The notes: a model not told the origin generated them from the sequence alone. A stretch of 64,000 bases of DNA from Gemmatimonadota bacterium (GCA_028873825.1 JAPPNM010000177.1:4212-68211); one strand, 5' to 3'. Counted from the stretch's first letter, positions 1-64,000 are shown. Numbers and translations: made by a program.

Positions 1-279
1 GAGCGCTGCCACCGTGTCGCGAAGCTGCCGGGCGTATTCGTACCACGCGTCGGCATTGCCCCAGGAGCCGGTTTCCGTGCCGAGCATCTCCCGGGTGATA
101 TGCAGGTCGACTCGGGCCGTGTCGAGCTGCGCCCGTGCCGTGTCGCGCTGGTACTGCTCGAAGCGCAGAAGAACCGCGCAGGCCAGCAGCAGAATGAAGA
201 CGACGATGCTGAACGTCTCCGCCAGGGTCAGACCCAGCGTGAGCCCCTTGCGGTAGTGCTTCTTCTCGGCGGGGAGCAT
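1..279 (-). CDS. MotB/TolR/ZorB-like membrane anchor protein, N-terminal part only (gene runs off the left edge)
   Basis: ATG at 279 on the minus strand. Translation is MLPAEKKHYRKGLTLGLTLAETFSIVVFILLLACAVLLRFEQYQRD... It has a basic N-terminus, then a single TM helix with an acidic residue at its mouth. Compare the TolR of this window, INVTSLVDIAFTLLVIFII. It lies 18 nt downstream of the MotA-like gene. It is absent from the ORF track because it is open at the window edge. Confidence 0.4.
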   Translation of the reverse strand, partial: MLPAEKKHYRKGLTLGLTLAETFSIVVFILLLACAVLLRFEQYQRDTARAQLDTARVDLHITREMLGTETGSWGNADAWYEYARQLRDTVAAL

Positions 280-297
280 CGCGATCCGGGGGTCGGA

Positions 298-1746
298 TCA
301 GGACTTGCGCCGGAACCGGGGAAGCCGCGTCAGCGCACGGGGCATGCGCCCCAGCGTCCTCCGGATCCCGCGAACCCGCGCCACCGCCGAGGCCACCGCC
401 CTCTTCACCCGCGAGACCTCCCGCAGGTGCGCGGACAACTCCCCGGCCTCACGCCTGGCCTCCTCGAGGGTGCTGGAGAGTTGGGCGGACCGCTCGCCGG
501 CCGCCGCCAGGTCGGCCTTCAGCTCCCGCGCCAGCCGGCGTACCGGCCCGACACGGTCGGCCAGCTCGGGTCCCATCTCGCGCAGTTGCTCATCGAGACT
601 GCCGGCCGTGCCGGGGATGGAGGCGAGCCCCTTCCGCGCGGCCCGCAGGGAGTCCCCCAGTCCTTCGAACCCCGCATTCATTTCCGCCGCGTGTCTGCCG
701 ATCCCGCGAATCCCCCGGGTTCCTTCGTGCAGTTGGTCCACGGCTTCCTTCCAGAGCGGCAGGACCTCATGCTCGTCCACGGCGTCGGCGATGCCGGTCA
801 GGGCCACCTTCGCCCGTTCCGCGCTTCCCCGCACGCCGGAAAGGGTGTCGCCGAGGGCGGACACGGCGGCGTCCATGCCGCCCACGCCCCGCAGGGTGGC
901 GGCGATCCGTTCCGCGGCGGGTCCCGCGACTTTGTTGATCCCGTCGAATGTGGCCTCGGCCCTGGCGAACCGGACCTGTACGTTGTCCAGACGCTCCCCG
1001 AGCTCCTCGGCCCGGCCCTGAAGGGTGCCGAGGGCTTGGCCGCCGGCGTCGCAAACCGCATTCAGCCGGTCCATCTCCCGGGCGAGCGACCGAGTTGCGG
1101 CGGTGATGTGGTCCGCGTATTCGTCCAAGGCCGCGTAGATCCCCGCCGTCCTCTTCGTGCCCTCCGCGATGGTCTCCGCCATCTCGCCCAGCCCCGCGGA
1201 CGAGTCCCGGAACTTGTGCGCCATGATGTCGAGGTCGTCGCGCGCCCGGTCGAGGCTCTCCTTCATCAGCGCCACGGTCTCCTCGAGCCGGGACCGGGTG
1301 GTGTCCACGATGTCGCCGGGCGACTCCTGCGACATCGTGAACCAGACCCGCCCGGCGAGCCCGACGATCGTCGTCAGCAGCGCGATCCCGAAGTTCCGGA
1401 TCGACCCGGTCGTCCCGCTCCCGTCACCGCCGGGCGCCCCCCAGTCGAAGGTGATCAACGCGGCGACCAGGGCGGCAAAGGTGAAGAGGAGACCCAGATA
1501 GTAGATGGATTCGCCCTTGGTGTCGCTCGGGACGTCGGCGTCGTCCACGGTCCGTGCGATGAAGAAGCCGTAGATGATCATCCATGCGGCAACGGTCGAA
1601 GCGAGCCACCACGGCCCGATCCCGATGAGATTCCCGAAGCCGATGGTCGTGCAGCCGATCAGCAGCGCGATCAGCCACGCGTCGCGGTATTCCCGTAGCG
1701 CTTCTTCGGATTGTGAGGCGGAGCGCTCTTCGTACGCGGGACTCAT
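298..1746 (-). CDS. MotA/ExbB/TolQ-family channel protein with about 330-aa C-terminal helical tail (ZorA-like architecture)
   Basis: ORF 298..1764. The ATG at 1746 forms an ATGA overlap with the upstream stop, so it is the preferred start. Four predicted TM helices. The last pair, YLGLLFTFAALVAAL...IRNFGIALLTTIVGLAGRVW, mirrors the TolQ signature in this window, LLGLMGTVIGIV...GVAEALITTVAGLAVAIP. The remainder is Ala/Arg/Glu/Leu-rich helical sequence. Confidence 0.6.
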   Translation of the reverse strand: MSPAYEERSASQSEEALREYRDAWLIALLIGCTTIGFGNLIGIGPWWLASTVAAWMIIYGFFIARTVDDADVPSDTKGESIYYLGLLFTFAALVAALITFDWGAPGGDGSGTTGSIRNFGIALLTTIVGLAGRVWFTMSQESPGDIVDTTRSRLEETVALMKESLDRARDDLDIMAHKFRDSSAGLGEMAETIAEGTKRTAGIYAALDEYADHITAATRSLAREMDRLNAVCDAGGQALGTLQGRAEELGERLDNVQVRFARAEATFDGINKVAGPAAERIAATLRGVGGMDAAVSALGDTLSGVRGSAERAKVALTGIADAVDEHEVLPLWKEAVDQLHEGTRGIRGIGRHAAEMNAGFEGLGDSLRAARKGLASIPGTAGSLDEQLREMGPELADRVGPVRRLARELKADLAAAGERSAQLSSTLEEARREAGELSAHLREVSRVKRAVASAVARVRGIRRTLGRMPRALTRLPRFRRKS

Positions 1747-2618
1747 CCCTCCACCATGATCCACCTGGGGCGGGCGAGCGGCGACGCTCCCTGGTCCAGG
1801 AAGTAGTCCTCCCAGAAGCCGCGCAGCGTCCCGCCCTGAATCCGGCCGGCCCCGCCGCGGCGGGCCAGCAGAAACACGGACACTTCGACGCCGGAGAGAT
1901 CCACCCTGAGCGTCCCGTAGTCCGGGTTGCGGGACAGGGGGCCGAAGTCCGCGGAATCACGGTAGAAGGAGAGGTGGCGGGAATTCTGGATCATGTCGGA
2001 TACGACCAGCAACCGGCGCGGGATGTCCGCGGCGCGCGGCTGGAACGCGTTCACCGCGGCACCCTGAATGGCTTCCATGATCGGCGAGATGGAGTCGCCT
2101 TGCACATCGAGCAGGGCCCCCAGCGTCTGCCGCAGCGGTGCCAGGAATTCCTCCCTGTAGCGCCGCTCCGCGAGCTGCGGATTGCCCGTGAGCGAGCCCA
2201 CGTCGTCCGGGTGGACGGGCTTGCAGACTCTGAACAACGCGCGCGTGCCGCCCCGGCCGGCCTGGCCGACGGTGTAGACCCGGATCTCGGCGGTGGCGGG
2301 CGCGCCGTTCTCGATGGCCTCCAGCACGCGGGGCGCGCCGGAACCCTCCTGTACGTCGGTCAGAGTGTCGGAGGGGTCAACCAGGATCGCGATCTGCGCG
2401 GCGTAGTCGCCGTCCTCGGGGCAGTTGGCGGCGTCGAAGGCGCGGCTGCCCCGTTGGCCGCGGACGAAGAGTGCGATCAGGATCGCCAGGGCCAGTACGC
2501 CGATCACACCCCCGATTGCATTTTTGCGCTTCGTCGTCTCGTTGCGTCTCGTCGCCCGCCCCCGGCCCGGTCCCCGCCTTCGCCTCGATCCGCGTGTGCG
2601 CCCGTGGTCCCGCCTCAC
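1743..2618 (-). CDS. membrane-anchored vWA-like domain protein
   Basis: In frame with ORF 1743..3173. The GTG at 2618 overlaps the upstream TGA (GTGA). The N-terminus is Arg-rich, followed by the TM helix AIGGVIGVLALAILIALFV. MIDAS-like elements are present: ILVDPSDTLT, SPIMEAIQ and RLLVVSDMIQN. Confidence 0.5.
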   Translation of the reverse strand: MRRDHGRTRGSRRRRGPGRGRATRRNETTKRKNAIGGVIGVLALAILIALFVRGQRGSRAFDAANCPEDGDYAAQIAILVDPSDTLTDVQEGSGAPRVLEAIENGAPATAEIRVYTVGQAGRGGTRALFRVCKPVHPDDVGSLTGNPQLAERRYREEFLAPLRQTLGALLDVQGDSISPIMEAIQGAAVNAFQPRAADIPRRLLVVSDMIQNSRHLSFYRDSADFGPLSRNPDYGTLRVDLSGVEVSVFLLARRGGAGRIQGGTLRGFWEDYFLDQGASPLARPRWIMVEG

Positions 2619-3772
2619 GCCGGTACGGCCTTGTCGTGGGGATCGAGCCTTGTGAATTCGTTCACAAGCTCGCAGCACTCGTCGTGAACGTCCCTCAGCC
2701 GCCGCTCGCGCTCTTCCAGCACCGCGCGCATCCGCCGGCTGCGTTCCTCCGCCTCCGCCTCGCTCGCCAGGCCCGAACTGTCGGGCGGCTCCGGCAGATC
2801 CCAGTCGGCAAGCCACGGCGTGCGCCAGACCTGCGGCTCCGGCGCGGAGCGCGCTTCCCGGTTGGCGTTCCGGTAGACGTCGAGCGCTCCGGCGCAGCTC
2901 TTCGCGAGGTCGCGCGCGAAGCCCAGGAAGTCGGTGTGCCTGGCATGAAGCTTGGCGTAGTCGCTCAGCGCGAGTTGGCGGGCCTGGACCGGGTCGCGGA
3001 AATCGTTGCGCAACCTGCGCCCCGCGTCGTCGTGGAGTTCGTTGAGGTCGCCCAGCAGCTCGCGGCGATCCTGCTCGAGCCTTTCCTCCGTCTTCCGCCG
3101 GTGCCGCTCCCGCTTCCCGTAGCCGGGGTACGGGTCGTCGGTCTTGAACCAGTCCATGGCGGCGGCGGCGCACATGGCAAGCCCGACCAGCAGCAGCATG
3201 TACGAGTAGAAGCCGCCCAGGCCGAACGGGCTGGCGCGGAAGAGGCAGAGCGCTTCCTGGTCGGCGTCGGCTTCGTCGGGGCCCCGCCAGCAGCTCTCGG
3301 GCAGGGAATTGGTCTGCGGGGTCTGCGCGGACGGGGATTGTGCGGCGGGAGACCGCCCGCCCGCGGCCAGCCCGCCCGGGGAGAACGCGGCGGGCGACGG
3401 GGCCGCCCCGGACCGGGTCGGCGGAGACTGCGCGGCCGCCGAATACGCAACCGGCGGGGCGTCGGGCGCCGGGGGATAGTCGTATGGCAGCGCCTCCCGG
3501 TAGTGGGCCACGAACAGATTCCAGAAGATCGCGATTGCGAGGACCGCGGCCAGTCCTGCCAACCCGCCGACCCGCCGTCGCGGATCACGGTGGTGGACCT
3601 GCCGCACCATCGCCGCGAGCAGCCAACCGAGCACCGCCACGTTGACGACGCTGATAAGCACTGCGTAACTCGTGCCGGCCAGCACTCCGCCCTCGACGTT
3701 GGCGCCGAAGAAGAGACCGTTGACGAGGCTCTCGAGGACCACCAGGGCAACCAGGATTCCCCAGTGCCACAT
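2615..3772 (-). CDS. multi-pass membrane protein with Pro/Ala-rich linker and C-terminal coiled coil
   Basis: ORF 2615..4006. The first 78 codons are Arg-rich junk, so the start is placed at the ATG at 3772 (MWHWGILVALVVLESLV...). There are three TM helices, a P/A/S-rich linker, a fourth TM helix (FYSYMLLLVGLAMCAAAAM), the motif DDPYPGYGKRERHRRK, and then a charged helical region. Confidence 0.45.
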   Translation of the reverse strand: MWHWGILVALVVLESLVNGLFFGANVEGGVLAGTSYAVLISVVNVAVLGWLLAAMVRQVHHRDPRRRVGGLAGLAAVLAIAIFWNLFVAHYREALPYDYPPAPDAPPVAYSAAAQSPPTRSGAAPSPAAFSPGGLAAGGRSPAAQSPSAQTPQTNSLPESCWRGPDEADADQEALCLFRASPFGLGGFYSYMLLLVGLAMCAAAAMDWFKTDDPYPGYGKRERHRRKTEERLEQDRRELLGDLNELHDDAGRRLRNDFRDPVQARQLALSDYAKLHARHTDFLGFARDLAKSCAGALDVYRNANREARSAPEPQVWRTPWLADWDLPEPPDSSGLASEAEAEERSRRMRAVLEERERRLRDVHDECCELVNEFTRLDPHDKAVPA

Positions 3773-5045
3773 GCGGCTCTCCGGGTAGTCGGCGTCGGCG
3801 TTGCGCCCCTGCTCGAGCCTGAAGCGATTGACCTCGCCGCGCTGCCCCGGCCCCTCCGCCTCGTCGCAACCGCAACACCTGCGGGTGCGGGCTCCCCGAC
3901 CGGTCCACCCAGGTTCCCAGAACCTCGTCCGTGCGGATCTGCCAGATCCTGAAGCCGGCCGGGACCTCGACGCCGCCCAGCCACGTCCCGGCGGAATCCA
4001 GCACAAGCCACTCGGCCGGCTCGTCGCGCTCGCCTGCCCCCACGTGGGGCCTGAGCCAGATCGCGCCGGCGGGGTCCACGAGGAGGTCCGAGAAGGCGGG
4101 GCGGGCGCCGGGGGCCGGCATGGTCTCGACGGCGTCGCGGATGAGCGGCGGCAGGCCCTCTCCCCTGGCCTCGCGCTCGGCCTCGATCTGCTTGTCCGTC
4201 AGGGCGAGCGGGTAGTCGGGAATCCTGAAAATGCGCAGCAGTTCCCCGCCGGGTCCCAGCTCCCGCACCTGCATGATGTCCGCGGCTCCGTAGTAGATCC
4301 TGCCGTCGTGCGTGGCGAAGTGGGAGCTCTTTGCGAAGAGCGGAGTTGCGCCCACGGCGGCGTTGTCGGCGTAGTGTTCCCTCCCGGCGGTTCGGCCGAT
4401 TGTGTCCAGCAGGGCGCCCGCCATGTCCAGGCGCACCAGGGCTCGCTCGTCGCGGAACAGCCCCGTGAGGGCGCGGTCGGGAGGGGGGATCGCCACTTCG
4501 CCTACCAGCGTTCCGTCGCCGAGGGACCGGAGGCTCTCGATCCGGTGGTCCGGCCGCATCGCGCGCACGAATTTCGGGCCGGGCGCGAAGACCGCGACGC
4601 GGCCGTCGGAGTCGCGCGCGAACAGGGAGTCTCCGACTAGCTCCAGCCGCCGCATGCCGGTGAACTGGCCCGGTCCTTCCCCCTCGCCGCCGGCCGATGC
4701 CACGAAGTAGCCTTCCGGCGTGAACTGCCGGATCTCGTTCGAGCCGGTGTTGCCGACCACGATGGACCCGTCCGACAGCCGTCCCATGCCGCGCACCAGG
4801 CTGAAGGAATAGACTTGGCCGAGTCCCCTCCGGGCCAGGTCCAGCACAGGCTCGGGGTCGATGCGCCACCGCGTGGTGTCGGTCCATACCGGCCAATGGG
4901 CTTCGACGATGGGGATGCCTGCGCTGTCCCGAACGGTGACGGACGGGCCCGAGCGAGGGTCGGAGCAGGCGTGGAGACAAAGGACGCATGCGGCGAAGGG
5001 AGCCGACGCTGGCACGCGCGCGAATCTCGGGAGCGAGCTGGTCAT
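3585..5045 (-). CDS. lipoprotein, probable beta-propeller (NHL/6-bladed-like); C-terminal about 95 aa look non-native
   Basis: ORF 3585..5045. Signal and lipobox: FAACVLCLHAC. Repetitive strand-rich body. After ...HPQVLRLRR the frame continues as Arg/Gly-rich sequence and overlaps the next gene. Confidence 0.5.
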   Translation of the reverse strand: MTSSLPRFARVPASAPFAACVLCLHACSDPRSGPSVTVRDSAGIPIVEAHWPVWTDTTRWRIDPEPVLDLARRGLGQVYSFSLVRGMGRLSDGSIVVGNTGSNEIRQFTPEGYFVASAGGEGEGPGQFTGMRRLELVGDSLFARDSDGRVAVFAPGPKFVRAMRPDHRIESLRSLGDGTLVGEVAIPPPDRALTGLFRDERALVRLDMAGALLDTIGRTAGREHYADNAAVGATPLFAKSSHFATHDGRIYYGAADIMQVRELGPGGELLRIFRIPDYPLALTDKQIEAEREARGEGLPPLIRDAVETMPAPGARPAFSDLLVDPAGAIWLRPHVGAGERDEPAEWLVLDSAGTWLGGVEVPAGFRIWQIRTDEVLGTWVDRSGSPHPQVLRLRRGGGAGAARRGQSLQARAGAQRRRRLPGEPHVALGNPGCPGGPREPRQRSLLRRQRRGRSAGRHELRSAYQRRQRGGARLAARGDGAAGPPP

Positions 5046-5101
5046 GTCGCGAAGCTACGGCCGGGGCCCCGTCGCGTCCACGGGGCATGCAGCCAGTAAA
5101 A

Positions 5102-5123
5102 TGGACGGCAAGTTTGCCGTCCA
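5102..5123. promoter_or_regulatory. perfect 10-2-10 palindrome (candidate operator) upstream of the brxA promoter
   Basis: TGGACGGCAA-GT-TTGCCGTCCA, read directly. The half-site core GCCGTCC recurs at 5144-5150, inside the promoter spacer. Confidence 0.5.
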
Positions 5124-5128
5124 CCATG

Positions 5129-5157
5129 TTGACACTCAGGACAGCCGTCCCTATCTT
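5129..5157 (+). promoter_or_regulatory. sigma70-type promoter of brxA (TTGACA-17 nt-TATCTT)
   Basis: TTGACA at 5129-5134, a 17-nt spacer, TATCTT at 5152-5157. The brxA ATG at 5166 is only 8 nt after the -10 element, implying a leaderless or near-leaderless mRNA. Confidence 0.5.
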
Positions 5158-5165
5158 TCCACGCC

Positions 5166-5951
5166 ATGTCCGACATCTTCAACAACCTGTCCCGCAACCC
5201 CGCCATGGAGCGAGCGGGCTTCCGCTTCGGCCCGCGCGGCACCCATGGGAGCCGCACCATCATGCTCCGCGAACTAACCGAGCTTCTCGCCGCGCTTCCC
5301 CCCGATGCGACCCGCGAAAATTACGCCACCGCCATCGTCGAGGAAAACGCCCTCGGGAAGCGGACCTACGCGACCCGCCTCAGCTCCCGCCAGCGCCTGA
5401 ACGAGATGTACGGTCTCGACCGGCGGCTGGCCCTCTTCCGAGTGCTCCGGCACCTCTGGAGAGTGGATCCCGACGGCCGCCCCATGCTTGCCATGCTCGC
5501 CGCCCTCGCTCGCGACCCGCTCCTCCGCGCGACCGCTTCCCCGGTCCTCGCGCTAGCCCCCGGCGAGGAGCTGGTTCGTTCCCGGTTCGCATCCGTCATC
5601 CGCGCCGCCGTCGGCTTGCGCCTGAACTCTGCCGTCCTCGACAAGGTGGCCCGCAACGCAGCGAGCTCGTGGGCGCAAGCGGGGCACCTGGAAGGCCGTG
5701 TCCGCAAGATCCGCCGCCGGATTGCCCCAACGCCCGCCGCCGCCGCCATGGCTCTGTGGCTGGGGCAGCTCGAAGGCCGTGCGGGTTTGTCTCTGCTCGA
5801 ATCCGCTTGGGCCACCGTGCTCGACGCTCCCGGCCGCGCCCTCCTTCCGGCCGCGCTCGATGCCAAGCGTCTCGGCTTGATTCATGCGCGGGTGGCGGGC
5901 AATGTGGTCGAGATCGATACCCGCATGCTTGACCCGGGGGTGAACTTGTGA
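5166..5951 (+). CDS. brxA: BREX protein BrxA (DUF1819-like)
   Basis: First gene of the canonical order brxA-brxB-brxC-pglX-pglZ-brxL. Its stop overlaps the brxB start (GTGA at 5948-5951). The assignment rests mostly on position and size. Confidence 0.6.
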   Translation: MSDIFNNLSRNPAMERAGFRFGPRGTHGSRTIMLRELTELLAALPPDATRENYATAIVEENALGKRTYATRLSSRQRLNEMYGLDRRLALFRVLRHLWRVDPDGRPMLAMLAALARDPLLRATASPVLALAPGEELVRSRFASVIRAAVGLRLNSAVLDKVARNAASSWAQAGHLEGRVRKIRRRIAPTPAAAAMALWLGQLEGRAGLSLLESAWATVLDAPGRALLPAALDAKRLGLIHARVAGNVVEIDTRMLDPGVNL

Positions 5952-6502
5952 ACCAGATCACGAAGCTGGCCGCAGTCTACCAGCGGCACGTCAGCGCGCC
6001 CTGGCAGCGCACCATGGCCGGAGCGCAACGAGTGATGATCATCGTGTACCCCAAGGAGCGGGAGCGGGCGCTGAGGGGCCGCATCGGCGAGTTCGAAGTG
6101 GCCACCCAAGAGGCCGGTCACCGCTGGGTTGATGTCGATACCACGCGCTGGTTCGCCGAATGGATGGCCGAGGATCCCTACCGCGATGCCTACTTCGAGG
6201 ACCCCGAACTGCTCGGCATGAAGCTGGAGGGCGAGTTCAAGACATTTGCCGCCGACCAGCTTACCGCGGCCCTGGAGGGCGCCGACAGGAACACCGTCGT
6301 CGCCCTCATCGGCAGCGCGTCGCTCTACGGATTCCTGCGCGTGTCCGAGCTGATCCAGTCGGTCGAACCCTTGATTCCGGGCCGTCTGGCCGTCTTCTTC
6401 CCCGGCACCAAGAACGACAACAACTACCGCCTGCTCGACGCCCGCGACGGATGGAGCTACCTGGCCCAGCCGATCACGCTGCACGACGCCTGGGTGCCGT
6501 AG
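5948..6502 (+). CDS. brxB: BREX protein BrxB (DUF1788-like)
   Basis: 184 aa, the position and size expected for BrxB. Translationally coupled to brxA. Confidence 0.65.
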   Translation: MNQITKLAAVYQRHVSAPWQRTMAGAQRVMIIVYPKERERALRGRIGEFEVATQEAGHRWVDVDTTRWFAEWMAEDPYRDAYFEDPELLGMKLEGEFKTFAADQLTAALEGADRNTVVALIGSASLYGFLRVSELIQSVEPLIPGRLAVFFPGTKNDNNYRLLDARDGWSYLAQPITLHDAWVP

Positions 6503-6539
6503 GAGCCCGCGAGATGCGGACACCTTCCGCCAAACCCGC

Positions 6540-9500
6540 ATGCCACGAATGAAGATCCACGAACTCCTCGACCGCGATCCGCTTCAAGTGAGACTGGCCA
6601 ACAACGGCCAGGCCCGAATCACCGGCGGGACCGACCCGAGGGTGATGCGCGAGCTGCGCGCCGAGCTCGAGACCTTCGTCTGCACCGGCCGTTTCGCCGA
6701 CGCCCTGCAACGCATCCTGGAGCGGTACCTGGCGCACCTTGACGCGCCCCGCCAGGATGCGGTCTGGGTGAGCGGTTTCTTCGGAAGCGGCAAGTCGCAT
6801 CTGCTCAAGATGCTGGCCCACCTCTGGGAGGATACGAAGTTCGACGACGGCGCCACGGCCCGCGGACTCGTCGCCGGCCGGCTGCCGTCGGAAGTCGGGG
6901 ACGCCCTGCGGGAGCTGGAGGTCCGTGCGCGCCGCATCGGCAGGCCGCCCGTGGCCGCCGCCGGGTCGCTGCTCGGAGGCACCATCGGCCATGTGCGGCT
7001 CTCCGTGCTGGCCGTCCTGTTGCGGGCGCGCGGGTTCCCCGAGCAGTACCCACAGGCCCGGTTCTGCTTCTGGTTGCGCCAAAACGGACTCCTGGACCGA
7101 GTCCGCGGCGCCGTCGACGCGGAAGGTCGGAGTTGGGAAGGCGAACTTCACAACCTCTACGTGAGCCCGGTCATCGCCAACGCGCTCATCGAAGCCGACC
7201 CGACGTTCGCCGCGGATGTCAAGGCGGCGCGGCAGCTCCTCTTCCAGCAATTCCCGCCGCCGAAAACGGACATCACGACCGACGAGTTCGTGACGGCAGC
7301 CAAGCAGGTGCTGGCCCCCGACGGCGAGATCCCGCCGACCGTTCTCGTGCTCGACGAAGTACAGCAGTACATCAACGAGGCCCAGGACCGTTCGGCCACC
7401 ATCACCGAGCTGGCGGAGGCGCTTCAGACGCGGTTCGACAGCCGCGTGCTCCTCGTCGCATCGGGCCAGTCCGCCCTCTCTGCAGGCACGACGGCCCTGC
7501 AGTGGCTCAGCGACCGGTTTCGCACGTCCGTGCAGCTCACCGACGCCGAGGTGGAGGCCGTCACGCGCGAGGTGCTGTTGCGGAAGCGCCCGACCGCGAC
7601 ACCGGCCGTCGAGCGGATGTTCGAAGACCACGCGGGCGAGGTGTCGCGGCACCTCGGCGGGACACGCCTGGCGGTGCGGCCGGAAGATACTGACAACAAC
7701 GTGGGCGACTACCCGCTTCTGCGGACCCGCAGGCGCTTCTGGGAGGAGTGTTTCCGGGCCGCCGACCCGTCGGGCACGCAGAGCCAGCTCCGTTCGCAGC
7801 TCAGGATCCTGTACGACTCGCTCCAGGAGGTTGCGGAGGAGCCGCTGGGTACCGTGATTCGCGCCAGCGACCTGTTTCGCGCGCTCGCGGCCGACCTGGT
7901 CGGCGCGGACGTGCTGCTGAACGAGATCAACACCCGCATCGCGAAGCTCGACGACGGAACGCCCGAGGGCACGCTCATGGCCGACCTGTGCGGGCTGGTG
8001 TTCCTCATCGGCAAGCTGCCCCGGCAGGATGCGGTGGATCTCGGGGTTCGGGCGAATGCCGGGACGCTCGCCGACTTGCTTGTGAAGGAAATCACAAGCG
8101 ACTCCGGGCCCTTCCGGCACACCGTGGCGGTCGAGTTGGAGAAGCTCGCCGACGAAGGCGTGTTGATGAAGGTGGCCGACGAGTACCGCATCCAGACCAC
8201 CGAGGGCGCCGACTGGGAGCGGGCCTTCCGGGAGGAGCGGACCGCGCTCGGCCGCAACGAGGTCGAGGTCGCGGCGCGCAGGGAGCAGCTTCTGCGCGGT
8301 GCGGTACAGGAGATCGTGGGGCAGGTTCGGCCCGTGCATGGGGAGGCGAAGATCCGGCGAAGGGTCGAGCTGCGGCTGCACGGCGACCCGGACCCGGCCG
8401 GGAGCAACGCCGTCGGTGTCCGGCTCGGCGACGAGTGGTCGGTGTCTTGGGCGCAGGTGCGCGACGAGGCGCTGAAGCGCGGCATGGAGGACCCCGTGCT
8501 TCACATGCACCTCCCGAAGCAGAGCGCCGAGGAGCTGCGAAGGCACATCGTGGCCGTGGAGGCGGCCCGCCGGGTCATGGACCACCGCGGCACGCCCGCG
8601 TCCAGAGAGGGTCAGGAGGCGCGCACGAGCATGAAGAGCAGGCTCGAGGGTTCCGAGGCCGCGCGCAACGAGATCGTGAGGACCATCGTGCGGTCGGCCA
8701 GGGTCCTGCAGAGCGGAGGCGCAGAGATCTACGGCGAGGACCTTGTGTCGAAGCTGCGGACGGGTGCCGACAAGTCGCTGTGCCGCCTGTTTCCGCACTT
8801 CACCGAGGGCGACCACCGGGCCTGGCAGCCGGCGCTCAAGCGGGCGCGGGAGGGGTCGGGGGAACCATTCAAGGCGGTGGGCTGGACGGGACCGGTGTCG
8901 GAGCACCCTGTCTCGAAGCGGGTCCTCGCCGTGGTGGGCGTCGCGGCCCAGGGATCGGCTGTCCGGCGAACCTTGGAATCCGCGCCGTACGGGTGGCCCC
9001 GGGACGCCATCGACGCGGCGCTGGTCGCCCTGCACCGGGACGGACACCTCAGGGCGGAGCGGAACGGCCGGCCGTTGGCCACGGCCCAGCTGGACCAGAC
9101 CGCCATCTCCAAGGCCCGGTTCCGTCCCGAGAAGGTGCGTCTGACGACCGGGCAGCGGGTTGAGCTGCGGGGGTTGTTCGGAAAGCTGGGGGTGCGGGCC
9201 AGGAGTGGTGAGGAGGAGGAGGGGGGGCGCAGGTTCTTGGTAGCCTTGGCGGAGCTTGCGGCGAGGGCGGGGGGCGAGCCGCCGCTGCCCGCGGTGCCGG
9301 GCACGGGCGTCGTGGACGGCATCTCCCAGCTCACGGGCAACGAACAGCTCGCGGCGATGCTGGAGCACCGGGAGGAGATCGAGGGTGCGATCGGGGAATG
9401 GGGTGGTTTGGCGGAGCGGGCCGAGGGGCGGTTGGGGCGTTGGAAGCTCGCGAAGGCTCTGCATCGTCATGCGCGGGGGGAGCTGGAGATAGCAGAGGTG

Positions 9501-10016
9501 GTTGGGGCGCAGTTGGCGGCCATCGAGGAGCAGCGCAGCCTGCTTGAGGCGACCGACCACGTTTCGCCGCGTCTGGCGAGGGTGGCCGGGGCGTTGAGGA
9601 CGGAGCTGGGGGCGCGGCACGGGGAGCTTGGTGAGGCGGTGGTGCGGGCCGTGGACGGGTTGGACTCCGATGCGACGTGGGCGAAGCTGGACGAGACGGT
9701 TCGGGCGGAGATTCTTGGTGTGGTGGGTTTGGTGATGCCGTCGCCGCTCGCGGTCGAAACGGACGAGGCGCTGAGGCGGGAGCTGGACCGGCGTGGGCTG
9801 GCGGCGTGGCGTTCGGAGATCGATGCGGTGCAGGTGCGGGCGGGGAGGGCGCTGGGGGAGGCGGCGGGGCGGTTGGGTGGGGAGGAGACGCCGGTGAACT
9901 ACGTGAACGTGCGCCTCGGCACGTTGAAGGACGAGGAAGCCGTTCAGCGGTGGGTTGCGGAGCATAGGGGCAAGCTTACTGAGGCGGTCCGCAAGGGGCC
10001 GGTGATAGTGCGGTGA
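6540..10016 (+). CDS. brxC: BREX ATPase BrxC/PglY (DUF499-type P-loop)
   Basis: 1158 aa. Walker A motif GFFGSGKSHLLK near residue 80, Walker B-like VLVLDEVQQY. Alternative ATG at 6549. Confidence 0.85.
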   Translation: MPRMKIHELLDRDPLQVRLANNGQARITGGTDPRVMRELRAELETFVCTGRFADALQRILERYLAHLDAPRQDAVWVSGFFGSGKSHLLKMLAHLWEDTKFDDGATARGLVAGRLPSEVGDALRELEVRARRIGRPPVAAAGSLLGGTIGHVRLSVLAVLLRARGFPEQYPQARFCFWLRQNGLLDRVRGAVDAEGRSWEGELHNLYVSPVIANALIEADPTFAADVKAARQLLFQQFPPPKTDITTDEFVTAAKQVLAPDGEIPPTVLVLDEVQQYINEAQDRSATITELAEALQTRFDSRVLLVASGQSALSAGTTALQWLSDRFRTSVQLTDAEVEAVTREVLLRKRPTATPAVERMFEDHAGEVSRHLGGTRLAVRPEDTDNNVGDYPLLRTRRRFWEECFRAADPSGTQSQLRSQLRILYDSLQEVAEEPLGTVIRASDLFRALAADLVGADVLLNEINTRIAKLDDGTPEGTLMADLCGLVFLIGKLPRQDAVDLGVRANAGTLADLLVKEITSDSGPFRHTVAVELEKLADEGVLMKVADEYRIQTTEGADWERAFREERTALGRNEVEVAARREQLLRGAVQEIVGQVRPVHGEAKIRRRVELRLHGDPDPAGSNAVGVRLGDEWSVSWAQVRDEALKRGMEDPVLHMHLPKQSAEELRRHIVAVEAARRVMDHRGTPASREGQEARTSMKSRLEGSEAARNEIVRTIVRSARVLQSGGAEIYGEDLVSKLRTGADKSLCRLFPHFTEGDHRAWQPALKRAREGSGEPFKAVGWTGPVSEHPVSKRVLAVVGVAAQGSAVRRTLESAPYGWPRDAIDAALVALHRDGHLRAERNGRPLATAQLDQTAISKARFRPEKVRLTTGQRVELRGLFGKLGVRARSGEEEEGGRRFLVALAELAARAGGEPPLPAVPGTGVVDGISQLTGNEQLAAMLEHREEIEGAIGEWGGLAERAEGRLGRWKLAKALHRHARGELEIAEVVGAQLAAIEEQRSLLEATDHVSPRLARVAGALRTELGARHGELGEAVVRAVDGLDSDATWAKLDETVRAEILGVVGLVMPSPLAVETDEALRRELDRRGLAAWRSEIDAVQVRAGRALGEAAGRLGGEETPVNYVNVRLGTLKDEEAVQRWVAEHRGKLTEAVRKGPVIVR

Positions 10017-10855
10017 GGAACTCGATCTCTTCCACGCCTCCGCGCAGGGTGCGAGCCGGCGCGGTCAGGACCATGCCGACCGAACTCTGGACCATCCCGT
10101 CGGCAACGGTGAACGAGATCGACATGGAGGCGTTCGACTCGTTCACCCGGGCGCGGAGCGGGCACCCGGAGGGCGGCACGCGACCAGGAACCGACGAGGA
10201 TCTACGCGACGCCTCGGTGTGTGTGGAAGTGGACGGCATTCTGCGCCCGACCTTCTACGGTCTGACGGTCTTCGGCAGAGGGCCGCAACGGTATTCTGGA
10301 ACCCTCAGCCTGTTCGTTCAGTGCGCCCGGTATGCGGGGCTCGATCGCGCCGCCAGGCCGATCAGCGTGGGGGAGGCCAAGGGGAGGCTCGAGGACCAGA
10401 TCGACAGGGCGATGGGGTGGTTCCGCAGCCTCGGGCGCCGGGAGGAGTACCACGGCATCCTTCGCGAGGACATACCGCTCATGCCGGAGTGGGTCCTCCG
10501 CGAGGCCCTGGTGAATGCCGTCGTCCACCGCGACTACGCGGAGCGCGGATCGAAGATCCTCCTGGAGGTCTTCAGCGACCGCATCGAGGTCTCCAGTCCG
10601 GGAACTCTGCCACACGACATCACGGTCGCGCAGGCGATCGGGGGCGGTGCCCCGCAGCCACGCAACGAGATGATGGCCAACGCGATGGTCGTGCAGGGGC
10701 GGATGCGGGGGAGGGGGAGGGGATGGCCGCTGATGCGGAAGGAGATGCGCGAGTTCAACGGGACGGAGCCCGAACTCATCAACGAGGTGGCAGGGAGATA
10801 TGTGCGGGTGAGGTTCCTGACGCCATTGGGAAAGGAAGCCGGGAGCAGCCGATGA
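10013..10855 (+). CDS. COG2865-family protein lacking the AlbA_2 N-domain (HATPase_c_4-like core only)
   Basis: The GTG at 10013 overlaps the brxC stop (GTGA). Contains the motif LREALVNAVVHRDY. Colinear with the C-terminal half of the 23172 gene: RPTFYGLTVFG vs RPTLYGLLAFG, and GRGRGWPLM vs KRGRGWLLM. The true start is uncertain. Confidence 0.6.
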   Translation: MRNSISSTPPRRVRAGAVRTMPTELWTIPSATVNEIDMEAFDSFTRARSGHPEGGTRPGTDEDLRDASVCVEVDGILRPTFYGLTVFGRGPQRYSGTLSLFVQCARYAGLDRAARPISVGEAKGRLEDQIDRAMGWFRSLGRREEYHGILREDIPLMPEWVLREALVNAVVHRDYAERGSKILLEVFSDRIEVSSPGTLPHDITVAQAIGGGAPQPRNEMMANAMVVQGRMRGRGRGWPLMRKEMREFNGTEPELINEVAGRYVRVRFLTPLGKEAGSSR

Positions 10856-10950
10856 GCGATCAGTCAGCCAACGAACACGGCAGTCCGGTGACATTCCGGT
10901 TCTCGAACATCGGCGCGCAGCCCTTCCGAGGTCCCTTGGGGAGCACATAG
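10852..10950 (+). pseudogene. 32-codon stub resembling the N-terminus of the following ATPase
   Basis: MSDQSANEHGSPVTFRFSNIGAQPF... compared with ...ASAVTFRFANLGPVREA of the 10952 gene. ATGA overlap with the preceding gene. TAG at 10948-10950. Confidence 0.45.
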
Positions 10951-10951
10951 A

Positions 10952-12412
10952 ATGAGTCGCCGAAGACAGGCAGGGCCCGCGAACTCGCAGTCCGCCGTCC
11001 CGGACGCGAGCGCCGTGACCTTCCGTTTCGCCAACCTGGGACCGGTCAGGGAGGCGTCCCTCCGCCCCGGTCGGCTGACCGTCGTCGCGGGACGCAACAA
11101 CACCGGGAAAACCTACATCGCGCACATGCTCTTCGGGTTTCTGCAGGCCTGGCGGCAGTGGCCCGGCGCGCTGGACACGATTCTGGAGCACCCGCGGGTC
11201 TTTCCCGACGTCCTCGCGGCCGCCGAGTCGCTGTTCGAGCGTGGCCGCGCGGTGATTCCGCTGGGCGACGCCTCGATCTTCGAACAGAGGCGGCTGCTCG
11301 CTGGCGAGCTTGGACGGGCCTTCTCGGAGCGGAACATGTCAGGGGTCATGGGATCGCGCGGGAACCGCTTCAAGGGCGCGACCCTGTCCCTTGCCGTCGA
11401 CGAGCGGGAGTTGCCGCCGGTGTTCTCGAACGCGCGCGTCCGCTTCGACGACGCCACGCTGGACGTGGGACGGGTCGGGAACAACGCGGTGATCTCGATC
11501 GACGAGGCGGAACGCGACGACCCCGATTTCGCGGCGCTGCCCGACTGGACGGCGACCGCCTACTGCTTCTTCCTCCTCCACGACCTGCTGCCTCCCCCCG
11601 TCGCACTGTCGGCGGACCGCGTCGGCATTTCCCTGTTCGCCGAGGATCTCGACTTCATGAAGGACCGGCTCGTGGATCTCCTGGTCGAGAGGGTGAACAA
11701 CGCCGGCGCCCAACCCGACCGCCCCTTCCTCGTAGTCGGCGACATCCCTGGCCGGTACGCCCTTCCCGTCCTCGAGAACATCGACTCCACGCGGCGGATG
11801 TCCACGCTGCCCCGTCGTGGCGATCTCGTCTCCGGCCAAGCGATTGCGGACGACATCAAGCGGATGACGGGGGGGTATTTCAGTCACGCCCGGGATCCGA
11901 TTCGGTTCATATCGCAGAAGCGCGACGGGAAGTTCAATGTCCCGCTTCGCCTGGCCTCGTCGTCGGCCCGGGCAATGGCCGACCTCTACTTCTTCGCCAG
12001 GTACGCCTCGGTCGGCAGGGAGTTCCTGATCATAGACACTCCGGAGAGCCACCTCGACACCGAGAACCAGGTGACTCTCGCCCGTGTGCTGGCGGGGCTG
12101 GTCCGCGAAGGCCTGCACCTGCTGATCACGACCCACAGCCCCTTTCTGCTCAAGGAGCTCAACAACCTGATCATGCTCCACGGAGACTCGCTCAAGAAGC
12201 TCGACCTCGCCCGCTCGCTGGGCTACAATCCCCGCGACGGGCTCGATCCGCGACTGGTTCGGGCCTACGTCGCCGAGGACGGCGGCCTCACGCCGGCCAG
12301 GGTCGACGACTTCGGCATCAGCCTGCCCTTCCTCGACGAGGTCGCGCGGGAAGTCTCCCGTGCGGCGGAACTGCTGGGCGATCTGGTGCGCGAGGAGGCG
12401 CGGGGCGAGTGA
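10952..12412 (+). CDS. ABC/AAA_15-AAA_21-type ATPase (OLD/abortive-infection-like ATPase without a visible nuclease domain)
   Basis: Walker A GRNNTGKTY, signature-like LASSSARAM, Walker B FLIIDTPESHLD, and the H-loop region LITTHSPFLL. Confidence 0.75.
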   Translation: MSRRRQAGPANSQSAVPDASAVTFRFANLGPVREASLRPGRLTVVAGRNNTGKTYIAHMLFGFLQAWRQWPGALDTILEHPRVFPDVLAAAESLFERGRAVIPLGDASIFEQRRLLAGELGRAFSERNMSGVMGSRGNRFKGATLSLAVDERELPPVFSNARVRFDDATLDVGRVGNNAVISIDEAERDDPDFAALPDWTATAYCFFLLHDLLPPPVALSADRVGISLFAEDLDFMKDRLVDLLVERVNNAGAQPDRPFLVVGDIPGRYALPVLENIDSTRRMSTLPRRGDLVSGQAIADDIKRMTGGYFSHARDPIRFISQKRDGKFNVPLRLASSSARAMADLYFFARYASVGREFLIIDTPESHLDTENQVTLARVLAGLVREGLHLLITTHSPFLLKELNNLIMLHGDSLKKLDLARSLGYNPRDGLDPRLVRAYVAEDGGLTPARVDDFGISLPFLDEVAREVSRAAELLGDLVREEARGE

Positions 12413-12432
12413 GGATGATTCCCGAAACGCAA

Positions 12433-12462
12433 GAGCCCCGAGGACGAAACGCCTCGGGGCTC
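12433..12462 (+). terminator. GC-rich hairpin after the ATPase gene
   Basis: GAGCCCCGAGG-ACGAAACG-CCTCGGGGCTC: an 11-bp perfect stem starting 21 nt after the stop. No clear U-tract follows. Confidence 0.45.
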
Positions 12463-12572
12463 CTACCTCAGCGTCTTGCTGCGCCCGAAGGCGTGTGCAG
12501 TAGAGGACGACCTGAGGAATTACACCAGGAGCATCGTCGATTCCCGCTCAGGACGCAACTCGCGGAGCTGCG

Positions 12573-13286
12573 ATGCTATCCATCGGAAGCCTTCGAAGTG
12601 CCCTCTCGGCGGAGCGGCTGGGTGCCTACGTCCGGCCAGGGGACACCGACGAAGTGGACAGCGTGGCCAGGTACCTGTGGAACTTGGCGCTGTGTAGCGC
12701 CCTCCAACCGGCGCTCCACATCCTTGAGGTCACCGTCCGGAACCACCTCTTCAAGGTTTCCAGAAGGATCGTGGATGAGACCACGCTCAGTTTCGACAGG
12801 ATTCCTTGTTGGCTCGACGCACGACCCTCGCTCCTTGCCGAACGCGAGCGTCAGGCCGTCGAGGAGGCGAAGGCCACGATCGAGATGCGGGGGAGTCCGA
12901 TGACCGAGGGACGGCTGGTTTCGGCACTGGGGTTTGGTTTCTGGGTCAGCCTGTGCAAGAGGCCGTACGAGCAGGGGCGCACTGTCGGGCCGCGTCTTTG
13001 GCCCGGACTGGCGAGGAAGGGATTTCCGCATCTGCCCAAACCGATGCGGACACGCAGTCAGGTATTCCACGCCTTGGATCCGCTCCGCGACCTGCGTATC
13101 CGCGTCTCGCACCATCAAGCCGTCCGGGACCGGAGGCTCGCGCGAAGCCATCAGGACATCCTCGACACCATTGCCTGGATCAACCGCGATCTGGCGGCAA
13201 CGCTAGAGGCACACTCGCCGCTCCCGGCAATACTCGGCAAGGGCGTGGCCGGCTTCCGGGCTCAGGCCGAGGCGATCATCAGGTGA
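12573..13286 (+). CDS. Abi_2 (AbiD/AbiF-like) abortive-infection family protein
   Basis: Contains LSAERLGAYV, ARYLWNLALCSALQPALHILEVTVRNHL, GFGFWVSL and DLRIRVSHHQAV. This is the pattern recalled for Pfam Abi_2. Confidence 0.7.
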   Translation: MLSIGSLRSALSAERLGAYVRPGDTDEVDSVARYLWNLALCSALQPALHILEVTVRNHLFKVSRRIVDETTLSFDRIPCWLDARPSLLAERERQAVEEAKATIEMRGSPMTEGRLVSALGFGFWVSLCKRPYEQGRTVGPRLWPGLARKGFPHLPKPMRTRSQVFHALDPLRDLRIRVSHHQAVRDRRLARSHQDILDTIAWINRDLAATLEAHSPLPAILGKGVAGFRAQAEAIIR

Positions 13287-13300
13287 CCTCGGAACCTCGA

Positions 13301-13570
13301 ATGACCAGGGTCACCGCCACGGAACTGCGGGTCGCGATCTCCGACCTCCTCGACCGCGTGGCCCGTCACGGCGAGCGGGTTGTGGTCGAGCGGTATGGGA
13401 AGCGGGTGGCCGCCCTCGTCAGCCCGGAGGACATCGAGCTGCTGGAAGCAATCGAGGACCGCGTGGACATCGAGGCGGCCCTGCAGGCGCTGAGGGAGCC
13501 CGGTCGGCGGAGTTGGCCCAAGGTGAAGGCCGAGTTGGCTCCGCATCGCCCTGAGGGTGAGCGACGATGA
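13301..13570 (+). CDS. Phd/YefM-family antitoxin-like protein (no cognate toxin gene)
   Basis: MTRVTATELRVAISDLLDRVARHGERVVVERYGKRVAALVSPEDIELLEAIED... Starts 14 nt after Abi_2. Its stop overlaps the pglX ATG (ATGA at 13567-13570). Confidence 0.7.
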   Translation: MTRVTATELRVAISDLLDRVARHGERVVVERYGKRVAALVSPEDIELLEAIEDRVDIEAALQALREPGRRSWPKVKAELAPHRPEGERR

Positions 13571-16500
13571 CCCCCCTCCCCCCCGACCTCCGCACCCTCC
13601 TCGCCAGGGCCATCCAGCAGGCCAGGCGCGTCGGGGAATCAGGCGCCCGTCAAGCCCTCCAATCCCTCGCCGTGGACCGCGCCAGGCCTTTCGACTCCAT
13701 GTCGCTCGGCGACAAGTCGCTCCGCAACCGCCTCCGCATGCGCGGCCGCCAAGCTGGCGACCGCCGCGAGCGCCGGACCGGCACGCAGAACCTCGTCCAT
13801 CTCGCCCACGAAGTTGCATACGAGAACTGGCACCGGATGCTCTTCGCCCGGTTCCTGGCCGAAAACGGCCTGCTCCGCGATCCCGAACACGGGGTCGACC
13901 TGTCGCTGGACGACTGCCGGGACCTGGCCGAGGAAGAAGGCACCGACGCCTGGGATTTCGCGGGCCGGTGCGCCGGACACATGCTCCCGGAGATCTTCCG
14001 CGGCGACGATCCGGTGCTCGACCTGTCTCTGCCGCCGGAGACGCGGCAGGAGCTCGAAGGGCTGCTGGACGGGCTGCCCGAGGCCGTGTTCGCGGCCCCC
14101 GACTCGCTGGGCTGGACCTACCAGTTCTGGCAGGCCGAGCGGAAGGAGGAAGTCAACCGGGAGGTCAAGAGCGGCAGGAAGATCGGAGCGGACGAACTCC
14201 CGGCGGTCACCCAGCTCTTCACCGAGACCTACATGGTCCGCTTCCTGCTTCACAACACCATCGGCGCCTGGCGCGCGGGCAGGCTGCTGGCCGACCGCCC
14301 CGACCTGGCCGGGAGTGCCTATGACGAGGAAGAGCTACGGCAGCTCGCACGCCTCGACACCGCCGGCGGCTACGACTTCTCCTACCTGCGCTTCGTGCGC
14401 GGCGTCCGCGAGGAGGACGAGGACGACTCACGCACGGGCCCTTGGCGTCCGGCCGCCGGATCCTTCCCGGACTGGCCCCGCGACGCTTCGGCCCTCCGCG
14501 TGCTCGACCCCTGTTGCGGCAGCGGCCACTTCCTCGTCGAGGCGTTCGAGCTGCTCGTGCGCCTGCGCATGGCCGAGGAGGGCGTGCAGGCCGACGAGGC
14601 AATCCGCCGCGTGCTCGCGGACAACCTCTTCGGCCTGGAGATCGACCCCCGCTGCACACAGATCGCCGCGTTCAACCTGGCTCTCGCGGCGTGGCGTCTG
14701 GCGGGGGAGCCCATCGACCTGCCGCCGCTCAACGTGGCATGCGCGGGACTCGCGCCGAACGCGTCGGAGGCCGAGTGGCGGGAGCTTGCGGAGCGGGCCG
14801 AGGGCGCGACCGGACTGGCCGGGGACCGTGACCTCTTCGGGGAGGACCAATCGCTGGCGAGCGGTTCGCTCAAGGACGAGATGGCCGCGCTGCACAAGCT
14901 GTTCAGACGGGCCCCGGAGCTCGGATCGCTGCTGGACCCGGGTTCCGTGGGACGCGACCTCTTCAGCGCCGACTTCAAGTCCGTCGCGAAGCTGCTCGAC
15001 ATCGCGATTGGGCGGGAGCGGGGGGTCGCGGGACGCGACGAGCGCGCCGTGGCGGCCGCGGGGATGGCCCGGGCCGCGGAGATCCTGCAGGGGCGGTACA
15101 CGCTCGTCGTCACCAACGTGCCGTTCCTGGCGCGGGGGAAGCAGGGGAGCGGGCTGCGCACGTTCGCGGAGGCGCACCACGGCGACGCCAAGGGGGATCT
15201 GGCCACGATGTTCGTGTCGCGGATCTTCGGGTGGCTCGGCAAGGGCGGAACGCAGGCGGTCGTGTCGCCGCAGAACTGGCTGTTCCTGAAGACCTACCGG
15301 AAGCTGCGCGAGAGGTTGTTGAAGGGGCGGACGTGGAATCTGGTGGCCCGGTTGGGTCCCGGTGCCTTCGAGACGGTCTCGGGGGAGGTGGTCAATGTCG
15401 CACTCGATGTCATTTCGGCCGGGCGTCCGGATCGTGACTGGGAGATGGCGGGGGTGGACGTGTCGTCTCCTCGGGGGCAGCGCCAGATCAAGGCTGCCGA
15501 GAAGGGGGAGAGGTTGCGGGGGGCGGCGGGGGTGGTGATGGCGGGGCAGGGGGAGCAGGTGAGAAATCCGGATTCGGCCGTGTTGATGCGGCCGATTGGG
15601 GATCGGGTGTTATTAGGAAACGTGGCTCACGGTCACCAGGGCATCGCATCCGCCGACTATCCTTCCTTTGGCAGACTATTCTGGGAGATTCCAACGGATG
15701 GCGAGACGTGGGTGTTCCAACAGAGCACGGTCAACGATACTACGGATTTCGGGGGACGAGAGCATGTCCTGCACTGGACGGGCGTCGCAGAAGTTGCCGA
15801 ACGACAAGTCGCACCTGGCGGCCGTAAAGCGGTACGTATACGAGGGGGCGGGATTTGGAGCCGTGAAGGCATCGCCGTCTCCCAGATCGGGCAGCTCCCC
15901 GTAACCCGTTACACCGGGGAGAAGTTCGACAACAACACGGCTGCGCTCGGCCCCCTCGCCGAAGACATCCTCCCCGCCGTCTGGTGCTTCTGCTCCTCGC
16001 CTGACTACGCAGCCGCAGTCCGTGAGATCGACCACGCGCTGAAAGTCACTAACGCGACCCTCGTCAAGGTCCCCTTCGACCTTGAACACTGGAAGCAGAT
16101 CGCCGCCGAGCAATATCCGCACGGCCTCCCGGAACCCTACTCCGACGACCCCACGCAGTGGATCTTCCACGGCGACCCGTGCCGTAGCGTCGTGTGGAAC
16201 GAAGAGACCAAACGCACCGACCACGCGCCCCCTCGCATTGACGCCACCGTTCTCCATGTCGCCGTCGCCCGCCTCCTCGGCTACCGCTGGCCCGCCGAAC
16301 TCGACCCCGACATGCGTCTCGCCTCCGAGCAGCGCGATGTCGCCGACGACTGCCGGGCGTTCGACGACTTCGCCGATCCCGACGGCATCGTCTGCCTGCC
16401 CGCCGTCCGTGGGGAACCGCCCGCCGCCGACCGTCTCCGCTCTCTGCTGGCCTCCGCGTACGGGGACGAGTGGTCCGCCGCCACCGAGCGCGCCCTGCTG

Positions 16501-17226
16501 ACGGCCACCAGCCCCAAGCGGCCCAAGTCATTGGAGGACTGGCTCCGCAACCGTTTCTTTCAGGAACACTGCAAGCTCTTCCACAACCGTCCCTTCCTCT
16601 GGCACGTCTGGGATGGCCGCAAGGACGGCTTCCACGCGCTCGTCAACTACCACCGGCTCGCTGGGCCAGAAGGCCAAGGCCGCCGGACCCTGGAATCCCT
16701 CACCTACGCCTACCTCAACGAGTGGATTGAGCGCCAGCGCGCGGAAAGCGAGGAGGGAACACCCGGAGCGGACGGACGCGTAGCGGCCGCACTCGACCTC
16801 CAGCAGCAACTCCAGCGCATCCTCACTGGCGAGCCTCCGTGCGACATCTTCGTGCGCTGGCGACCGCTGCACGGCCAAGCCATCGGCTGGGAGCCCAACA
16901 TCAACGACGGAGTGCGCCTGAACATCCGGCCCTTCATGCGCGCGGAGCTACGCACGGGCGGCCGCGCGGGTGCGGGCCTGCTGCGGTGGAAGCCCAACGT
17001 CAAGTGGGGAAAGGACCGGGGCAAGGAACCTGAGTCACCGAGGCCACGCGACGACTTCCCTTGGTTCTGTCGCTGTCCGGGTGGCGGTGGTGAGGCGGAG
17101 CGGATCGACTTCCGGGCCGCGCTCGACGCCGACTTTGATGGGAATCGCTGGAACAATCTTCACTATTCAGCGTCGTGCAAGAACGCGGCTCGACAACGGT
17201 TAAGTGACCAAGGAACAACATCATGA
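13567..17226 (+). CDS. pglX: BREX adenine-specific DNA methyltransferase PglX
   Basis: 1219 aa. SAM motif I VLDPCCGSGHFLV. Catalytic motif IV-like VVTNVPFLARG. N-terminal ...EVAYENWHRMLFARFLAENGLL. Position between brxC and pglZ. Confidence 0.9.
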   Translation: MTPLPPDLRTLLARAIQQARRVGESGARQALQSLAVDRARPFDSMSLGDKSLRNRLRMRGRQAGDRRERRTGTQNLVHLAHEVAYENWHRMLFARFLAENGLLRDPEHGVDLSLDDCRDLAEEEGTDAWDFAGRCAGHMLPEIFRGDDPVLDLSLPPETRQELEGLLDGLPEAVFAAPDSLGWTYQFWQAERKEEVNREVKSGRKIGADELPAVTQLFTETYMVRFLLHNTIGAWRAGRLLADRPDLAGSAYDEEELRQLARLDTAGGYDFSYLRFVRGVREEDEDDSRTGPWRPAAGSFPDWPRDASALRVLDPCCGSGHFLVEAFELLVRLRMAEEGVQADEAIRRVLADNLFGLEIDPRCTQIAAFNLALAAWRLAGEPIDLPPLNVACAGLAPNASEAEWRELAERAEGATGLAGDRDLFGEDQSLASGSLKDEMAALHKLFRRAPELGSLLDPGSVGRDLFSADFKSVAKLLDIAIGRERGVAGRDERAVAAAGMARAAEILQGRYTLVVTNVPFLARGKQGSGLRTFAEAHHGDAKGDLATMFVSRIFGWLGKGGTQAVVSPQNWLFLKTYRKLRERLLKGRTWNLVARLGPGAFETVSGEVVNVALDVISAGRPDRDWEMAGVDVSSPRGQRQIKAAEKGERLRGAAGVVMAGQGEQVRNPDSAVLMRPIGDRVLLGNVAHGHQGIASADYPSFGRLFWEIPTDGETWVFQQSTVNDTTDFGGREHVLHWTGVAEVAERQVAPGGRKAVRIRGGGIWSREGIAVSQIGQLPVTRYTGEKFDNNTAALGPLAEDILPAVWCFCSSPDYAAAVREIDHALKVTNATLVKVPFDLEHWKQIAAEQYPHGLPEPYSDDPTQWIFHGDPCRSVVWNEETKRTDHAPPRIDATVLHVAVARLLGYRWPAELDPDMRLASEQRDVADDCRAFDDFADPDGIVCLPAVRGEPPAADRLRSLLASAYGDEWSAATERALLTATSPKRPKSLEDWLRNRFFQEHCKLFHNRPFLWHVWDGRKDGFHALVNYHRLAGPEGQGRRTLESLTYAYLNEWIERQRAESEEGTPGADGRVAAALDLQQQLQRILTGEPPCDIFVRWRPLHGQAIGWEPNINDGVRLNIRPFMRAELRTGGRAGAGLLRWKPNVKWGKDRGKEPESPRPRDDFPWFCRCPGGGGEAERIDFRAALDADFDGNRWNNLHYSASCKNAARQRLSDQGTTS

Positions 17227-20200
17227 CCTTTCGAGATCAACGTCATGTCCATCGGATTTGCGAAGCCCTTTGGCGTCGTTCCGGCGCGGGTGCGTCGGTC
17301 ATGGTCGGGAGCGGGTTTAGCCGGAACGCACGTGCGTTGCGCCCAGGCTCGGACTCGTTGCCCATGTTGGCCGAGATCGGGCGGGCCCTATCCGCTGAGC
17401 TGTATCCCAACGCTACCACCAATCAAGAGATACCCCCGGAGCGACTCTTGAGATTGGCGCAGGCATACCAAGCCGAATTCAAACCCACCGGGTTGCACGC
17501 AGCACTCAGGACATTGGTGGCGGACGATGACTTCACGCCAGCCACTGCCCATGAGCGACTCCTTCGACTGCCGTGGGCCGATGTGTTTACCACCAACTGG
17601 GATACACTACTGGAACGTGCAAGCGAGACCGTTAGGGACCGTGTCTACACTATCGTCCGAAGCAAGCACGACATTCCTGGAGGAGCCCGGCCACGCATCA
17701 TCAAACTCCACGGGTCCCTTCCCGATTCCGCCCTCGTCCTAACCGAAGAGGACTATCGAACCTATCCTACCAAGTTCTTGCCCTTTGTGAATACCGTACA
17801 ACAGGCAATGATGGAGACGACATTCGTCCTAATTGGCTTTTCGGGCAATGATCCTAACTTCCTTCATTGGTCAGGTTGGGTTCGTGACCACCTCGATGAA
17901 GCTGCGCTGAACATCTATCTCGCTGGATTACTGAACCTGTCGCGCCCCGAGCGCCAGATGCTCCGAGATCGCAACGTAGTTGCCATCGATCTCGCGTTGC
18001 ACCCACGAGCAGACGAGTGGCCCGATGGCCTTCGTCATGAGTACGCCACAAAGTGGATTCTCTCAGCGCTCGAATGCGGACAACCCTACAACATATCGAA
18101 ATGGCCTACGCCTCGGCCTGCGACATTCTGTTCCGAAGAGGATCCTCTACTCGATCCGATCATCCGAAACGTGTCGGCAGAACCACGCAGGGAACCCTCG
18201 GAGTCGCCACGGGAGATACCTTCGGACGAGCGCTTGATCGCCGTCAAGAAGACTCTTGACATTTGGAAGTACAACCGGGACCTTTTTCCGCGCTGGTTGG
18301 TGGCTCCGGGGCGAGTGCGAAGTGAAGTATGGTATTCCACTGAGCGCTGGATGTCTTTCGTCGTGCAGGAGCTGACGCAATTGGCCGCTCTGGAACGCCT
18401 GACCGCGATTCGCGACATCATCTGGCGGTACGAGCTGACCCTTGAGACAATCCCGGATGAACTTCACGCCGCCGCGGAGGCGGTGCTGAGATCCATCGAC
18501 TGTACAGGGCGGACGGTTGAAGGGATTCGCCCAGATGACGTGGATTGGAGCGCGACTCGTGGGGCGTGGCAGGAGGTGACCCTCGCTCTCTTGACCGCTG
18601 CCAGATACCGACTCGACGGTGCCGCTTTCGAGAAGCACCTCAACGCAGTGCAGCCCATTCTGGACGATGATGTGGAGGCAGCCCATCGTGTGAATCATGA
18701 ACGCTGCCTGTGGGCGCTGTGGGCCTTGGACCATGCGACAGTCGGCGAACGGTTAGATGCATGGAGGACTGACGAAGGCGATTCCGCTTGGGCGATGCGC
18801 AAGAGCGCCCTCCTGAGAGAGATTGGACGCAAGGAGGATGCTGATCGCTTGACTATGCGCGTCGTTGAGCGGATCAGAGCGACTCGAGATGGCCCTGGCG
18901 ATCTTGGTGGTCGGTCACGTGAAGGATGGGCGCTATGGAGTCTGGTCGAGACGTTTGCGTATGATGGCAGCTTTCAAACCCGATGGGATAATGTCCAAGC
19001 ACGATGGGATGAGCTCGCGGTCGTCAAGTGCAATCCGTATCCCGACGTCCGTAACCTCAGCGATCAGTTGTCGACCGATCGGCGCGAAACTCGGGTCCCG
19101 GCTTTCGACCTCGGAATGCGTCCGACAGAGTCGCACACGATGCAGATGGTACGTCCGCCCTCTGCATCGCGGGGCATTCGACTGACCGAGGTCGCGGGTG
19201 TCGCCCCTACGACTGGTGTGCGGACGGTCGCGGGCGGCTTGGTGAAGCGGGCTGCCGAAGCACTGATCTCCGATGATGCCACCCTTGGAATGCGTCAGAT
19301 GATCCGCGTCGCCGAATCGGGCAACGACAAGGCGCTGAGGCGTGTGCTGACCCGTCCACGAGTGGCTGCGCTTACTGCTGCGAGCGCACGAGCACTGTCT
19401 CGCGATGTTCAGATCGCATTGAAGAACTCAGTATCGGATATTCGGACCACCAGAGACGAAACCCGATTCAAAGCGGTGAGGCACACGAGCGTCGCCATGG
19501 AGTCATTGTCACGGCTGGTGCTGCGACTGGAGCCTGGAGCGGCTCTCTCGATCTTTGACCGTGCGCTTGGCCTCTATCGGGACACGTCGGTGATGGAGTG
19601 GATTCAGCTGCACGGATCACTGCGTAACCTGTTGAGGAGAAGTTGGGAGACTCTTGACGACGAACAGCGCACGGAGCGAATACTCGATGTTCTTGAGACG
19701 CCGATCGTCGGGCTCGACGGGTATGCGAGTGCCGGTGATCACTGGCCTGATCCCAGTGAGATCCTGTCGGAGGATCTTTCGCCAGTGCGTTCTGAAGAGA
19801 ATGAGAATCGATGGAACTCAGTGGTGGCCACGTTGATTCGAGGGTCGAGCGCCGAGGGGCAGGTACGTGAACGGGCAGCAGTCAGGCTTGCCAAGATCGC
19901 GTTGTGGGGTCGCCTTGCGAAGACAGAGACGGAGAGAGTCGCTGAGGCTATCTGGGGAGTCGCAGCGGATGAAGAACAAGCGCTTCCAGATGGCACGTCG
20001 CTGCACGACTATGCCTTTATTCTGCTTCCCGAGCCCAAGGTTGGCGTTGGAAGAGCGCGCTTTGGGCGAAAGTGGCTGTCGGGGGATGTTGCCAATGTGC
20101 GGCTTGGCGGCGAGGTCGGCCACAAAGATTCGACTAGGGCAGACGACATTCTGTGGCAGGCGGGCATGTCCGTTGCGTTCGTACGTCGTCACGGGAGAAC

Positions 20201-21050
20201 GTTGGATCTGACCAATGAGGAGAAGGATTATCTGATCGGAGTGATTGATCATTGGTCACGGACTAGGGCTCCCAAGCCTTCGGTAGTGATTCCAGAGTTC
20301 TTTAGAGATTTGCGGACACGATCGATCTGGGATGCGTGCCGTGGGTTGCGGTGGCTTTTGACTGAGATTCGGATTCCCAATGGTCTTGCGGAGAGACTAT
20401 ATGGGCAAGTGCCGGAGTTGATCGATAGCGGGATTTCAGCGTACGGCATCCTTCCGGGCATCGACAATGTAGACGAGGATCTGCGTGAGGACATTGCGTT
20501 GCTTATGTCAACCGGATTGGCATCGGACGATCGCAAGATGGGGGAGAGCGCGATGTGGTCATTGCACTGTTGGTTGCGGTTCGCGTCAGAGTCGGCGCTT
20601 GACTTCGTCGGTCCCCCACAGCACTTGATTCGGGAAATTGGGGTTTCGGTGGCCACGAGGCGGCGAACGGTACTGGGAGAGGCGCTCCACGCGGCGAAGT
20701 GGATCTTTGAAGACGGCAGTGAAGAAGAGCGAGACGCGATCCGCGACTTGGTGCTGAAGGGCTTGGGCTACCTCGCCGAAGAGTTGCGGTACGATCGCGA
20801 GGACCCGCTCGATGAGAAACTCGATGTTCCGCTCGCACGGTGGCGCAGCATCCAAGTGGCGCGAGCGATGGCCGGGCAGGGTTTGGGCGGGCATCCCGTG
20901 GTCAAGCGGTGGTTGCAGTTGGGAATGGATGACCCGCTACCGGAAGTACGACGTGTCGCGAACAGGAGGCGGGAGGGTGATGCGATGGTCGAAGTGGCCG
21001 GTGCAGATGGGCGACATGAGTTCGCCGACGAGGGTGGGGCCGATGCCTAG
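17223..21050 (+). CDS. SIR2_2-domain protein with about 1000-aa helical C-terminal region (DSR-like candidate NADase effector)
   Basis: Contains VMVGSGFS, FTTNWDTLLERA, IIKLHGSL and LIGFSGNDPNFLHW within the first 260 aa. HEAT-like DDPLPEVRRVA near the C-terminus. The ATG overlaps the pglX stop (ATGA). GC is visibly lower than in the flanking genes. Confidence 0.8.
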   Translation: MTFRDQRHVHRICEALWRRSGAGASVMVGSGFSRNARALRPGSDSLPMLAEIGRALSAELYPNATTNQEIPPERLLRLAQAYQAEFKPTGLHAALRTLVADDDFTPATAHERLLRLPWADVFTTNWDTLLERASETVRDRVYTIVRSKHDIPGGARPRIIKLHGSLPDSALVLTEEDYRTYPTKFLPFVNTVQQAMMETTFVLIGFSGNDPNFLHWSGWVRDHLDEAALNIYLAGLLNLSRPERQMLRDRNVVAIDLALHPRADEWPDGLRHEYATKWILSALECGQPYNISKWPTPRPATFCSEEDPLLDPIIRNVSAEPRREPSESPREIPSDERLIAVKKTLDIWKYNRDLFPRWLVAPGRVRSEVWYSTERWMSFVVQELTQLAALERLTAIRDIIWRYELTLETIPDELHAAAEAVLRSIDCTGRTVEGIRPDDVDWSATRGAWQEVTLALLTAARYRLDGAAFEKHLNAVQPILDDDVEAAHRVNHERCLWALWALDHATVGERLDAWRTDEGDSAWAMRKSALLREIGRKEDADRLTMRVVERIRATRDGPGDLGGRSREGWALWSLVETFAYDGSFQTRWDNVQARWDELAVVKCNPYPDVRNLSDQLSTDRRETRVPAFDLGMRPTESHTMQMVRPPSASRGIRLTEVAGVAPTTGVRTVAGGLVKRAAEALISDDATLGMRQMIRVAESGNDKALRRVLTRPRVAALTAASARALSRDVQIALKNSVSDIRTTRDETRFKAVRHTSVAMESLSRLVLRLEPGAALSIFDRALGLYRDTSVMEWIQLHGSLRNLLRRSWETLDDEQRTERILDVLETPIVGLDGYASAGDHWPDPSEILSEDLSPVRSEENENRWNSVVATLIRGSSAEGQVRERAAVRLAKIALWGRLAKTETERVAEAIWGVAADEEQALPDGTSLHDYAFILLPEPKVGVGRARFGRKWLSGDVANVRLGGEVGHKDSTRADDILWQAGMSVAFVRRHGRTLDLTNEEKDYLIGVIDHWSRTRAPKPSVVIPEFFRDLRTRSIWDACRGLRWLLTEIRIPNGLAERLYGQVPELIDSGISAYGILPGIDNVDEDLREDIALLMSTGLASDDRKMGESAMWSLHCWLRFASESALDFVGPPQHLIREIGVSVATRRRTVLGEALHAAKWIFEDGSEEERDAIRDLVLKGLGYLAEELRYDREDPLDEKLDVPLARWRSIQVARAMAGQGLGGHPVVKRWLQLGMDDPLPEVRRVANRRREGDAMVEVAGADGRHEFADEGGADA

Positions 21051-22812
21051 ATCCCGCCGCGATGTTGAAGGACTTCTGGACCGGCTCGACGAGTTTCCCG
21101 CCCACGACCTCGAGTTCCAGAACCTCGACTTCAAGGAATGGGATCCCTGCCGCCTGAACCAATCGGTGCGATCCGCCGTGACCTCCGCCGTCTGCATGGC
21201 CAACGGCGGCGGTGGAACAGTGGTCTTCGGCGTCGCCGACAAGGTGGTAGGCCGCGACCGCGCGATCGTCGGCGTCCCGCCTGAAGTGTCGGTCAACCGC
21301 CTCAAGCTGGCGGTTCACGACGGAACGGATCCGAAGCTCACGCCGGTCTTCGAGGAACTCATGGTACCGGAAGGGACTGGACGCCTGATCCTCATGCGCG
21401 TTCATCCCGGGATCCCCCCCTACACGGATACCGCCGGTCGCGGCACGGTTCGGGTCGGCACGGACTGCAAGCCGCTGACCGGAACGATGAGGAGAAAGCT
21501 CCTCGAAGAGTCCGGAGAGAACGACTACACGGCGGTGACCATCGACGCTCCTCTTCCCGGGTTGATATCCCCCGCGGCCATGGAGACGCTTCGCGAGGCC
21601 GCGAAGTTGGACAGGGCGCCCCCTGACCTGCTTCGGCTTGGCGACACCGATCTGCTGCGCGCGATCGGCGTGATCCGCGACGGCAGGCCCACGCGGGCGG
21701 CGGTCCTTCTCGCCGGCTCGCCCGACGCCGTCCGCGACCATGTCCCCAGCTTCCTTTGGACCCACCTCCGAATGTCGTCGGACACCGAGTACTCCGACCG
21801 CGCCGACGGCCACCACGCAATCCCGGTCGCCCTGTCCCGCCTCCTCGACCGGATCATGGCGAACAACCTGATCGAGACGGTGCGTCGCGGAGTCTACCAC
21901 TTCGAGTACCGAACGTACCCGAAGACGGCTCTTCGAGAGGCCCTTCTCAACGCACTGTGCCACGGTGCCTTTCGTGTCGCCGGCCCGAGGATCGTGAGGC
22001 AGTATGCCGACCGAATCGAAATCTCCAACCCCGGTGGTCTGATCGGCGACATCACGCCGGACAACATCCTCCACCACGCGCCTGCGGCTCGGAATCCGTG
22101 CCTCGTCCAGGCCCTGGTGCGTCTCCGCCTTGTGAATCGAAGCAAACTCGGAATGGAGCGGATGTACTCTGCGCTTCTCATTGAGGGGAAGCCGCCGCCC
22201 GAGATCGAGGAGGTCGGCGGATCCGTCCGGTTGACGTTTAGGGCTTCCTCCGTTTCACCCCGGTTCCGCGGCTTCGTGGGCGAGGAGGCGCGAAAGGAGA
22301 TCGTGCTCGGCGCGGACCAGCTGCTCCTCCTGCGACACATGGTCCGCCACGGCGAGATCGACAATCCCACCGCATCTCGGCTCTGCCAGAGGCGGGAGTC
22401 CGCCGTCGCCGCAGTGCTGGCCCGGATGGAATCGGAGCTGGGATACGTGGAACACAGAGGCAGCGGCCCGGGCGCGTACTGGATGCTGTCGCCCGAAGCC
22501 CATGCCCGCTTGGCGCCCGCGAACGACTTTCGCGAGGGACCGAAGGTCGTCTTCGGAGCGGACGGAACGGTGACCCACCGGGATCCGCACGGAGCCTGGG
22601 ACGGTCTCAAGGCGCGGGTGATCCGGGTGATCAGGCGATGCGCCGATACCGGTGCCGATCCCCTCGTCAACGCCGATGTCCGCCGGATCACCGGCCTGGA
22701 TCGCCATCAGGTCCGCCGCATGATCCATGAGCTCCGGGACGACGGCCTCGTCGTGATCGAGGGCCACGGGCGTGCCGCCAGATACCTCTACGCCAGCCCC
22801 GGGAGCGAATAG
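21043..22812 (+). CDS. COG2865/Schlafen-like protein (AlbA_2-like N-domain + HATPase_c_4 + C-terminal wHTH-like regions)
   Basis: The ATG at 21043 lies 8 nt before the SIR2 stop. Contains DLEFQNLDFKEWD and LREALLNALCHGAF. C-terminal ...RHQVRRMIHELRDDGLVVIEG. The ORF track start at 20812 is judged too far upstream. Confidence 0.65.
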   Translation: MPRSRRDVEGLLDRLDEFPAHDLEFQNLDFKEWDPCRLNQSVRSAVTSAVCMANGGGGTVVFGVADKVVGRDRAIVGVPPEVSVNRLKLAVHDGTDPKLTPVFEELMVPEGTGRLILMRVHPGIPPYTDTAGRGTVRVGTDCKPLTGTMRRKLLEESGENDYTAVTIDAPLPGLISPAAMETLREAAKLDRAPPDLLRLGDTDLLRAIGVIRDGRPTRAAVLLAGSPDAVRDHVPSFLWTHLRMSSDTEYSDRADGHHAIPVALSRLLDRIMANNLIETVRRGVYHFEYRTYPKTALREALLNALCHGAFRVAGPRIVRQYADRIEISNPGGLIGDITPDNILHHAPAARNPCLVQALVRLRLVNRSKLGMERMYSALLIEGKPPPEIEEVGGSVRLTFRASSVSPRFRGFVGEEARKEIVLGADQLLLLRHMVRHGEIDNPTASRLCQRRESAVAAVLARMESELGYVEHRGSGPGAYWMLSPEAHARLAPANDFREGPKVVFGADGTVTHRDPHGAWDGLKARVIRVIRRCADTGADPLVNADVRRITGLDRHQVRRMIHELRDDGLVVIEGHGRAARYLYASPGSE

Positions 22813-22885
22813 ATCGTGAGCGAGAATGTGATTGAGGACGGTCGAGGCCGGAATGAAGACGGGTTCCCCGTGAGCTTTTCTCAGC

Positions 22886-23160
22886 GGAAATGCGCGAGAA
22901 TCGCAAGAAATAGCATTTCACACGCATTGATTATCAAAAATGCGAACGAAATGCGATTATACACAGTTCCAGATACATTTCCCTCGCGAGATGCGAACGG
23001 AATGCGCGAATCGCCTTTTCGAGTCGCATTTCTACCCGCACTCTGCTGGAAATGCGACAATTCCGGCCTCCCGCACCCATTCTTGACTCATTTCTCGACT
23101 CAATCTCCGAGAAATGAGTCACAGAGTGCCGTTCCGATCCGTTTTCTGACTCATTTCCCG
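22886..23160. repeat. AT-rich intergenic repeat cluster (AATGCG-type motifs and TGACTCATTTC motifs)
   Basis: About nine AATGCG or CGCATT copies. ATGCGAACG(A/G)AATGCG occurs twice. Perfect 14-bp inverted repeat TGACTCATTTCTCG / CGAGAAATGAGTCA at 23085-23122, with a third direct copy at 23147-23160. Confidence 0.7.
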
Positions 23161-23171
23161 CGCGCCGGAAG

Positions 23172-24353
23172 ATGAACCTGAACGAATTTCGCGAGAGAAT
23201 CCGAGCCGGCGAGAGCGAGCGGCTGGAGTTCAAGCGCGAGGCGCGCGACCTCCGGGCGGTCGGCCGGGCCGTCTGCGCGTTCGCCAACTCGTCCGGCGGC
23301 ACGGTCGTCATTGGCGTGGACGACCGGGGCGGAATCGTGGGCGTGGACGAAGATCCGGACGGGCTGCAGGAACGCCTGAGCGGCTTTCTCCACACCGGAC
23401 TGAGTTCCCCCGTTTCGGCGAGGTGCGGCTGTCTGGAGACTCCCGCCGGCTGGGTGCACTGGATCAGGGTCCCCCACCAGCAGCGCGGGTTCGAGCCCAT
23501 GCGCCACAGGGGCCGCTACTGGGTGCGCCGCGGCAGGAGCAGCGTCGAGCCGTCGCCCTCCGGGCTGGAGGAGCTCCTCCAAGTCTTCGGGTTCGTAATG
23601 ACGGAGGACCAAGTGATCCCGTCGGCGGAGGAACATCACATCGACCTGGCCGTGTTCACCGCCCACCTGCGGGCCATGGGACTCAAGCCCGACGAGGGGC
23701 CCCAGCCTTCCATGACCGACGACCTTCGCAATCGCGGAGTGACCGCGGAACTGGACGGGGTCATGCGTCCGACCCTCTACGGCCTGCTAGCGTTCGGCAA
23801 GCATCCGCAGCAATACCCCCAGATGGGGAACTTCGTCGTGCGTTGCGCCGCCTACCTGGGCGACCACCAGGGATCGGAGGTCATTTCGGCCAGCGAGAGC
23901 CGGGGACGTCTGGAGGAGCAGGTGAATCGCGCGCTGGAGTGGGTCCGATCCTTCGGCTGGCGCGAGGAATACCGGGGTCTCTACCGCCGCAACGTGCCGC
24001 TGGTCCCCGAGGACGCCCTCCGCGAGGCGCTGGTGAACGCGGTCGTGCACCGGGACTACTCGATCACCGGATCGCCGGTGTCGCTGGACGTGCTGCGGGA
24101 CCGGGTTCTGGTGACCAGTCCGGGGGCTCTTCCGAATCACATGACCGAGGAGAGCGTGCGCGCGGGCGGGCGGCCCCGGTCCCGCAACGAGCTCATGGTC
24201 AACGCGATGGTCGTGGCCAGGTTGATGGAGAAGCGCGGGAGGGGATGGCTGCTGATGAGTGAGGCGATGGCGGAGTTCGATCTGCCCGAGCCGGAGATCG
24301 AGAACGATCCCGCGGGACGCACAGTGCGGGTGACGCTGAGGCGCGTGCCATGA
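23172..24353 (+). CDS. COG2865/Schlafen-like protein (AlbA_2 + HATPase_c_4)
   Basis: 393 aa. Contains GESERLEFKREA, AFANSSGGTVVIGVDD and LREALVNAVVHRDY. Confidence 0.75.
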   Translation: MNLNEFRERIRAGESERLEFKREARDLRAVGRAVCAFANSSGGTVVIGVDDRGGIVGVDEDPDGLQERLSGFLHTGLSSPVSARCGCLETPAGWVHWIRVPHQQRGFEPMRHRGRYWVRRGRSSVEPSPSGLEELLQVFGFVMTEDQVIPSAEEHHIDLAVFTAHLRAMGLKPDEGPQPSMTDDLRNRGVTAELDGVMRPTLYGLLAFGKHPQQYPQMGNFVVRCAAYLGDHQGSEVISASESRGRLEEQVNRALEWVRSFGWREEYRGLYRRNVPLVPEDALREALVNAVVHRDYSITGSPVSLDVLRDRVLVTSPGALPNHMTEESVRAGGRPRSRNELMVNAMVVARLMEKRGRGWLLMSEAMAEFDLPEPEIENDPAGRTVRVTLRRVP

Positions 24354-24360
24354 CACCTCG

Positions 24361-24393
24361 GGACGGCTTCCACGCGCTCGTCAACCACCACCG
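24361..24393 (+). repeat. 33-nt copy (32/33 identical) of an internal pglX segment (16623-16655)
   Basis: GGACGGCTTCCACGCGCTCGTCAAC(T/C)ACCACCG, compared base by base. Lies 8 nt after the stop of the 23172 gene. Confidence 0.85.
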
Positions 24394-24422
24394 ACACGCG
24401 GCACGTCGCCCGGAGAAATCCG

Positions 24423-24758
24423 ATGCCCAAGACTAGAGCCGAGATACTCGACGTGCTGGAACGCCTCGACGAGTGCGTGGCGGACGATCTCGAGGGCCAG
24501 CATCTCGACTTCAAGCAGTGGGATCAACGCAGCGACCGGGGCGCGCTGCGACAAATTGCTTCATTTCCTTCCCCGATCCGCAAGACGGGTGCGCATCGTG
24601 GGGCGCGAGACCGGACACGCGTTACCTGGCAGGCTCGTGATGGTGGAGCGGGCACCTGGGACCGCGGGAAATGGGACAAATCGGGACGGGTCGGGGCGTT
24701 CCTTGTCCCAATTCGCGCCGGATCGTTGGAAATGTATCAGCAGCGGATGATCCCATGA
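24423..24758 (+). pseudogene. stub ORF: the first 36 or so codons resemble the N-terminus of the 21043 COG2865 gene, the rest is unrelated
   Basis: ILDVLERLDECVADDLEGQHLDFKQWD compared with LLDRLDEFPAHDLEFQNLDFKEWD. The ORF stop overlaps the ATG of the next gene (ATGA at 24755-24758). Confidence 0.4.
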
Positions 24759-26440
24759 CCCCTCTCCTCTCCCCCGCCGAGCTCCAGACCGTCCTGTCCC
24801 GCGGCGAAGGCCAGTTCGTCGAGTTCAAGTCCGCGTGGGACCGCACTACTTCACCGCGCAAGCCCGTCGCGCGCCGCGCCCTGCGCGACAAGATCGCCGA
24901 TGCCGTCGCCGCCTTCGCGAACGCCGACGGTGGCCTGCTCTTGGTCGGAGTGGACGACGACGGCACCGCCACCGGGCACCGCTACCCAGACCATGTCGTG
25001 GACGACCTGTTCGCCGTCCCCGACCGCCGACTGACCCCCGCCGTCGACTGCCGCACGGCGCGCTTGTCGCTCGATTGCCACGAGATCCTCGCCTTCCAGG
25101 TCCCGATTGCCTCCGAAGCCGTCATGATCGACGGGAACAGCTTCCCGTATCGGGTCGGCGCCCGGATCATCCGGGAGCCGCAGGAGATCATCAACCAGCG
25201 GAAGCAGGCGTATCGCCTCGTCGGCTACGAGCAACGCTTCAGCCCGGAAGCGACTGTGGACGATCTGGACCTGGCGCTGGCCGAGTCCTTCCTGAAGGAG
25301 ACGCCGGTTGGGGACCGTCCCGTCCTCGATGCCCTCGACTACTACGGCCTCATCGAGATGGACGTACGCGACTGGAGGGTGACCAACGCCGCTCTCCTGC
25401 TCTTTGCGCGCCGCCCGGCGCTCCGCTGGCATCCCCGCGCGGGCCTCCGGGTGTTCCGCGTCGCAGGAACGGAGATCAGGTACGGGCGCCGGCGGAACGT
25501 GACGCAGATCGGGCGGGCGGATCCTCCGCTGGCCCTGGCCGTCCACGAGATAGTGGAGCTGGCGCGGCACCAGGTGCGCAGGTCCGAGAAACTGGTCGGT
25601 CTCCACTTCGAGGACATCACCGAGTACCCCCACTTCGCGTGGCAGGAATCGTTGGTCAACGCCATTGCCCACCGCGACTACGAAGTGCAGGGCCGCGAAA
25701 CCGAAATCTGGTTCTTCGAGGACCGGCTCGAAGTGTCGAGTCCGGGAGAGCTCCTTCCGCCCGTCACCGTGGACACGCTGCGAGAGGGCCACAGGGCTCA
25801 TGTGACCCGCAATCCGATGCTGGTCCGGGTTCTCGCCGACACGGAGATCATGCGGGACGAGGGGGAGGGGATCGTGCGGGTCTTCCGCGAAATGGCGAAC
25901 AGCTTTCTCCGCGAACCGGAGATGACCTCCGCGAACGGCCTGTTCACGATCACGCTTCGCAACGAGCCCGACTGGGAGGCACACGGACCGGGTTGGAGGC
26001 ACTTCGTCGACTGGCTTCGCGTCACGGACGATCAGAAGAGGATGCTACTCCTGCGGCCGTACGGGTTCACACAGGCCGACTATGAGCGGCTGAACACGAT
26101 GTCGCCCGAGGAAGCGGCTCGGCGGATCGCGGATCTGGTAAGCGGAGAACTCGTGATCGGCCTTCCCGCTCCAGACAATGTCGGGCCGATGTTCGTGGTG
26201 CGGCCGGACAAGGAAAAGATGGGCCTCTTCCTGAACGACCGGATCCTTAGGCTCCGGGAGCATTTCCGGAAGCAGCCCTGGCTCAAGAATGCCGACTATC
26301 GCGAGGTCTTCGACGTTGACCGGCGAAAGGCGACCAGGGAGCTCCGCCAGCTCGCGGAGGTCTTCGGTCTGCTGCGGATGGAAGGGACCCGCCGGGGTGC
26401 CCACTACCGCCCAACGTCCGCGCTCGGAGCGAGCTTATGA
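24755..26440 (+). CDS. COG2865/Schlafen-like protein (AlbA_2 + HATPase_c_4 + C-terminal extension)
   Basis: MTPLLSPAELQTVLSRGEGQFVEFKSAWD..., AFANADGGLLLVGVDDDG, and WQESLVNAIAHRDY. The start is chosen at the ATG at 24755 within ORF 24671..26440. Confidence 0.75.
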   Translation: MTPLLSPAELQTVLSRGEGQFVEFKSAWDRTTSPRKPVARRALRDKIADAVAAFANADGGLLLVGVDDDGTATGHRYPDHVVDDLFAVPDRRLTPAVDCRTARLSLDCHEILAFQVPIASEAVMIDGNSFPYRVGARIIREPQEIINQRKQAYRLVGYEQRFSPEATVDDLDLALAESFLKETPVGDRPVLDALDYYGLIEMDVRDWRVTNAALLLFARRPALRWHPRAGLRVFRVAGTEIRYGRRRNVTQIGRADPPLALAVHEIVELARHQVRRSEKLVGLHFEDITEYPHFAWQESLVNAIAHRDYEVQGRETEIWFFEDRLEVSSPGELLPPVTVDTLREGHRAHVTRNPMLVRVLADTEIMRDEGEGIVRVFREMANSFLREPEMTSANGLFTITLRNEPDWEAHGPGWRHFVDWLRVTDDQKRMLLLRPYGFTQADYERLNTMSPEEAARRIADLVSGELVIGLPAPDNVGPMFVVRPDKEKMGLFLNDRILRLREHFRKQPWLKNADYREVFDVDRRKATRELRQLAEVFGLLRMEGTRRGAHYRPTSALGASL

Positions 26441-26701
26441 GCGTGCAGAGACCAGTTATGACCGTTGGTCACGTAAATCGTAAAATGTTGCAGTACAGTC
26501 TTTTACGAAAGATATGAACTTCAGCATCGTGAATATGACCACTAGCGTGGCCGCGTTTTCGGTTGCCATCCGGTGGAATCAGCGTCGCGCGGCTCCACCG
26601 GCTATGATCACCACTCACCGAGCTATGACCACCCGCGACGATCATCACAACCTGTTGTCGACAAATCTCTTACGAGACATATGCCCCCGAGGTCCGCACT
26701 T
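26441..26701 (+). promoter_or_regulatory. AT-rich repeat-bearing region upstream of pglZ (probable internal promoter/operator region)
   Basis: A 60-nt sample is about 37% GC. About eight TATGA(C/T/A) motifs. Palindrome TGACC-GTT-GGTCA at 26459-26471. T(T/C)TTACGA(A/G)A(G/C)ATATG occurs twice. Confidence 0.5.
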
Positions 26702-29047
26702 ATGACGGAACACGGCACCCAGGGCTCCCCCCCCACCCCCCTCGACCACCTTGCCCGCTCCCTCCGCGCCCGCGCCTCGGTCCCGAGCGGCCAGGCCGCC
26801 CCCGCCTCCATTCTGTGGACCGACCCCGGAGCCGAATGGCGCGGACTCCTCCCGGAAGCGCTTGCTCGCATCCCCGAGCTGCTCGTCCTTGGCGACTACG
26901 CTCCAGACGACCGCACCGGTCCCGCGATCTGGCTGCGCTGCGTGGTGGACGGCACGATCGAAGTCCCCGGACTCCCCGCCGACGCCACCCCCATCCTATA
27001 CCTCCCCGGAGTCGAACGCGGCGAGCTGCGCGCCGGCGAGGAGTGCCCCGACCGGCTCAAGCCGCTCGTCGAGCTCATGTACCGCGGCGTCCTCTGGCAC
27101 AATCCCAAGGGCCTCGACTGGACGGTGACAGCGTTCCTGACCTCATCCGGCGGCCCGGATCTCGACATCGCCCCCGACCGGGGAACGGCAGCGGCGCTGC
27201 ACGGCGCCCTCGACCACATCGCCACCACCCCGGTCAGCCACCTGCGCGGCCACCGCCTCGATGCCGCCGACTTCAACCGCATGGCCGGAGTCGATGTGTT
27301 CCGCGATATCCTGCGCTGGATGGGCGACCCCGAGCGCATGCGATCCGGGCCGGACGAGAGCCGCTGGAACGCCTTCCGCGCGGAGTGCCGGAGCGATCTC
27401 CGGTTCGACCCCGAGACGGAGCCGGACGTGTCGGCCGGAGCCAGGCTCGGCGAGGGATCGGGCCCCTGGGCCAAGGTGTGGGCCCGGTTCACCGAAGCGC
27501 CGGATGCCTTCCCCGGCGTGCCCGAAGTGCTGGCTCGCAGCCGTCCCGCGGGCGAGCTGGCACTGGATCGGGAACCGTGGCCCGACCTCAACGCCGAGGA
27601 CGAGGAGGCGGTGCGGAGCGCGCTGGCCGGTCTTCCGGGCCTGTCCCATACCGATGCGTGCCGGGCGGTCGCGCGGCTGGAGGGAGATCACGGCCATCGC
27701 CGGCGCTGGGTCTGGGCACGCCTGGGACGGTCTCCGCTCGCCGAAGTGCTGAAGCCGCTGGCCCGGCTGGCCGGGATTGCCGACAAGGCCATCGGTGGTG
27801 CAAGCCCGGACGATGTGGCCGAAGTCTATGCCGAGCGCGGTTGGCTGGCGGACGCGGGCGCCCGAGAGGCTCTATCCCTGGCTCCCGCCGAGCACGAAGA
27901 GACGGTTGCCGCCGCAGTGCGCCACCTGCTCGAGCCTTGGCTGGAAGACTCCGCCCGCGCGTTCCAGTCGGCGGTGGATCGCCGGCCGCTCCCCTCCGCC
28001 GGTGACCAGCCGGCGGTCACGGCCGGCGAAGACGAATGCATCCTGTTCGTCGACGGCCTCCGCTACGAGCTCGGACGGTCGCTCGCCGAACGGCTGGAGG
28101 CACGCGGATGTCGCACGGAGACGCGCCGCCGTTGGGCCGCGATCCCTACGGTGACCGGCACCGCCAAGCCCGCCGTAACCCCGGTAGCGCGCGATGTCGC
28201 CGGGGACCGGCTCGGCTCCGACTTCCGTCCCGCCATGCGGGGCTCCGGCCGACCCGCCCTGGCCAAGGACCTGCGCAAGGCCACGGAAGGGCGGGGCTAC
28301 CAGATTCTCGGTTCGGGCACCCTGGATATCCCGCTGAACTCCGGTGCCCGCGGCTGGTTGGAGACCGGTGAGATCGACAAGCACGGTCACCACCACCGCG
28401 CGGCGTCGTTCGCCCGCCAGATCGAAGAGGAGCTGGACCGGCTGGCCGGCCGGATCGCGGGGCTGCTGAAGGCGGGCTGGAGTTCGGTCCGCGTCGTCAC
28501 CGACCACGGGTGGCTGCTGCTCCCCGGCGGCCTCCCGATGGTCACCCTGCCCAAACACCTCACCGAGTCCAAGTGGGCACGGTGCGCCGTCGTTTCGGCC
28601 GGCTCCACGCCGGACGCGCCTCTTCATCCCTGGCACTGGAACCCGCAGGAGTGGTTCGCCTCTCCACCCGGAATCGCCTGCTTCAGCCAGACGCCGGAGT
28701 ATGCGCACGGCGGCCTCAGCATCCAGGAATGCCTGATCCCGGACATTCGTGTCGAAGGGACGGCTGACGGGGGCGCGACCGCGAAGATCCTATCCGTCTC
28801 CTGGGTCCGCTTCCGCTGCAAGGTCGTCGTCGAGGCCCGGGGCGGCCCCGTCACGGCCGATCTGCGGCTCGGCGGTCCGACGGGCGAATCGGTCGCGTCC
28901 TCGCCCAAAGCCATCGACGACAACGGACGGGCCAGCCTGGTCCTTGCCGGCGACGAATACGAGAACGCCGCGCTGGTCCTCGTGGTTACCGATGCCGGCG
29001 GCCGCGTCCTCGCCCAACAACCGACCCGCAAGGGAGAGAACATATGA
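26702..29047 (+). CDS. pglZ: BREX alkaline-phosphatase-superfamily protein PglZ
   Basis: About 780 aa from the ATG at 26702. The upstream part of ORF 26573 lies in the AT-rich region and is not protein-like. Position between pglX and brxL. C-terminal half contains ILFVDGLRYELG...VTDHGW. Confidence 0.85.
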   Translation: MTEHGTQGSPPTPLDHLARSLRARASVPSGQAAPASILWTDPGAEWRGLLPEALARIPELLVLGDYAPDDRTGPAIWLRCVVDGTIEVPGLPADATPILYLPGVERGELRAGEECPDRLKPLVELMYRGVLWHNPKGLDWTVTAFLTSSGGPDLDIAPDRGTAAALHGALDHIATTPVSHLRGHRLDAADFNRMAGVDVFRDILRWMGDPERMRSGPDESRWNAFRAECRSDLRFDPETEPDVSAGARLGEGSGPWAKVWARFTEAPDAFPGVPEVLARSRPAGELALDREPWPDLNAEDEEAVRSALAGLPGLSHTDACRAVARLEGDHGHRRRWVWARLGRSPLAEVLKPLARLAGIADKAIGGASPDDVAEVYAERGWLADAGAREALSLAPAEHEETVAAAVRHLLEPWLEDSARAFQSAVDRRPLPSAGDQPAVTAGEDECILFVDGLRYELGRSLAERLEARGCRTETRRRWAAIPTVTGTAKPAVTPVARDVAGDRLGSDFRPAMRGSGRPALAKDLRKATEGRGYQILGSGTLDIPLNSGARGWLETGEIDKHGHHHRAASFARQIEEELDRLAGRIAGLLKAGWSSVRVVTDHGWLLLPGGLPMVTLPKHLTESKWARCAVVSAGSTPDAPLHPWHWNPQEWFASPPGIACFSQTPEYAHGGLSIQECLIPDIRVEGTADGGATAKILSVSWVRFRCKVVVEARGGPVTADLRLGGPTGESVASSPKAIDDNGRASLVLAGDEYENAALVLVVTDAGGRVLAQQPTRKGENI

Positions 29048-31107
29048 GTGCGCCCGAATTCCAGATGGACGCGCTGGACCACACCGCCAACGAGGCCTTC
29101 CCCGGCTACCTGGTGCGGAAGGACCTCGTGCGGCGCTACGCCCGCCAGTACCCTGTCCCCACCTACGTCGTCGAGTTCCTCCTCGGCCGCTACTGCGCCA
29201 GCGTCGACCAAGAGGAGATCGACGAGGGCCTCGCGATCGTGAAGAACCAGCTCGAAGGGCGCACAGTCCGCGCCGCCGAGCGGGAGATCTTCAAGATGAG
29301 GGCGCGCGAGGAGGGATCCGTCCGCCTCATCGACATCCTGCGCGCCCGCCTGGACGCGAAGAACGACTGCTACCTCGCCGAACTACCCAGCCTCGGCCTC
29401 CGGGACATCCGCATCGAGAGCGGGTTCGTCACCGACCACCAGCGGATGCTCGCCGACGGGCTCTACGCCGAGGTGACGCTGGAATACGACCCGGTGATCG
29501 CCCAGGAAAAACAGGGACGCCCGTTCAGCATCGCGGCCATGCGCCCCATCCAGATGTCGAGCCCGTCGGTCCTCAAGGTGCTGGCCAAGGGACGGCGCCG
29601 CTTCAACACCGACGATTGGACCGACTTCCTCCTCCGTTCGACCGGCCTGGAGCCGTCCGCGCTGGACGATCGGGCCAAGCGTGTCGCGCTCCTCCGCCTG
29701 ATCCCCTTCGTCGAGCGCAACTACAACCTCGTCGAACTCGGTCCCCGCGGCACGGGCAAGAGTCACGTCTACCAGCAGCTCTCTCCGCACTCCCACCTGC
29801 TCTCGGGCGGCAAGGCCACCGTGGCGAAGATGTTCGTCAACATGGCCAACGGACAGCGAGGCCTAGTGTGCCAGTACGACGTGGTGTGCTTCGACGAGGT
29901 CGCCGGCATCTCCTTCGACCAGAAGGACGGCGTCAACATCATGAAGGGGTACATGGCGTCGGGCGAGTTCAGCCGGGGCAAGGAGAGCATCCGCGCGGAG
30001 GGGTCGCTGGTGCTGGTCGGCAACTTCGACGTTTCGGTGGAGCAGCAGCAGCGCATCGGCCACCTGTTGAGCCCGTTGCCGAAGCAGATGCGGGACGACA
30101 CGGCCTTCCACGACCGGATCCACGGCTACGCCCCCGGCTGGGACTTTCCCAAGCTCAATCCCGGCGAGCACCTCACCGATCATTTCGGCCTGGTCAACGA
30201 CTTCCTGAGTGCATGCTGGACCAAGCTGCGGGACACGACGCGCCTGCCGCTCCTGCAGAATCGGGTGTTCTGGGGCGGCGCGCTGTCCGGACGGGACATC
30301 GAGGCGGTCCACAAGACGGTCTCCGGGCTGATCAAGCTGCTGTTCCCGGATGGTGAGATGGAGGTGGACGACGAGGATCTGGAGTGGATGGTGCGGCTGG
30401 CCCTGGAGTCGCGCCGGCGCGTGAAGGAACAGCAGAAGCGGTGTCTGAAGGCCGAGTTCCGGAGCACCCACTTCTCGTACACGCTCGGTGTGGACGGGAC
30501 GGAGCAGTTCGTGGCGACGCCAGAGCTTCGCAGCGACGAGGCGATCGACAGCGACCCGTTGCCTCCCGGGCAGGTGTGGGCGATCGGGCCGGGGGTGGAG
30601 GGTACCGGGCCGGGGCTCTACCGGATCGAGGTGGTCGTGGGGCCGGGGGCGGGGGGCGCGAAGATCCTGAACCAGCCGGTGCCGCCTGCGTTTAGGGAGA
30701 GTGTCCGGGTGGGGGAGCAGAATCTGTACACGGGGGGGAAGGCGCTGGTGGGGGACCGCGACGCGCGGGCGCACCAGTACACCGTTCAGATGCAGCCTCG
30801 GGACAACGACAAATCGGGGACCGGGCTGGGACTGCCGGTGCTCGCGGCGATGGTGGGGGGATTGCTGGACCGGAAGACGCGTGGGGCGACCATCATCGTG
30901 GGGCCGCTGAACCTGGGGGGATCGCTGGAACGGATCGCGGACCCGGTGGCGATGGCGGAGCTGGCGGTGGACAAACAGGCTACCGTGCTGCTGATGCCGG
31001 TGGGGGCGCGCCGGGAGCTGATGAATCTCGACGACGATGTGTGGACGAAGGTGAATATCGAATTCTACCGGGACGCGCAGAACGGGCTGTTCAAGGTGTT
31101 GGAGTGA
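29044..31107 (+). CDS. brxL: BREX Lon-like protease BrxL
   Basis: 687 aa. ATGA overlap with pglZ. AAA+ Walker A LGPRGTGKSHVYQ. Lon-protease-like C-terminal region ...GLGLPVLAAMVGGLL... Confidence 0.85.
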   Translation: MSAPEFQMDALDHTANEAFPGYLVRKDLVRRYARQYPVPTYVVEFLLGRYCASVDQEEIDEGLAIVKNQLEGRTVRAAEREIFKMRAREEGSVRLIDILRARLDAKNDCYLAELPSLGLRDIRIESGFVTDHQRMLADGLYAEVTLEYDPVIAQEKQGRPFSIAAMRPIQMSSPSVLKVLAKGRRRFNTDDWTDFLLRSTGLEPSALDDRAKRVALLRLIPFVERNYNLVELGPRGTGKSHVYQQLSPHSHLLSGGKATVAKMFVNMANGQRGLVCQYDVVCFDEVAGISFDQKDGVNIMKGYMASGEFSRGKESIRAEGSLVLVGNFDVSVEQQQRIGHLLSPLPKQMRDDTAFHDRIHGYAPGWDFPKLNPGEHLTDHFGLVNDFLSACWTKLRDTTRLPLLQNRVFWGGALSGRDIEAVHKTVSGLIKLLFPDGEMEVDDEDLEWMVRLALESRRRVKEQQKRCLKAEFRSTHFSYTLGVDGTEQFVATPELRSDEAIDSDPLPPGQVWAIGPGVEGTGPGLYRIEVVVGPGAGGAKILNQPVPPAFRESVRVGEQNLYTGGKALVGDRDARAHQYTVQMQPRDNDKSGTGLGLPVLAAMVGGLLDRKTRGATIIVGPLNLGGSLERIADPVAMAELAVDKQATVLLMPVGARRELMNLDDDVWTKVNIEFYRDAQNGLFKVLE

Positions 31108-31146
31108 GGTGAGGCGGTGATTGGGTTGACATCCTTCGCAATCGGG

Positions 31147-31797
31147 TTATCGCGGACCGGCAGTCGGAAACCATCCTCGCAGTGTGTTCAGGAGCTTCCT
31201 GAAAGCAGGATCCTCACAACCCTCGACGGAGACGCTCGCGGCGATCTCACCGAAGATTCGGGCGGAACGCCGACGGCGAGTGGCGCGTGAAGCACCCTGA
31301 AGGGCCTGGATCATTGCACGTTTCGGGTCGCTCGGTTTCTGGAGTCCATCGTCCCAAAGCCCTCGTTGAGCCAACCAGGACCGAAGCTCACCGTGCCTTC
31401 CGCCCCAGCCGAGAGCAGCGGAGACCGCCGGCGAGCTAGACCACACCCATTGTTCCAGTTCCGGGTCGATGACCACGGCACGCGCCCGATGCTCCCATCC
31501 GTTTCGGGACAAATCGCCTTCCATGGCAGCCTCGATCTCTTCACGGGATGCATCGCTACCGCAGCCGTGCCGGTCGAACACCACCAAGCCGTATCGATGT
31601 GTGCGCAGGAACTGTCCGAGGAAATTGGTGGCGTCTCCCCTGCAACCGGCATCACGACCTGGGTGCCGGGTGATGTCGCACCGCAGCTCTCCGACGCCGA
31701 GAGCAGCGGTGCGCCGAAACAACTTGGCCAGGGCCTCTTCGATGTCCCTGTCCGCAACGAGTGCGACAAGCTTGTCGGATCCAGCTTCGTGCCTCAC
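31147..31797 (-). CDS. DUF4276-like (Toprim-like) protein, partner of the upstream ATPase
   Basis: The GTG at 31797 overlaps the ATPase TGA (GTGA). Contains KLVALVADRDIEEAL, LVVFDRHGCGSD, VVIDPELEQWVW and KPSDPKRAMIQAL, which resemble recalled DUF4276 blocks. The ORF track start at 31917 is judged too long. Confidence 0.5.
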   Translation of the reverse strand: MRHEAGSDKLVALVADRDIEEALAKLFRRTAALGVGELRCDITRHPGRDAGCRGDATNFLGQFLRTHRYGLVVFDRHGCGSDASREEIEAAMEGDLSRNGWEHRARAVVIDPELEQWVWSSSPAVSAALGWGGRHGELRSWLAQRGLWDDGLQKPSDPKRAMIQALQGASRATRRRRSARIFGEIAASVSVEGCEDPAFRKLLNTLRGWFPTAGPR

Positions 31798-33062
31798 CCA
31801 ACCACGCCCTTGGCAAAGAGCACATCCATATTGATCGATCCCTGCCAATCCGCCAGCACCGGATGCTCGTTTCCCCGAATTATGTCCGTCGCGCCCTCCC
31901 GGTTCTTCTCGAAGCACAGTACATCGCGTGGATCCACCGACGCGAGCAGCGTCGGCGAATGCGTGGCCACTAGGACCTGGGCATCATACGCCGACGACAG
32001 CGAATCGCGGATTCCATCCACCGCCAGCGGGTGGACCCCGTTCTCCGGCTCTTCGAGCAGATAGATTTCACGGTTGTCCGGCAGATAGGCGAGTAGTGTC
32101 AACGCCAGGAGCCTCATGGTTCCGTCCGACGCCATCCAGGACGGCACGTCCACACCGGTATAGTAGCGCAGTCGCAAGTACGCGTGCCGGTCCTCCGGCC
32201 GGTCGATTACGCGAATACCCCGAAGATCCGCGAGTACGGTCCGAACATGGCCAAGCCATTCCTCGAAGTCGGCTGGGTGCTCATCCTGAAGCCGCTTGAT
32301 GATCCACGGCAGGTTGGAACCGTCGGTTGCGAAACCGTTCCTGCCGTATTCAGGGGGACTCGCTCGGCGCATCTTGACGCTGTCAAGGAAGACCGGCTTC
32401 ACACCGTTCTCCAGCTTTCGCTTCACGAGAGTGGCCATCGGGAACTTCTCGGGAGATTCCGGCAGGTTCCCCAACGTGGACCGGTTGGGGCCGAACGCGA
32501 TGGTCGTCACCCATCCCTTCCCCGCTCTACTCTCGGTCTCGACGCTGAACGCGTCTGTTCCCCGAGCCGATTTGCTGAGTATGGTCCTCTTTCCACGCCG
32601 CCCACCGCCCACGAGTATTGTGGACGGAGGTGCTGGGGGAGCGGGGAACAAGGTCCTTTGCACGCTTTGCTGGCGCCTCCGCGCGGGCATCAGCAGCCCC
32701 CGCTCCGACGCGATACGCATTCCCCGTTCGTCTTCGCTGATCCCCACCTCATACCGAAAGACTCGAAAGTTCTTCTCGGCAGGCAGCCGCTTCCGCAACT
32801 CCTCCGGCACCTCCAATTCGATGGCCAGCTCGAACCCCATGTCGCGCTCAGGCCGCCCCCAGACCAGATCCTGGAAATTCGCGGTTCGGCTTCCGACCGC
32901 CCTCTCCAGCCCGTCCCGAACCAGATCACCCAGAAAGGCGATGGCGTCAAAGAGCGTACTCTTGCCGCTCGCGTTGGGGCCGATCAACACGTGGAATCTG
33001 TCGAGCGAGACATCTACGTACCGCAGACAACGGTAGTTGAGTGCCTGGATTCGACGGATCAT
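31794..33062 (-). CDS. AAA_15/AAA_21-type ATPase
   Basis: The start is set at the ATG at 33062 (MIRRIQALNYRCL...), preceded by GAGAGGA. Walker A IGPNASGKSTLFDAI, Walker B IYLLEEPENGVHP, and VLVATHSPTLL. Confidence 0.75.
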   Translation of the reverse strand: MIRRIQALNYRCLRYVDVSLDRFHVLIGPNASGKSTLFDAIAFLGDLVRDGLERAVGSRTANFQDLVWGRPERDMGFELAIELEVPEELRKRLPAEKNFRVFRYEVGISEDERGMRIASERGLLMPARRRQQSVQRTLFPAPPAPPSTILVGGGRRGKRTILSKSARGTDAFSVETESRAGKGWVTTIAFGPNRSTLGNLPESPEKFPMATLVKRKLENGVKPVFLDSVKMRRASPPEYGRNGFATDGSNLPWIIKRLQDEHPADFEEWLGHVRTVLADLRGIRVIDRPEDRHAYLRLRYYTGVDVPSWMASDGTMRLLALTLLAYLPDNREIYLLEEPENGVHPLAVDGIRDSLSSAYDAQVLVATHSPTLLASVDPRDVLCFEKNREGATDIIRGNEHPVLADWQGSINMDVLFAKGVVG

Positions 33063-33129
33063 GAGGATCCTCTCGCCTTGGGAAGCGGTTGCGATACGGT
33101 GACTCAAGGATTCCCCGTCCCTCTCCTAC

Positions 33130-33385
33130 TGTCAACCGCGACCGCCGACCGCACCTGGTGCTCTCGATGGCGCACGACGCGCGGGTCATCCTGATCAAGC
33201 TGGCCGACCGACTGCACAAAGCGCCGCTCGAGAACCCACCGGCCAGGAAGGAGGCCGGGACTGATCGCGCGCGAAACCCGGGAGATCCACGCCCCGCTGG
33301 CGCAGCGCTTGGTGGGGATTGCCGCGATCAAGTGGGAGCTGGAGGACCTCGCCTGCAAGTTCCTGCGGCCCCCCGATTCGACGCG
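33130..33385 (+). pseudogene. fragment of a relA/spoT (RSH) gene, HD-domain segment, with indels
   Basis: DNA is colinear with 43670-43915 of the intact relA. By hand count one block has 52/57 identical bases and another 43/45. The middle is diverged and out of frame. Translation fragments: AHDARVILIKLADRLH and AAIKWELEDLACKFL. Confidence 0.8.
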
Positions 33386-33470
33386 CGCCCAGCTCTCAAA
33401 CATCGAGACGGCAGCGATGAGCGACCAGACAACGCTTGACAGGCAATACCAACATGGTCACTATAGCCAG

Positions 33471-33770
33471 ATGAAAAAGGCTAGCGTCAGCGAGGCGAAG
33501 AACGGTCTCAGCGGTCTGCTGAGCGAGGTTCGGCGCGGCGAGTCGGTGCTGATCACCCACCGCGGGCGGCCCGTTGCGCGAATCGAACCGTGCCAGGTCG
33601 CCGGCCCGGACGCAGAGGACGCCATTTCCGAGCTCCTGCAGCGGGGTGTCGCATCCCCGCCTCGAGCGCCACTTGATGTCGAGCGCTTCCTGGGTGTCCC
33701 CGCCGCTCGGCTGACCGGGGGAGTCAGCGCAAGCGAGATCGTCGTGACCGAGCGCGGGGGGCGTCGTTGA
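33471..33770 (+). CDS. Phd/YefM-family antitoxin
   Basis: MKKASVSEAKNGLSGLLSEVRRGESVLITHRGRPVARIEP... TTGACA at 33436 with a -10-like CACTATAGC just upstream. Overlaps the vapC start. Confidence 0.75.
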   Translation: MKKASVSEAKNGLSGLLSEVRRGESVLITHRGRPVARIEPCQVAGPDAEDAISELLQRGVASPPRAPLDVERFLGVPAARLTGGVSASEIVVTERGGRR

Positions 33771-34186
33771 AGTACTGGGACTCGTCGGCTCTGGTGGCGC
33801 TCGTCGTGGACGAGCCGCGAAGCGCGGAGCGCCGGGCGACGATCCGCCGGGATCCGGTGATCGTGACGTGGTGGGGTAGCCGGATCGAATGTGCATCGGC
33901 GCTGAATCGCCTGGAACGTGATCACCGCTTCGAGGATGACGGGCTCGGCCGGTCGATGGACCAGCTCGGGATGCTGGCCGCGAGTTGGCTCGAGATCGAG
34001 CCTCTGGAGCAGGTGCGCAGGCGCGCGATCAGGCTGCTTCGGCTTCATCCGCTGCGCGCGGCGGACGCGTTGCAGCTGGCGGCGGCGCTCACCGCTTCGG
34101 ACGAGGACCCCCAGCGGCTGGATCTGGTCAGCAGCGATGATCGTCTCTCGGCCGCGGCGCGCCGCGAGGGGTTCACGGTTCTGTGA
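33767..34186 (+). CDS. vapC: PIN-domain toxin VapC
   Basis: TTG start overlapping the antitoxin stop. MKYWDSSALVALVVDE... with acidic PIN residues (D5, E..., DALQLAAAL, SSDDRL). Confidence 0.75.
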   Translation: MKYWDSSALVALVVDEPRSAERRATIRRDPVIVTWWGSRIECASALNRLERDHRFEDDGLGRSMDQLGMLAASWLEIEPLEQVRRRAIRLLRLHPLRAADALQLAAALTASDEDPQRLDLVSSDDRLSAAARREGFTVL

Positions 34187-34223
34187 GTCGCGCGGCGACC
34201 GGTCGGGTGCGGCGTTTCCGAAC

Positions 34224-35085
34224 GTGAGCGCCCGACCGCGGCCGCCGGACTTCTTCAAGGACCTCACCGCCCGGATCCTGGCCGTTCTCAGGGAGGGCGT
34301 GGTTCCGTGGCGACGGCCATGGCGCTCGCTGACGCCGACCCGGTACACCGGATTCCCCGTTCACGGGAACCAACAGCCTCGTGCTGTGGCTCGCGGCCGA
34401 CTCGAAGGGCTACTCGAATCCGTTCTGGCTGACCAGGGCCCAGGGAAGCCGGTGCGGCGCGAAGGTCCTGGACAGCGAGGAGGGCACGCTGGTGCTGCGG
34501 CCGCTCCCGTTCTCGGTCCCGCAGCGGGCGGAGGGTGCCCGGCACCGTCCACGCATCCCGCTCATGGAAGCCTACCGTGTGTTCAACGGCGAGCAGTTCG
34601 ACCGGCTGCCGCCCAGGTTCCACATCGATGAGCAGGGTCCCGCTCCCGGTCCGGTAGACAGGATCGACGTCGCCGAACACTTCTTCGGCGCGGTCGGCGC
34701 GAAGATCGTGCCGGGCGGCGACCGCGCGGTCTACGATCGCGGCGGGGACATCATCAGAATGCCGATCTTCCCCAGCTTCGACGATCCGGTCCGCTACTAC
34801 GCCACGCTCGCGCACGAGGCCATCCACTGGACCGGCCACCACGGCCGGATAGGCCGCGAGTTCGGAGTCCGTTTCGGCGACGTGGCCTACGCCTTCGAGG
34901 AGATCGTGGCCGAGCTCGGCGCCTCCTTCGTCATGGGCGGTCTCGGCCTTCCCTGCCGTGCCGAACGGGACCACGCGCCATACATCGATCACTGGATATC
35001 GGTACTGGAGAATGACGAGAGGGCAATCCACCGCGCCGCCTCCCATGCGCAGCGGGCCGCTGACTATCTCGTCATCAGGACGGTT
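34224..35085 (+). pseudogene. ArdC-like antirestriction protein (ssDNA-binding N-domain + HExxH metalloprotease), frameshifted
   Basis: Frame 1: ...LREGVVPWRRPW...TGFPVHG. Frame 2, from about 34370: NSLVLWLAADSKGYSNPFWLTRAQ...LAHEAIHWTGH...YAFEEIVAELGASF...AADYL. A 1-nt frame change lies near 34355-34380. Confidence 0.6.
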
Positions 35086-35865
35086 GCCGGGCGCGTGCGG
35101 GAGCTCGCGCAGCGGCCTCTGGACGACCGCGCCTGGATCGTGATCTACCTGGACTTCGTGGAGATTGGGCCGCATCCGCTGGTAGGCGCGGTCGGAGTGG
35201 ACACCGGGGGAACCAAGCGGGTGCTGGGGCTGCGGCTGGCCGCAGGCGACCCGGACGACTGGTCGGCCGCGGCCGAAGAGCTGCTGCGGAACGTTGTGAG
35301 CCGCGGCGTCCGCCCGGACCGGCGACGGCTCTTCGTGACCGACGGGTCCTCGCAGCTGAGGGACGCCGCGGTCGCGGTGTTCGGCGATGACATGTACGTG
35401 CAGGCCTGCCGGCCGCACCGCGAACGCGAAGTGCTGTCGCGCGTGCGCCTGAAGAAGGAGCGCGACAAGGCCAGGGAAGCGCTCCGGGAGGCATGGTTGG
35501 GCGGAGCGGAGCAGGGACCGCGCCTGCTGGAGCGGCTGGCGCGACGGCTCGCCCTGGATGGATGGGAAGGGGCGGCGAACCGGCTACGCGCCGGATCGGG
35601 CGACCTTTTCACCGTGGACCGGTTCGGACTGGACTCCGGGCTGGCCGGGAGCCTTGTCACCACGGGCGTGGTCGACTGCGCGAGCTCGGGGTTGCGGCGC
35701 CAGATCTGCGGCGTGCCGAACTGGGGCGACCGGGAGACGGCGCTCGCATGGGCGGCCGCATCGTTCCTCGAAACGGAGCGGGGATACATGAAGATCCGCG
35801 GCCACCGGCGCCTTCAGCTCCTCAGGGACCACCTGGACCAGATCGAGATGCCGTTCGGCTCCTAA
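35086..35865 (+). mobile_element. IS256-family (Mutator-type) transposase, C-terminal fragment fused in frame to the ArdC remnant
   Basis: ...RPLDDRAWIVIYLDFVEI...GAVGVDTGGTKRVLGLRL...WSAAAEELLRNVVSRGV...LFVTDGSSQLRDA...VQACRPHRERE... The N-terminal 150 or so aa are missing and no terminal inverted repeats were identified. Confidence 0.6.
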
Positions 35866-35961
35866 GGGGATGTGTGGCCGCCTGCGAGATCTCGTGGGCG
35901 ATCTTGCCGAGCGGGCCAGGAAGGCGAGTTCCGCGCCAAGGGGGGGGCCCGATGCCCCTTC

Positions 35962-37677
35962 CTACCTCCGGTCCACCTCGAACCGCCGTTCGGACGCGGC
36001 CCTGGAACCGGCCGGCCCCGCCACCTCAAGCTCCAGATCGTACACGCCGTCCTCCAGCGACCGGATGTCGATGGCGACGGCCATCGGGTGAGTCGGCGCG
36101 AATACCGGCTCCACCCAGGTGACCACGGGCGCCGCCGCGACCGCTTCCGCGCCGAGAGCGCGGAGGATCCGAGTCAGCAGTCCCTCGCGCCGACCCGCTA
36201 CCGACACCGAGACCTCCATCCGATCGCCGCTCTCCAGGCCGTAGACCTCCCAGTAGACGACGATTTCGTTGCCGCGGTGGATGGTCGTGCCCCCGCGCAT
36301 CGCCGCCACCGCCTCTTCGCGGCTACCCGGCAGCTCCCCGCCGGAACTCCGGACGAGGAGCGGGTCCGACAGGCCGACCCCGTCCCGGCCGAGCGGAAGG
36401 AGCCCCCGCCGCGCTCGGGCGGCCGTGCCGCGCTCGTCGACGGCCTCGATGCCGGCCAGCAGCGGTAACGGCGGGACGGGAGTGGTGAAGACGGGCCGCG
36501 TCTCGGCCTCCACGGGGCCGAGGAGCACCGAAAAGCTGCCCGGACCGTCGCTGGCGAAGAATCTGGCGCCGGCGGGGTCGAGCGGGGTCTCGTCGAGCTG
36601 CGCGGCCGCCGCCACTACCGTCGCCTCCCGGCTTCTGAACCGCGCGAACTGAGCGGGTAGAATCGAGAAGGGACCGTAGTCGGTGGGAGTGTAGCCTTCG
36701 TCGTACGGGCCCGCCTCCAGCTCGTACCGGAGCGAATCGAACCCCAGGCTGATCGCCGAAACGGGGGTGAAGCGGTATTGGGCCGCCTCGTAGCCGACCC
36801 AGCTCCGGAACATCCCGCCGCCGGTCGACCAGGAGTCCTCGAACCCGCGCCGTACGACCTGAGCCTCGTGCGAGTCCGGGTGCAGCCGGGTCAGCGAACC
36901 GCGGACGCCCCCTGCGTCGGTCCCGGTCACCTCGACCAGGCGCCGGTGCAGCAGCAGCTCGAATCTCCGGCTGACGTGTTCGGACCAGCGGTCGTTGCCG
37001 GGGATCGAGAGCATCGGATCGGAGAGCCACCAGAATCGCTCGGAGAACTCGATCCGTTCGGAGCAGGAGAGATCGTCGTAGATGCGTTCGTCGAAGTCCG
37101 CCAGCAGCTCGTCGATCGCGGTCAGCCGGCAGACCAGCTCGGGGTCGGCGTCCCGCAGTCCGGCGCGGAAGTGCGCTTCGGCCAGCCCCTCCCGGCCCGC
37201 GCGATGGTAGGCCATGCCGAGGAGCAGCCGGCACCACCAGCCGGCGGTCGCGCAGCCGTGGGCCAGATCGACCGCCGACAGGTGGCGTCCCAGTCTAGAA
37301 AAGGCGTACACGGCCTGGGCGATCGTGTGGGGGTCGTCCGCCCGGTCCCGGGCCGCCTCCTTGACGTCGGCCAGGAAGTCGTCGACGAAGGACTCGGGAC
37401 GGCACCCGGGTATCGAGCGACAGCCCCGATCCTCGTGGTCGCCGCCGAAACAGATGTCTCCGGCCTCCGGCGAACAGTAGGTCATGTCGAACGTGTTGTC
37501 GGGTCGGCGCCTGTAGTGGACGTCGAGGATCTGCCGGATGCTGTGGGCGACCGGCCGTTCCCAGCGAACCTCCTGGGCCGGGGCCGGTTCCGGGAGAAGG
37601 AGGGGCAGCGAGAACGCGGCGACAACCCACCCCGGCCACCGCCGCATGGCCGTTGATTCACGGGTTTGGGTATTCAA
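35962..37677 (-). CDS. secreted hypothetical protein
   Basis: 571-aa ORF with signal peptide MRRWPGWVVAAFSLPLLLPEPAPAQE. No family confidently recognised. Confidence 0.55.
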   Translation of the reverse strand: MNTQTRESTAMRRWPGWVVAAFSLPLLLPEPAPAQEVRWERPVAHSIRQILDVHYRRRPDNTFDMTYCSPEAGDICFGGDHEDRGCRSIPGCRPESFVDDFLADVKEAARDRADDPHTIAQAVYAFSRLGRHLSAVDLAHGCATAGWWCRLLLGMAYHRAGREGLAEAHFRAGLRDADPELVCRLTAIDELLADFDERIYDDLSCSERIEFSERFWWLSDPMLSIPGNDRWSEHVSRRFELLLHRRLVEVTGTDAGGVRGSLTRLHPDSHEAQVVRRGFEDSWSTGGGMFRSWVGYEAAQYRFTPVSAISLGFDSLRYELEAGPYDEGYTPTDYGPFSILPAQFARFRSREATVVAAAAQLDETPLDPAGARFFASDGPGSFSVLLGPVEAETRPVFTTPVPPLPLLAGIEAVDERGTAARARRGLLPLGRDGVGLSDPLLVRSSGGELPGSREEAVAAMRGGTTIHRGNEIVVYWEVYGLESGDRMEVSVSVAGRREGLLTRILRALGAEAVAAAPVVTWVEPVFAPTHPMAVAIDIRSLEDGVYDLELEVAGPAGSRAASERRFEVDRR

Positions 37678-37683
37678 TGGACT

Positions 37684-39069
37684 CTACTTGATCCAAATCA
37701 CGTAGATATCGGTGGAGCCGTCCCGATTCGACGCGAAAGCGATCTTGGTCCCGTCCGGCGACCACGCGAGGTCCCAGTCCCAATACCCGGCATCGTTATG
37801 CGTGAGGCGCGTCCGGTTGCTTCCGTCCGCGTCCATCACGTAGATATCAACGGAGTCGTCGCGATACGACGAGAAAGCGATCCTGGTCCCGTCCGGCGAC
37901 CACGCGGGGGCCCCCGACACTGGGGGGACGGTGTCGTTCGTGAGGCGTGTCCGGTTGGCTCCGTCCGCGTCCATCACGTGGATATCGAAGAAGGGGTCGG
38001 TGCGGGACACGAAAGCGATCTTGGTCCCGTCCGGCGACCACGCGGGCGAGTCATCGAGGTTGTCGCTCGGTAGGCGCGTCTGGTTGCTTCCGTCCGCGTC
38101 CATCACGTAGATATTTCGGATGATGGGGTAGCGGGAGGACGAGAATGCGATCCTGGTCCCGTCCGGCGACCACTCGGGGCCCAAATCTAGGAAGGTGTCG
38201 TTCGTGAGGCGTGTCCGGTTGCCTCCGTCCGCGTCCATCACGTAGATCTCCCAGGAGTCGTCGCGATTCGACGCGAAAGCGATCTTGGTCCCGTCCGGCG
38301 ACCACGCTGGGTCCCGATCCCCGGCATCGTTGTACGTGAGGCGCGTCTGGTTTCCTCCGTCCGCGTCCATCACGTAGATCTCCGAGTTGCCGTCCCGGTA
38401 GGAGTAGAAAGCGATCTTGGTCCCGTCCGGCGACCACGCGGGCGAGTAATCCGAGGCGGTGTCGTTCGTCAGCCGCTCGAGTGCAGCGACCATGAAGTCC
38501 TGGGTTGCCGCGAGCTCCTCCCAGTCGCGAGCTATCACCGTTACCGTGGCGTTGCCCGCGGCGACTACCGTCACCGTTACGATGCTGCCCTCCGCCGATG
38601 CGGTCACGACCGCGGGATTCGACGACATGGCGCCGTATTCCAGAGTTTCTCCGTCGGGATCGGTAAAGTACGAGGAGGCGTCCACCGTCCTCGTCTGCCC
38701 GACGGGAACGACGATCGAAGGCATGGCGCCTATTGGCTGCGGAGCGCGGTTCGGCACCGAGACCGAGAAGCTCAGCTTGCCCTCCAGGCCGCCCGGATCG
38801 GTTGCCGTGACCGTTACCGATGCGCTTCCCGGGCGCAACGCCCCGACGGTGACGGTGGTATCCCACACGGACGCCGTCGCCACGCTGGGGTTCGACGACG
38901 TGGCGGAGTAGACGAGCTCGTCCCCGTCGGGATCGGCGAAGCACGCGGCGACGGCGGCCGTATCGCCCGCGTAGACGGTCACCTGCGGGATGTCGGCGCA
39001 TGCGGAGGGGTGCTCCCGGCTCTCGCAGGCGGCCAGGGCGAGGAGAGGGAGAACTGCGATGCGCTTCAT
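37684..39069 (-). CDS. lipoprotein with Ig/cadherin-like repeats and TolB-type (PD40) beta-propeller repeats
   Basis: Lipobox LLALAAC. Repeats of ...DPDGDELVYSATSSNPSVATASV...VTVTATDPGGL... Followed by at least 6 repeats of WSPDGTKIAF.S.RDG..EIYVMDADG.NQTRLT. Confidence 0.75.
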   Translation of the reverse strand: MKRIAVLPLLALAACESREHPSACADIPQVTVYAGDTAAVAACFADPDGDELVYSATSSNPSVATASVWDTTVTVGALRPGSASVTVTATDPGGLEGKLSFSVSVPNRAPQPIGAMPSIVVPVGQTRTVDASSYFTDPDGETLEYGAMSSNPAVVTASAEGSIVTVTVVAAGNATVTVIARDWEELAATQDFMVAALERLTNDTASDYSPAWSPDGTKIAFYSYRDGNSEIYVMDADGGNQTRLTYNDAGDRDPAWSPDGTKIAFASNRDDSWEIYVMDADGGNRTRLTNDTFLDLGPEWSPDGTRIAFSSSRYPIIRNIYVMDADGSNQTRLPSDNLDDSPAWSPDGTKIAFVSRTDPFFDIHVMDADGANRTRLTNDTVPPVSGAPAWSPDGTRIAFSSYRDDSVDIYVMDADGSNRTRLTHNDAGYWDWDLAWSPDGTKIAFASNRDGSTDIYVIWIK

Positions 39070-39467
39070 CTTGGTGCTCCTTGCGGCTGCGGTGTGGAGC
39101 GATCAGGGACCCACAATAGGTACTCCGAGACTCGAGCAGACGGCAACCGGCCGCCGCACGGTCTGTCGGTTTTGGACCTGCGAGCCCTTCGGCCTTGTCC
39201 CGCGGTCTACCCGCCAGCGCGGCTCCCGTGCAGGCGGGGGGACTCCCGGGCGCGGCCGTGGTCCGGTTGATCTCACGCCTCGCCCGTTCGGCGCGAGGAC
39301 CTGCCAGACGGCCGCATTGCTACCGTCGGCGACGGCCGGAAGAAGTCCTTCTCCTTTCCCGTCCGGCAGTCGATGCAGCCGGCCGAAGGGCTTGCGGACC
39401 AGGACCAATCCCCCGCCCCCGGCGAGGTTCCGGCGCCGTCGCGGACTCGCAACGGCTGTCCGCGGCC

Positions 39468-39496
39468 TTGAACACGGGGTCGGCTTCCCGTATGAT
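39468..39496 (+). promoter_or_regulatory. sigma70-type promoter (TTGAAC-17 nt-TATGAT) for the 39612 gene
   Basis: Read directly. Lies about 115 nt upstream of the ATG. Confidence 0.45.
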
Positions 39497-39611
39497 GGTG
39501 TCGCACCGTCCGGGTGCCCTCCGTTTCGGGTCGTTTTTCGCTCGAAATCCCCCGAAACCCAAGGCCCCAGGCGGTGCCGACCCACCCCGCAACGCTGGAT
39601 CCGGGTTCAAG

Positions 39612-41384
39612 ATGCAGCGTCTCGCCGTTCTCTCCCTGCTCGCCCTCGCCGCCTGCGAGGGCCCGGAGCCCCCCGCCCGTTGCGCCGACATCCCGCAAGT
39701 GACCGTCAACGCGGGCGAGACGGCCACCGTCGCCGCGTGCTTCAACGACCCCAACGGGGACGCGCTCGTCTACTCCGCCACGTCGTCGAACCCCGGCGTG
39801 GCGACGACGTCCATATCGGGAACCGACATCACCGTCGCGGCGGTCGCGCCCGGGCGAGCGTCCGTCACGGTCACGGCAAGCGATCCGGGCGGCCTGCAGG
39901 CCGAGCAGAATTTCTCGGTCGAGGTGCCGAACCGCGCTCCGCAACCGCGGGGCGCCATTCCCCCGGCCACGGTTCCCGTCGGCCAGACGGCGACGGTGGA
40001 TGCCTCTTCGTACTTCACCGAGCCGGACGGAGAAGCGTTGGTCTACAGCGCCACATCGTCGGATCGCACGGTGGCCACTGTGTCGATGGCGGGCACCGCC
40101 GGCATAACGGTGACGGCCGTCGCCAAGGGCGACGCCACGGTGACGGTGACGGCCCGCGACCCCGGGGGGCTCACGGCCAGCCAGGGTTTCCTGGCGACGG
40201 TCCCCAACCGGGCACCGGAGCCGGTGGGAACGATCGCGGACCGGGAGGTGGCGGCGGACGCGGCGGCGGAGGTGGACGTTGCCGGGCACTTCACCGACCC
40301 CGACGGGGATGTTCTGTACTACGCGGCCTCGTCGTCGAGCCCGGCCAACGTGCGAGTGAGCGTGTCGGGAAGCGTGGTCACGGTGAGCGGTGTGGCGAAG
40401 GGCAGCGCCGCCGTCACGGTGACGGCCCGCGACCCCGGGGAGCTCACGGCCAGCCAGGGATTCATGGTGACGGTGACAATCCCGGATCGGGCGGTGCTGG
40501 AGGAGCTGTACGACGCACTGGGCGGAAGCGACTGGACCACGAATACGAACTGGCTGACCGATGCTGATTTGGCCACATGGTACGGGGTCACGACGAATGA
40601 GGCGAAACGGGTCGTCCGGCTGGAACTGCAAGCAAACGGTCTCACCGGGACGATTCCGCCCGAGCTGGGCAGCCTGTCGAGACTCGAACGCCTCTATGTG
40701 CATGAAAACCGTCGCCTTTCCGGTCCGTTGCCACTGGCACTCGAGGGTCTGCCGCTGGATTGGTTCCACTATTCCGGCACGAACCTGTGCGTCCCGCCGA
40801 AAGCCTCGTTTCGGACATGGCTGGATAACATCCCGAACCACTCGGGAACGGGAGTGGATTGCCTCAGGCGGCTGACGAACAACGGCGACGACGATCTGTA
40901 CCCCGCGTGGTCGCCGGACGGGACCGAGATCGCTTTCTACTCCGACCGGGACGACAACTGGGAGGTCTACGCGATGGACGCGGACGGAAGCAACCAGACG
41001 CGCCTGACGAACAACCGTGCCTTAGATGGCGCGCCCGCGTGGTCGCGGTCCGGGGACAGTATCGCTTTCGAGTCCAACCGGGACGGCAACTGGGAGATCT
41101 ACGTGATGGACGCGGACGGAAGCGACCAGGAGCGCCTGACGAACAACAGTGACAGGGACGAATACCCCGAGTGGTCGCCGGACGGGACCGAGATTGCTTT
41201 CCACTCCAACCGTGACGGCAACTGGGAGGTCTACTTGATGGACGCGGACGGCAGCAACCAGGATAACCTGACGAACAACAGTGCCTGGGATGCGTTGCCC
41301 GCGTGGTCGCCGGACGGCACCGAGATCGTTTTCATGTCCCGCCGGGACGGCGACTTCGAGATTTACGTGATGCAGATCAAGTAA
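39612..41384 (+). CDS. lipoprotein with three Ig/cadherin-like repeats, an LRR segment and PD40 beta-propeller repeats
   Basis: ATG at 39612 (MQRLAVLSLLALAAC) within ORF 39195. LRR segment: LELQANGLTGTIPPELGSLSRLERLYVHEN. PD40 repeats: WSPDGTEIAF.S.RDGNWE.Y.MDADGSNQ. Paralogue of 37684..39069, divergently oriented. Confidence 0.75.
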   Translation: MQRLAVLSLLALAACEGPEPPARCADIPQVTVNAGETATVAACFNDPNGDALVYSATSSNPGVATTSISGTDITVAAVAPGRASVTVTASDPGGLQAEQNFSVEVPNRAPQPRGAIPPATVPVGQTATVDASSYFTEPDGEALVYSATSSDRTVATVSMAGTAGITVTAVAKGDATVTVTARDPGGLTASQGFLATVPNRAPEPVGTIADREVAADAAAEVDVAGHFTDPDGDVLYYAASSSSPANVRVSVSGSVVTVSGVAKGSAAVTVTARDPGELTASQGFMVTVTIPDRAVLEELYDALGGSDWTTNTNWLTDADLATWYGVTTNEAKRVVRLELQANGLTGTIPPELGSLSRLERLYVHENRRLSGPLPLALEGLPLDWFHYSGTNLCVPPKASFRTWLDNIPNHSGTGVDCLRRLTNNGDDDLYPAWSPDGTEIAFYSDRDDNWEVYAMDADGSNQTRLTNNRALDGAPAWSRSGDSIAFESNRDGNWEIYVMDADGSDQERLTNNSDRDEYPEWSPDGTEIAFHSNRDGNWEVYLMDADGSNQDNLTNNSAWDALPAWSPDGTEIVFMSRRDGDFEIYVMQIK

Positions 41385-41500
41385 ACCGGCAGCCCGTCGA
41401 CAAGACCCCCACTCAGCAGACGCGCACCCTCCTTTCTTCGCACACGCCGCCCCGCGCTTCGCTGGCATCCGCGCGGCGACCGCCCCGCCCCCGCCCCGCC

Positions 41501-42259
41501 TCACCCCCTCACCCGAATCGACCGCCCGTTCAGCGGCTGCACCGGGCGCGCGTTCATCGGATACCGCGCCGCGAACGCGTCGAGCTGCTCTTGCGAAACT
41601 GGAATGGGCGCGGTCATCACCGCCCAGCTGACCACCTCGGAGCAGGGCGGCGTGGTCAGTGAGCCCTCGTAGCGGAAGTAGTCCCCTCCCCCGGGTCCCG
41701 GGGGCAGAAGCGCGCGCGGGTTGAACCCGGCAACGACACCGGGGTCGTCGCGGTAGCGGGGAACGACGTTGAGGATGCGCTCGATGCTGGGATGGGCTTC
41801 GGCGGCGTGCGCAAGGACTCCGATCACCGCGAGATCGCCCTCCCCGTCCTCGGCCCGGTGCACGAACTGTATCTCCATCGGCGAGACCTCGCCGTCGACC
41901 GTGTGCTCGCTCGGAAGGTGGAAGTGAAACTGCGCGAGCGAGAACCGCCGCCCCTCCAGGACGATCGAGCTTCCCTCCTCCACATCCGCTTGAATGGCAT
42001 GGCCGTTGTCCAGCACCTGCACGTCGCCGGACCGCCACCGGATGCCGAGCGCGCTCCCGGCGCGCGGGGTCGCTCCCGCGAGATCGACGGGGGACTGCCG
42101 CATGCCGCTTGCGCACGCCGCGTACGTCGAGTCGATCGAGGCCCAGCGGTCGGGGCCGGTGTCGCCTTCGTAGGACCAGTCCCGGTCCGGCCCGCAGGCC
42201 TGGAGGGTGCCGACGAGGCACATGATCGCGAGCAGGGCGGGGAGTGCGGGGCGTCGCAT
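41501..42259 (-). CDS. alpha-class carbonic anhydrase, secreted
   Basis: Contains QSPVDL, QFHFHLPSEHTVDG, LAVIGVL and YEGSLTTPPCSEVVSW. The ATG at 42259 is preceded by GGAGAGGA. Signal peptide MRRPALPALLAIMCLVGTLQAC. Confidence 0.85.
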   Translation of the reverse strand: MRRPALPALLAIMCLVGTLQACGPDRDWSYEGDTGPDRWASIDSTYAACASGMRQSPVDLAGATPRAGSALGIRWRSGDVQVLDNGHAIQADVEEGSSIVLEGRRFSLAQFHFHLPSEHTVDGEVSPMEIQFVHRAEDGEGDLAVIGVLAHAAEAHPSIERILNVVPRYRDDPGVVAGFNPRALLPPGPGGGDYFRYEGSLTTPPCSEVVSWAVMTAPIPVSQEQLDAFAARYPMNARPVQPLNGRSIRVRG

Positions 42260-42327
42260 GGAGTTTCCTCTCCTTTTCGTGTGGTTGAGTCCATGGGGCG
42301 GAAGCCCCCGTGGCGCCGCCAACCGGG

Positions 42328-43107
42328 TCATCCGCCCATGATGCTGACAGTGTAAGGTATCCGCGCTTCCACCGGCTTGCCGTGGCGCCGGGCCGGCTCA
42401 TAGCGAAGACGGCGAACCACGCCAAGCATGGCCGCATCCAGCTGCGAGTCGCCGGAACTCTCCGCGACCTCGGCGCTCCGGACGATCCCTTCCGCGTCGA
42501 CATTCAGCCACAACCGGATCGTCCCCCCAGGTGTCCCGGGCGACCATGCCTCAGCCAACGTGCGCTCCATCAAGCGCAAGACCTCATCGGTGTTGACCTC
42601 TTTCGGGGGAGCGTATTCGTACACACCGTCAGCGGTTCCCGCGGGGCCGTCGCCCATGAGGCGGCTCCGAGTGGCAGAAGCTCCTCGAGTTCGGCTGCCG
42701 TCAACGGTTCCCGCGGGGCCGTCGCCCATGAGGCTGACAGGGAAAAGTACCCGCGCTTCCACCGGCGTGCCGTAGCGCCGGGCCGGCTTGAAGCGAAGAC
42801 GGCGCACCACGCCAAGCACGGCCGCATCCAGCAGCGAGTCGCCGGAACTCTCCGCGATCTCGGCGCTCCGGACGATCCCTTCCGCGTCGACATTCAGCCA
42901 CGACCGGATCGTCACCGAAGGTCTCTCGGGTGACCATGCCTGAGCCAACGTGCGCTCCAACATGCGCAAGACCTGATCAGCGTTGACGATTCTCGCGGGA
43001 ACGTATTCGTACGCACCGTCCACGGTTCCCGCGGGGCCGTCCGGTGCCGTGACGCATCCGGCCGCAAGCAGAACCGAGGCCGCGACTATAGTTCGGTTCG
43101 ATCGCAT
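42328..43107 (-). CDS. lipoprotein with two tandem TonB_C-like domains
   Basis: Lipobox LLAAGC. Two ~105-aa repeats, roughly three-quarters identical by eye (...WLNVDAEGIVRSAE.AESSGDS.LDAA.LGVVRRLR..PARR.G.PVEAR...). Confidence 0.7.
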   Translation of the reverse strand: MRSNRTIVAASVLLAAGCVTAPDGPAGTVDGAYEYVPARIVNADQVLRMLERTLAQAWSPERPSVTIRSWLNVDAEGIVRSAEIAESSGDSLLDAAVLGVVRRLRFKPARRYGTPVEARVLFPVSLMGDGPAGTVDGSRTRGASATRSRLMGDGPAGTADGVYEYAPPKEVNTDEVLRLMERTLAEAWSPGTPGGTIRLWLNVDAEGIVRSAEVAESSGDSQLDAAMLGVVRRLRYEPARRHGKPVEARIPYTVSIMGG

Positions 43108-43282
43108 GACTACAGCCTACACTACCCCGCCCCGCATCGCAAAGTCAGCCTCGCCGCATCCGATTCCCGGTTCCCGTCCCCGGGGCACGAAGAGCGGGCT
43201 CCCGGCAACGATCCCGGCCCGGTGCGCGAAGGGCCTTCCGCCGCATTGGTCGCCGAGTTGCGCGCGAACGTAGATTACCCGC

Positions 43283-45484
43283 ATGGCGACCACGGCTACC
43301 GCACCGCGCACGGAGACCATTCGGGGTCTCCCCCGCCCCCTTGCCCGCGCCCTCGAGGCGTACGCCCCCCGCCTCGATGTCGGCACGATCCGTGCCGCCT
43401 ACGATCTCGCGGCCGAGGCGCACTCCGAACAGCGCCGCGCCTCGGGCGAGCCGTTCATCAACCACGCCGTCGAGGTGGCCACGATCGTCGCCGAGCTCCG
43501 GCTGGACACCGCTTCGGTCGTGTCGGCGCTGGTCCACGACGTTCCCGAGGACACCGTCGTCTCGGTGCAGGGGATCCGCGAGCTCTTCGGCGAGGAGGTG
43601 GGCGCGATCGTCGACGGGGTCACCAAGATCGGGCGGGTGCGCTTCCGCTCCAGCACGGAGCGCCAGGTCGAGAACTACCGCAAGCTGCTGCTCTCGATGG
43701 CGCAGGACGCGCGGGTCATCCTCGTCAAGCTGGCCGACCGCCTTCACAACATGCGCACGCTGGAGCACCTGCCGGCCGCCAGGCGGCGGCTCATAGCGCG
43801 CGAGACCCGCGAGATCTACGCCCCGCTGGCCCACCGGCTGGGCATGGCCGCGATCAAGTGGGAGCTGGAGGACCTGGCCTTCAAGTTCCTGGAGCCGGAG
43901 GCGTACGCGAACCTGCGCAAGCTGGTCCGGCAGCGGCGCCGGGCCCGCGAGCGGCACATCCTGGAGCTGCAGCGTCCCCTCGAGGACGCCCTGGCCGGCG
44001 CCGGCATCCCCGCCGACGTCACGGGGCGCCCGAAGCACCTGTGGTCCATACACCGCAAGATGGTTACCCAGGACCGGAGCTACGACGAGATCTACGACCT
44101 CATGGCGCTGAGGGTCATCGCCGACTCGGTGCAGCACTGCTACGCGGCGCTGGGCGTCGTCCACAGCCGCTGGACCCCGATCCAGGAGCGGTTCCACGAC
44201 TACGTGGCCACGCCCAAGTCCAACATGTACCGGTCCATCCACACCACGGTCTACGGGCCGGGCGGGCGCAGGTACGAGGTGCAGATCCGCACCGAGGAGA
44301 TGCACCGCACGGCCGAGTACGGGATCGCGGCGCACTGGCGCTACAAGGCCGGCGGAAGGGAGAGCGGCGTCGACGACGCCCTCACCTGGTTCAGGCAGGT
44401 GCTGGAGTGGCAGAAGGACGCCAGCGAGCCGGAGGAGTTCATGGAGTTCCTCCGCATGGACCTCTTCCAGGGCGAGATCTTCGTCTTCACGCCCAAGGGC
44501 GAAGTAAAGCAGCTGCCCGTCGGTTCCTCCCCCATCGACTTCGCGTTCTCGGTTCACACCGAGGTGGGCGTCCACTGCGCGGGCGCCAAGGTGAACGGGC
44601 GCATCGCGCCGCTGTCGCGCGAGCTCACCAGCGGCGACTCTGTCGAGATCATCACCAACCCGCGCCAGTGGCCCAACCGGGACTGGCTGGAATTCGTGAA
44701 GACCTCGCGCGCGCGCCAGCGGATCCGCCAGTCGATCCGCCGCCGGGAGTTCGCCGCCGCGCTCAGGCTCGGCCAGGAGCTCTTCGCGCGGGCGTTGCGG
44801 AAGGGGCGCCTGCCCAGACCCGGCGACGACGAGGCGCAGCGCGTGGCGGGCAAGCTCGGCTTCAGGAGCTTCGACGAGACGCTCGCCGCGCTGGCCCGGG
44901 GCGACATCGGCCCGTCGGCGGTCATCCGCGGCTTCTACCCCGAAGAGGACCCCTCCCGGGTGGTGAGGCGCTCGCCCTCGGCGCTGGAGCGCATCGCCGA
45001 GAAGATCCGCAAGTCGAACCGCGGCGTCACCATCCACGGCATGGACAGCATGATGATCCGCTACTCGCGGTGCTGCCAGCCGGTCCCGGGAGACGGAGTG
45101 ATCGGGTACATCACGCGCGGGAGGGGGATATCGATCCACCGGGCCGACTGCCCGAACGTCCTCAACCTGAGGAAGGACCCGGAGCGCAGGGTGGAGATCG
45201 AGTGGAAGGCCGAAAGGGGCGACCGCTTCTTCGTCCACCTGCACATGGAGGGGACCGACCGGCGCGGCCTCCTGGGCGACGTGGCCCGCACGATCAGCGA
45301 AACCGCCACCGACATCCAGCACGCCGACATGCGGGCCAGCGACGGCGGCATGACCGCCGCGTTCGTCGTCGAGGTGCAGGACCTGAGCCACCTCAGGCGG
45401 GTCATGCAGGCCGTTCGGCAGGTAAAGGGCGTCGTCTCGGTGGTGCGCCGCGAGAGCTTCCAGGAGAGCGACCTCGTTCGATGA
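43283..45484 (+). CDS. relA: bifunctional (p)ppGpp synthetase/hydrolase, RelA/SpoT (RSH) family
   Basis: 733 aa. HD domain (HDVPEDT), synthetase region (...YRSIHTTVYGP...EVQIRT), then TGS and ACT-like C-terminus. Confidence 0.9.
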   Translation: MATTATAPRTETIRGLPRPLARALEAYAPRLDVGTIRAAYDLAAEAHSEQRRASGEPFINHAVEVATIVAELRLDTASVVSALVHDVPEDTVVSVQGIRELFGEEVGAIVDGVTKIGRVRFRSSTERQVENYRKLLLSMAQDARVILVKLADRLHNMRTLEHLPAARRRLIARETREIYAPLAHRLGMAAIKWELEDLAFKFLEPEAYANLRKLVRQRRRARERHILELQRPLEDALAGAGIPADVTGRPKHLWSIHRKMVTQDRSYDEIYDLMALRVIADSVQHCYAALGVVHSRWTPIQERFHDYVATPKSNMYRSIHTTVYGPGGRRYEVQIRTEEMHRTAEYGIAAHWRYKAGGRESGVDDALTWFRQVLEWQKDASEPEEFMEFLRMDLFQGEIFVFTPKGEVKQLPVGSSPIDFAFSVHTEVGVHCAGAKVNGRIAPLSRELTSGDSVEIITNPRQWPNRDWLEFVKTSRARQRIRQSIRRREFAAALRLGQELFARALRKGRLPRPGDDEAQRVAGKLGFRSFDETLAALARGDIGPSAVIRGFYPEEDPSRVVRRSPSALERIAEKIRKSNRGVTIHGMDSMMIRYSRCCQPVPGDGVIGYITRGRGISIHRADCPNVLNLRKDPERRVEIEWKAERGDRFFVHLHMEGTDRRGLLGDVARTISETATDIQHADMRASDGGMTAAFVVEVQDLSHLRRVMQAVRQVKGVVSVVRRESFQESDLVR

Positions 45485-45543
45485 CGCGATGCGGCGATGA
45501 CGCCATGTCCTGACGCGCGGGCCGGTTCACCCGCGGAGACCAG

Positions 45544-47528
<1,985 letters not shown>

Positions 47529-47532
<4 letters not shown>

Positions 47533-47993
47533 GCCGGGTCGGAGCGAGGGTGACGGAAGAGGAGCTGCGCGCGCTGGGACGCCGCGTCGGCGCGGAGGCG
47601 GCGCCGCCCGTGTTCATCGGCCTGAGGGGGCCGCTGGGCGCGGGGAAGTCCGTCTTCGCGCGGGCGGTGGCGCGGGGAGCGGGGGTGGAGGGGGCGCTGC
47701 CGTCGCCCACCTTCAACATCGTCTTCCGGTACCCGCTGCCGGGCGGGCGCGCGGTCGTCCACGCCGACCTCTTCCGGATCGAGTCCGCGGGGGAGCTGGC
47801 CCTGGTCGGGTGGGAGGACGTGCTCGGCGACGAGGGAGCGATCGTGCTGGCGGAGTGGTGCGGGCGGGCGGGGGAGGAGCTGCCGCCGGATCGCTGGGAG
47901 ATGCGGCTGGGCTTCGTGCCGGGCGAGGCGGGGCGGCGGGGGATGGCGGTGGAACGGTTCGGAGAGCCGGAGTCTCTGCCGTGGCGGGGTTGA
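47529..47993 (+). CDS. tsaE: tRNA t6A biosynthesis ATPase TsaE
   Basis: The GTG overlaps the uvrB stop. Contains [13 protein letters not shown] and LPSPTFNIV. Confidence 0.8.
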
Positions 47994-48763
47994 CCGGCCG
48001 GGCGGGGCGCGGGAGCCCGCCCCCGGGATGCGTTCTCGCGATCGAAACGTCGTGGCGGGTGGGTTCGGTCGCGCTCGCAGTCGACGGGTCGGTGGCGGCG
48101 CGGCGCTTCCTGACGACCCCCTCCTCCCACGCGTCCGGGCTGATCCCGGCCATACGCGAGGTCCTTCGGGACGCCGGGGCCGGCGTCGCCCACCTCGCCG
48201 GCGTCGCGGTCGGCGCCGGACCGGGATCGTTCACCGGGGTCCGCATCGGGGGCGCCGCGGCCAAGGGGCTGGCGACCAGCCTCGGCGTGCCGCTCTACGC
48301 CGTTTCGAGTCTCCGCGCGGCCTCCTGGGCGGAAGAGGCGCTGGGAGCCGGGGTCCGTCTGCCTTCCGAGCTGCGCGGCGAAGGCGTTCCGTCCGGCCGG
48401 CCGGCGGGGACCGGCGTCCCGGCCGGCGGCGGGCGCGAGCACCGGTACGTGCTCCTCGACGCCCGCCGCGAACGGGTCTTCGGGGCATGCTACGACGTGG
48501 GCGCGGAGGGTCCCGTCCAGGTCGTCGCGCCGCACGGGGGCACGATCCTGGACGTCATCAACAGCCGTCCGGCCCGCGGAACCGTGTTCATGGGCGAAGG
48601 CGCCCTGGCGCACGGGGCGCTCGTTCGGGCGGCGGGCTACCGGACGCGCTCCCACCCCGCCGGGGTCCCGGTGGCCGACGCGGTGTTGTCGTGCTGCGCG
48701 TGGGAGCCCGTCGACGCCGCCGGCTGGGAACCCGACTACGTCAGGCGATGGCGCCCCGGGTGA
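47990..48763 (+). CDS. tsaB: tRNA t6A biosynthesis protein TsaB
   Basis: In frame with ORF 47810. Start is TTG at 47990 or GTG at 47981, overlapping the tsaE stop. Contains VLAIETS and GAGPGSFTGVRIG. Confidence 0.75.
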   Translation: MTGRAGRGSPPPGCVLAIETSWRVGSVALAVDGSVAARRFLTTPSSHASGLIPAIREVLRDAGAGVAHLAGVAVGAGPGSFTGVRIGGAAAKGLATSLGVPLYAVSSLRAASWAEEALGAGVRLPSELRGEGVPSGRPAGTGVPAGGGREHRYVLLDARRERVFGACYDVGAEGPVQVVAPHGGTILDVINSRPARGTVFMGEGALAHGALVRAAGYRTRSHPAGVPVADAVLSCCAWEPVDAAGWEPDYVRRWRPG

Positions 48764-48840
48764 CGGCCCGGCCCGGCGCCGGGGACTTCTCGTTTTCGCC
48801 TGAGCGGCTACCTTTCTGAAACACAGGCTACGCAACCCCT

Positions 48841-49818
48841 ATGGAGAAGATGCCCCACGAGAGCCGCAGGGTCCTGGTAACCGGCGGTGCCGGCTTCATA
48901 GGGAGCCATGTCGCCGACGCCCACCTCGAGCGCGGCGACCGGGTGTGGGTCGTGGACGACCTTTCCTCGGGACGACGCGAGAACGTCCCGGCGGGCGCCG
49001 AGTTCCACCGGCTCGACATCGCCGGCGAACGGCTCGGCGATCTCGTCCGGCGCGTGGGCTTCGACCTCGTCAGCCACCACGCGGCGCAGATCGACGTGCG
49101 CGCGTCGGTGGCCGATCCGGTGCGGGACGCCCGCGTCAACGTGGCGGGTCTCCTGAACATCCTGGAGGCGGCCCGCGCCGGCGGAACCGGGCGGATAGTC
49201 TTCGCCTCCAGCGGCGGCGCGGTCTACGGCGAACCCCGCGAGCTCCCCACGCCGGAGAGCGCGCCCAAGGAGCCCCTGTCTCCGTACGGAGTGGCCAAGC
49301 TGGCGGGCGAGCACTACCTGAACTACTACCGGGAAGTACACGGCGTGGACTACGTGGCGCTGCGCTACGGGAACGTCTACGGCCCGCGCCAGGACCCGCG
49401 CGGCGAGGCCGGAGTTGTGGCGGTCTTCTCGCGGCGACTGCTCCGCGGCGAGCCCCTGGCGGTCTACGGCGACGGCGAGCAGACCCGCGACTACGTGTAC
49501 GTCGGAGACGTGGTGCGGGCGAACCTTCTCGCGGCCGGCATGGAACTCTCCGCCGCGCCCGGGATCGACGCGCGGGCCTACAACGTGTCGACCGGAAGGG
49601 AGACGTCGGTGAACCGGCTCGCCGCCGCGCTCGAAGACGCGGCCGGGATGCGGACGGGCCGCGTCTACCTGGACGCCCGCCCGGGGGAGCTCCGCCGCAG
49701 CGCGCTGGCGGCGGCGAGCATCGGCGAGCGCGGATGGATCCCCGCGCCGAGCCTGCGCCAGGGCCTTGCCGCGACCTTCGAGTCCATCGCCTCCGCCGAA
49801 GCCGCGCGGGTCGCATGA
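48841..49818 (+). CDS. NAD-dependent epimerase/dehydratase (GalE-like SDR)
   Basis: Contains VLVTGGAGFIGSHV and YGVAKLAGE (YxxxK). Confidence 0.85.
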   Translation: MEKMPHESRRVLVTGGAGFIGSHVADAHLERGDRVWVVDDLSSGRRENVPAGAEFHRLDIAGERLGDLVRRVGFDLVSHHAAQIDVRASVADPVRDARVNVAGLLNILEAARAGGTGRIVFASSGGAVYGEPRELPTPESAPKEPLSPYGVAKLAGEHYLNYYREVHGVDYVALRYGNVYGPRQDPRGEAGVVAVFSRRLLRGEPLAVYGDGEQTRDYVYVGDVVRANLLAAGMELSAAPGIDARAYNVSTGRETSVNRLAAALEDAAGMRTGRVYLDARPGELRRSALAAASIGERGWIPAPSLRQGLAATFESIASAEAARVA

Positions 49819-50525
49819 CCGGGGCCCTCCTCCAGCCCCAGGCGCCGCGAAACCCGGCGGAGATGATCATGGGGGCCAGCGTGCCCACCCAGGTCGTCCT
49901 CGTGGTGCTGGTGCTCTTCTCGGTCCTCTCGCTGTGGGTGATAATCTCGAAGGTCAGGCACTTCCGCGGCGTGCGCCGGGAGGGGGACCGGTTCCTGGGC
50001 CGGATGGAGGAGGTGGCCAACCTCACCGAGGCGTCGGAGGCCCTGATAGGGCTTCCCGAGTCGCCGTACACGCGCCTCTTTCGCGGCGGCCTGTCCTTCT
50101 TCGCCGAGCTCAGTCCGGGGGCGCTCTTCGGGGCGAGCCAGGCGGCGGGCCTGTCGCTGACGCAGCTCGAGGCGCTGCGGCTGGTGATGGACAAGGTGCA
50201 GGCCGAGGAGATCGACGAGCTCGCTCACGGGATGAACTGGCTCGCCATCATCGGTTCGGTGTCGCCGCTGCTCGGACTCATGGGCACCGTCATCGGCATC
50301 GTGAACACCTTCCTGGGGATCACGGCCTCCGGCTCCACGAACATCAGCGCGGTGGCTCCGGGGGTGGCCGAGGCGCTCATAACCACGGTGGCGGGGCTCG
50401 CCGTCGCCATCCCGTCCGTGATCGCCTACAACCACTTCGCGTCGCGGCTCAACCTCGTGCGCGGCGAGTTCGAGGGCTTCGCCAGCGAGTTCATCGGAAC
50501 GCTGGCCAAGGAGCGGCACGTGTGA
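49815..50525 (+). CDS. tolQ: MotA/TolQ/ExbB proton channel protein
   Basis: ATGA overlap with the epimerase stop. Contains SPLLGLMGTVIGIV...GVAEALITTVAGLAVAIP. Followed by tolR/tolA/tolB/pal. Confidence 0.85.
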   Translation: MTGALLQPQAPRNPAEMIMGASVPTQVVLVVLVLFSVLSLWVIISKVRHFRGVRREGDRFLGRMEEVANLTEASEALIGLPESPYTRLFRGGLSFFAELSPGALFGASQAAGLSLTQLEALRLVMDKVQAEEIDELAHGMNWLAIIGSVSPLLGLMGTVIGIVNTFLGITASGSTNISAVAPGVAEALITTVAGLAVAIPSVIAYNHFASRLNLVRGEFEGFASEFIGTLAKERHV

Positions 50526-50556
50526 CCGGGCCGGCGCCGGGCCGCAGGGGCCGCCC

Positions 50557-51018
50557 GTGGAGGAGGCGCGAGGAGGCGGCGCCAGGGAGCGGGAGCCGCG
50601 CGTGAGGAGGCGGGAGCGGCAGCGCGCCGGACTCCCGGTTCGCGCGGAGATCAACGTCACCAGCCTCGTGGACATCGCCTTCACCCTGTTGGTGATCTTC
50701 ATCATCACCGCCCCGGTGATGCAGGGCGGAATCGAGGTGAACGTGCCCCAGGGTCCCGTGAACGTCATCGAGGCGTCGGACGATCACATAATCCTCAATG
50801 TCGAACGCGACAACACGATTACCGTCGGGGAGTCGCCGGTGGCGGAGGAAATGCTGGACGCGACTCTCGCCGAGCTGATCGAGGCGCGCAACGCGGACGT
50901 GGTCTTCGTGAAGGGGGACTCGGCGGCGCTGTACGGGCGCGTGGCCCGCGCGATCGCCGCCGTTGCCGCCAACGAGGGGGTGCGCCTGTCGCTGGTCATG
51001 CGGGAGTTCCGCCGATGA
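50557..51018 (+). CDS. tolR: ExbD/TolR biopolymer transport protein
   Basis: EINVTSLVDIAFTLLVIFIITAP. The exact start is uncertain; an alternative is the GTG near 50602. Confidence 0.8.
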   Translation: MEEARGGGAREREPRVRRRERQRAGLPVRAEINVTSLVDIAFTLLVIFIITAPVMQGGIEVNVPQGPVNVIEASDDHIILNVERDNTITVGESPVAEEMLDATLAELIEARNADVVFVKGDSAALYGRVARAIAAVAANEGVRLSLVMREFRR

Positions 51019-51749
51019 GGGGGACGGGGGCGGGCCGGGAAGGCGCCGGCGGCGCGAGGCGCCGGCCCTTGGACGGGGGCGCCTTGGGCGTGTCGCTCGC
51101 CGTGCACTTCGCGGCGCTCGTCATCCTCTTCGGGGTGGTTCCGGCGCTGCGGGAACCTGCGATCGTCTACGAGGTCGTTCAAATCGACATGTCCGCCGCG
51201 GCGCCTCCCCCCGAGGACCGGCTCGTCGTCGAGACGCCCGAGGACCCTCCGCCCGCCGAGGAGGAGGCCCCGATGCCGGACCCCGACCCCGAACCCGAGC
51301 CGGATTCCGCCGAGACGCCGCCGCCGGCCGAGGAGCCGCCGCTCCCGGACCCCGAGGAGGCCGCCCCCGCCGAGGAGCCGGAAGACGGAACCGACGCGGT
51401 TACCCGGCGCGTCGAGGCGTTCCGCCGGGACTACCCGGAGTACTACCGGAACATCCAGAACCAGATCGAGCGCTGCTTCCGATGGCAGGGCTCCGGGCGG
51501 CTCGAAGTGCTGGTAACCTTCATGATTCGCCGGGACGGGACCACGACCGGGTTGGAGGTCGCGGCGCCTTCCGGGAACCACGCCTTCGACATCGACGCGC
51601 TGGGGGCCGTCGAATGCGCGGGAATGAACGACCGCCTGGGTCCGCTGCCCGAGGACTACCCGTTTTCGATGCTTCCGGTCCGCTTCACCATCGCCTCCAG
51701 GGTTGGAGGAAGGGGGCCCCCGGACGAGCCGGTGGAGGAATCCCCTTGA
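51015..51749 (+). CDS. TolA/TonB-like protein (TM anchor, Pro/Glu-rich linker, TonB_C-like domain)
   Basis: ATGA overlap with tolR. Linker PPPEDRLVVETPEDPPPAEEE... Position within the tol-pal cluster. Confidence 0.7.
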   Translation: MRGTGAGREGAGGARRRPLDGGALGVSLAVHFAALVILFGVVPALREPAIVYEVVQIDMSAAAPPPEDRLVVETPEDPPPAEEEAPMPDPDPEPEPDSAETPPPAEEPPLPDPEEAAPAEEPEDGTDAVTRRVEAFRRDYPEYYRNIQNQIERCFRWQGSGRLEVLVTFMIRRDGTTTGLEVAAPSGNHAFDIDALGAVECAGMNDRLGPLPEDYPFSMLPVRFTIASRVGGRGPPDEPVEESP

Positions 51750-53143
51750 GAAGACCGACGTTACTTGCGAAGGCCCTGCCGCGCGCGCTGCCGGCGGTGG
51801 CGGCCGCCACGGGGCTCGCGGCCCAGGAGGAGGAACGGGGGATTCCGGGCGTGGAGCTCGGCATCGTCGTGGAGGACCGGTACGTACCGCCCGTCGCCGT
51901 GCGGCCGTTCACCCTCCTGATCGCGGGAGACGACGCGCTCGGGCGCGAGATCGAGCTGATCTTGGCCCGGGACCTCGACCACAGCGACCGCTTCGCGGTG
52001 CGCGACACGCTGCCCGCCGAGTTCGCGGGAGGGGCGGTTCAGTACGCGCTCTGGGAGCAGTTCCAGGTGGACTGGCTCGTCGCGGGGACGCTCGAGGGCG
52101 ACGCGACCGGCGAGGGCAGGATTCTCACGGTGGAGCTGCACGACGTGGTCTACGGCAGCCTGCACGAGCGCGAGCGCTTCGTGCTGCCGGAACCGGGCAG
52201 CGCGGACTTCCGAATGGCGGTTCACGCGGTCTCGGACGCCCTGGTCGAGTGGGTGAGCGGGGAACGGGGCATGGCGGCGACCCGCGTCGTGCTGGCCATG
52301 CGCGCCTTCGGCGAAGAGCGCGGCAAGGAGCTGTACGTCGTCGACGCCGACGGCGAGAATCTCCAGCGCCTGACCTGGGACCAGAGCATCGTGGCGTCGC
52401 CGACCTGGTCGCCGGACGGGACGCGGATCGCGTACACCTCCTGGAAGTCGGGCGTCCCCCGGCTCTACGAGCGCGACCTGGAGACGGGCCGGGACCGGGA
52501 ACTCGTACCCGGCGGCCACGGGCACCAGCTGACGCCCTCCTATCATCCGGACGGGCACACCGTCGCCTTCTCGGTGATCGGAGCCGAGCCGAACGGACTG
52601 CACACCTACAACATCCGCGACGGCTGCTGCATGGCGCGCCTGGGCGGCGGAGCCTACCACGACATCTCGCCCGGCTATTCGCCCGACGGGACGCGTCTCG
52701 TCTTCAATTCCAACCGTCTGGGAGTCGCCACGCCCCAGGTCTACGTGCGTCCGGCCGGAAGCGGCAGCGCCGAGCTCCTGTCGCCGTACCGCTTCGGCGA
52801 GGGCGGCTACTTCGCCGACCCGGACTGGTCTCCCGGGTCGAGCAAGGTGGCCTTCGCGGGCGGGATCCGGGGCAGGCGCCAGGCCAACCGCTACAATATT
52901 CTGGTTGCCGATTTCGAGAAGGGGGACAACCGGCTGGTCCAGCTTACTCGGGAAGGCAACAACGAGGATCCGAGCTGGGCGCCGGACGACAGGCACATCG
53001 TCTTCAAGGGCACGCGCAGCTACGGAACCGGGGTCTTCATCGTCGACGCCGCCACGGGGCGCACCCGCATTCTGGTGGCGAACGTGCTCGCCGAAGACCC
53101 CGACTGGTCTCCGCCGCTCGCCGGAAACGGCGGGGACGGGTGA
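51746..53143 (+). CDS. tolB: Tol-Pal system beta-propeller protein TolB
   Basis: The TTG at 51746 overlaps the tolA stop (in frame with ORF 50963). PD40 repeats: TWSPDGTRIAYTS and SPGYSPDGTRLVFNS. Confidence 0.85.
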   Translation: MRRPTLLAKALPRALPAVAAATGLAAQEEERGIPGVELGIVVEDRYVPPVAVRPFTLLIAGDDALGREIELILARDLDHSDRFAVRDTLPAEFAGGAVQYALWEQFQVDWLVAGTLEGDATGEGRILTVELHDVVYGSLHERERFVLPEPGSADFRMAVHAVSDALVEWVSGERGMAATRVVLAMRAFGEERGKELYVVDADGENLQRLTWDQSIVASPTWSPDGTRIAYTSWKSGVPRLYERDLETGRDRELVPGGHGHQLTPSYHPDGHTVAFSVIGAEPNGLHTYNIRDGCCMARLGGGAYHDISPGYSPDGTRLVFNSNRLGVATPQVYVRPAGSGSAELLSPYRFGEGGYFADPDWSPGSSKVAFAGGIRGRRQANRYNILVADFEKGDNRLVQLTREGNNEDPSWAPDDRHIVFKGTRSYGTGVFIVDAATGRTRILVANVLAEDPDWSPPLAGNGGDG

Positions 53144-53280
53144 GCCGGGCGCCCGCTCCGGCGCGTCCCGCCGGGGCTCGCGGATCCCCTTTACCGCCTT
53201 CTTCGATTTCGCCTATATTTGACGGGTGTCGAGTCAGGCCCGCTTGCCGCAACGCTCACCTTCACTGATCGGGAGAAGGG

Positions 53281-53871
53281 ATGTTCAACCCACGGTTGGT
53301 CCCAGCCGCCTTCGTCGCCGTTGTCATCGCCGCCGCCTGCCGCCCGGAGCCGCCTCCTCCTCCGCCTCCGCCGCCGCCGGGGCCCACGCCCGAGGAAGTG
53401 GAGGCGCAACGAATAGCTGACTCGATCGCCGCGGCGCAGATGGAGGCCGCGCGATTGGCCGAAGAGGAAGAACGCCTGGAACGGGAGCGCGCGGAGCGGC
53501 GGAGACAGCTTCGGGCGACGCTCGAGGAGATGGTCTTCTTCGACTACGACGAGGCCGCCATCCGAATCGACACGAGGAGCCGGCTCGAAGCGAAGCTCGA
53601 AATCCTGCGCGACCACCCCGGCGTCCACCTCCGCCTCGAGGGCCATGCGGACGAACGGGGAACGTCGGAGTACAACATCGCGCTGGGGAACGAACGTGCC
53701 GAATCGGTGATGCGGTTCCTGACGGGCTACGGTCTCGAGGGGTCGCGCTTCGCGTCGGTTTCGTACGGGGAGGAAAGCCCCATCGCCCGGGGATCCAACG
53801 AGGCGGCCTGGGCCCAGAACCGGCGCGTCGAGTTCGTCATCACGGACGGTGCCGACGGCCTCGGCCGGTAG
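53281..53871 (+). CDS. pal: peptidoglycan-associated lipoprotein (OmpA family)
   Basis: Lipobox VIAAAC. OmpA-like block: FFDYDEAAI...LEGHADERGTSEYNIALGNERA...NRRVEFVI. Confidence 0.88.
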   Translation: MFNPRLVPAAFVAVVIAAACRPEPPPPPPPPPPGPTPEEVEAQRIADSIAAAQMEAARLAEEEERLERERAERRRQLRATLEEMVFFDYDEAAIRIDTRSRLEAKLEILRDHPGVHLRLEGHADERGTSEYNIALGNERAESVMRFLTGYGLEGSRFASVSYGEESPIARGSNEAAWAQNRRVEFVITDGADGLGR

Positions 53872-54016
53872 GCGGCCGTTACCGTTGCGGGCGCGGTTCG
53901 TCCCCGGCCGCCGGGCCCTCCGGCGCCCCGCGGCAGGGTTCGAGCGAAGGTGTCCGCAGCCGTGCCGGCCCGGTCGTCGGCGGGATGGAGCCGCCGGAGT
54001 GCGAACCGGAGGACCG

Positions 54017-54832
54017 GTGACGCGAACGGCAACCGCGCGAAGCGCCGCCGCCGCCCTGTCGCTCGCGCTTGGCGCGTGCGCGACACGGGGTGACGTCGTG
54101 GAGCTGCAGAGCGAGGTGCGGGCGCTCTCGGCGCGCCAGGACTCGGCCTTCGCCGAGCTGCGCCGGTCGCTCGCGGAGCAGAACAGGGCGGCAACGGACT
54201 CGGTGCGCCTCCTCTCCGACCTGGTGTTCAACTTCAGGGGAGACACCAACAGCCGCCTCTTGGCGATTCACGGCCAGCAGCTCCGTCTCGGCGAGATCCT
54301 GGGCCAGAGCCAGCGCAGCCTGGACCAGATGAGCCAGGAGATGGACGACCAGTGGGAGCGCCTGCAGCAGCGGATGCACGAGCGCGGGGCGGAAGGCGGA
54401 GACACGCTCGGGGATTCCGGGGACGAAGGCGCCGAGCCTCCCGGGCAGGGCGGCACGGCGGCGGAGGAGGCGCTCTACAACGCTGCGGTGAGCCACTTCG
54501 AGAGGGACCTGCGAACGTCCGCCCGCCGGGGGTTCACGCAGTTCCTCCAGGAGTACCCGCGCAGCGAACTGGCTCCCGCCGCCTATCTGCATCTGGGCGA
54601 GCTGCTGACGCTGGAGGGTCTGCTGACGAGAGCGGTCGAAAACTACCTGGAGGTGCCCAGGCTGTTTCCCACCGCGGAACAGATTCCGGCGGCCCTGTTC
54701 CGGGCCGGCGGGCTCTGTGTCGAGATGGAGGACTACGACCGGGCCCGCGAGCTCCTGGAGCGGGTGATCAACACCTATCCGGACGACATGTTCGCCGAGC
54801 TGGCGCGGGAAGAACTCGAGAAGATTCCCTAA
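54017..54832 (+). CDS. cpoB: Tol-Pal system protein YbgF/CpoB (coiled coil + TPR)
   Basis: GTG at 54017 within ORF 53849. Signal or lipoprotein sequence ALSLALGAC. TPR-like C-terminus ...YPRSELAPAAYLHLGE... Position directly after pal. Confidence 0.7.
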   Translation: MTRTATARSAAAALSLALGACATRGDVVELQSEVRALSARQDSAFAELRRSLAEQNRAATDSVRLLSDLVFNFRGDTNSRLLAIHGQQLRLGEILGQSQRSLDQMSQEMDDQWERLQQRMHERGAEGGDTLGDSGDEGAEPPGQGGTAAEEALYNAAVSHFERDLRTSARRGFTQFLQEYPRSELAPAAYLHLGELLTLEGLLTRAVENYLEVPRLFPTAEQIPAALFRAGGLCVEMEDYDRARELLERVINTYPDDMFAELAREELEKIP

Positions 54833-54841
54833 CGGGCGGCC

Positions 54842-55366
54842 GTGCTCTGCCCCGTCTGCAAGTCCGCCTCGAAGGTCGTCGACTCGCGCACGGCCCGCGG
54901 GGGCCGCGCCATTCGCAGGAGGCGCGAATGTCTGGATTGCGCCGGCCGCTTCACGACCTACGAGCGAGTCGAGGAACGGCCCCTGCAGGTCGTCAAGCAG
55001 GACGGCAGCGCGGAGGACTTCCGGCGCGACAAGCTCGAAGCGAGCGTCGCCGTGGCGTGCGCCAAGCGCCCGGTCTCGCCGGGTGACATCGAGGCGCTGG
55101 TGGACCGCATCGAGGACGGCCTCTCCGGTTCGGCCCGGAAGGAGGTCACTTCCGCGCGGATCGGCGAGGAGGTCATGGAGGGGCTCAAGCCGCTCGACCG
55201 GGTCGCCTATGTGCGCTACGCGTCGGTGTACCGGAACTTCCAGCGCATCGACGAGTTCCAGGAGGTCGTGGACGAGCTTATCGTCCGGGAGCGGCGCGAG
55301 GGCCGGCGGCGCCTCCAGGGCGAGCTCCCGCTCCCGGCGGGCGGCAGCCGGAGCGGCGACGGCTGA
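54842..55366 (+). CDS. nrdR: transcriptional repressor NrdR
   Basis: MLCPVCKSASKVVDSR...RRRECLDCAGRFTTYERVE (zinc ribbon), followed by an ATP-cone. Confidence 0.9.
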   Translation: MLCPVCKSASKVVDSRTARGGRAIRRRRECLDCAGRFTTYERVEERPLQVVKQDGSAEDFRRDKLEASVAVACAKRPVSPGDIEALVDRIEDGLSGSARKEVTSARIGEEVMEGLKPLDRVAYVRYASVYRNFQRIDEFQEVVDELIVRERREGRRRLQGELPLPAGGSRSGDG

Positions 55367-56181
55367 TGGGGAGGCTTGGCGACGTCCTCGCGTCGCGGGG
55401 GAAGGGAAATCCCAAGGCCGAGATGCCCTTCCTGGACCATCTGGAGGAGCTGCGCCGGCGGATCCTGTGGAGCTTCCTCGCGGTGATCCTGGGCTTAGCC
55501 GCGGGTCTCTTCCTCGTCACGAACCCGCACGTCGACGTGATGCAGATCCTGCTCGGACCCGGCCGGGACCTGTTCGGAGAGGATTGGCTGCCCCAGGCGC
55601 TGTCTCCCACCGATCATTTCTTCGTCCTCCTGAAGGTCTCGCTGTGGATAGGCTTCATCCTGGCCTCTCCCACCCTCGTCCACCAGGCGTGGGCGTTCCT
55701 CGCGCCCGCGCTGGAGAAACGCGAAAAGCGGGCCATCGTTCCGGCGCTGTACATGGGGCTCGTCCTCTTCCTGCTCGGCGTGGCGGCGGCGTACTTCGTC
55801 GTCCTGCCGGTCTCCCTGCGGTTCCTGGTCGGCATCGGGACCGAGTTCATGACCCAGGGATGGACGGCCAACCTCTACTACGGTTTCATCGTCAAACTGC
55901 TGTTGGCGATGGGGTTCGTCTTCGAGCTGCCGGTGGTCATACTGGTGTTGAGCGCGCTGGGCGTGGTCACGCCCCGCTTTCTCAGAGCCAAGAGGCGCCA
56001 CGCCGTCGTCGCGGGCACGATCGTGGCCAGCATGATCTCGCCGGGGGACCTGCTGCTGGCGACGGTCATAATGGCGGGTTCGCTGATGCTGCTCTACGAA
56101 TTCGGTATCTTTCTCTCGGTGCTGGTCTGGAGAAGGCGGGCGGAGCGGGACGGCGGGTCCGAAGCGGAAGCCCGCGGGTGA
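55366..56181 (+). CDS. tatC: twin-arginine translocase subunit TatC
   Basis: MPFLDHLEELRRRIL... with six predicted TM helices. Confidence 0.88.
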   Translation: MGRLGDVLASRGKGNPKAEMPFLDHLEELRRRILWSFLAVILGLAAGLFLVTNPHVDVMQILLGPGRDLFGEDWLPQALSPTDHFFVLLKVSLWIGFILASPTLVHQAWAFLAPALEKREKRAIVPALYMGLVLFLLGVAAAYFVVLPVSLRFLVGIGTEFMTQGWTANLYYGFIVKLLLAMGFVFELPVVILVLSALGVVTPRFLRAKRRHAVVAGTIVASMISPGDLLLATVIMAGSLMLLYEFGIFLSVLVWRRRAERDGGSEAEARG

Positions 56182-56349
56182 ACCCGCGCGAGCGCCGGGG
56201 GGCGGCGCGTTGGCGGGGCGCTCTCGAGGCGGGAACGGCGCCGCCGCGAAGGTCCCCGGCGACGTGTCCGGTCCCTCGCGAGGATTCGCCCCCGGAGGCG
56301 ACGCCGAGCGGAGCCGCGAAGAGACGGGAAGTACAGTAAACATGACATA

Positions 56350-59295
56350 TTGGAAACCAGAGTTTACATCGTGACCGGACCGGCGCGGCGACCGGGCCCG
56401 GCGCCTCGCCGCTCGGGCGGTTTTATCCACGGACTGCTGGCCCTTGCGGCGGTTGCGGCGGCGCCGTCTCCGGCGTCCGGACAGCAGCTGACGGACTCGC
56501 TTCGCGACGTGGTCCGGTCGCGGCTGGAACGGCTCACGCGCGCGTGGGGGGACTCGACCGACCTGCTGCCGGACACTCTGTCGGCGGACTCGGCCGCGGC
56601 GCCGATGGTCCGGGACTCCACGCTCGGGCAGCTGCTGGGCCTCGAGGGCTACACCATGGTGGAGTACCGGGCGGAGGGGGCGGTCTTCGAACCTGAGGCC
56701 CGGCTGCTCACCCTGACGGGGTCGGAGGCGAACAGAGCCGTCATGCACCGCGACGGCCTCGAGCTGGAGGCGGACTCGGCGCTGGTCTTCGACGAGAACG
56801 CCGGCCGCCTGGTCACCGTCGGCGAGGAGGCCACCTTCACCCCCGAGGACGGAGATTCCGTGCTCACGCGCCAGATCATCTTCGACCTCAACGAGGACCG
56901 CGCCACCGCGGTGGACGCGCAAACGACGACGCAGGCCGGCGCGGGGAGCTGGCTCGTTCGCGGCGACTGCCCCTGGGTCGACGGAGACCGGTCGTACTGC
57001 CACCGGCTGCGGTTCACGAGCTGCGAAGAGGAGGAGCCCCACTACCACTTCCTCGCGCGCGAGATCAAGATCACCCCGGGGGGCACGATGGTCGCGCGCA
57101 ACGTTATCCTCTACTTCGCGGACGTAGGGGTCCTGTGGCTTCCCTTCATTGCGCAGAGCACCCAGACGGAGCGCCGCTCGGGCCTGCTCCCGGTTCGCTT
57201 CTCGGTGAACGACATCGTGCGCACCTCGGAGAGCTACTCGCGCCGGGTGTCCAACATGGGGTACTACTGGGCGATCAACGACTACGCCGACGCCGAGGTC
57301 GGAATCGACTGGTGGAGCGGCAACTACATGGCGGTAACGGGCGCGCTTCGGTACGAATGGGCACGCCAGTTCCTGGAGGGCGGGGCCAATTTCAGGCAGT
57401 TCTGGAGAGAGGGGGGCGGATCCGAACTCGCCGTCGACACCCGGCACCGCTGGGAGATTTCGGAGCGCAGCCGGGCGCAGGCCTCGTTCCGGTACGCGTC
57501 GAGTTCGTCCTTCGTGCGACGCAATTCGTTCGACCCCAGGGAGGTCACCCAGTCGATCGACTCGGAGGGCGGGTTCAGCCGGCGCTTCGACTGGGGGAAC
57601 CTCTCGGTGAACGCCAACCGCCGGCAGTTCCTGTCGGACGACAAGGTCGAGATGACGCTCCCCACCGTCAACCTCTCCCTGTCGCCGATCACCCTCTTCG
57701 GCGCGCCCCCCAACCGGGCCCGCTTCTACAACAACCTGACGTGGTCGGCTTCCGGCCGCATGTCTCGGTCGATACGCGACCTTCCGGCGCAGCCGCCCGA
57801 CACCTTCAGGCTGAGGTCCGCCGACACCGAGGCGTGGCGCGGCAGTTTCTCGACCAGCCTCTCGGCGGGCGCCCTCTCCGTTTCGCAGAGCGTCAACCTC
57901 AACCGGAACGTCGTCCTCGACGTGCCGCCGGGCTTCTTCGACCCCGACACCGCGACTCCCCCGGCGGGCGTGGGGAGCGTGGGGGACCTTCGGCAACCCC
58001 TCTTCCACACCCCGGCGGCCGCCGACAGCATGGACCACCGGGACGAGGAGCTGACCTGGTCGACCAGCGTCAACTACCAGGTGAACCTCGTGGGGTCCTC
58101 GTCGCTAACCCCGAGTCTCTCCGTTTCGGGCCGGTCGATCCGGTCCGACACCCTCTCGGCCGGCGACGGCGGTTTCGTCGCCGCTCCCCGCCGCCTTTCC
58201 TTCGGCGCGAGGCTCAAGGTCGACGTCTACGGCTTCTTCCTGGGAGACCGCATCCGGCACAAGTGGTCGCCGAGCTTCAACTACGCGTACTCGCCCGAGA
58301 CGAGACCGACCGATCTGCAGAAGCAGGTCTTCGGCGACCGCGCTATCCAGCCGAAGAACGAGATTCGGGTGGGGATGACCCAGACCTTCGAAATGAGGGT
58401 CTCGGATCCGGCCAAGGATTCGGCGGCCGCGGAGGAACCCGCGCGCGACCGGTCCGCCGGGCCCCGCCGGTTGCCCAAGGCGCGGAAGGTCACCCTGCTG
58501 GGGCTGCGAACCAGCGCCGTGACCTACGATTTCGAGCAAGCGGACGAGGCGGGCCACTTCAGCCGGGGTTTTGCGGAGAACCTGCGAATCTCGAACCAGA
58601 TCAGCTCGGACTACCTCCGGGGACTGTCCATTTCGGTGGAGCACGACATCTTCGAGCCCCCGGCCGAAGGCGGCGAGGCTGCGGCTGCGCTCGTCTTCGC
58701 TCCTTTCGCTTCCCGCGCGAACCTGTCGTTTTCGCTGAGCAACAAGTCCGGGCTGTTCCGCTGGCTGGGCGGGCTGGCGGGCGGCGGGGCGGAGGGAGAA
58801 TCCGCGTCCGCGGGGACCGGCGACGGGGAAGACGCGTCGGACCCGACGGGGCTGGAGACGGCGGATCTGGGCGAATCGACGGTCGTGCCGCGTTCCGGCG
58901 ACCGGCGCCGTTCGTCGCTCGGTTCCCGTAGGGGAGGAGGCAAGGTGGGCGAGTGGTCCGCCTCGCTCGCCTACTCCCTGGCGCGCGCCCGGGGAGCCGA
59001 AACGGACGGTAGCCGGATGCTGCAGGCGAACGTCCGGTTTCAGCCCACGGAGAAGTGGTCGGTGAATTGGAGGACTTCCTACGACATGGTGGCGGGCTCC
59101 TTCAACGACCATGTGATCAACCTCAAGCGGGAGATGCACCGCTGGGAGGCCGACTTCGCCTTCCGGCAGACGGCCACCGGCAACTGGACCTTCGTCTTCG
59201 AGGTGGCGTTGACGGACAACCGGGACCTGCACTTCGACTACGAGCAGCGGACCGGGGGACTGCAGACCGGGCCGAGCGGGTCCGGGCGGCGTTAG
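56350..59295 (+). CDS. large outer-membrane protein, LptD/OstA-like
   Basis: Signal peptide (GLLALAAVAAAPSPASGQQ; the start may be the GTG at 56371). OstA-like N-domain. Contains ARNVILYFADVGVLWLPFI and a long beta-rich region ending in an aromatic-rich strand. Confidence 0.6.
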   Translation: METRVYIVTGPARRPGPAPRRSGGFIHGLLALAAVAAAPSPASGQQLTDSLRDVVRSRLERLTRAWGDSTDLLPDTLSADSAAAPMVRDSTLGQLLGLEGYTMVEYRAEGAVFEPEARLLTLTGSEANRAVMHRDGLELEADSALVFDENAGRLVTVGEEATFTPEDGDSVLTRQIIFDLNEDRATAVDAQTTTQAGAGSWLVRGDCPWVDGDRSYCHRLRFTSCEEEEPHYHFLAREIKITPGGTMVARNVILYFADVGVLWLPFIAQSTQTERRSGLLPVRFSVNDIVRTSESYSRRVSNMGYYWAINDYADAEVGIDWWSGNYMAVTGALRYEWARQFLEGGANFRQFWREGGGSELAVDTRHRWEISERSRAQASFRYASSSSFVRRNSFDPREVTQSIDSEGGFSRRFDWGNLSVNANRRQFLSDDKVEMTLPTVNLSLSPITLFGAPPNRARFYNNLTWSASGRMSRSIRDLPAQPPDTFRLRSADTEAWRGSFSTSLSAGALSVSQSVNLNRNVVLDVPPGFFDPDTATPPAGVGSVGDLRQPLFHTPAAADSMDHRDEELTWSTSVNYQVNLVGSSSLTPSLSVSGRSIRSDTLSAGDGGFVAAPRRLSFGARLKVDVYGFFLGDRIRHKWSPSFNYAYSPETRPTDLQKQVFGDRAIQPKNEIRVGMTQTFEMRVSDPAKDSAAAEEPARDRSAGPRRLPKARKVTLLGLRTSAVTYDFEQADEAGHFSRGFAENLRISNQISSDYLRGLSISVEHDIFEPPAEGGEAAAALVFAPFASRANLSFSLSNKSGLFRWLGGLAGGGAEGESASAGTGDGEDASDPTGLETADLGESTVVPRSGDRRRSSLGSRRGGGKVGEWSASLAYSLARARGAETDGSRMLQANVRFQPTEKWSVNWRTSYDMVAGSFNDHVINLKREMHRWEADFAFRQTATGNWTFVFEVALTDNRDLHFDYEQRTGGLQTGPSGSGRR

Positions 59296-59603
59296 CGGTG
59301 CGGCGGAGGTGTTCTTCCCAGGGCCGCCGGCCGCCGGGCCCGTCCCGAAGACTGTCCGCCAACCGATGAACCCTCGTCCCCCGGTGAGGACGGGATCGAA
59401 CCGCTGCACGGTCGTAAGTCCGTTTGCAGCATGGCTTTTTCAGCTTGGCACAAAAAATGCTGTAGACAGCGTGCGGAAACTGGGACCCGTGGATCCGAAC
59501 CGGGCCCCGCGTCACGACCATTCCATTTCGCGCAATGAAATTGCAATGTCAGGTCGCGACGCGGTTGCGGGCCCGCGGAAGTGGAAATGAAACGAGGGAG
59601 AGT

Positions 59604-60710
59604 ATGCGATACCGGATGGTGGTAGCGGCTGCGGTCTGCCTGGGAGCTTGCGACGGGACGCTGGATCCCGTGGATGATCCCGCCCCGCCTCGCAATCTCG
59701 ACGGCGAATACTACAACATGGGGGTGGACCTGCGGTGGGAGCTGGATGACAGGTGGGACGGGGAGGCCTTCCGCGTCTACGGAAAACGGACCACCGAGGC
59801 GGAGTTCTTCTTCATTGCGGAGGTGACGAGCTGCGCCGAGGGCGTGTGCGTGTACCGGGACATCAACATCAGCCCGGAGCGCGCTTACGAGTACTACGCC
59901 GCGTCCGTGGACGGAGAGACGGGGACGGAGGCGGCCAGCCCGCGTTCGGTCGAGGTCTTCGTGCCCGCCCCCGTCCCCCCGCCGGTGCCCGCCGATGTCG
60001 AAGCCGTGGCGCTGGACGACGCGGTGTTTCTGCGCTGGAGGGACAACAGCTCCGGGGACGACGACTTCTCCGCGTACCGGGTCTACTCCAAGGGGGTCGA
60101 CGAGGACTATCTCCTCGGGGATACCGACTCTCCGGGATTCATCGACTTTCTGGCCGAGAACGGCGAGACATCCGAGTACTACGTCACGTCGGTGGACGTG
60201 CAGGGCCACGAGAGCGTCGCAAGCCGGACGGTGGAGAGCACGCCCCGGCCGGACTACGCGGGCGAGGTCGTTTTCGCCCACGACAACAAGCCGAAATCCT
60301 CCGGATTCCGCTTCCAGGAGTCGGACGACCTCCAGGCCGTCATCGACGGAAACAATGCCTACCGCCACTTCAGGATCGAGTACGACGACGGCAGGTTCTG
60401 GTTCGTTCCCGGACCGGACGCCTACGTTCACGGGACGCGCAAGGAGACCTCGGCTCTGAAGTGCGGTCCGCGGGCGGATTCGGACTGCGTTTCCTGGGAG
60501 GAGGCGCCGAGATCGGGGTATCTTTCGGATGAAATGCACCTGGAGGTCGGCTTCACCTACATGTTCTACGTTCCGGGAGACGACGGGGAGATGCGATACG
60601 GAGCGGTGCGCCCCACGCACACCGCAGCGTGCCCCGATCACTTCGTCATCTTCGACTGGGCGTATCAGACCCAGGCGGGAAACCCGCAACTGTCGCTGCC
60701 GCGGGGGTAG
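59604..60710 (+). CDS. lipoprotein with FN3-like domains, function unknown
   Basis: The ATG at 59604 is preceded by GAGGGAG. Lipobox AAVCLGAC. FN3-like patterns PPRNLDGEY...LRWE and PPVPADVEAVALDDAVFLRWRDN. Confidence 0.6.
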   Translation: MRYRMVVAAAVCLGACDGTLDPVDDPAPPRNLDGEYYNMGVDLRWELDDRWDGEAFRVYGKRTTEAEFFFIAEVTSCAEGVCVYRDINISPERAYEYYAASVDGETGTEAASPRSVEVFVPAPVPPPVPADVEAVALDDAVFLRWRDNSSGDDDFSAYRVYSKGVDEDYLLGDTDSPGFIDFLAENGETSEYYVTSVDVQGHESVASRTVESTPRPDYAGEVVFAHDNKPKSSGFRFQESDDLQAVIDGNNAYRHFRIEYDDGRFWFVPGPDAYVHGTRKETSALKCGPRADSDCVSWEEAPRSGYLSDEMHLEVGFTYMFYVPGDDGEMRYGAVRPTHTAACPDHFVIFDWAYQTQAGNPQLSLPRG

Positions 60711-60775
60711 CCGCCCGTGGACGGACCCGCCTCCCGCGCGGGCGCCGGGAGCGGCGGCGGCGCGGGCCGGCCGCC

Positions 60776-61711
60776 GTGACGACGGTGGTGGAGGCCGTAC
60801 CGAACTTCAGCGCGGGCCGGGATCCGGAATTCGTCGCGGAGGTGGCGGAGACGTTCGCGCGGGCGGGGTGCGAGGTTCTTAGCACCGATTCGGATCCCGA
60901 CCACAATCGCAGCGTCGTGACGGTGATCGGCGCGCCCCGCTCCGTGGAGGACGGCGCGGTGGAGGCGGCCCGGCTCGCCCGCGAACGCGTCGACCTTCGC
61001 GTTCACCGGGGCGTGCATCCCCGGGTGGGCGCACTCGACGTGCTGCCCTTCGTGCCCCTGGGGGGAATGGCCATGTCTCAGGCCGTCGAGATGGCCCGTC
61101 GCGCCGCCGCACGCATCAGTCGGCTGGGTATTCCCGCGTACCTCTACGGGAGGGCTTCGGAGCCGCCCGGCCGCGGACTCGCGTCCATCCGGCGGGGCGG
61201 ATTCGAGGCGCTCGTCGCCCGGGAGCCGGCCGGGCGAACGCGGGCCGACCTCCCCGGGCTGGACGAAGACGGGAACCCCGCCCACCTCTTCGCCCACCCG
61301 ACGGCCGGAGCCGCTTGCGTGGGAGCCAGGGCGGTCCTTCTGGCCTGGAACGTGGATGTGGAGGGGGTTTCCCCCGAGGAAGCCGGTAGGATCGCCTCGG
61401 GCATTCGGGAATCGGGCGGGGGCTTTCGCGGCTTGCGGGCGCTGGCGCTCTTCCTGCCGCGGCAGGGCCGGACCCAGGTCTCCATGAGCCTGGAGGCGCC
61501 TGACGAGACCGACCCGGCGGAGGTGTTCGCCGCGATCGAGGCGGGCGTCGGACGAGTCGGGGGGCGCGTGGCGGGGTCCGAGGTGATCGGCATGGCACCC
61601 GACGCCGTTACGGACTCCGTCGCCCGGGCGATTTTGATACGGGACTGGTCCCCCGACCGGGTCCTGAGCCGCCGGGTCGCCGCGCGCGCGGAGGCGGGTC
61701 CGGTCGGATGA
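60776..61711 (+). CDS. glutamate formimidoyltransferase (FtcD N-terminal type)
   Basis: GTG at 60776 within ORF 60629. Contains VEAVPNFSAGRD...DPDHNRSVVT... Confidence 0.7.
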   Translation: MTTVVEAVPNFSAGRDPEFVAEVAETFARAGCEVLSTDSDPDHNRSVVTVIGAPRSVEDGAVEAARLARERVDLRVHRGVHPRVGALDVLPFVPLGGMAMSQAVEMARRAAARISRLGIPAYLYGRASEPPGRGLASIRRGGFEALVAREPAGRTRADLPGLDEDGNPAHLFAHPTAGAACVGARAVLLAWNVDVEGVSPEEAGRIASGIRESGGGFRGLRALALFLPRQGRTQVSMSLEAPDETDPAEVFAAIEAGVGRVGGRVAGSEVIGMAPDAVTDSVARAILIRDWSPDRVLSRRVAARAEAGPVG

Positions 61712-61822
61712 CGGACCGTCCGTCACCGGCGGCCGGGTCGCCGCGCGCGTGGAAGCGGACCAGACAGTAGGGGTAGGGCACCCCTACTGGAAGCCGGGTC
61801 GCCGCGCGCGTGGAAGCGGATC
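61671..61822 (+). repeat. three direct repeats of about 28 nt at 61-nt period; intervening segments are palindromic
   Basis: GCCGGGTCGCCGCGCGCG(C/T)GGA(G/A)GCGG at 61671, 61732 and 61793. Copies 2 and 3 are identical over 28 nt. Between the copies: TGACGGAC-C-GTCCGTCA (61709-61725) and CAGTAGGGGT-AGGGC-ACCCCTACTG (61765-61789). Confidence 0.8.
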
Positions 61823-62001
61823 CGCCGGTGCGATGCGAAGACCGCGGTGCGGGCGGTGCGGGAGCGGCACCGACCGAGCGCGCGCGCGCGCGCAATGTGC
61901 CTTTCCCGGTCCTCATGCTAACTTGTCTCCGGGTGGCAGGTGGCTTCCGGGGAAGATTCCGTCCCGGGCCGTCGGCGGGATAATCCTCACAACGCGCGCG
62001 C

Positions 62002-63006
62002 ATGTCCGACACCACGACGGTTCGGCGGGGGGCGACGACGGTGTCGCCCGGCATCCAGGCCCCCGTGAGGGACCGCCTCGATCTGGTGCTGGAGAATCTG
62101 CGCGGGATCGCGGTTTCGGACTTCTCCATGATCGAGGAGGTCAACGCCTACCTGCTCGACGTGCCGGGCAAGCTGTTTCGGCCCACGCTGCTGCTCCTCG
62201 CTAGCGATGTCGGGGGAGAGTCGTCCGAAGACGCGGTGACGCTGGGGGCCGTGGTGGAACTCGTCCATATCGCGACGCTCGTACACGACGACGCCGTGGA
62301 TCATTCGGTGCTCCGGCGCGGGATGCCGACCGTCAATTCGCTGTGGACGCACCAGATCGCGATCATCATGGGCGACTACCTGTACAGCCGCGCCGTGACC
62401 GAACTGGCGCGGCTCGGAAACCTGGAGGCGGTGCGGGTTCTGGCGACCGCGGCCAACACGATGAGCGTGGGGGAGATGCGGCAGCTTCTTTCCTACGACG
62501 ACGTCACCTACTCCGAGGCCGAGTACTACCGTCTCATCGCCGCCAAGACCGCGTCGCTCATGTCGGCGGCGTGCGAGATGGGAGCGTTGGCGGGCGTGCG
62601 GGCCCTCCGCGTCCCGTTCAGGCGTTTCGGGCATTTCCTCGGCATGGCCTTTCAGATCGCCGACGACATGCTCGACTACGCCGGACGCGAAGACGTGACC
62701 GGCAAGCCCGGCGGCCTCGACCTGCGGGAACGGAAGGTCACCCTGCCGCTGGTGGGCGCGCTGAGGGAGATGTCGCCTCCGGAGGTCGACCAGATCCGTC
62801 ATGTGTTCACGCTGACGGATCCGGGCGACGACGAAGTCGGGGCCGCGATCGACCTGGTGCGCCGAAACGGAGGGCTCGAGTACGCGCGCCGCAAGGCGCT
62901 GGAGTACGCCGGTTCGGCAGAGGCGGAGATCGCGGGGCTCACGCCCGGCCCGGCCCTCGACGCCCTCTCCGAAGCCGTCGTATACGCTGTGGACCGGTCA
63001 CGATAG
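62002..63006 (+). CDS. polyprenyl diphosphate synthase (trans-IPPS, long-chain type)
   Basis: First Asp-rich motif LVHDDAVD. Second Asp-rich motif FQIADDMLD. Confidence 0.88.
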   Translation: MSDTTTVRRGATTVSPGIQAPVRDRLDLVLENLRGIAVSDFSMIEEVNAYLLDVPGKLFRPTLLLLASDVGGESSEDAVTLGAVVELVHIATLVHDDAVDHSVLRRGMPTVNSLWTHQIAIIMGDYLYSRAVTELARLGNLEAVRVLATAANTMSVGEMRQLLSYDDVTYSEAEYYRLIAAKTASLMSAACEMGALAGVRALRVPFRRFGHFLGMAFQIADDMLDYAGREDVTGKPGGLDLRERKVTLPLVGALREMSPPEVDQIRHVFTLTDPGDDEVGAAIDLVRRNGGLEYARRKALEYAGSAEAEIAGLTPGPALDALSEAVVYAVDRSR

Positions 63007-63012
63007 AGCCGA

Positions 63013-63291
63013 ATGGAATCGAGTTACAAGCGAAACATCACGCGTGGGCTCTGGACCCTGGTCCTGGGGCTGTTCCTGGGCGGACTTCTCACGAAGCTCG
63101 CCGAGAGATTCCTGCTGCCGGAGAGCGCGCCGCGTTCGTTCCTCACCACCTCGGTGAGCGCGTCGTTCGGCCCGGTGTCCGTCAATCTCGTGTCCGTCGA
63201 CTTCACGGTGGGACCCGTGTCCTTCGTGTTGAACGTGCTCACGCTGGTCGGCATTGCGCTCGTGGCGCTGGTGATTCGCTCCTGGTTCTAG
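63013..63291 (+). CDS. small membrane protein, function unknown
   Basis: 92 aa with predicted TM helices (GLWTLVLGLFLGGLL and LNVLTLVGIALVALVI). Lies 6 nt after the synthase gene. Confidence 0.4.
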   Translation: MESSYKRNITRGLWTLVLGLFLGGLLTKLAERFLLPESAPRSFLTTSVSASFGPVSVNLVSVDFTVGPVSFVLNVLTLVGIALVALVIRSWF

Positions 63292-63488
63292 CGGGTCCGC
63301 GGACAAAATCCCGCCGGTAGTTCGGGCGGCCGCTCGGGGTGCTCGCGGGGCTTCATCCACGGATTGCCAGCGGTCCGCGGACTCGGTCTTTCGCGAACGG
63401 CGCGGGGAAGGTTAGGTTGTCCAAACGGCCCGCCGCGGGGGTTCGAGGGCGCGATCCCGCATTTCCAGATCACAAGGAGGCAGCGGAC

Positions 63489-63743
63489 ATGCCATTCAAT
63501 TTCGGCATCGGCGAAACGATCCTGATCTTCCTTGTCGTGCTGCTCCTCTTCGGCGCCAAGCGGCTTCCCGAGATCGGGACGTCCCTGGGGAAGGGAATCA
63601 GGGAGTTCAAGTCCTCGGTGCGTGAAATCGAGTCCTCGGTGCGAAACGAAGGCGAACTGAAACCCCCTCGCGAAGACGTCTCCGCGGCCGAGACCGCGGA
63701 CGCCGGCGAAAGGGGCGCGCCCCGGCGCCTCACCCGGGGCTGA
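63489..63743 (+). CDS. tatA: twin-arginine translocase subunit TatA/E
   Basis: MPFNFGIGETILIFLVVLLLFGAKRLPEIGTSLGKGIREFK. AAGGAGG lies 9 nt upstream of the ATG. Confidence 0.9.
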   Translation: MPFNFGIGETILIFLVVLLLFGAKRLPEIGTSLGKGIREFKSSVREIESSVRNEGELKPPREDVSAAETADAGERGAPRRLTRG

Positions 63744-63762
63744 TTCGCACGACCGCCTGCCG

Positions 63763-64000
63763 TCAGAAGACGGGGGGCAGCCTCACCTGATCCTCGGTCT
63801 CGGGCGGGTCGAGCACCTCCTCGCGCCGGTCGACGATCTCGGCCTCCTCGCGCAGCGCTTCGATCCATTGGAAGAGCCGCTGCTCCCGAAGTGCGCCGAG
63901 CAGCCGGGACCGCTGAACGTCGATCTGGTCGCGCCAAGCCAGGCTGTCGGCGGCTTGCAGGGCCGTGAGTTCGATGACGAAGGCGTTCTGGTTCGCCTGA
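63763..64000 (-). CDS. C-terminal end of a gene continuing beyond the right edge (possibly a SurA/PpiD-like chaperone tail)
   Basis: Hand translation of the minus strand: ...QANQNAFVIELTALQAADSLAWRDQIDVQRSRLLGALREQRLFQWIEALREEAEIVDRREEVLDPPETEDQVRLPPVF*. Stop at 63763-63765. The product guess is weak. Confidence 0.35.
   Translation of the reverse strand, partial: QANQNAFVIELTALQAADSLAWRDQIDVQRSRLLGALREQRLFQWIEALREEAEIVDRREEVLDPPETEDQVRLPPVF

Follow-up and report, generated by a model that had tools for sequence, protein, structure and literature searches.

The genes at the edge of the window

The window, a stretch of 64,000 nucleotides from a Gemmatimonadota bacterium, begins within a set of four genes on the minus strand, here called G1 to G4 in their order of reading:

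1..279, minus strand: G4, the first 93 of 404 codons, the rest lying off the window at L001:11468-12682
280..297, minus strand: G3-G4 spacer of 18 nt, upstream of the G4 ATG at 279
298..1746, minus strand: G3, 482 aa, four TM helices followed by a variable helical tail of ~345 aa
1743..2618, minus strand: G2, 291 aa, with a single TM helix between an Arg-rich N-terminus and a predicted vWA-fold domain
2615..3772, minus strand: G1 remnant, 385 aa counted from the first available ATG
3773..3842, minus strand: in-frame stretch homologous to G1 (GEVNRFRLEQGRNADADYPESR), with no start codon

The chaining of these genes is exactly as the preliminary description had it. On the minus strand, a GTGA at 2618-2615 combines the stop of G1 with the GTG start of G2, an ATGA at 1746-1743 combines the stop of G2 with the start of G3, and the 18-nt gap follows G3. 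The G1-G4 ORFs are real genes; the searches run returned 85 to 148 homologs for each of G2, G3, and G4. No curated model in Pfam, NCBIfam, or PADLOC recognizes the core of G3 or any of G1, G2, and G4. The set had been described as adjoining BREX and as accessory to a canonical Tol cluster, and both observations are borne out by a BrxC gene adjacent to the cassette and a TolQ/TolR pair at about 49.8-51.0 kb. The part past the window edge, previously cut off, was recovered by extending the contig: G4 encodes 404 aa and closes the operon, and a convergent dCache sensor gene comes directly after it.

The product of the G1 remnant has four TM helices, an acidic periplasmic loop bracketed by Cys residues (CWRGPDEADADQEALC), and a C-terminal coiled coil of ~170 aa. 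The earlier account of a 4-TM coiled-coil protein is right as to these features, but the gene starting at 3772 is a remnant. The full-length gene encodes ~490 aa, and the window copy is missing an N-terminal domain of ~115 aa present in all relatives. At about 3840 the similarity shared with every relative sets in abruptly. The breakpoint lies at about 3838-3842, where the similarity to relatives ends, in agreement with the protein alignment; compared with locus L019, the DNA is 100% identical downstream of it and unrelated upstream. Some 115 N-terminal codons of G1 have been lost here, and the edge of the loss is sharp. The window holds a damaged copy of a widespread, unnamed four-gene membrane cassette, which probably contains a very divergent ion motor of the flagellar-stator/Zorya type together with a periplasmic vWA protein.

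Similarity of G3 and G4 to MotA/MotB-type motors

The TM3-TM4 hairpin of G3 (YYLGLLFTF...FGIALLTTIVGLAGR) resembles the pore hairpin of MotA, ExbB, TolQ, and ZorA, and its GLLFTFAAL and FGIALLTTIVGLAG motifs form the most conserved part of the family. Throughout the wide family there is no variation at Y82, Y83, G85, T89, F119, G120, A122, T126, G129, or R133, and the N-terminal domain retrieves 2,384 clusters at E<1e-3. Comparison by hhalign upholds the hairpin proposed for this gene, with G3 scoring 25.5-28.4 against TolQ/ExbB (P 0.8-1.4e-3), 100 column shuffles scoring 11.9 ± 2.4 (maximum 19.8), and G1, G2, and G4 scoring 9.7-13.8. In this register T89 corresponds to the Thr of the TolQ "GT" and T126 to the Thr of "IATA". 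The alignments, of modest statistics, indicate that the match to the TolQ/ExbB pore hairpin is specific. The top PDB match of G3 is type I ZorA (8VVN_C) with each of two independent profiles, at E-values of 0.12 and 0.34 that are not significant on their own; for calibration, even the window's TolQ matches solved MotA only at E 3e-4 to 0.36. The MotA_ExbB model PF01618, on which the preliminary description had staked its assignment of the 298-1746 product, gave no Pfam hit at E<=1, which formally tells against that assignment, and matched 7 of 79 distant G3 relatives weakly (best 8e-4). The helical tail noted after the hairpin is indeed there and is predicted to be cytoplasmic. In profile searches it matches only helical or coiled-coil families; ZorA models match the tail alone, as coiled-coil similarity.

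G4 begins as a MotB-like protein should, as had been proposed, with a basic N-terminus, one TM helix bearing an invariant acidic residue, Glu21 (GLTLAETFS), and the first part of a long coiled coil in the periplasm. Of the 60 loci examined, 58 have a single copy of the motif [YHF][RKN][RKQ]Gx3Gx[TS]x[AS]E, given also as YR[KR]GxxLGLTxAE, and the other two are contigs that end early; the last residue of the motif is Glu in 58/58 and Asp in none. To our knowledge, the carrier residue of every known B subunit is Asp. The C-terminal domain (290-404) was modeled by AF2 at a pLDDT of about 90, and searches with this model found no known relatives. OmpA-like domains are confined to alphaproteobacterial orthologs of G4, which PGAP names OmpA family proteins and which match Pfam OmpA (5e-5) and the TssL OmpA-like motif FxxGSAxL...GHTD; G4 of the present lineage gave no OmpA hit.

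Taken as a pair, G3 and G4 share with MotAB/PomAB, ExbBD, and TolQR (PF01618) a TM hairpin of the form xLGLxGT...ALxTTxxGL with two pore threonines, as well as an adjacent gene for a partner with an essential acidic residue in its TM helix, close to the cytoplasmic side. They differ in falling below all curated thresholds, in a TM2-TM3 cytoplasmic loop of ~18 aa, in the ~345-aa tail, in the Glu of the partner, and in having no TonB/TolA-type or flagellar partners. A divergent motor that escaped MotA/MotB sequence models has reportedly been found before: Hennell James and colleagues are said to have described in 2021 the GldLM/PorLM motor of gliding and type IX secretion as a 5:2 assembly with a Glu in the ion path on the A-type GldL and a long periplasmic B-type dimer. 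The cassette would be alike in its ion-path Glu and in a B-type subunit spanning the periplasm as a long dimer, and it too was missed by the models, but in GldLM it is GldL that carries the Glu, the partner genes differ, and no sequence or fold match was found between the two.

The vWA protein G2

Pfam and PDB sequence searches with G2 gave no match. Its AF2 model (pLDDT 84, pTM 0.77) nevertheless supports the TM-anchored vWA protein that had been suggested, as almost all of the top 50 Foldseek matches in the PDB are vWA or integrin I domains. The E-values range from 2.7e-5 to 4e-3 with a probability of about 1.0 (integrin I domains, BatB), and the TM-scores, normalized by target length against isolated-domain targets, from 0.45 to 0.56. 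Based on this model, G2 is predicted to have the Rossmann-like alpha/beta fold of vWA domains, and the domain would face the periplasm. Its putative MIDAS-like residues are D81, S83, D84, S178, and D208. Set against the canonical MIDAS pattern DxSxS...T...D, the family conserves D81, S/T83, S178, and D208 in MIDAS-equivalent loops, but the fifth position is variable and D84 is invariant instead; Cys66 and Cys132 are invariant as well. At the protein level conservation also covers the long N-terminal extension, in support of the GTG start at 2618.

Among the best structural neighbors of G2 are the membrane-anchored vWA proteins BatA/BatB of aerotolerance (PDB 3IBS, 4JDU), with which it has no sequence-level similarity; their operon differs (MoxR, TPR), and G2 has D-x-[ST]-D in place of the canonical DxSxS. 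Another parallel comes from inner-membrane-tethered vWA proteins encoded next to TolQ-like motors, for which a force-transducer role has been proposed (PMC12204202, Mol Biol Evol 2025). In these loci, as in the cassette, the MotA/TolQ-like motor gene is accompanied by one for a TM-anchored vWA protein whose domain lies, or in G2 is predicted to lie, in the periplasm. Unlike in these proteins, the TM helix of G2 (AIGGVIGVLALAILIALFV) contains neither His nor an acidic residue, and so lacks both the SHLS/His motif that marks family 1 and the Asp-bearing trans-pore helix that marks family 2, which goes without a tolR-like gene; moreover, the cassette has a separate MotB-like G4, and its motor subunit is far more divergent and tailed.

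Distribution and genomic neighbors

The order G1-G2-G3-G4 is found in every complete locus among the 60 examined, on chromosomes and 24 plasmids, and is kept with 4-nt overlaps in Gemmatimonadota, Rhodothermales, Desulfobacterota, and Alpha-, Beta-, and Gammaproteobacteria. One genome has two copies. In Rhizobium johnstonii 3841 the cassette lies on pRL11 (RL_RS31080-31100). The neighbors vary and include BREX, toxin-antitoxin, transposase, Mrr, and HEC-01-type genes; two syntenic genomes carry an insertion of HEC-01-like genes next to the cassette. Only ~4/264 flank proteins give strong PADLOC hits and several loci are housekeeping in character; the link to defense islands is modest.

The strongest functional lead, which the preliminary description had not foreseen, is the recurrence of secreted nucleases. 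Four unrelated families adjoin or are fused with the cassette in distant loci: SNase, fused to G4 in L050 and adjacent to the cassette in L052, L056, L057, and L058; Endonuclease I in L047; S1/P1 nuclease in L053; and DNase II in L054/55. All four are of the classic secreted, nonspecific type with signal peptides. No nuclease was found near any Gemmatimonadota or Paracoccus copy.

Zorya and other explanations

In several respects the cassette resembles ZorA/ZorB of type I Zorya (Shewanella ANA-3, PDB 8VVN; PMC11890865; PMC11946911). G3 is a MotA-like subunit with a long, probably helical C-terminal tail, G4 is likewise the next gene and its product is a partner with one TM helix, an acidic residue, and a periplasmic domain, and the placement is accessory and patchy, with a BREX neighbor here. 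The preliminary description saw Zorya architecture in these genes, and a Zorya system, whether one of types I-III or a new subtype directly related to them, its effectors beyond the window edge, would fit the tail, the BREX neighbor, the top PDB match, and a PADLOC ZorA1 match to G3 at E 8e-7. That match, however, aligns protein positions 311-453 with profile positions 452-596 of 663, which is the tail, and NCBIfam antiphage_ZorA_1, whose cutoff is 190 bits, reaches 13.2. The cores of G3 and G4 are missed by the ZorA and ZorB models, PADLOC does not match the partner genes, and G4 has Glu instead of Asp and gives no ZorB hit. The periplasmic part of G4 is OmpA-like in alphaproteobacterial orthologs only, and in Gemmatimonadota a long coiled coil and a Cys domain stand in its place. 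Two extra obligatory membrane genes, G1 and the vWA-bearing G2, come first, which the preliminary description had already set against the zorA-led order of known Zorya operons. No ZorC/D/E or zorF/G effector genes were found after G4 on that strand or in the other loci examined, the same four genes recur with nothing Zor-like in 58 loci, and the nucleases linked to them are secreted types rather than cytoplasmic ZorC/D/E/F/G proteins. We therefore reject this assignment as having hardly any chance of being correct; the cassette is not Zorya, though on the reading preferred below it would work like it.

Two further explanations concern whether there is a motor at all and, if so, what it serves. 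G3 could be a holin-like, pore-forming, or scaffold protein with a convergent resemblance to MotA, and the cassette a membrane-stress, lysis, or structural module. In keeping with this, 8 of 79 distant G3 relatives match PF23778 (putative phage holin family 2), the best at 1.8e-6 and more strongly than MotA_ExbB, PGAP names some orthologs methyl-accepting chemotaxis protein, and the lack of curated MotA_ExbB or ZorA hits on the core and the PDB E-values of G3 point the same way. We consider it improbable given the exact register of the hairpin match, its invariant pore threonines, its restriction to G3 among the cassette proteins, and an obligatory downstream G4 with a MotB-like TM helix, an invariant acidic residue, and OmpA-like domains in Alphaproteobacteria; nor was any relative found in 50,697 phage genomes or IMG/VR. 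It is less improbable, although still unlikely in our view, that the same ion-driven envelope machine has a housekeeping or ecological role rather than one in immunity. It might, for example, power the capture, breakdown, or import of extracellular DNA that serves as a nutrient, put a secreted nuclease in place or release it, or support an outer-membrane or adhesion process as a vWA force transducer. The secreted, nonspecific character of the nucleases suits such a role, as do an Excalibur Ca-binding gene and ComEC near the cassette on two plasmids, its stable syntenic position among metabolic genes in several lineages, its presence on large rhizobial and Paracoccus replicons, and the precedent of vWA force transducers. 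The patchy spread over many phyla, the variable tail, the duplicates, and the defense and toxin-antitoxin neighbors are better explained by a conflict system, and the TM helix of G2 departs from both published families of force transducers.

A model for the cassette

The reading that we prefer, at a little under an even chance, is that the cassette is a horizontally spread four-gene inner-membrane set with a very divergent ion-driven unit of the MotA/MotB type (ZorA/ZorB-like) at its core and likely acts as an envelope sensor against incoming DNA. G3 would form the outer ring, with the invariant Thr89 and Thr126 lining the ion path, and the single TM helix of G4 would sit inside it and carry the ion on Glu21, perhaps in a 5:2 G3:G4 assembly. 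Ion flow would then turn or strain this unit. The long coiled coil of G4 would cross the periplasm; here it would end in a Cys-containing domain, whereas the alphaproteobacterial orthologs would have an OmpA-like domain that binds the wall. G2 would present a MIDAS-type vWA binding site in the periplasm, for which the disulfide-bracketed acidic loop of G1 is a possible ligand, and the tail of G3 together with the coiled coil of G1 would pass the state of the envelope to the cytoplasm. We propose a sensor or transducer at the envelope directed against phage or other foreign DNA because in other lineages the cassette comes with attached secreted DNases from four unrelated families.

A role of the cassette in defense is no more than plausible. 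The window copy, with its 5'-truncated G1 and no attached nuclease, may be impaired. More speculatively, and with the odds against it, the cassette may represent a new class of ion-driven 5:2 envelope motor that has a Glu in its axle subunit and a vWA partner and drives or gates a periplasmic DNase defense against entering DNA. If true, this would be the first immune system to destroy invading DNA in the periplasm under the control of the proton-motive force.

Organization and distribution of the cassette

The four minus-strand genes, here called G1 to G4 in operon order, are chained within positions 1-3772 as the preliminary description had proposed, and all three junctions are exactly as it gave them.

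Features of the cassette and its immediate surroundings (coordinates, strand, feature)
2615-3772, minus: G1, first ORF of the chain
1743-2618, minus: G2, second ORF
298-1746, minus: G3, third ORF
1-279, minus: G4, last ORF, ATG at 279, cut by the window edge
2618-2615, minus: G1/G2 junction, GTGA
1746-1743, minus: G2/G3 junction, ATGA
297-280, minus: G3/G4 spacer, 18 nt, ahead of the G4 ATG at 279
3585-5045, minus: lipoprotein-like ORF, 486 aa; no Pfam match, weak NHL/ScyF-like match
5166-10016 and beyond, plus: BREX-like operon, with genes of 261 aa, 184 aa and then BrxC, 1,158 aa

An exact-protein look-up found G3 on a 145-kb metagenome scaffold, where full-length G4 has 404 aa and is the terminal gene of the operon, followed on its 3' side by a convergent dCache sensor gene and then an RND pump. 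Upstream of the cassette, and divergent from it, lies a brxA/B/C-like operon. That BREX adjoins the cassette had been stated before and is borne out by the window BrxC, which has 35-39% full-length identity to annotated BrxC; the ORFs of 1,219, 1,275, 824 and 687 aa that follow are likely PglX, PglZ and BrxL, and the two small genes (261 and 184 aa) have no Pfam match on record. The canonical TolQ/TolR pair reported elsewhere in the window is likewise real, at about 49.8-51.0 kb.

The cassette is conserved. Homologues of G2, G3 and G4 number 85-148 each, mostly in Gemmatimonadota, and none has a name beyond "hypothetical". Six contigs with called genes repeat the order G1-G2-G3-G4 together with its 4-nt overlaps. 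When one genome per species was scanned, 46 loci were obtained, all with the same gene order; the majority belong to Longimicrobiales and the rest to Rhodothermales, Desulfobacterota, and Alpha-, Beta- and Gammaproteobacteria. Searched against 1.84 billion representatives, a profile of G3 residues 1-165 retrieved 2,384 clusters (50% identity; E<1e-3). Two distant G3 members picked at random both lie within the same four-gene cassette, in each case with a small gene of about 70 aa behind it. Among cultured bacteria, 24 plasmids from Rhizobium, Sinorhizobium, Microvirga, Paracoccus and Tistrella carry it too. One of these is pRL11 of the model strain Rhizobium johnstonii 3841, with the locus at 285,192-290,347 (RL_RS31080-31100). 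No relative was found in 50,697 phage genomes (INPHARED) or in IMG/VR. One Longimicrobiales genome (OY762557.1) holds two diverged whole cassettes (loci L010 and L038), whose G3 N-termini share 84% and 55% identity with that of the window.

When the four proteins were scanned against Pfam, PADLOC and NCBIfam, nothing came up but coiled-coil noise. Because none of these collections holds a model for any of the four, the proteins are unannotated or misannotated in genomes and in defence-system censuses. PGAP labels can mislead: in locus L056 and in the H4 plasmid annotations G3 is a "methyl-accepting chemotaxis protein" and G1 a "DMT family transporter", despite which Pfam finds no DMT transporter domain in G1. 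Literature searches yielded no description of the cassette or of the Rhizobium locus tags, an absence that is not proof.

The window copy of G1 is truncated

Relatives of G1 are about 480-520 aa long. Their cytoplasmic N-terminal domain (about 115-130 aa) is conserved; four TM helices come next, with a periplasmic loop (CWRGPDEADADxEALC), and a coiled coil forms the C-terminus. Similarity of the window G1 to these relatives sets in abruptly at about 3840 (3838-3842). Downstream of this breakpoint the window shares 100% DNA identity with the closest relative; upstream the DNA is unrelated, forming the 3' end of the lipoprotein-like ORF 3585-5045, whose final ~85 codons overlap the 5' part of the truncated G1 in a different frame. 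Given this breakpoint, the unrelated DNA upstream and the lack of an in-frame G1 start between TTG 4006 and ATG 3772, the window G1 lacks its N-terminal domain and its own promoter region. Such a junction could have arisen through a deletion that joined two loci, or else as a chimera of the metagenome assembly; the window copy of the cassette looks damaged. An in-frame "VNRFRLEQGR" upstream of ATG 3772 was considered as a remnant of the LVERFxL N-terminal motif, left by an internal deletion, and was rejected: alignment with close relatives identifies it as an ordinary pre-TM1 segment, with all sequence upstream of it missing.

G2 is predicted to be a membrane-anchored vWA protein

Neither a Pfam scan nor a profile search of PDB sequences gave a match for G2. 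Its AlphaFold model (pLDDT 84, pTM 0.77) has a fold that matches almost exclusively vWA domains (E 2.7e-5 to 4e-3, probability about 1.0), among them integrin I domains, Cachd1, BatB/aerotolerance proteins, Rpn10 and the anthrax-toxin receptor, so that the earlier assignment of the second gene to membrane vWA proteins is confirmed by the modeled structure. D81, S/T83, S178 and D208 are located in the MIDAS-equivalent loops and D84 is invariant; the canonical fifth Ser of the MIDAS is not conserved. We infer a periplasmic location for the vWA domain, given that G2 has an Arg-rich N-terminus, one TM helix and an invariant pair of cysteines, Cys66 and Cys132.

G3 and G4 resemble the subunits of ion-driven motors

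Against Pfam, G3 matches only sub-threshold coiled-coil families. MotA_ExbB is not among its matches, an outcome that by the preliminary description's own reckoning formally counts against its reading of G3. ZorA models reach only the tail of the protein (PADLOC ZorA1, E 8e-7; NCBIfam ZorA, 13 bits versus a cutoff of 190). The most conserved part of the family is the TM3-TM4 hairpin YYLGLLFTF...NFGIALLTTIVGLAGR, and Y82, Y83, G85, T89, F119, G120, A122, T126, G129 and R133 are invariant in the wide family. When two independent G3 profiles were compared with 177,635 PDB sequences, nothing was significant; the sole consistent outcome was that both placed 8VVN chain C on top, in the hairpin register (E 0.12 and 0.34). 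This chain is the type I ZorA of Shewanella ANA-3 (PMC11890865). As a yardstick, the bona fide TolQ of the window matches solved MotA proteins with E values of only 3e-4 to 0.36.

Alignment of profiles argues for a specific similarity between the G3 hairpin and the MotA/ExbB/TolQ/ZorA pore hairpin. An alignment of 157 G3 N-terminal sequences compared by hhalign with a TolQ/ExbB hairpin alignment scored 25.5 (P 7.7e-4), and the full-length alignment scored 28.4, with the "GT" and "IATA" threonines matched by T89 and T126, respectively. The reversed template gave P 0.22, 100 column shuffles scored 11.9 +/- 2.4 with a maximum of 19.8, and the other membrane proteins of the cassette scored 9.7-13.8. 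Weak PF01618 matches in seven of 79 distant family members point the same way. The G3 hairpin is thus likely, if not proven, to be a remote homologue or a close mimic of the MotA/ExbB/TolQ pore hairpin.

The N-terminus of G4 (MLPAEKKHYRKGLTLGLTLAETFSIVVFILLL) runs from a basic stretch into one predicted TM helix with an acidic residue near its cytoplasmic end, which is the layout of MotB/TolR. This motif, searched with a regular expression permitting Asp or Glu, is present exactly once in 58 of the 60 loci and always with Glu, the remaining two being truncated contigs. AlphaFold models a periplasmic region of ~250 aa with five long helices and a confident alpha/beta end domain (residues 290-404, pLDDT about 90), which has two invariant cysteines and is found in distant loci as well. 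No relative of this end domain was found in Pfam, PDB sequences or Foldseek, where searches of PDB and BFVD used the full-length model and were swamped by its long helices. Alphaproteobacterial orthologues have in its place an OmpA-like C-terminus, named "OmpA family protein" by PGAP, with Pfam OmpA matches of 5e-5 and 5e-3, the motif FxxGSAxL...GHTD and TssL as best PDB match. Taken at the level of the family, G3/G4 is thus built like MotA/MotB or ZorA/ZorB, and the window lineage has swapped the wall-binding module of G4.

Nucleases and other genes beside the cassette

Predicted secreted-type nucleases are recurrently fused to, or directly beside, the cassette (loci L047, L050 and L052-L058), and they belong to four unrelated Pfam families: SNase, Endonuclease_1, S1-P1_nuclease and DNase_II. 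An SNase/thermonuclease is fused to the G4 C-terminus in an alphaproteobacterial MAG (4e-11) and lies next to the cassette in a betaproteobacterial MAG and on plasmids of Sinorhizobium, Microvirga and R. johnstonii 3841; Endonuclease I is adjacent in Desulfogranum marinum (8e-33), and two metagenomic loci have S1/P1 nuclease (2e-70) and DNase II as neighbours. No nuclease was found in any Gemmatimonadota, Rhodothermales or Paracoccus locus examined. That four unrelated families share the same position points to a functional link, not a universal one, between the cassette and extracytoplasmic DNA cleavage. In L056 an Excalibur Ca-binding gene precedes the thermonuclease.

The cassette has at least 20 distinct neighbourhoods in 48 loci. 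Toxin-antitoxin modules, transposases, an Mrr-helicase and SMEK/Mrr genes adjoin it in other loci. One syntenic lineage has it flanked by MlrC-like and fatty-acid-desaturase genes, and two genomes of that lineage carry an insertion of HEC-01-type AAA_15/AAA_21 ATPase genes right at its upstream side, which is hotspot-like behaviour. Distant cassettes, as distinct from the window lineage, carry a fifth small gene of 68-83 aa directly 3' of G4.

Elements beside the cassette in other loci (locus and coordinates, element)
L006:5647-7421: HEC-01-type insert, with a DUF4276 gene
L045:5441-6805: HEC-01-type insert
L053:5965-6177, L054:10295-10501, L055:4953-5159, L047:10201-10452: small fifth gene after G4
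L034:13190-18394, L010:14243-19222, L007, L008, L048: giant-protein genes

The giant proteins, encoded downstream of the cassette in these five loci, are related to one another and 911-1,734 aa long; in L034 the gene lies directly 3' of G4 on the same strand. Just upstream of the cassette, a ~560-aa gene on the same strand occurs singly or in tandem (L007:3889-7253, L008, L010, L013, L025). Gabija was considered for the conserved pair and rejected, PADLOC having found nothing.

Proposed working of the cassette

We tentatively favor a mechanism in which G3 and G4 would assemble as a 5:2 ion-driven unit, Glu21 of G4 carrying the ion past a ring of Thr89/Thr126 and G4 serving as the anchor of the unit to the wall or outer layers. 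The MIDAS site of G2 would bind a periplasmic partner, an attractive candidate for which is the acidic disulfide loop of G1, and the G3 tail and G1 coiled coil would link to the cytoplasm. The whole cassette may then act as an envelope sentinel against incoming DNA, with a periplasmic DNase where one is attached. Within this mechanism a divergent MotAB/ZorAB-like module is probable, and a defence role is possible and somewhat doubtful.

In its proposed working the cassette is closest to Zorya ZorAB among known systems. The preliminary description had seen in the third gene the defining architecture of ZorA; its MotAB/ZorAB-like module with a vWA protein stands, and Zorya does not. Unlike in Zorya, the ZorA and ZorB models miss the cores of the cassette proteins, G4 has neither the Asp of ZorB nor, in the window lineage, its OmpA domain, and the cassette is without ZorC/D/E genes, Zor effectors never lying within its operon in the loci examined. 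A true Zorya is thus very improbable. In GldLM the motor is too divergent for MotA/MotB models, a glutamate lies in the ion path and the B subunit spans the periplasm; the cassette would likewise escape those models, use an ion-path glutamate and have a B subunit that crosses the periplasm. Two families of motor-linked, membrane-tethered vWA protein have been described (PMC12204202), and the cassette similarly pairs a motor with such a protein; unlike in those families, G2 is without their defining TM motifs and the cassette has a separate B subunit.

The same machine might instead serve a non-immune role, in eDNA scavenging, nuclease handling or as a vWA force transducer, which we consider somewhat unlikely. 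Against a defence context, some cassette neighbourhoods are plainly housekeeping, and strong PADLOC matches are confined to about 4 of 264 flanking proteins, flank statistics that are approximate since our home-made gene caller is imperfect on high-GC flanks. That the cassette is not a motor at all seems more improbable still. Among 79 distant G3 family members, eight match PF23778, "Putative phage holin family 2" (up to 1.8e-6), more strongly than the seven that weakly match MotA_ExbB (PF01618; best 8e-4), and beside these stand the controlled hairpin alignment and the MotB-like G4.

The cassette is real, large and unannotated, and it has a testable nuclease connection, for which Rhizobium johnstonii 3841 is a genetically tractable model. 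If the proposal is true, the 5:2 ion-driven machines (Mot, Ton, Tol, Gld, Zor) would gain an unnamed branch of about 2,400 clusters, spread over six or more bacterial lineages and numerous plasmids. Its chemistry would be unusual, with Glu replacing Asp on the axle subunit, and a vWA protein, a 4-TM coiled-coil protein and secreted nucleases would be new motor partners. The Zorya principle, in which a wall-anchored motor serves as an envelope sentinel, would then have been built more than once, with differing outputs.

Follow-up and report, generated by a model that had tools for sequence, protein, structure and literature searches.

A heavily loaded type 1 BREX locus with embedded defence-related genes at two internal junctions in an uncultured Gemmatimonadota bacterium

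Type 1 BREX is characterized by methylation of a 6-bp non-palindromic motif together with phage exclusion. Genes are found between pglX and pglZ in approximately 7,000 of approximately 9,000 loci (Went et al. 2024, PMC11341690), and 96.7% of the genes embedded in BREX, DISARM, type I RM and Hma loci are co-oriented (Payne et al. 2024, 10.1101/2024.01.29.577857). In the BREX island of Salmonella Typhimurium D23580, PARIS (ariAB) is embedded among the core genes of a type 1 BREX (PMC11341690); the locus described here is likewise a type 1 BREX with other defence genes embedded in it. The searched passages of a 2026 NAR survey (PMC12839542) count at least 1,017 taxa with Schlafen-kinase-wHTH genes in their BREX core loci. 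In section 3 of the pSlfn preprint (bioRxiv 10.1101/2025.07.24.666596), only two of seven tested proteins were shown to defend, one being a DUF262 fusion and the other an Ig-like fusion.

The window, i.e. the whole stretch of 64,000 nucleotides that was analysed, belongs to the chromosome of an uncultured, Longimicrobiales-like Gemmatimonadota bacterium, and its BREX-1 locus, though heavily loaded, is ordinary for the type. Judged from sequence comparisons, it is very probably an intact type 1 BREX in which the brxC-pglX and pglX-pglZ junctions (slots 1 and 2) are hot spots for the gain, loss and exchange of self-contained defence modules.

The BREX core and the genes in its two slots

The core genes and the candidate promoter in front of them are as follows.

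5129..5157, + strand: candidate sigma-70-like promoter, TTGACA-17-TATCTT, a consensus match only, just 5' of brxA
5166..5951, + strand: brxA (PADLOC BrxA PDLC02450, E 1.7e-88, residues 12-255)
5948..6502, + strand: brxB (PADLOC BrxB, E 3.7e-71, full length)
6540..10016, + strand: brxC, ATPase (PADLOC BrxC-PglY, E 0, residues 4-1157)
13567..17226, + strand: pglX, methyltransferase (PADLOC PglX, E 0)
26702..29047, + strand: pglZ, 781 aa (PADLOC PglZ, E 2.5e-257)
29044..31107, + strand: brxL, Lon-like (PADLOC BrxL, E 3.4e-277)

As the first-pass annotation had stated, all six BREX-1 genes are present in canonical order (brxA-brxB-brxC-pglX-pglZ-brxL). Each lies on the + strand and matches its PADLOC HMM over the full length, and together they are the gene set of type 1. 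The brxA/brxB junction reads as a GTGA overlap, and a motif search places the Walker A motif of BrxC, GFFGSGKS, at residue 79. PglX, matched by Pfam Eco57I, N6_Mtase and MmeI_Mtase, carries the N6-adenine methyltransferase motifs DPCCGSGHF at 314 (SAM-binding motif I) and TNVPF at 516 (NPPY-like motif IV); its variable target-recognition region (TRD), approximately aa 661-800 (~15547-15966), is swapped relative to the homologues in the related loci L004, L005 and L006. PglZ is assigned to 'BREX-1 PglZ type B' (NCBIfam BREX_PglZ_1_B, 812 bits vs a cutoff of 400). We took ATG 26702 as its start, rather than the maximal ORF from 26573, because this gives 781 aa, the same length as called for the L001 homologue. 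BrxL is matched by Pfam BrxL_ATPase (E 5e-125) and BrxL_N.

The brxC-pglX spacing is 3,550 bp, and that between pglX and pglZ, counted from ATG 26702, is 9,475 bp, in agreement with the earlier figures of about 3.5 and 9.5 kb. The total cargo is thus 13.0 kb and not the approximately 16 kb once claimed, since those two figures themselves add up to 13 kb. All cargo ORFs lie on the + strand between brxC and pglZ, i.e. they are embedded in the sense of Payne et al. (2024), and they include matches to the defence families Dsr2, PD-T4-4_A, PDC-M47A and PD-T4-5 (PADLOC), in addition to SLFN/GHKL domains.

Slot 1 (3.55 kb) contains the following features.

10013..10855, + strand: tCOG, 5'-truncated COG2865 relic (Pfam HATPase_c_4, E 1.6e-17); start uncertain, GTG 10013 or ATG 10073
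10852..10950, + strand: 32-aa N-terminal stub of an ABC ATPase, 55% identical to residues 11-30 of the ATPase that follows
10952..12412, + strand: ABC-type ATPase, PD-T4-4_A-like (PADLOC PD-T4-4_A, E 8.9e-68, residues 23-470 vs profile 2-449 of 460)
12433..12462, + strand: strong GC hairpin with an 11-bp stem, 3' of the ATPase gene, found by folding
12573..13286, + strand: AbiD/F-like (PD-T4-5-like) protein, 237 aa (PADLOC PD-T4-5, E 8.3e-10)
13301..13570, + strand: Phd/YefM-like small protein (Pfam PhdYeFM_antitox, E 2.3e-11; NCBIfam phd_fam, 26.2 bits vs a cutoff of 20.8)

The truncated COG2865 gene and the ATPase stub are both confirmed by domain search and paralogue alignment. tCOG retains the linker and HATPase_c_4, and neither a Pfam match to the Schlafen domain SLFN_AlbA_2 nor the Schlafen motif was found in it; it is 50% identical to residues 144-387 of COGb, one of the slot 2 paralogues, and its homologue in L004 is called as 260 aa. 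The 32-aa stub, which is found in L004 too, is a recombination scar. The intact ATPase also matches PDC-M47A (PADLOC) as well as AAA_15 and AAA_21 (Pfam), with Walker A GRNNTGKT at 47, LIIDTPE at 359 and TTHSP at 393. The segment 12413-12480 behind it folds at -30.7 kcal/mol (z -4.19), a stability reached in 0 of 200 shuffles, and the hairpin could act as a terminator or mark an RNA processing site.

The 237-aa protein had been labelled Abi_2. This identity is not borne out, as Pfam is silent even at E<=1, NCBIfam gives no match, and the sole match is PADLOC PD-T4-5, described as a distant AbiF/D relative (PMC9519451); the protein contains the HEPN-type Rx4H motif RIRVSHH at 175. Together, the ABC ATPase and its AbiD/F-like HEPN partner are probably of the abortive-infection type. 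Both Pfam and NCBIfam place a Phd/YefM antitoxin domain in the small protein, whose stop codon shares an ATGA with the start of pglX. Since pglX is the next gene, a cognate toxin of the Doc or YoeB type is absent from the position directly 3' of it; in L001, the genes after Phd are ThsB_TIR and 8xMP.

In slot 2 (9.48 kb), a DSR2-like SIR2 protein is followed by three COG2865 (Schlafen-GHKL) paralogues that are only distantly related; a further relic and two AT-rich repeat arrays lie there too.

17223..21050, + strand: DSR2-like SIR2 protein, 1275 aa (PADLOC Dsr2, E 6.3e-146, residues 8-1200)
21043..22812, + strand: COGa, Schlafen/AlbA_2 and GHKL (HATPase_c_4) domains with a ~190-aa wHTH tail (Pfam SLFN_AlbA_2, HATPase_c_4)
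22813..23171, no strand assigned: IG1, AT-rich array, GC 0.51, with 9 GAAATG/CATTTC cores (GAAATGCG, GAAATGAGTCA, GAAATGTATC)
23172..24353, + strand: COGb, Schlafen/AlbA_2 and GHKL domains without a tail (Pfam), ESERLEFK at 14
24423..24560, + strand: COGa-type N-terminal stub, a relic 56% identical to COGa residues 1-34
24671..26440, + strand: COGc, Schlafen/AlbA_2 and GHKL domains with a ~160-aa tail (Pfam), EGQFVEFK at 46
26435..26706, + strand: IG3, eight WTATGMNC direct repeats in four pairs at 20-21 bp spacing

What was first described as a SIR2 giant is indeed a SIR2 protein (Pfam SIR2_2, E 4e-18), more exactly a DSR2-like one. The catalytic Asn and His are present as N125 (TTNWD) and H163 (KLHGS), in a stretch that aligns at an offset of approximately 8 to DSR2 chains, including H171A entries; the alignment with the solved B. 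subtilis chains (PDB) is limited to the SIR2 domain, residues 107-222. Against NCBIfam Dsr2 the protein scores 503 bits, under the equivalog cutoff of 1400. Because it stays below the equivalog level over its full length we name it DSR2-like, and for the same reason the trigger and activity of B. subtilis DSR2 are not transferable to it. DSR2 is a NADase activated by phage tail tube protein, and we infer that the DSR2-like protein is a putative NAD+-depleting effector. The GC content of its gene (0.59 vs 0.68 for the window) points to a recent acquisition.

COGa, COGb and COGc are pairwise 24-29% identical. Each has SLFN_AlbA_2 with the Ex4(E/D)xK motif, EFQNLDFK at 24 in COGa, followed by HATPase_c_4 (E 1e-18 to 5e-21); the (w)HTH is optional and absent in COGb. 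The three proteins are predicted RNases. The COGa tail matches MarR_2 (E 1.7e-5), and the COGc tail ends, by tail alignment, in a wHTH motif common to both. The COGa-type stub retains the catalytic motif, EGQHLDFK at 24, and the segment 24357-24753 is missing in L002.

Junctions and the AT-rich repeat arrays

All five start/stop overlaps named in the first-pass annotation are found in the sequence, amounting to 5 of the 11 junctions that involve cargo, so that "most" overstated their share. Relics take part in two of them (at 10013 and 10852). The overlap at 10013-10016 depends on an upstream GTG that is arbitrary because homology begins at approximately codon 23-27 and the L004 homologue is called from the ATG equivalent to 10073. 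The other three, Phd/pglX, pglX/DSR2-like and DSR2-like/COGa, are overlaps of ATGA or 8 bp, the second of which is kept in L001 and L002. Four gaps of 160-359 bp remain, one with the strong hairpin and two with repeat arrays. The idea that the cargo is part of the BREX transcription and translation unit holds insofar as the cargo sits within the BREX array, has the same orientation and shows partial translational coupling to it. Three intergenic regions that are AT-rich or structured, with operator-like arrays, weaken the case for a single transcription unit.

The two AT-rich repeat regions reported earlier are both real and non-random. IG1 includes a perfect 14-nt inverted repeat at 23084-23121, its nine-copy core count was reached in 0 of 300 shuffles, and it is conserved in L002 and L004. 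The first repeat of IG3 spans the COGc stop and the last one the pglZ ATG, with a GC content of 0.52 in the intergenic part (26441-26701); IG3 is conserved in L001 and L002, and variant motifs occur in L005, L006, L008, L009 and L013. Such arrays are a systematic 3' cis-element of COG2865 genes with a wHTH tail, and this may be new; 3' repeat arrays are absent from the searched passages of the NAR survey (PMC12839542) and from section 3 of 10.1101/2025.07.24.666596.

One might suppose that COGa and COGc are DNA-binding controllers whose wHTH tails bind the 3' arrays and regulate the next gene, COGb and pglZ-brxL, respectively. The association is consistent with this: among the genome loci, arrays are located 3' of 12 of 12 tail-bearing genes and of 0-1 of 16 tail-less ones, and in metagenome loci an over-repeated 6-mer follows 53 of 72 COGa-type genes (5 of 62 for the control, 3' of brxL). 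Both tails carry wHTH signatures, the COGa tail and the adjoining part of the array are swapped together between the window and L002, and the phased 20-21 bp direct repeats of IG3 extend to the pglZ start codon. On the other hand, L013 lacks COG2865 genes and still retains a TATGCGCGCC array close to pglZ, the arrays are 3' and not 5' of the gene for the putative regulator itself, an atypical position for an autoregulator, and no sigma-70-like promoter was called in IG1, the one of the two arrays within the scanned range. We therefore regard such control as quite doubtful. If tail-array binding were true, BREX effector expression would be tied to a Schlafen-GHKL sensor.

Turnover of the cargo and comparison with described systems

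A survey of other BREX-1 loci, covering ±10 kb around pglX, finds the same two junctions occupied across related loci, so that the two slots are general. Among 66 measurable loci from species-representative genomes, 48 have cargo of >500 bp in one or both slots (both, 24; pglX-pglZ only, 16; brxC-pglX only, 8; compact, 18). Heavy loading had been called unusual for a usually compact operon; it is instead common and already published, which is what the first-pass annotation itself had named as evidence against its proposal. The census of contents rests on the same ±10 kb, with ORF calls that are crude in high-GC DNA: SLFN_AlbA_2 with HATPase_c_4 is commonest in slot 2 (21/77 ORFs), followed by AAA_21, AIPR, GmrSD and SIR2_2, and AAA_21/AAA_15 ATPases are commonest in slot 1 (16/105). 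Each cargo family is found outside BREX too. The recurrence of COG2865 in slot 2 across many lineages is also expected of a true accessory component, and as such counts against the explanation we favor.

Close relatives, whose cargo equals or exceeds that of the present locus, demonstrate allele replacement. In L001-L003, PglX is 89% identical and slot 2 likewise holds a DSR2-like gene and three COG2865 genes, while slot 1 has other contents (two ATPases, DUF3226, Phd, ThsB_TIR and 8xMP; cargo total 13.9 kb), the ATPase being kept without the 237-aa PD-T4-5-like partner. L004 is 98% identical in DNA over window positions 3839 to 15614, and its slot 1 is the same down to the stub; its PglX has a different TRD, and its DSR2-like gene, 48-50% identical, is broken by two transposase genes. 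Relics of older cassettes occur in relatives as well: L002 retains 87 bp of tCOG, and L006 retains 261 bp of COGa.

Could the cargo genes, as the first-pass annotation proposed, encode genuine accessory subunits, effectors or sensors, with a mechanistic role in BREX? They lie on the same strand, with overlaps at Phd/pglX, pglX/DSR2-like (the one shared with L001 and L002) and DSR2-like/COGa, and COG2865 is both the top occupant of slot 2 and present in BREX core loci of many taxa. DSR2 and PD-T4-type systems, however, defend as stand-alone genes. The cargo differs among close relatives, 18 of the 66 related loci are compact while the cargo of others is unrelated, and COGa-type genes in metagenomes are mostly distant from recognisable BREX-1 genes. 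Subunit status would match the 'backup effector' model in the searched passages of the NAR survey (PMC12839542), but deletion of the embedded PARIS in Salmonella left BREX methylation and defence in place (PMC11341690). On balance we consider it unlikely. A decaying, non-functional BREX with accumulated insertions would account for the three gene relics and for the IS elements in the homologous slot of L004; it is very improbable, given six core genes of full length against the HMMs with intact catalytic or Walker motifs, large cargo ORFs that are intact with their motifs kept, and no transposase or integrase found inside the window's BREX locus. That the arrangement is a metagenome assembly chimera is hardly credible: the source is a MAG contig and the GC content falls across the DSR2-like gene, but four other assemblies, which come from different samples and include a 1.88-Mb contig, show the same order of genes, the same junctions and even the stubs.

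The reading we prefer is an intact BREX with two slots of exchangeable modules. The present cargo comprises an ABC ATPase and its AbiD/F-like HEPN partner, a small DNA-binding protein resembling Phd, the DSR2-like protein and three Schlafen-GHKL proteins. These modules would be co-expressed with BREX from several promoters and would act as independent or back-up layers, not as BREX subunits. Turnover would presumably take place by homologous recombination, for which the conserved core genes of BREX would provide the anchors.

Among described systems, PD-T4-4 (Vassallo et al. 2022, PMC9519451) consists of two components, A (the ABC ATPase) and B. The locus ATPase matches PD-T4-4_A almost end to end, no PD-T4-4_B match is recognisable, and the adjoining 237-aa protein matches PD-T4-5 of the same study instead, a pairing that is not a defined system. 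B. subtilis DSR2 is likewise a single gene with an N-terminal SIR2 domain, conserved Asn and His and a long C-terminal region. The locus protein is matched over its full length by the Dsr2 profiles of PADLOC and NCBIfam; unlike B. subtilis DSR2, it lies within a BREX operon, with its start coupled to the stop of pglX. COGa and COGc share the architecture of the Schlafen RNase, minimal histidine kinase and wHTH proteins whose BREX link is already reported in the searched passages of PMC12839542, and COGa-c have the Schlafen Ex4(E/D)xK and HATPase_c_4 of pSlfn-HisKinase(-HTH) (10.1101/2025.07.24.666596, section 3). In contrast to the cases published in those parts of the two sources, three paralogues and two relics occur here in one locus. 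The embedded systems of Payne et al. (2024), including the pEFER BREX with BrxU, are also nested, co-oriented genes with frequent ABC-ATPase modules, and the slot 1 ATPase matches the PD-T4-4_A and PDC-M47A of that framework; the present locus is not named there, and DSR2 does not figure in the main text. Finally, whereas the D23580 island holds one two-gene system, the locus described here has both slots occupied, with ~13 kb of cargo from at least four module types and with several relics, in a different host phylum and with different cargo families.

The BREX-1 genes and their cargo

All six type 1 BREX genes lie in canonical order on the + strand at 5166-31107, as the first-pass annotation had described, and they match the PADLOC profiles end to end. 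PglZ scores above the NCBIfam cutoff for 'BREX-1 PglZ type B', BrxL is composed of the Pfam domains BrxL_N and BrxL_ATPase, and intact methyltransferase motifs are present in PglX, as are intact Walker A motifs in BrxC and BrxL. The closest relatives of PglX (up to 89% identity) are found in metagenome-assembled genomes of Gemmatimonadota/Longimicrobiales, and the GC content of the window is ~68%. The spacings of 3,550 bp between brxC and pglX (slot 1) and of 9,475 bp between pglX and pglZ (slot 2), the latter with ATG 26702 as the pglZ start, also agree with the earlier description. The cargo inside the two slots therefore amounts to 13.0 kb, rather than the ~16 kb initially estimated.

Downstream of brxL, the following features were assigned:

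31147-33107, minus strand: two-gene ABC-ATPase module, directly after brxL on the opposite strand
31794-33107, minus strand: module gene matching PADLOC HEC-01A (E 1e-44) and mad3 (E 4e-32)
31147-31917, minus strand: module gene above the cutoff of NCBIfam antiphage_MADS4
34381-35865, + strand: 494-aa ORF with an ArdC N-terminal fragment, a zincin-like MPTase-PolyVal domain and a Mutator-family transposase segment

No further MADS genes were detected near the ABC-ATPase module. The 494-aa ORF resembles the remnant of a mobile element, fused or decayed, at the island edge. Its ArdC-like and transposase parts hinted at a plasmid or ICE location, but the genes for RelA/SpoT, UvrB and LptD downstream point to the chromosome, and on the basis of RelA/SpoT and UvrB we regard the BREX island as chromosomal. 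Two surface-type beta-propeller proteins with PD40/Big_2 domains (37684-41384 and 43274-47532) precede RelA/SpoT and UvrB. Neither tRNA nor Rfam features that could mark an island border were found in the window.

In slot 1, the COG2865 (Schlafen-GHKL) gene, here tCOG, lacks its first ~145 codons and hence its entire Schlafen/AlbA_2 domain; its identity to residues 144-387 of COGb, one of three COG2865 paralogues in slot 2, is 50%. A 32-codon stub repeats an ABC-ATPase N-terminus, and the full-length ABC ATPase of this slot matches PD-T4-4_A (E 8.9e-68). The 160-bp spacer after the ATPase gene contains a very stable predicted hairpin at 12433-12462 (-30.7 kcal/mol, z -4.2), which was detected by folding, the intrinsic terminator scan being uninformative (10 sites versus 9.9 expected). 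The 237-aa protein previously named Abi_2 does not bear that name out, as it has no Pfam match even at E<=1 and none in NCBIfam. Its sole match is PADLOC PD-T4-5 (E 8e-10), described as a distant relative of AbiF/D (PMC9519451), and it has an Rx4H motif. The stop codon of the Phd/YefM-like gene (13301-13570) overlaps the pglX start, both in the window and in L004, one of four other assemblies with the same layout (L001-L004). In L001 the corresponding gene (8565-8828) is followed by ThsB_TIR and 8xMP genes, and no recognisable toxin partner was found for either Phd/YefM-like gene.

In slot 2, the 'SIR2 giant' of the first-pass annotation is indeed a SIR2 protein (1275 aa, + strand), more exactly a DSR2-like one. 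It matches the Dsr2 profiles along its whole length, with a score below the NCBIfam equivalog cutoff, and the catalytic Asn and His are retained; no direct sequence match to the solved DSR2 was found outside the SIR2 domain. The GC content of the gene (0.59) suggests that it was recently imported. The three COG2865 paralogues, COGa and COGc with a winged-helix (wHTH) tail and the tail-less COGb, all possess the Schlafen Ex4(E/D)xK motif and the GHKL module. With pairwise identities of only 24-29%, they represent three subfamilies, and recent tandem duplication was rejected. Slot 2 also holds a stub of a COGa-type N-terminus and, as reported earlier, two AT-rich repeat regions (IG1 and IG3).

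The five start/stop overlaps noted previously all exist, but they account for 5 of the 11 cargo junctions and not for most of them. Relics take part in the overlaps at 10013 and 10852, the former of which hinges on an arbitrary upstream GTG, and full-length genes overlap at Phd/pglX, pglX/DSR2-like and DSR2-like/COGa. The remaining gaps among the cargo junctions are 160, 359, 317 and 261 bp, and a good sigma-70-like promoter, by consensus match, lies directly 5' of brxA. The locus is co-oriented and partly coupled, and several internal regulatory regions are probable within it.

Probable exchange of modules at the two junctions

We consider it very probable that the BREX-1 system is functional and that its two internal junctions are exchange sites for self-contained defence modules. 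The design of the locus is shared by the four independent assemblies L001-L004. In L001-L003, slot 2 contains a DSR2-like gene and three COG2865 genes, and slot 1 is different and larger (two ATPases, DUF3226, Phd, ThsB_TIR and 8xMP), giving a cargo total of 13.9 kb. The DNA of L004, the closest relative, is 98% identical over window positions 3839-15614, with the same slot 1, stub included; its DSR2-like gene (13639-20768), a divergent allele with 48-50% identity, occupies the same position and is interrupted by two DDE transposase genes.

That the cassettes turn over is shown by the relics inside the window, by remnants of tCOG in L002 (87 bp) and of COGa in the related locus L006 (261 bp), and by divergent DSR2-like alleles, which share 83%, 48-50% and 44% identity and occupy the same position, whereas the surrounding backbones share 75-89%. 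Abrupt identity breaks within pglX show it as well. The target-recognition region (TRD) of PglX (window ~15547-15966, aa ~661-800) has been swapped relative to L004 (12039-12382), with 49% identity in this region versus 98% at DNA level over the preceding 11.8 kb. The same TRD types recur in otherwise distant backbones, for example in L006/L010/L015 and in L013/L014/L016. One related Longimicrobiales locus (L012) contains two full-length pglX paralogues (10001-13582 and 16712-20314) separated by ~3 kb, with a COGa-type gene after them.

The conserved core genes would serve as anchors for exchange by homologous recombination, and the modules would act as independent or back-up layers, i.e. abortive-infection-type effectors behind the non-abortive BREX. 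The alternative, that the cargo is functionally coupled with BREX, appears unlikely to us.

Repeat arrays 3' of the wHTH-tailed COG2865 genes

The two AT-rich regions of slot 2 are not incidental and contain short repeats:

22813-23171: IG1, 3' of COGa, nine GAAATG cores and a perfect 14-nt inverted repeat
26435-26706: IG3, 3' of COGc, eight WTATGMNC repeats, with four pairs spaced 20-21 bp

Four of the five exact copies of GAAATGCG in the window are located within 170 bp of IG1, and the IG3 array extends from the stop codon of COGc as far as the start codon of pglZ. IG3 is also crossed by a 63-codon ORF (26514-26705, + strand), whose terminal TGA overlaps the pglZ ATG; as the repeats are in frame with it, they would encode a recurring M-T-T / M-I-T-T. 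This ORF is unlikely to be a real gene.

In the genome loci, each of the 12 COG2865 genes that carry a tail of 157-199 aa has, immediately 3', a low-GC stretch in which one 6-mer is over-repeated (p<=0.03), versus 0-1 of 16 tail-less genes. The tails have a C-terminal winged-helix signature in common. In the metagenome COGa-type loci, an over-repeated 6-mer was found on the 3' side in 53 of 72 cases, and the top 6-mer contains ATG/CAT in 56 of 72. The corresponding values for the control, DNA 3' of brxL, are 5/62 and 3/62, and on this basis the idea that the arrays are generic 3' intergenic DNA was rejected. Arrays are also present in L002, L004-L006, L008, L009, L011, L014, L015 and L058, as well as in the metagenome loci L085-L164, most of which are not beside recognisable BREX-1 genes. 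Their repeats are locus-specific, short (4-12 per array) and built on (A/T)AATG or TATG. Comparison of the window with L002 shows joint replacement of the COGa tail and the adjoining part of the array.

Clustered PglX recognition sites, serving epigenetic autoregulation, were considered and rejected because TATGCGCGCC is common to L008, L009 and L013, whose TRDs are 27-39% identical; the array motif does not follow the PglX specificity region. That the arrays form a previously unremarked class of cis-elements travelling with wHTH-tailed COG2865 genes, whose tails bind them and control downstream genes, is a speculative reading to which we assign a low probability. The tail would then bind the array and control the downstream promoter (that of COGb, or of the pglZ-brxL pair) like the controller protein of a restriction-modification system; alternatively, an array-bound tail would keep the RNase on DNA in an inactive state that lasts until the protein is displaced by infection. 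The pglZ-proximal array of L013 is retained without a COG2865 gene, which counts against a simple tail-binding model. Our literature search on AlbA_2/HATPase_c_4 regulators and their binding sites found nothing relevant.

The main lead is that Schlafen-GHKL genes with a wHTH tail are so tightly linked to 3' repeat arrays. If the tail-array reading were true, these tailed genes would not be passive cargo but regulators or guards that are wired into BREX, and binding of the arrays by the tails would offer a testable handle on regulation by, or of, a very common, uncharacterised class of BREX- and RM-associated proteins.

Occupied slots across BREX-1 loci

The survey covered 80 loci of species-representative genomes whose PglX shares 46-82% identity with that of the window, and the core genes were placed by tblastn within 10 kb on either side of pglX. 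Family counts are lower bounds because of the crude ORF calls.

Slot occupancy and Pfam families in the surveyed loci
Slot 1 >500 bp: 37 of 72 measurable loci
Slot 2 >500 bp: 42 of 71 measurable loci
Both slots occupied: 24 of 66
Slot 2 only: 16 of 66
Slot 1 only: 8 of 66
Compact: 18 of 66
Slot 1 (105 ORFs), main families: AAA_21, 16; AAA_15, 15; Peptidase_M78, 5; HTH_3, 5
Slot 1 (105 ORFs), minor families: DUF3226, 3; 8xMP, 3; SIR2_2, 3
Slot 2 (77 ORFs): SLFN_AlbA_2 + HATPase_c_4, 21; AAA_21, 8; AIPR, 6; GmrSD_N, 4; SIR2_2, 2

Five more loci have no pglZ in the visible 10 kb downstream of pglX, and four of these carry COG2865 homologues 6-10 kb downstream of pglX. The cargo of the window is typical for each slot.

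Four or five defence modules are gathered in the locus, which also bears scars left by cassette turnover, and the specificity domain of PglX has been swapped between relatives with 98% identity on both of its sides. Loci of this kind serve the study of how defence islands assemble around conserved core genes, as well as the mining of candidate systems.

The first-pass observation is largely correct, whereas its reading of the arrangement as unusual is wrong: the same two slots recur as occupied junctions, 48 of the 66 measurable loci have cargo in one or both of them, and such loading is already described. Genes between pglX and pglZ were reported in ~7,000 of ~9,000 loci by Went et al. (2024), who studied a Salmonella BREX with embedded PARIS (PMC11341690). 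The definition of 'embedded' systems, which covers BREX, DISARM, type I RM and Hma, comes from Payne et al. (2024), who found 96.7% of them in the same orientation (bioRxiv 10.1101/2024.01.29.577857). A 2026 survey describes close linkage of Schlafen-kinase-wHTH proteins with the core loci of BREX in at least 1,017 taxa (PMC12839542), and Schlafen-HisKinase(-HTH) is given as the commonest prokaryotic Schlafen architecture in a further study (bioRxiv 10.1101/2025.07.24.666596). The locus leaves the current picture of BREX unchanged; its main contribution is a heavily loaded, well-documented example from a phylum that has been little studied.

What the first reader, a model, noticed from the sequence alone, without database searches (positions are those of the whole stretch)
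12573..22812. Five-gene translationally coupled chain: Abi_2 - Phd - PglX - SIR2 - COG2865
After the hairpin at 12433-12462 and an AT-richer spacer, five ORFs follow with a 14-nt gap, a 4-nt overlap, a 4-nt overlap and an 8-nt overlap. No internal terminator-like structure was seen.

This implies co-expression and fixed stoichiometry of a modification enzyme (PglX) with two classic cell-suicide-type domains (Abi_2, SIR2), a small antitoxin-like protein and a Schlafen-like ATP-binding/wHTH protein. That combination looks like a composite system rather than a random neighbourhood.
Basis: inference. Interest (0 to 1): 0.65.

Follow-up and report, generated by a model that had tools for sequence, protein, structure and literature searches.

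The report
BREX operon packed with swappable defence genes

Summary
The five ORFs and their junctions (14-nt gap, ATGA, ATGA, 8-nt overlap) are exactly as described. The interpretation as one composite system does not hold.

The genes lie inside a complete type 1 BREX locus: brxA-brxB-brxC ... pglX ... pglZ-brxL. Only pglX is a BREX core gene. The other four are separate cargo.

1. An Abi_2/AbiF-like HEPN gene arrived as a discrete 0.88-kb cassette (12409-13292). It carries a ~105-nt structured RNA (12422-12526) found upstream of homologues in 30 loci, with covariation.
2. Phd is an orphan antitoxin. A relative (L005) still has the ParE toxin.
3. The SIR2 gene is a DSR2-like NADase with foreign codon composition. 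It has no BREX gene nearby in about 75 of 79 loci. Near-identical strains carry a different allele cut by IS elements, or another gene.
4. COG2865 is the Schlafen-kinase-wHTH protein already reported as BREX-associated.

The full five-gene order was found only on the window's own contig. Co-transcription is plausible. Fixed stoichiometry and functional interdependence are unsupported.

This is a new member of a known kind, defence genes embedded in BREX. The Gemmatimonadota AbiF-type RNA, absent from Rfam, is a modestly novel by-product.

The parts
12409..13292 (+). Discrete inserted cassette: structured RNA plus Abi_2/AbiF-like gene
   Evidence: blastn: 88% identity to the standalone locus L159 5835-6720. 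Homology to BREX relatives L034 and L004 stops at 12413-12415 and resumes at 13291-13296.
12422..12526 (+). Conserved two-hairpin structured RNA upstream of the Abi_2-like gene. Candidate AbiF-type RNA antitoxin or 5' regulatory leader.
   Evidence: Covariance model R1 scores 128.5 bits here and hits once directly upstream of every homologous gene tested. 94% of cells are paired, 17 of 32 pairs show compensatory changes, and 0 of 500 shuffles reach this. Independent MFE folds of divergent copies share the architecture. No Rfam match, including abiF RF03085.
12573..13286 (+). Abi_2/AbiF-like HEPN protein (237 aa), with atypical RIRVSHH and W->R substitutions
   Evidence: PADLOC PD-T4-5 8e-10. 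Distant homologues carry PF07751. AlphaFold model pLDDT 87.8; the only sensible PDB match is PbAbiF 8VZ6, TM 0.54. It is the only one of 111 sequences in which the motif was found that lacks the N of RNRxxHH, and the only one with R in place of the W of WD.
13301..13570 (+). Orphan Phd/YefM antitoxin (89 aa)
   Evidence: Pfam PF02604 2.2e-12. The L005 orthologue is followed, with a 4-nt overlap, by a ParE_toxin gene (3.5e-14). L002 keeps a toxin stub. No toxin is present in the window.
13567..17226 (+). PglX (BrxX) BREX methyltransferase. The only BREX core gene among the five.
   Evidence: PADLOC PglX E=0 over the full length. Orthologues in 77 loci are flanked by brxABC and pglZ/brxL.
17223..21050 (+). 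DSR2-like SIR2 NADase (1275 aa), horizontally acquired cargo
   Evidence: PADLOC Dsr2 6e-146, residues 8-1200. The conserved SIR2 motifs TTNWD and KLHGS are retained. GC3 is 0.64 against 0.81-0.91 in neighbouring genes. About 75 of 79 homologous loci have no BREX gene nearby.
21043..22812 (+). COG2865a: Schlafen/AlbA_2 + HATPase_c_4 + wHTH protein (589 aa)
   Evidence: Pfam SLFN_AlbA_2 1.7e-13, HATPase_c_4 1.1e-19, MarR_2 8.7e-4. Paralogues occur in about 30 of 77 BREX loci. This class is reported as BREX-associated in PMC12839542.
22813..23171 (.). AT-rich non-coding spacer that ends the chain
   Evidence: GC is about 0.51 at all three codon positions in all frames, against a genomic GC3 of 0.8-0.9.
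5166..10016 (+). Context: brxA (5166-5951), brxB (5948-6502), brxC (6540-10016)
   Evidence: PADLOC BrxA 1.7e-88, BrxB 3.7e-71, BrxC E=0.
10013..12412 (+). Context: other cargo in the brxC|pglX slot. HATPase_c_4-only fragment (10013-10855) and PD-T4-4_A-like AAA_15/21 ATPase (10952-12412).
   Evidence: Pfam and PADLOC.
23172..26440 (+). Context: COG2865b (23172-24353); a 5' fragment of another COG2865 gene within a 24358-24752 insertion; COG2865c (about 24755-26440)
   Evidence: Pfam and PADLOC; blastn and tblastn against L004 and L002.
26573..31107 (+). Context: pglZ (26573-29047; the true start is probably about 57 codons later) and brxL (29044-31107)
   Evidence: PADLOC PglZ 2.5e-257, BrxL 3.4e-277.

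Best explanation
The five genes are the centre of a type 1 BREX operon (brxA-brxB-brxC ... pglX ... pglZ-brxL) in a sponge-associated Gemmatimonadota (Longimicrobiales-like) genome. BREX loci of this clade have two cargo slots, brxC|pglX and pglX|pglZ. Unrelated self-contained defence or TA modules are inserted and exchanged there, in the operon's orientation.

The brxC|pglX slot holds:
- a HATPase fragment;
- a PD-T4-4_A-like ATPase;
- an AbiF-type cassette (structured RNA plus HEPN RNase gene);
- an orphan Phd left from a Phd-ParE module.

The pglX|pglZ slot holds:
- a DSR2-like NADase;
- three Schlafen-GHKL-wHTH (COG2865) paralogues.

Shown here: gene identities, cassette borders, turnover between strains, and the conserved RNA.

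Inferred:
- The cargo rides on BREX transcription. The tight or overlapping junctions are simply how genes are packed in this operon.
- Each module acts on its own as an abortive-infection layer behind BREX. DSR2 would deplete NAD+ on sensing a phage protein. Schlafen would cleave tRNA. The AbiF-like RNase would be held in check by its RNA.
- There is no fixed-stoichiometry complex.
For: - All six BREX core genes are present and co-oriented.
- Across the 77 PglX loci, brxC->pglX is compact (<300 nt) in 23 of 69 scorable loci and pglX->pglZ in 14 of 63. The rest carry 0.6-9.6 kb of varied insertions.
- In close relatives the position right after pglX holds DSR2 (window, L002-L006, L090), a 1330-aa TPR-PIN protein (L034, L001), DRT1a (L011) or COG2865 (L008).
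- BREX-embedded DSR2s fall in two subclades mixed with standalone ones.
- DSR2 GC3 is 0.64 against 0.81-0.91 in neighbours, and DSR2 genes are lower in GC than their flanks in nearly all hosts.
- Strains 97-98% identical from brxC (L197) or brxA (L195) to mid-pglX carry different cargo. L195 has a 50%-identical DSR2 allele truncated beside two transposase genes. L197 has a 379-aa M78-like protein in place of DSR2 and COG2865a.
- The Abi_2-like cassette has exact borders and occurs alone elsewhere.
- The Phd-ParE pair is intact in L005.
[quoted passage not shown] Schlafen-kinase-wHTH proteins are linked to BREX and related systems in >=1017 taxa (PMC12839542). DSR2 works as a single gene (PMC10981675). 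AbiF works as an RNA-protein TA (PMC12373285).
Against: - There are no expression data, so co-transcription and autonomy are both inferred.
- pglX->DSR2 adjacency recurs in at least 7 Gemmatimonadota loci, three of them with the same ATGA overlap. This could reflect more than convenience.
- The Abi_2-like copy carries unique substitutions in its most conserved motif, and Phd lacks a toxin, so some 'modules' may be inactive relics rather than working layers.
- The promoter and terminator scans are tuned to sigma-70 and U-tract signals and are weak evidence in a 69% GC genome.
Confidence: 0.8

Rival explanations
1. One reading: the five proteins form one composite system whose translational coupling enforces fixed stoichiometry between a modification enzyme and suicide effectors.
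For: Junctions are tight or overlapping. All genes are defence or TA related. Abi_2-like-Phd-pglX is kept in three to four near-identical strain contigs.
Against: - The five-gene order was found only on the window's own contig.
- Each non-BREX gene occurs without the others.
- DSR2 and COG2865a are replaced or IS-disrupted in strains about 97-98% identical upstream.
- The same 4-nt overlaps join core BREX genes.
- The Phd->pglX overlap is absent in L034, L004, L005 and L002.
Confidence: 0.05
2. Functional, non-obligate coupling: the large effector placed just 3' of pglX (DSR2, TPR-PIN or DRT1a) and the Schlafen paralogues are BREX 'backup effectors'. They would be wired to BREX status, for example triggered when an anti-BREX protein disables PglX, rather than being mere hitch-hikers.
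For: A single large abortive-infection-type effector recurs in exactly this position in at least 10 related loci. The ATGA overlap with pglX is seen in the window, L004 and L005. The backup-effector hypothesis is set out in PMC12839542. The embedded-system rationale is given in 10.1101/2024.01.29.577857.
Against: Effectors of unrelated mechanism occupy the slot interchangeably, and many BREX loci have none. DSR2 homologues are overwhelmingly standalone. Nothing here shows signalling between the systems.
Confidence: 0.2
3. The orphan Phd has been co-opted as a DNA-binding regulator of the pglX-proximal transcription unit, or as a buffer of PglX toxicity. That would explain its retention and its start/stop overlap with pglX.
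For: Phd is retained without a toxin in the window, L004 and L034, and with identical sequence in five contigs. Phd/YefM antitoxins are autorepressors (established knowledge). PglX toxicity in the Pgl system is described in PMC4365076 (title and abstract only).
Against: Phd occurs only in one shallow clade of BREX loci. Its distance to pglX varies from an overlap to 1.7 kb. An intact ParE partner in L005 and a toxin stub in L002 point to simple TA decay.
Confidence: 0.12
4. The element at 12422-12526 is only an intrinsic terminator or insulator for the upstream ATPase gene followed by a promoter, not a functional RNA partner of the Abi_2-like protein.
For: It starts 10 nt after the ATPase stop codon and begins with a strong hairpin (-30.9 kcal/mol, z = -3.95).
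Against: - It travels with the Abi_2-like gene, not with the ATPase.
- In standalone loci the upstream neighbour is divergently transcribed.
- No U-tract follows the hairpin.
- A second, multi-stem hairpin covaries as well.
- The Abi_2 family precedent is an RNA antitoxin or structured leader.
Confidence: 0.1

Closest known systems
Type 1 BREX with embedded defence genes (e.g. BrxU in the pEFER BREX; 'guilt-by-embedding', Payne et al. preprint 10.1101/2024.01.29.577857; auxiliary and backup effectors in PMC12839542)
   Same: All six core genes are in canonical order. Co-oriented foreign defence genes are nested between the core genes. Schlafen-kinase-wHTH proteins are among them.
   Different: The cargo set is unusually dense, with about 9 genes or fragments. 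It includes a DSR2-like sirtuin, which is not mentioned in PMC12839542 (0 occurrences of 'SIR2'). The preprint's main text also has no occurrence of 'Dsr2' or 'SIR2'.
AbiF / Abi_2 HEPN toxin with cis-encoded RNA antitoxin (C. difficile AbiFCd-RCd22, PMC12373285; PbAbiF-AbiFr, PDB 8VZ6)
   Same: A HEPN R-x4-H protein of about 240 aa. A conserved structured RNA of about 100 nt with two hairpins lies immediately upstream on the same strand. The conserved block starts about 150 nt before the ATG, against 168 nt from TSS to ATG for RCd22. The best PDB fold match is PbAbiF.
   Different: There is no Pfam Abi_2 hit and no match to the Rfam abiF motif RF03085. The clade is Gemmatimonadota-specific. 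The window's copy has N->I and W->R changes at otherwise invariant positions. Antitoxin function is untested.
DSR2 (defence-associated sirtuin 2, B. subtilis; PDB 8K98 and others)
   Same: An N-terminal SIR2 domain with the conserved TTNWD and KLHG motifs, a long helical C-terminal region, a single-gene arrangement in most genomes, and a full-length match to the PADLOC Dsr2 model.
   Different: It is 1275 aa against 1005 aa. Pairwise similarity to B. subtilis DSR2 is limited to the SIR2 core (residues 107-222, E 6e-7). Here it is embedded in BREX and overlaps the pglX stop codon.
Phd/YefM-ParE type II toxin-antitoxin
   Same: A Phd domain. The orthologue in L005 is followed by a ParE toxin gene with a 4-nt overlap.
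   Different: The toxin gene is absent in the window, and Phd's stop overlaps the pglX start instead.

Membership tests
Type 1 BREX | brxA, brxB, brxC, pglX, pglZ and brxL present, co-oriented, in canonical order | tested here: met
   PADLOC: BrxA 1.7e-88, BrxB 3.7e-71, BrxC 0, PglX 0, PglZ 2.5e-257, BrxL 3.4e-277. The same order is seen in most of the 77 related loci.
Type 1 BREX | Site-specific N6-adenine methylation and exclusion of unmethylated phage DNA | not testable with these tools
   Needs methylome data and phage assays.
   The five-gene order was found only on the window's own contig. L004 lacks the Abi_2-like gene and has TIR+8xMP between Phd and pglX. L195 and L197 differ downstream of pglX.
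Abi_2 / AbiD / AbiF HEPN (PF07751) | Match to the Pfam Abi_2 model | tested here: not met
   No Pfam family at E<=1.
Abi_2 / AbiD / AbiF HEPN (PF07751) | Homology chain to bona fide Abi_2 proteins | tested here: met
   Full-length homologues at 40-42% identity carry PF07751 (P0096, P0109, P0115, P0118, P0119). PADLOC PD-T4-5 8e-10.
Abi_2 / AbiD / AbiF HEPN (PF07751) | HEPN R-x4-6-H catalytic motif | tested here: met
   R175 and H180 are invariant. However, the window has RIRVSHH, where at least 105 of the 111 sequences in which the motif was found have RN..HH.
Abi_2 / AbiD / AbiF HEPN (PF07751) | AbiF-like fold | tested here: inconclusive
   The model has pLDDT 87.8. The top PDB hit is 8VZ6 PbAbiF with probability 0.91 and TMq 0.54, but Foldseek E is 0.54. 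All other hits have TM <= 0.23.
AbiF-type RNA-protein toxin-antitoxin | Conserved structured ncRNA encoded immediately upstream on the same strand | tested here: met
   Present in 30 loci, with covariation. It is not the Rfam abiF motif.
AbiF-type RNA-protein toxin-antitoxin | The RNA binds and neutralises the toxin | not testable with these tools
   Needs co-expression toxicity assays and RNA-protein binding.
Phd/YefM type II TA | Phd antitoxin domain | tested here: met
   PF02604 2.2e-12.
Phd/YefM type II TA | Adjacent cognate toxin gene | tested here: not met
   pglX follows directly. ParE is present only in the L005 orthologous locus, with a stub in L002.
DSR2 | Full-length similarity to the DSR2 family model, with an N-terminal SIR2 domain | tested here: met
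   PADLOC Dsr2 6.3e-146, residues 8-1200 against model positions 12-1171 of 1222. SIR2_2 4e-18.
DSR2 | SIR2 catalytic Asn and His retained | tested here: met
   The TTNWD and KLHGS motifs align to the equivalent ThsA motifs. Residue roles are taken from established SIR2 knowledge.
DSR2 | C-terminal sensor homologous to B. subtilis DSR2, activated by the phage tail tube protein | tested here: inconclusive
   phmmer against PDB DSR2 chains aligns only residues 107-222. Activation is not testable here.
Prokaryotic Schlafen (AlbA_2)-GHKL-wHTH, COG2865 | SLFN_AlbA_2 + HATPase_c_4 + C-terminal wHTH | tested here: met
   1.7e-13, 1.1e-19, and MarR_2 8.7e-4 (the last below the Pfam cut-off).

The most novel reading that the evidence does not exclude
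The position immediately 3' of pglX may be a dedicated 'backup effector' socket. In this reading a large abortive-infection protein (DSR2, TPR-PIN or DRT1a) is exchanged together with the PglX specificity region and is functionally tied to BREX, for example released when PglX is blocked by a phage anti-BREX protein. Translational coupling to pglX would then set its dose. Separately, the Gemmatimonadota Abi_2-like genes may define a new AbiF-type RNA-antitoxin family with an RNA unrelated in sequence to the Rfam abiF motif.
Probability: 0.15. Interest if true: 0.65.

Novelty: new member of a known kind. Interest (0 to 1): 0.35.

Why it matters
This locus gives a clear natural example of how BREX operons serve as landing pads for other immune genes.
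- The insertion borders are base-exact.
- Cargo turns over between strains that are about 97-98% identical upstream.
- Cassette decay is visible in three forms: an orphan antitoxin, an IS-cut sirtuin and gene fragments.

It cautions against reading tight or overlapping gene junctions as evidence of a protein complex.

It also yields two leads that could be tested. One is an unannotated structured RNA tied to Abi_2-like HEPN genes in Gemmatimonadota. The other is a recurrent pglX-DSR2 junction, which could be used to test the 'backup effector' idea for BREX.

Tried and rejected
- Rfam, both gathering and permissive thresholds, found nothing, including abiF RF03085.
- PDB sequence searches with the Abi_2-like protein and with its profile gave only noise. 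Only the fold search pointed to PbAbiF.
- ORF 22816-23175 looked as if it extended the coupled chain to COG2865b through an ATGA overlap. It was rejected as non-coding on codon-position GC.
- The alternative start at 20812 for COG2865a was rejected on homologue alignment.
- RNAalifold on a plain MAFFT alignment recovered only 14 pairs because the hairpin arms were out of register. The structure was therefore set by hand, modelled and realigned. That alignment leans towards the model, so independent single-sequence folds were used as a check.
- There are no tRNA genes in the window to mark an island boundary.

Full report
**Observation**

The five ORFs are real and are joined as described:
- 12573-13286, then a 14-nt gap.
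- 13301-13570, overlapping the next gene by ATGA.
- 13567-17226, overlapping the next gene by ATGA.
- 17223-21050, overlapping the next gene by 8 nt (ATGCCTAG).
- 21043-22812.

Four of the five show the strong third-position GC bias of real genes in this 69% GC genome (GC3 0.77-0.84). The SIR2 gene has GC3 of only 0.64. A consensus terminator scan finds no more sites than shuffled sequence does, 9 against 9.3.

Two qualifications apply. First, the same 4-nt overlaps join brxA/brxB, brxC/the next gene and pglZ/brxL in this locus. They are the local packing style and not a mark of these five genes. Second, an apparent sixth coupled ORF (22816-23175, ATGA overlap with the next gene) has flat 51% GC at every codon position and is non-coding. 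The chain therefore ends at 22812, followed by a 360-nt AT-rich spacer.

**What surrounds the chain**

PADLOC and Pfam identify a complete type 1 BREX system on the same strand. In order along the strand:
- BrxA 5166-5951, BrxB 5948-6502, BrxC 6540-10016.
- A HATPase_c_4-only fragment (10013-10855).
- A PD-T4-4_A-like AAA_15/21 ATPase (10952-12412).
- The five genes of the finding.
- Two more Schlafen/AlbA_2-HATPase_c_4 paralogues (23172-24353 and about 24755-26440).
- PglZ 26573-29047 and BrxL 29044-31107.

Only pglX among the five is a BREX core gene.

**Comparative test of gene order**

A PglX search returned 77 loci, mostly Gemmatimonadota, Acidobacteriota, Planctomycetota, Verrucomicrobiota and cyanobacteria. 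Mapping the window's proteins onto them shows the conserved frame brxA-brxB-brxC-pglX-pglZ-brxL.
- brxC->pglX is compact (<300 nt) in 23 of 69 scorable loci.
- pglX->pglZ is compact in 14 of 63.
- The remaining loci carry 0.6-9.6 kb of heterogeneous insertions at those two positions.

No locus other than the window's own contig has all five genes in order.
- The most syntenic locus, L004, has the ATPase, then AAA_15/21+DUF3226, Phd, ThsB_TIR+8xMP, pglX, DSR2 and three COG2865 genes. It lacks the Abi_2-like gene.
- Contigs carrying an identical Phd protein are 97-98% identical in DNA from brxC (L197) or brxA (L195) to mid-pglX, and all keep Abi_2-like-Phd-pglX. They differ downstream.
  - L195 has a DSR2-like allele only 50% identical in protein, truncated at 251 aa next to two transposase genes.
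  - L197 has a 379-aa M78-peptidase-like protein in place of DSR2 and COG2865a.
- In both strains, homology also drops inside the 3' half of pglX (about 15400-16100).

**Gene 1 and the 'hairpin plus spacer'**

The 237-aa protein has no Pfam hit even at E<=1. Several lines nevertheless place it near Abi_2/AbiF:
- It matches PADLOC PD-T4-5 at 8e-10.
- It has about 150 homologues, of which 120 were listed. Five of those, at about 40% identity, carry PF07751 Abi_2.
- The family conserves an E..RN motif and the HEPN motif RNRxxHH.
- An AlphaFold model (pLDDT 87.8) has PbAbiF bound to its ncRNA (8VZ6) as its only sensible PDB match: probability 0.91 and TM 0.54, though Foldseek E is 0.54.

Close homologues (80-85% identity) sit alone in unrelated neighbourhoods.

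blastn defines a discrete cassette. Window 12409-13292 matches the standalone locus L159 at 88% identity. Homology to BREX relatives ends at 12413-12415 and resumes at 13291-13296.

It recurs upstream of homologues that share only 39-56% protein identity.
- Single-sequence MFE folds of eleven divergent copies give the same two-hairpin architecture.
- A covariance model built from eight close copies hits once, on the coding strand, directly upstream of every homologous gene searched. It hits nowhere in BREX loci that lack the gene.
- On the model-based alignment, 94% of cells are paired and 17 of 32 pairs show compensatory double changes. None of 500 shuffles reaches this, and slid controls pair at only 34-47%. 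The alignment is fitted to the model, which is why the independent folds matter.
- Rfam has no match, including the abiF motif RF03085.

Published work shows that Abi_2/AbiF HEPN toxins are neutralised by a cis-encoded upstream ncRNA. Examples are RCd22, with its TSS 168 nt before the ATG (PMC12373285), and PbAbiF-AbiFr (review PMC12737573). AbiD1 has a structured regulatory leader.

I therefore read 12422-12526 as the RNA partner or leader of an AbiF-type module, not as the terminator of the upstream gene. This is an inference by analogy.

The window's copy is the only one of the 111 sequences in which the motif was found to have RIRVSHH (N->I). It is also the only one with R in place of the W of the following WD. 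It may be attenuated or decaying.

**Gene 2**

Phd is a genuine PhdYeFM domain, but it has no toxin.
- In L005 the orthologue is followed, with a 4-nt overlap, by a ParE_toxin gene (3.5e-14).
- L002 retains only the first residues of that toxin.
- L004, L034 and the window have none.
- Phd occurs only in this shallow clade of BREX loci. Its distance to pglX ranges from an overlap (window) to 1.7 kb.

It is most simply an orphaned antitoxin. A regulatory co-option is possible but unsupported.

**Gene 4**

The SIR2 protein matches the PADLOC Dsr2 model over its full length (6e-146). It keeps the conserved SIR2 motifs TTNWD and KLHGS. Pairwise similarity to the solved B. subtilis DSR2 is limited to the SIR2 core.

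Of 79 homologous loci, many of them MAGs of sponge-associated lineages, only four have pglX next door. The rest show no BREX gene within 8 kb.
- A neighbour-joining tree puts the BREX-embedded copies in two subclades interleaved with standalone ones.
- DSR2-like genes are lower in GC than their flanks in nearly every host.
- In the closest BREX relatives the same position holds a 1330-aa TPR-PIN protein (L034, L001), DRT1a (L011) or COG2865 directly (L008).

This is a swappable slot. DSR2 is known to act as a single-gene NAD+-depleting abortive-infection system.

**Gene 5**

COG2865a has SLFN_AlbA_2, HATPase_c_4 and a weak wHTH. Paralogues occur in about 30 of the 77 BREX loci across phyla. 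Exactly this architecture was recently reported as a BREX-linked 'backup' RNase in >=1017 taxa (PMC12839542). Prokaryotic Schlafens have been shown to be phage-triggered tRNases. The window carries three full copies, a HATPase-only fragment and a 5' gene fragment (24423-24522). These are signs of recombination among paralogues.

**Synthesis**

The neighbourhood is non-random in the known sense: defence genes nest inside BREX in the operon's orientation (10.1101/2024.01.29.577857). It is not a five-component system.
- Co-transcription is plausible.
- Fixed stoichiometry and interdependence are not supported.

One question remains open and mildly interesting. A large abortive-infection effector recurs immediately after pglX, sometimes translationally coupled to it. 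It is unclear whether this reflects functional wiring to BREX. I give that about 0.15-0.2.

I rate the finding a new member of a known kind, with interest 0.35. Most of that interest comes from the previously unannotated Abi_2-associated RNA and from the clean record of cargo turnover between strains.

Noticed in passing
window 12422-12526: A conserved two-hairpin structured RNA lies upstream of the Abi_2-like gene. It is absent from Rfam, is present in all 30 homologous Gemmatimonadota loci examined, and shows covariation.
   Followed up: yes
window 13095-13130 (protein residues 175-186): The window's Abi_2-like protein is the only one of the 111 sequences in which the motif was found to have RIRVSHH instead of RNRxxHH. 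It is also the only one with R instead of W in the following WD motif. It may be an attenuated or decaying toxin.
   Followed up: partly
window 15383-16144: In strains 97-98% identical upstream (L195, L197), nucleotide homology drops inside the 3' half of pglX and is lower (84-88%) to its end. This suggests that a variable part of PglX, possibly its specificity region, and the downstream cargo are exchanged together.
   Followed up: partly
L195 12905-17204: A near-identical strain carries a different DSR2-like allele, 50% identical at the protein level. It is truncated at 251 aa next to two DDE transposase genes.
   Followed up: partly
window 24358-24752: A ~395-nt insertion lies between COG2865b and COG2865c, which are adjacent in L004. 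It carries the first ~45 codons of a COG2865a-type gene, so it is a recombination scar. The real COG2865c start is near 24755, not 24671.
   Followed up: partly
window 10013-10855: A 280-aa protein with only the HATPase_c_4 half of a COG2865 protein (no AlbA_2 domain) overlaps the brxC stop by 4 nt. It is absent from L004.
   Followed up: no
window 31147-33107 (minus strand): A convergent pair lies just after brxL: a HEC-01A/mad3-like AAA_21 ATPase (31794-33107) and a weakly mad4-like protein (31147-31917). This may be another defence module at the island edge.
   Followed up: no
L002 10001-11259: The first ~40 codons of pglX are duplicated on either side of an inserted 332-aa gene of unknown family. 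This looks like an insertion within the 5' end of pglX with the target duplicated.
   Followed up: no
L004 8874-9916; L005 9013-9944; L008 9354-9995: A ThsB-type TIR gene plus an '8xMP' octameric membrane protein gene form a recurring two-gene cassette just upstream of pglX in L004 and L005. In L008, 8xMP was the only gene checked at that position.
   Followed up: no
L129 and loci L078-L156 generally: The DSR2-like family (~1250 aa) is widespread in MAGs of many lineages, including Dehalococcoidia, Latescibacterota, Entotheonella and a Nitrosopumilaceae archaeon. It is almost always lower in GC than its flanks.
   Followed up: no
L164 2696-2758: A second, partial copy of the Abi_2-associated RNA element (37.8 bits) lies about 500 nt downstream of the Abi_2-like gene.
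   Followed up: no
window 26573-26740: The pglZ ORF as listed is probably over-extended at its 5' end. The PADLOC alignment starts at residue 58, and a promoter-like site lies at 26458-26486 in the AT-rich gap before it.
   Followed up: no
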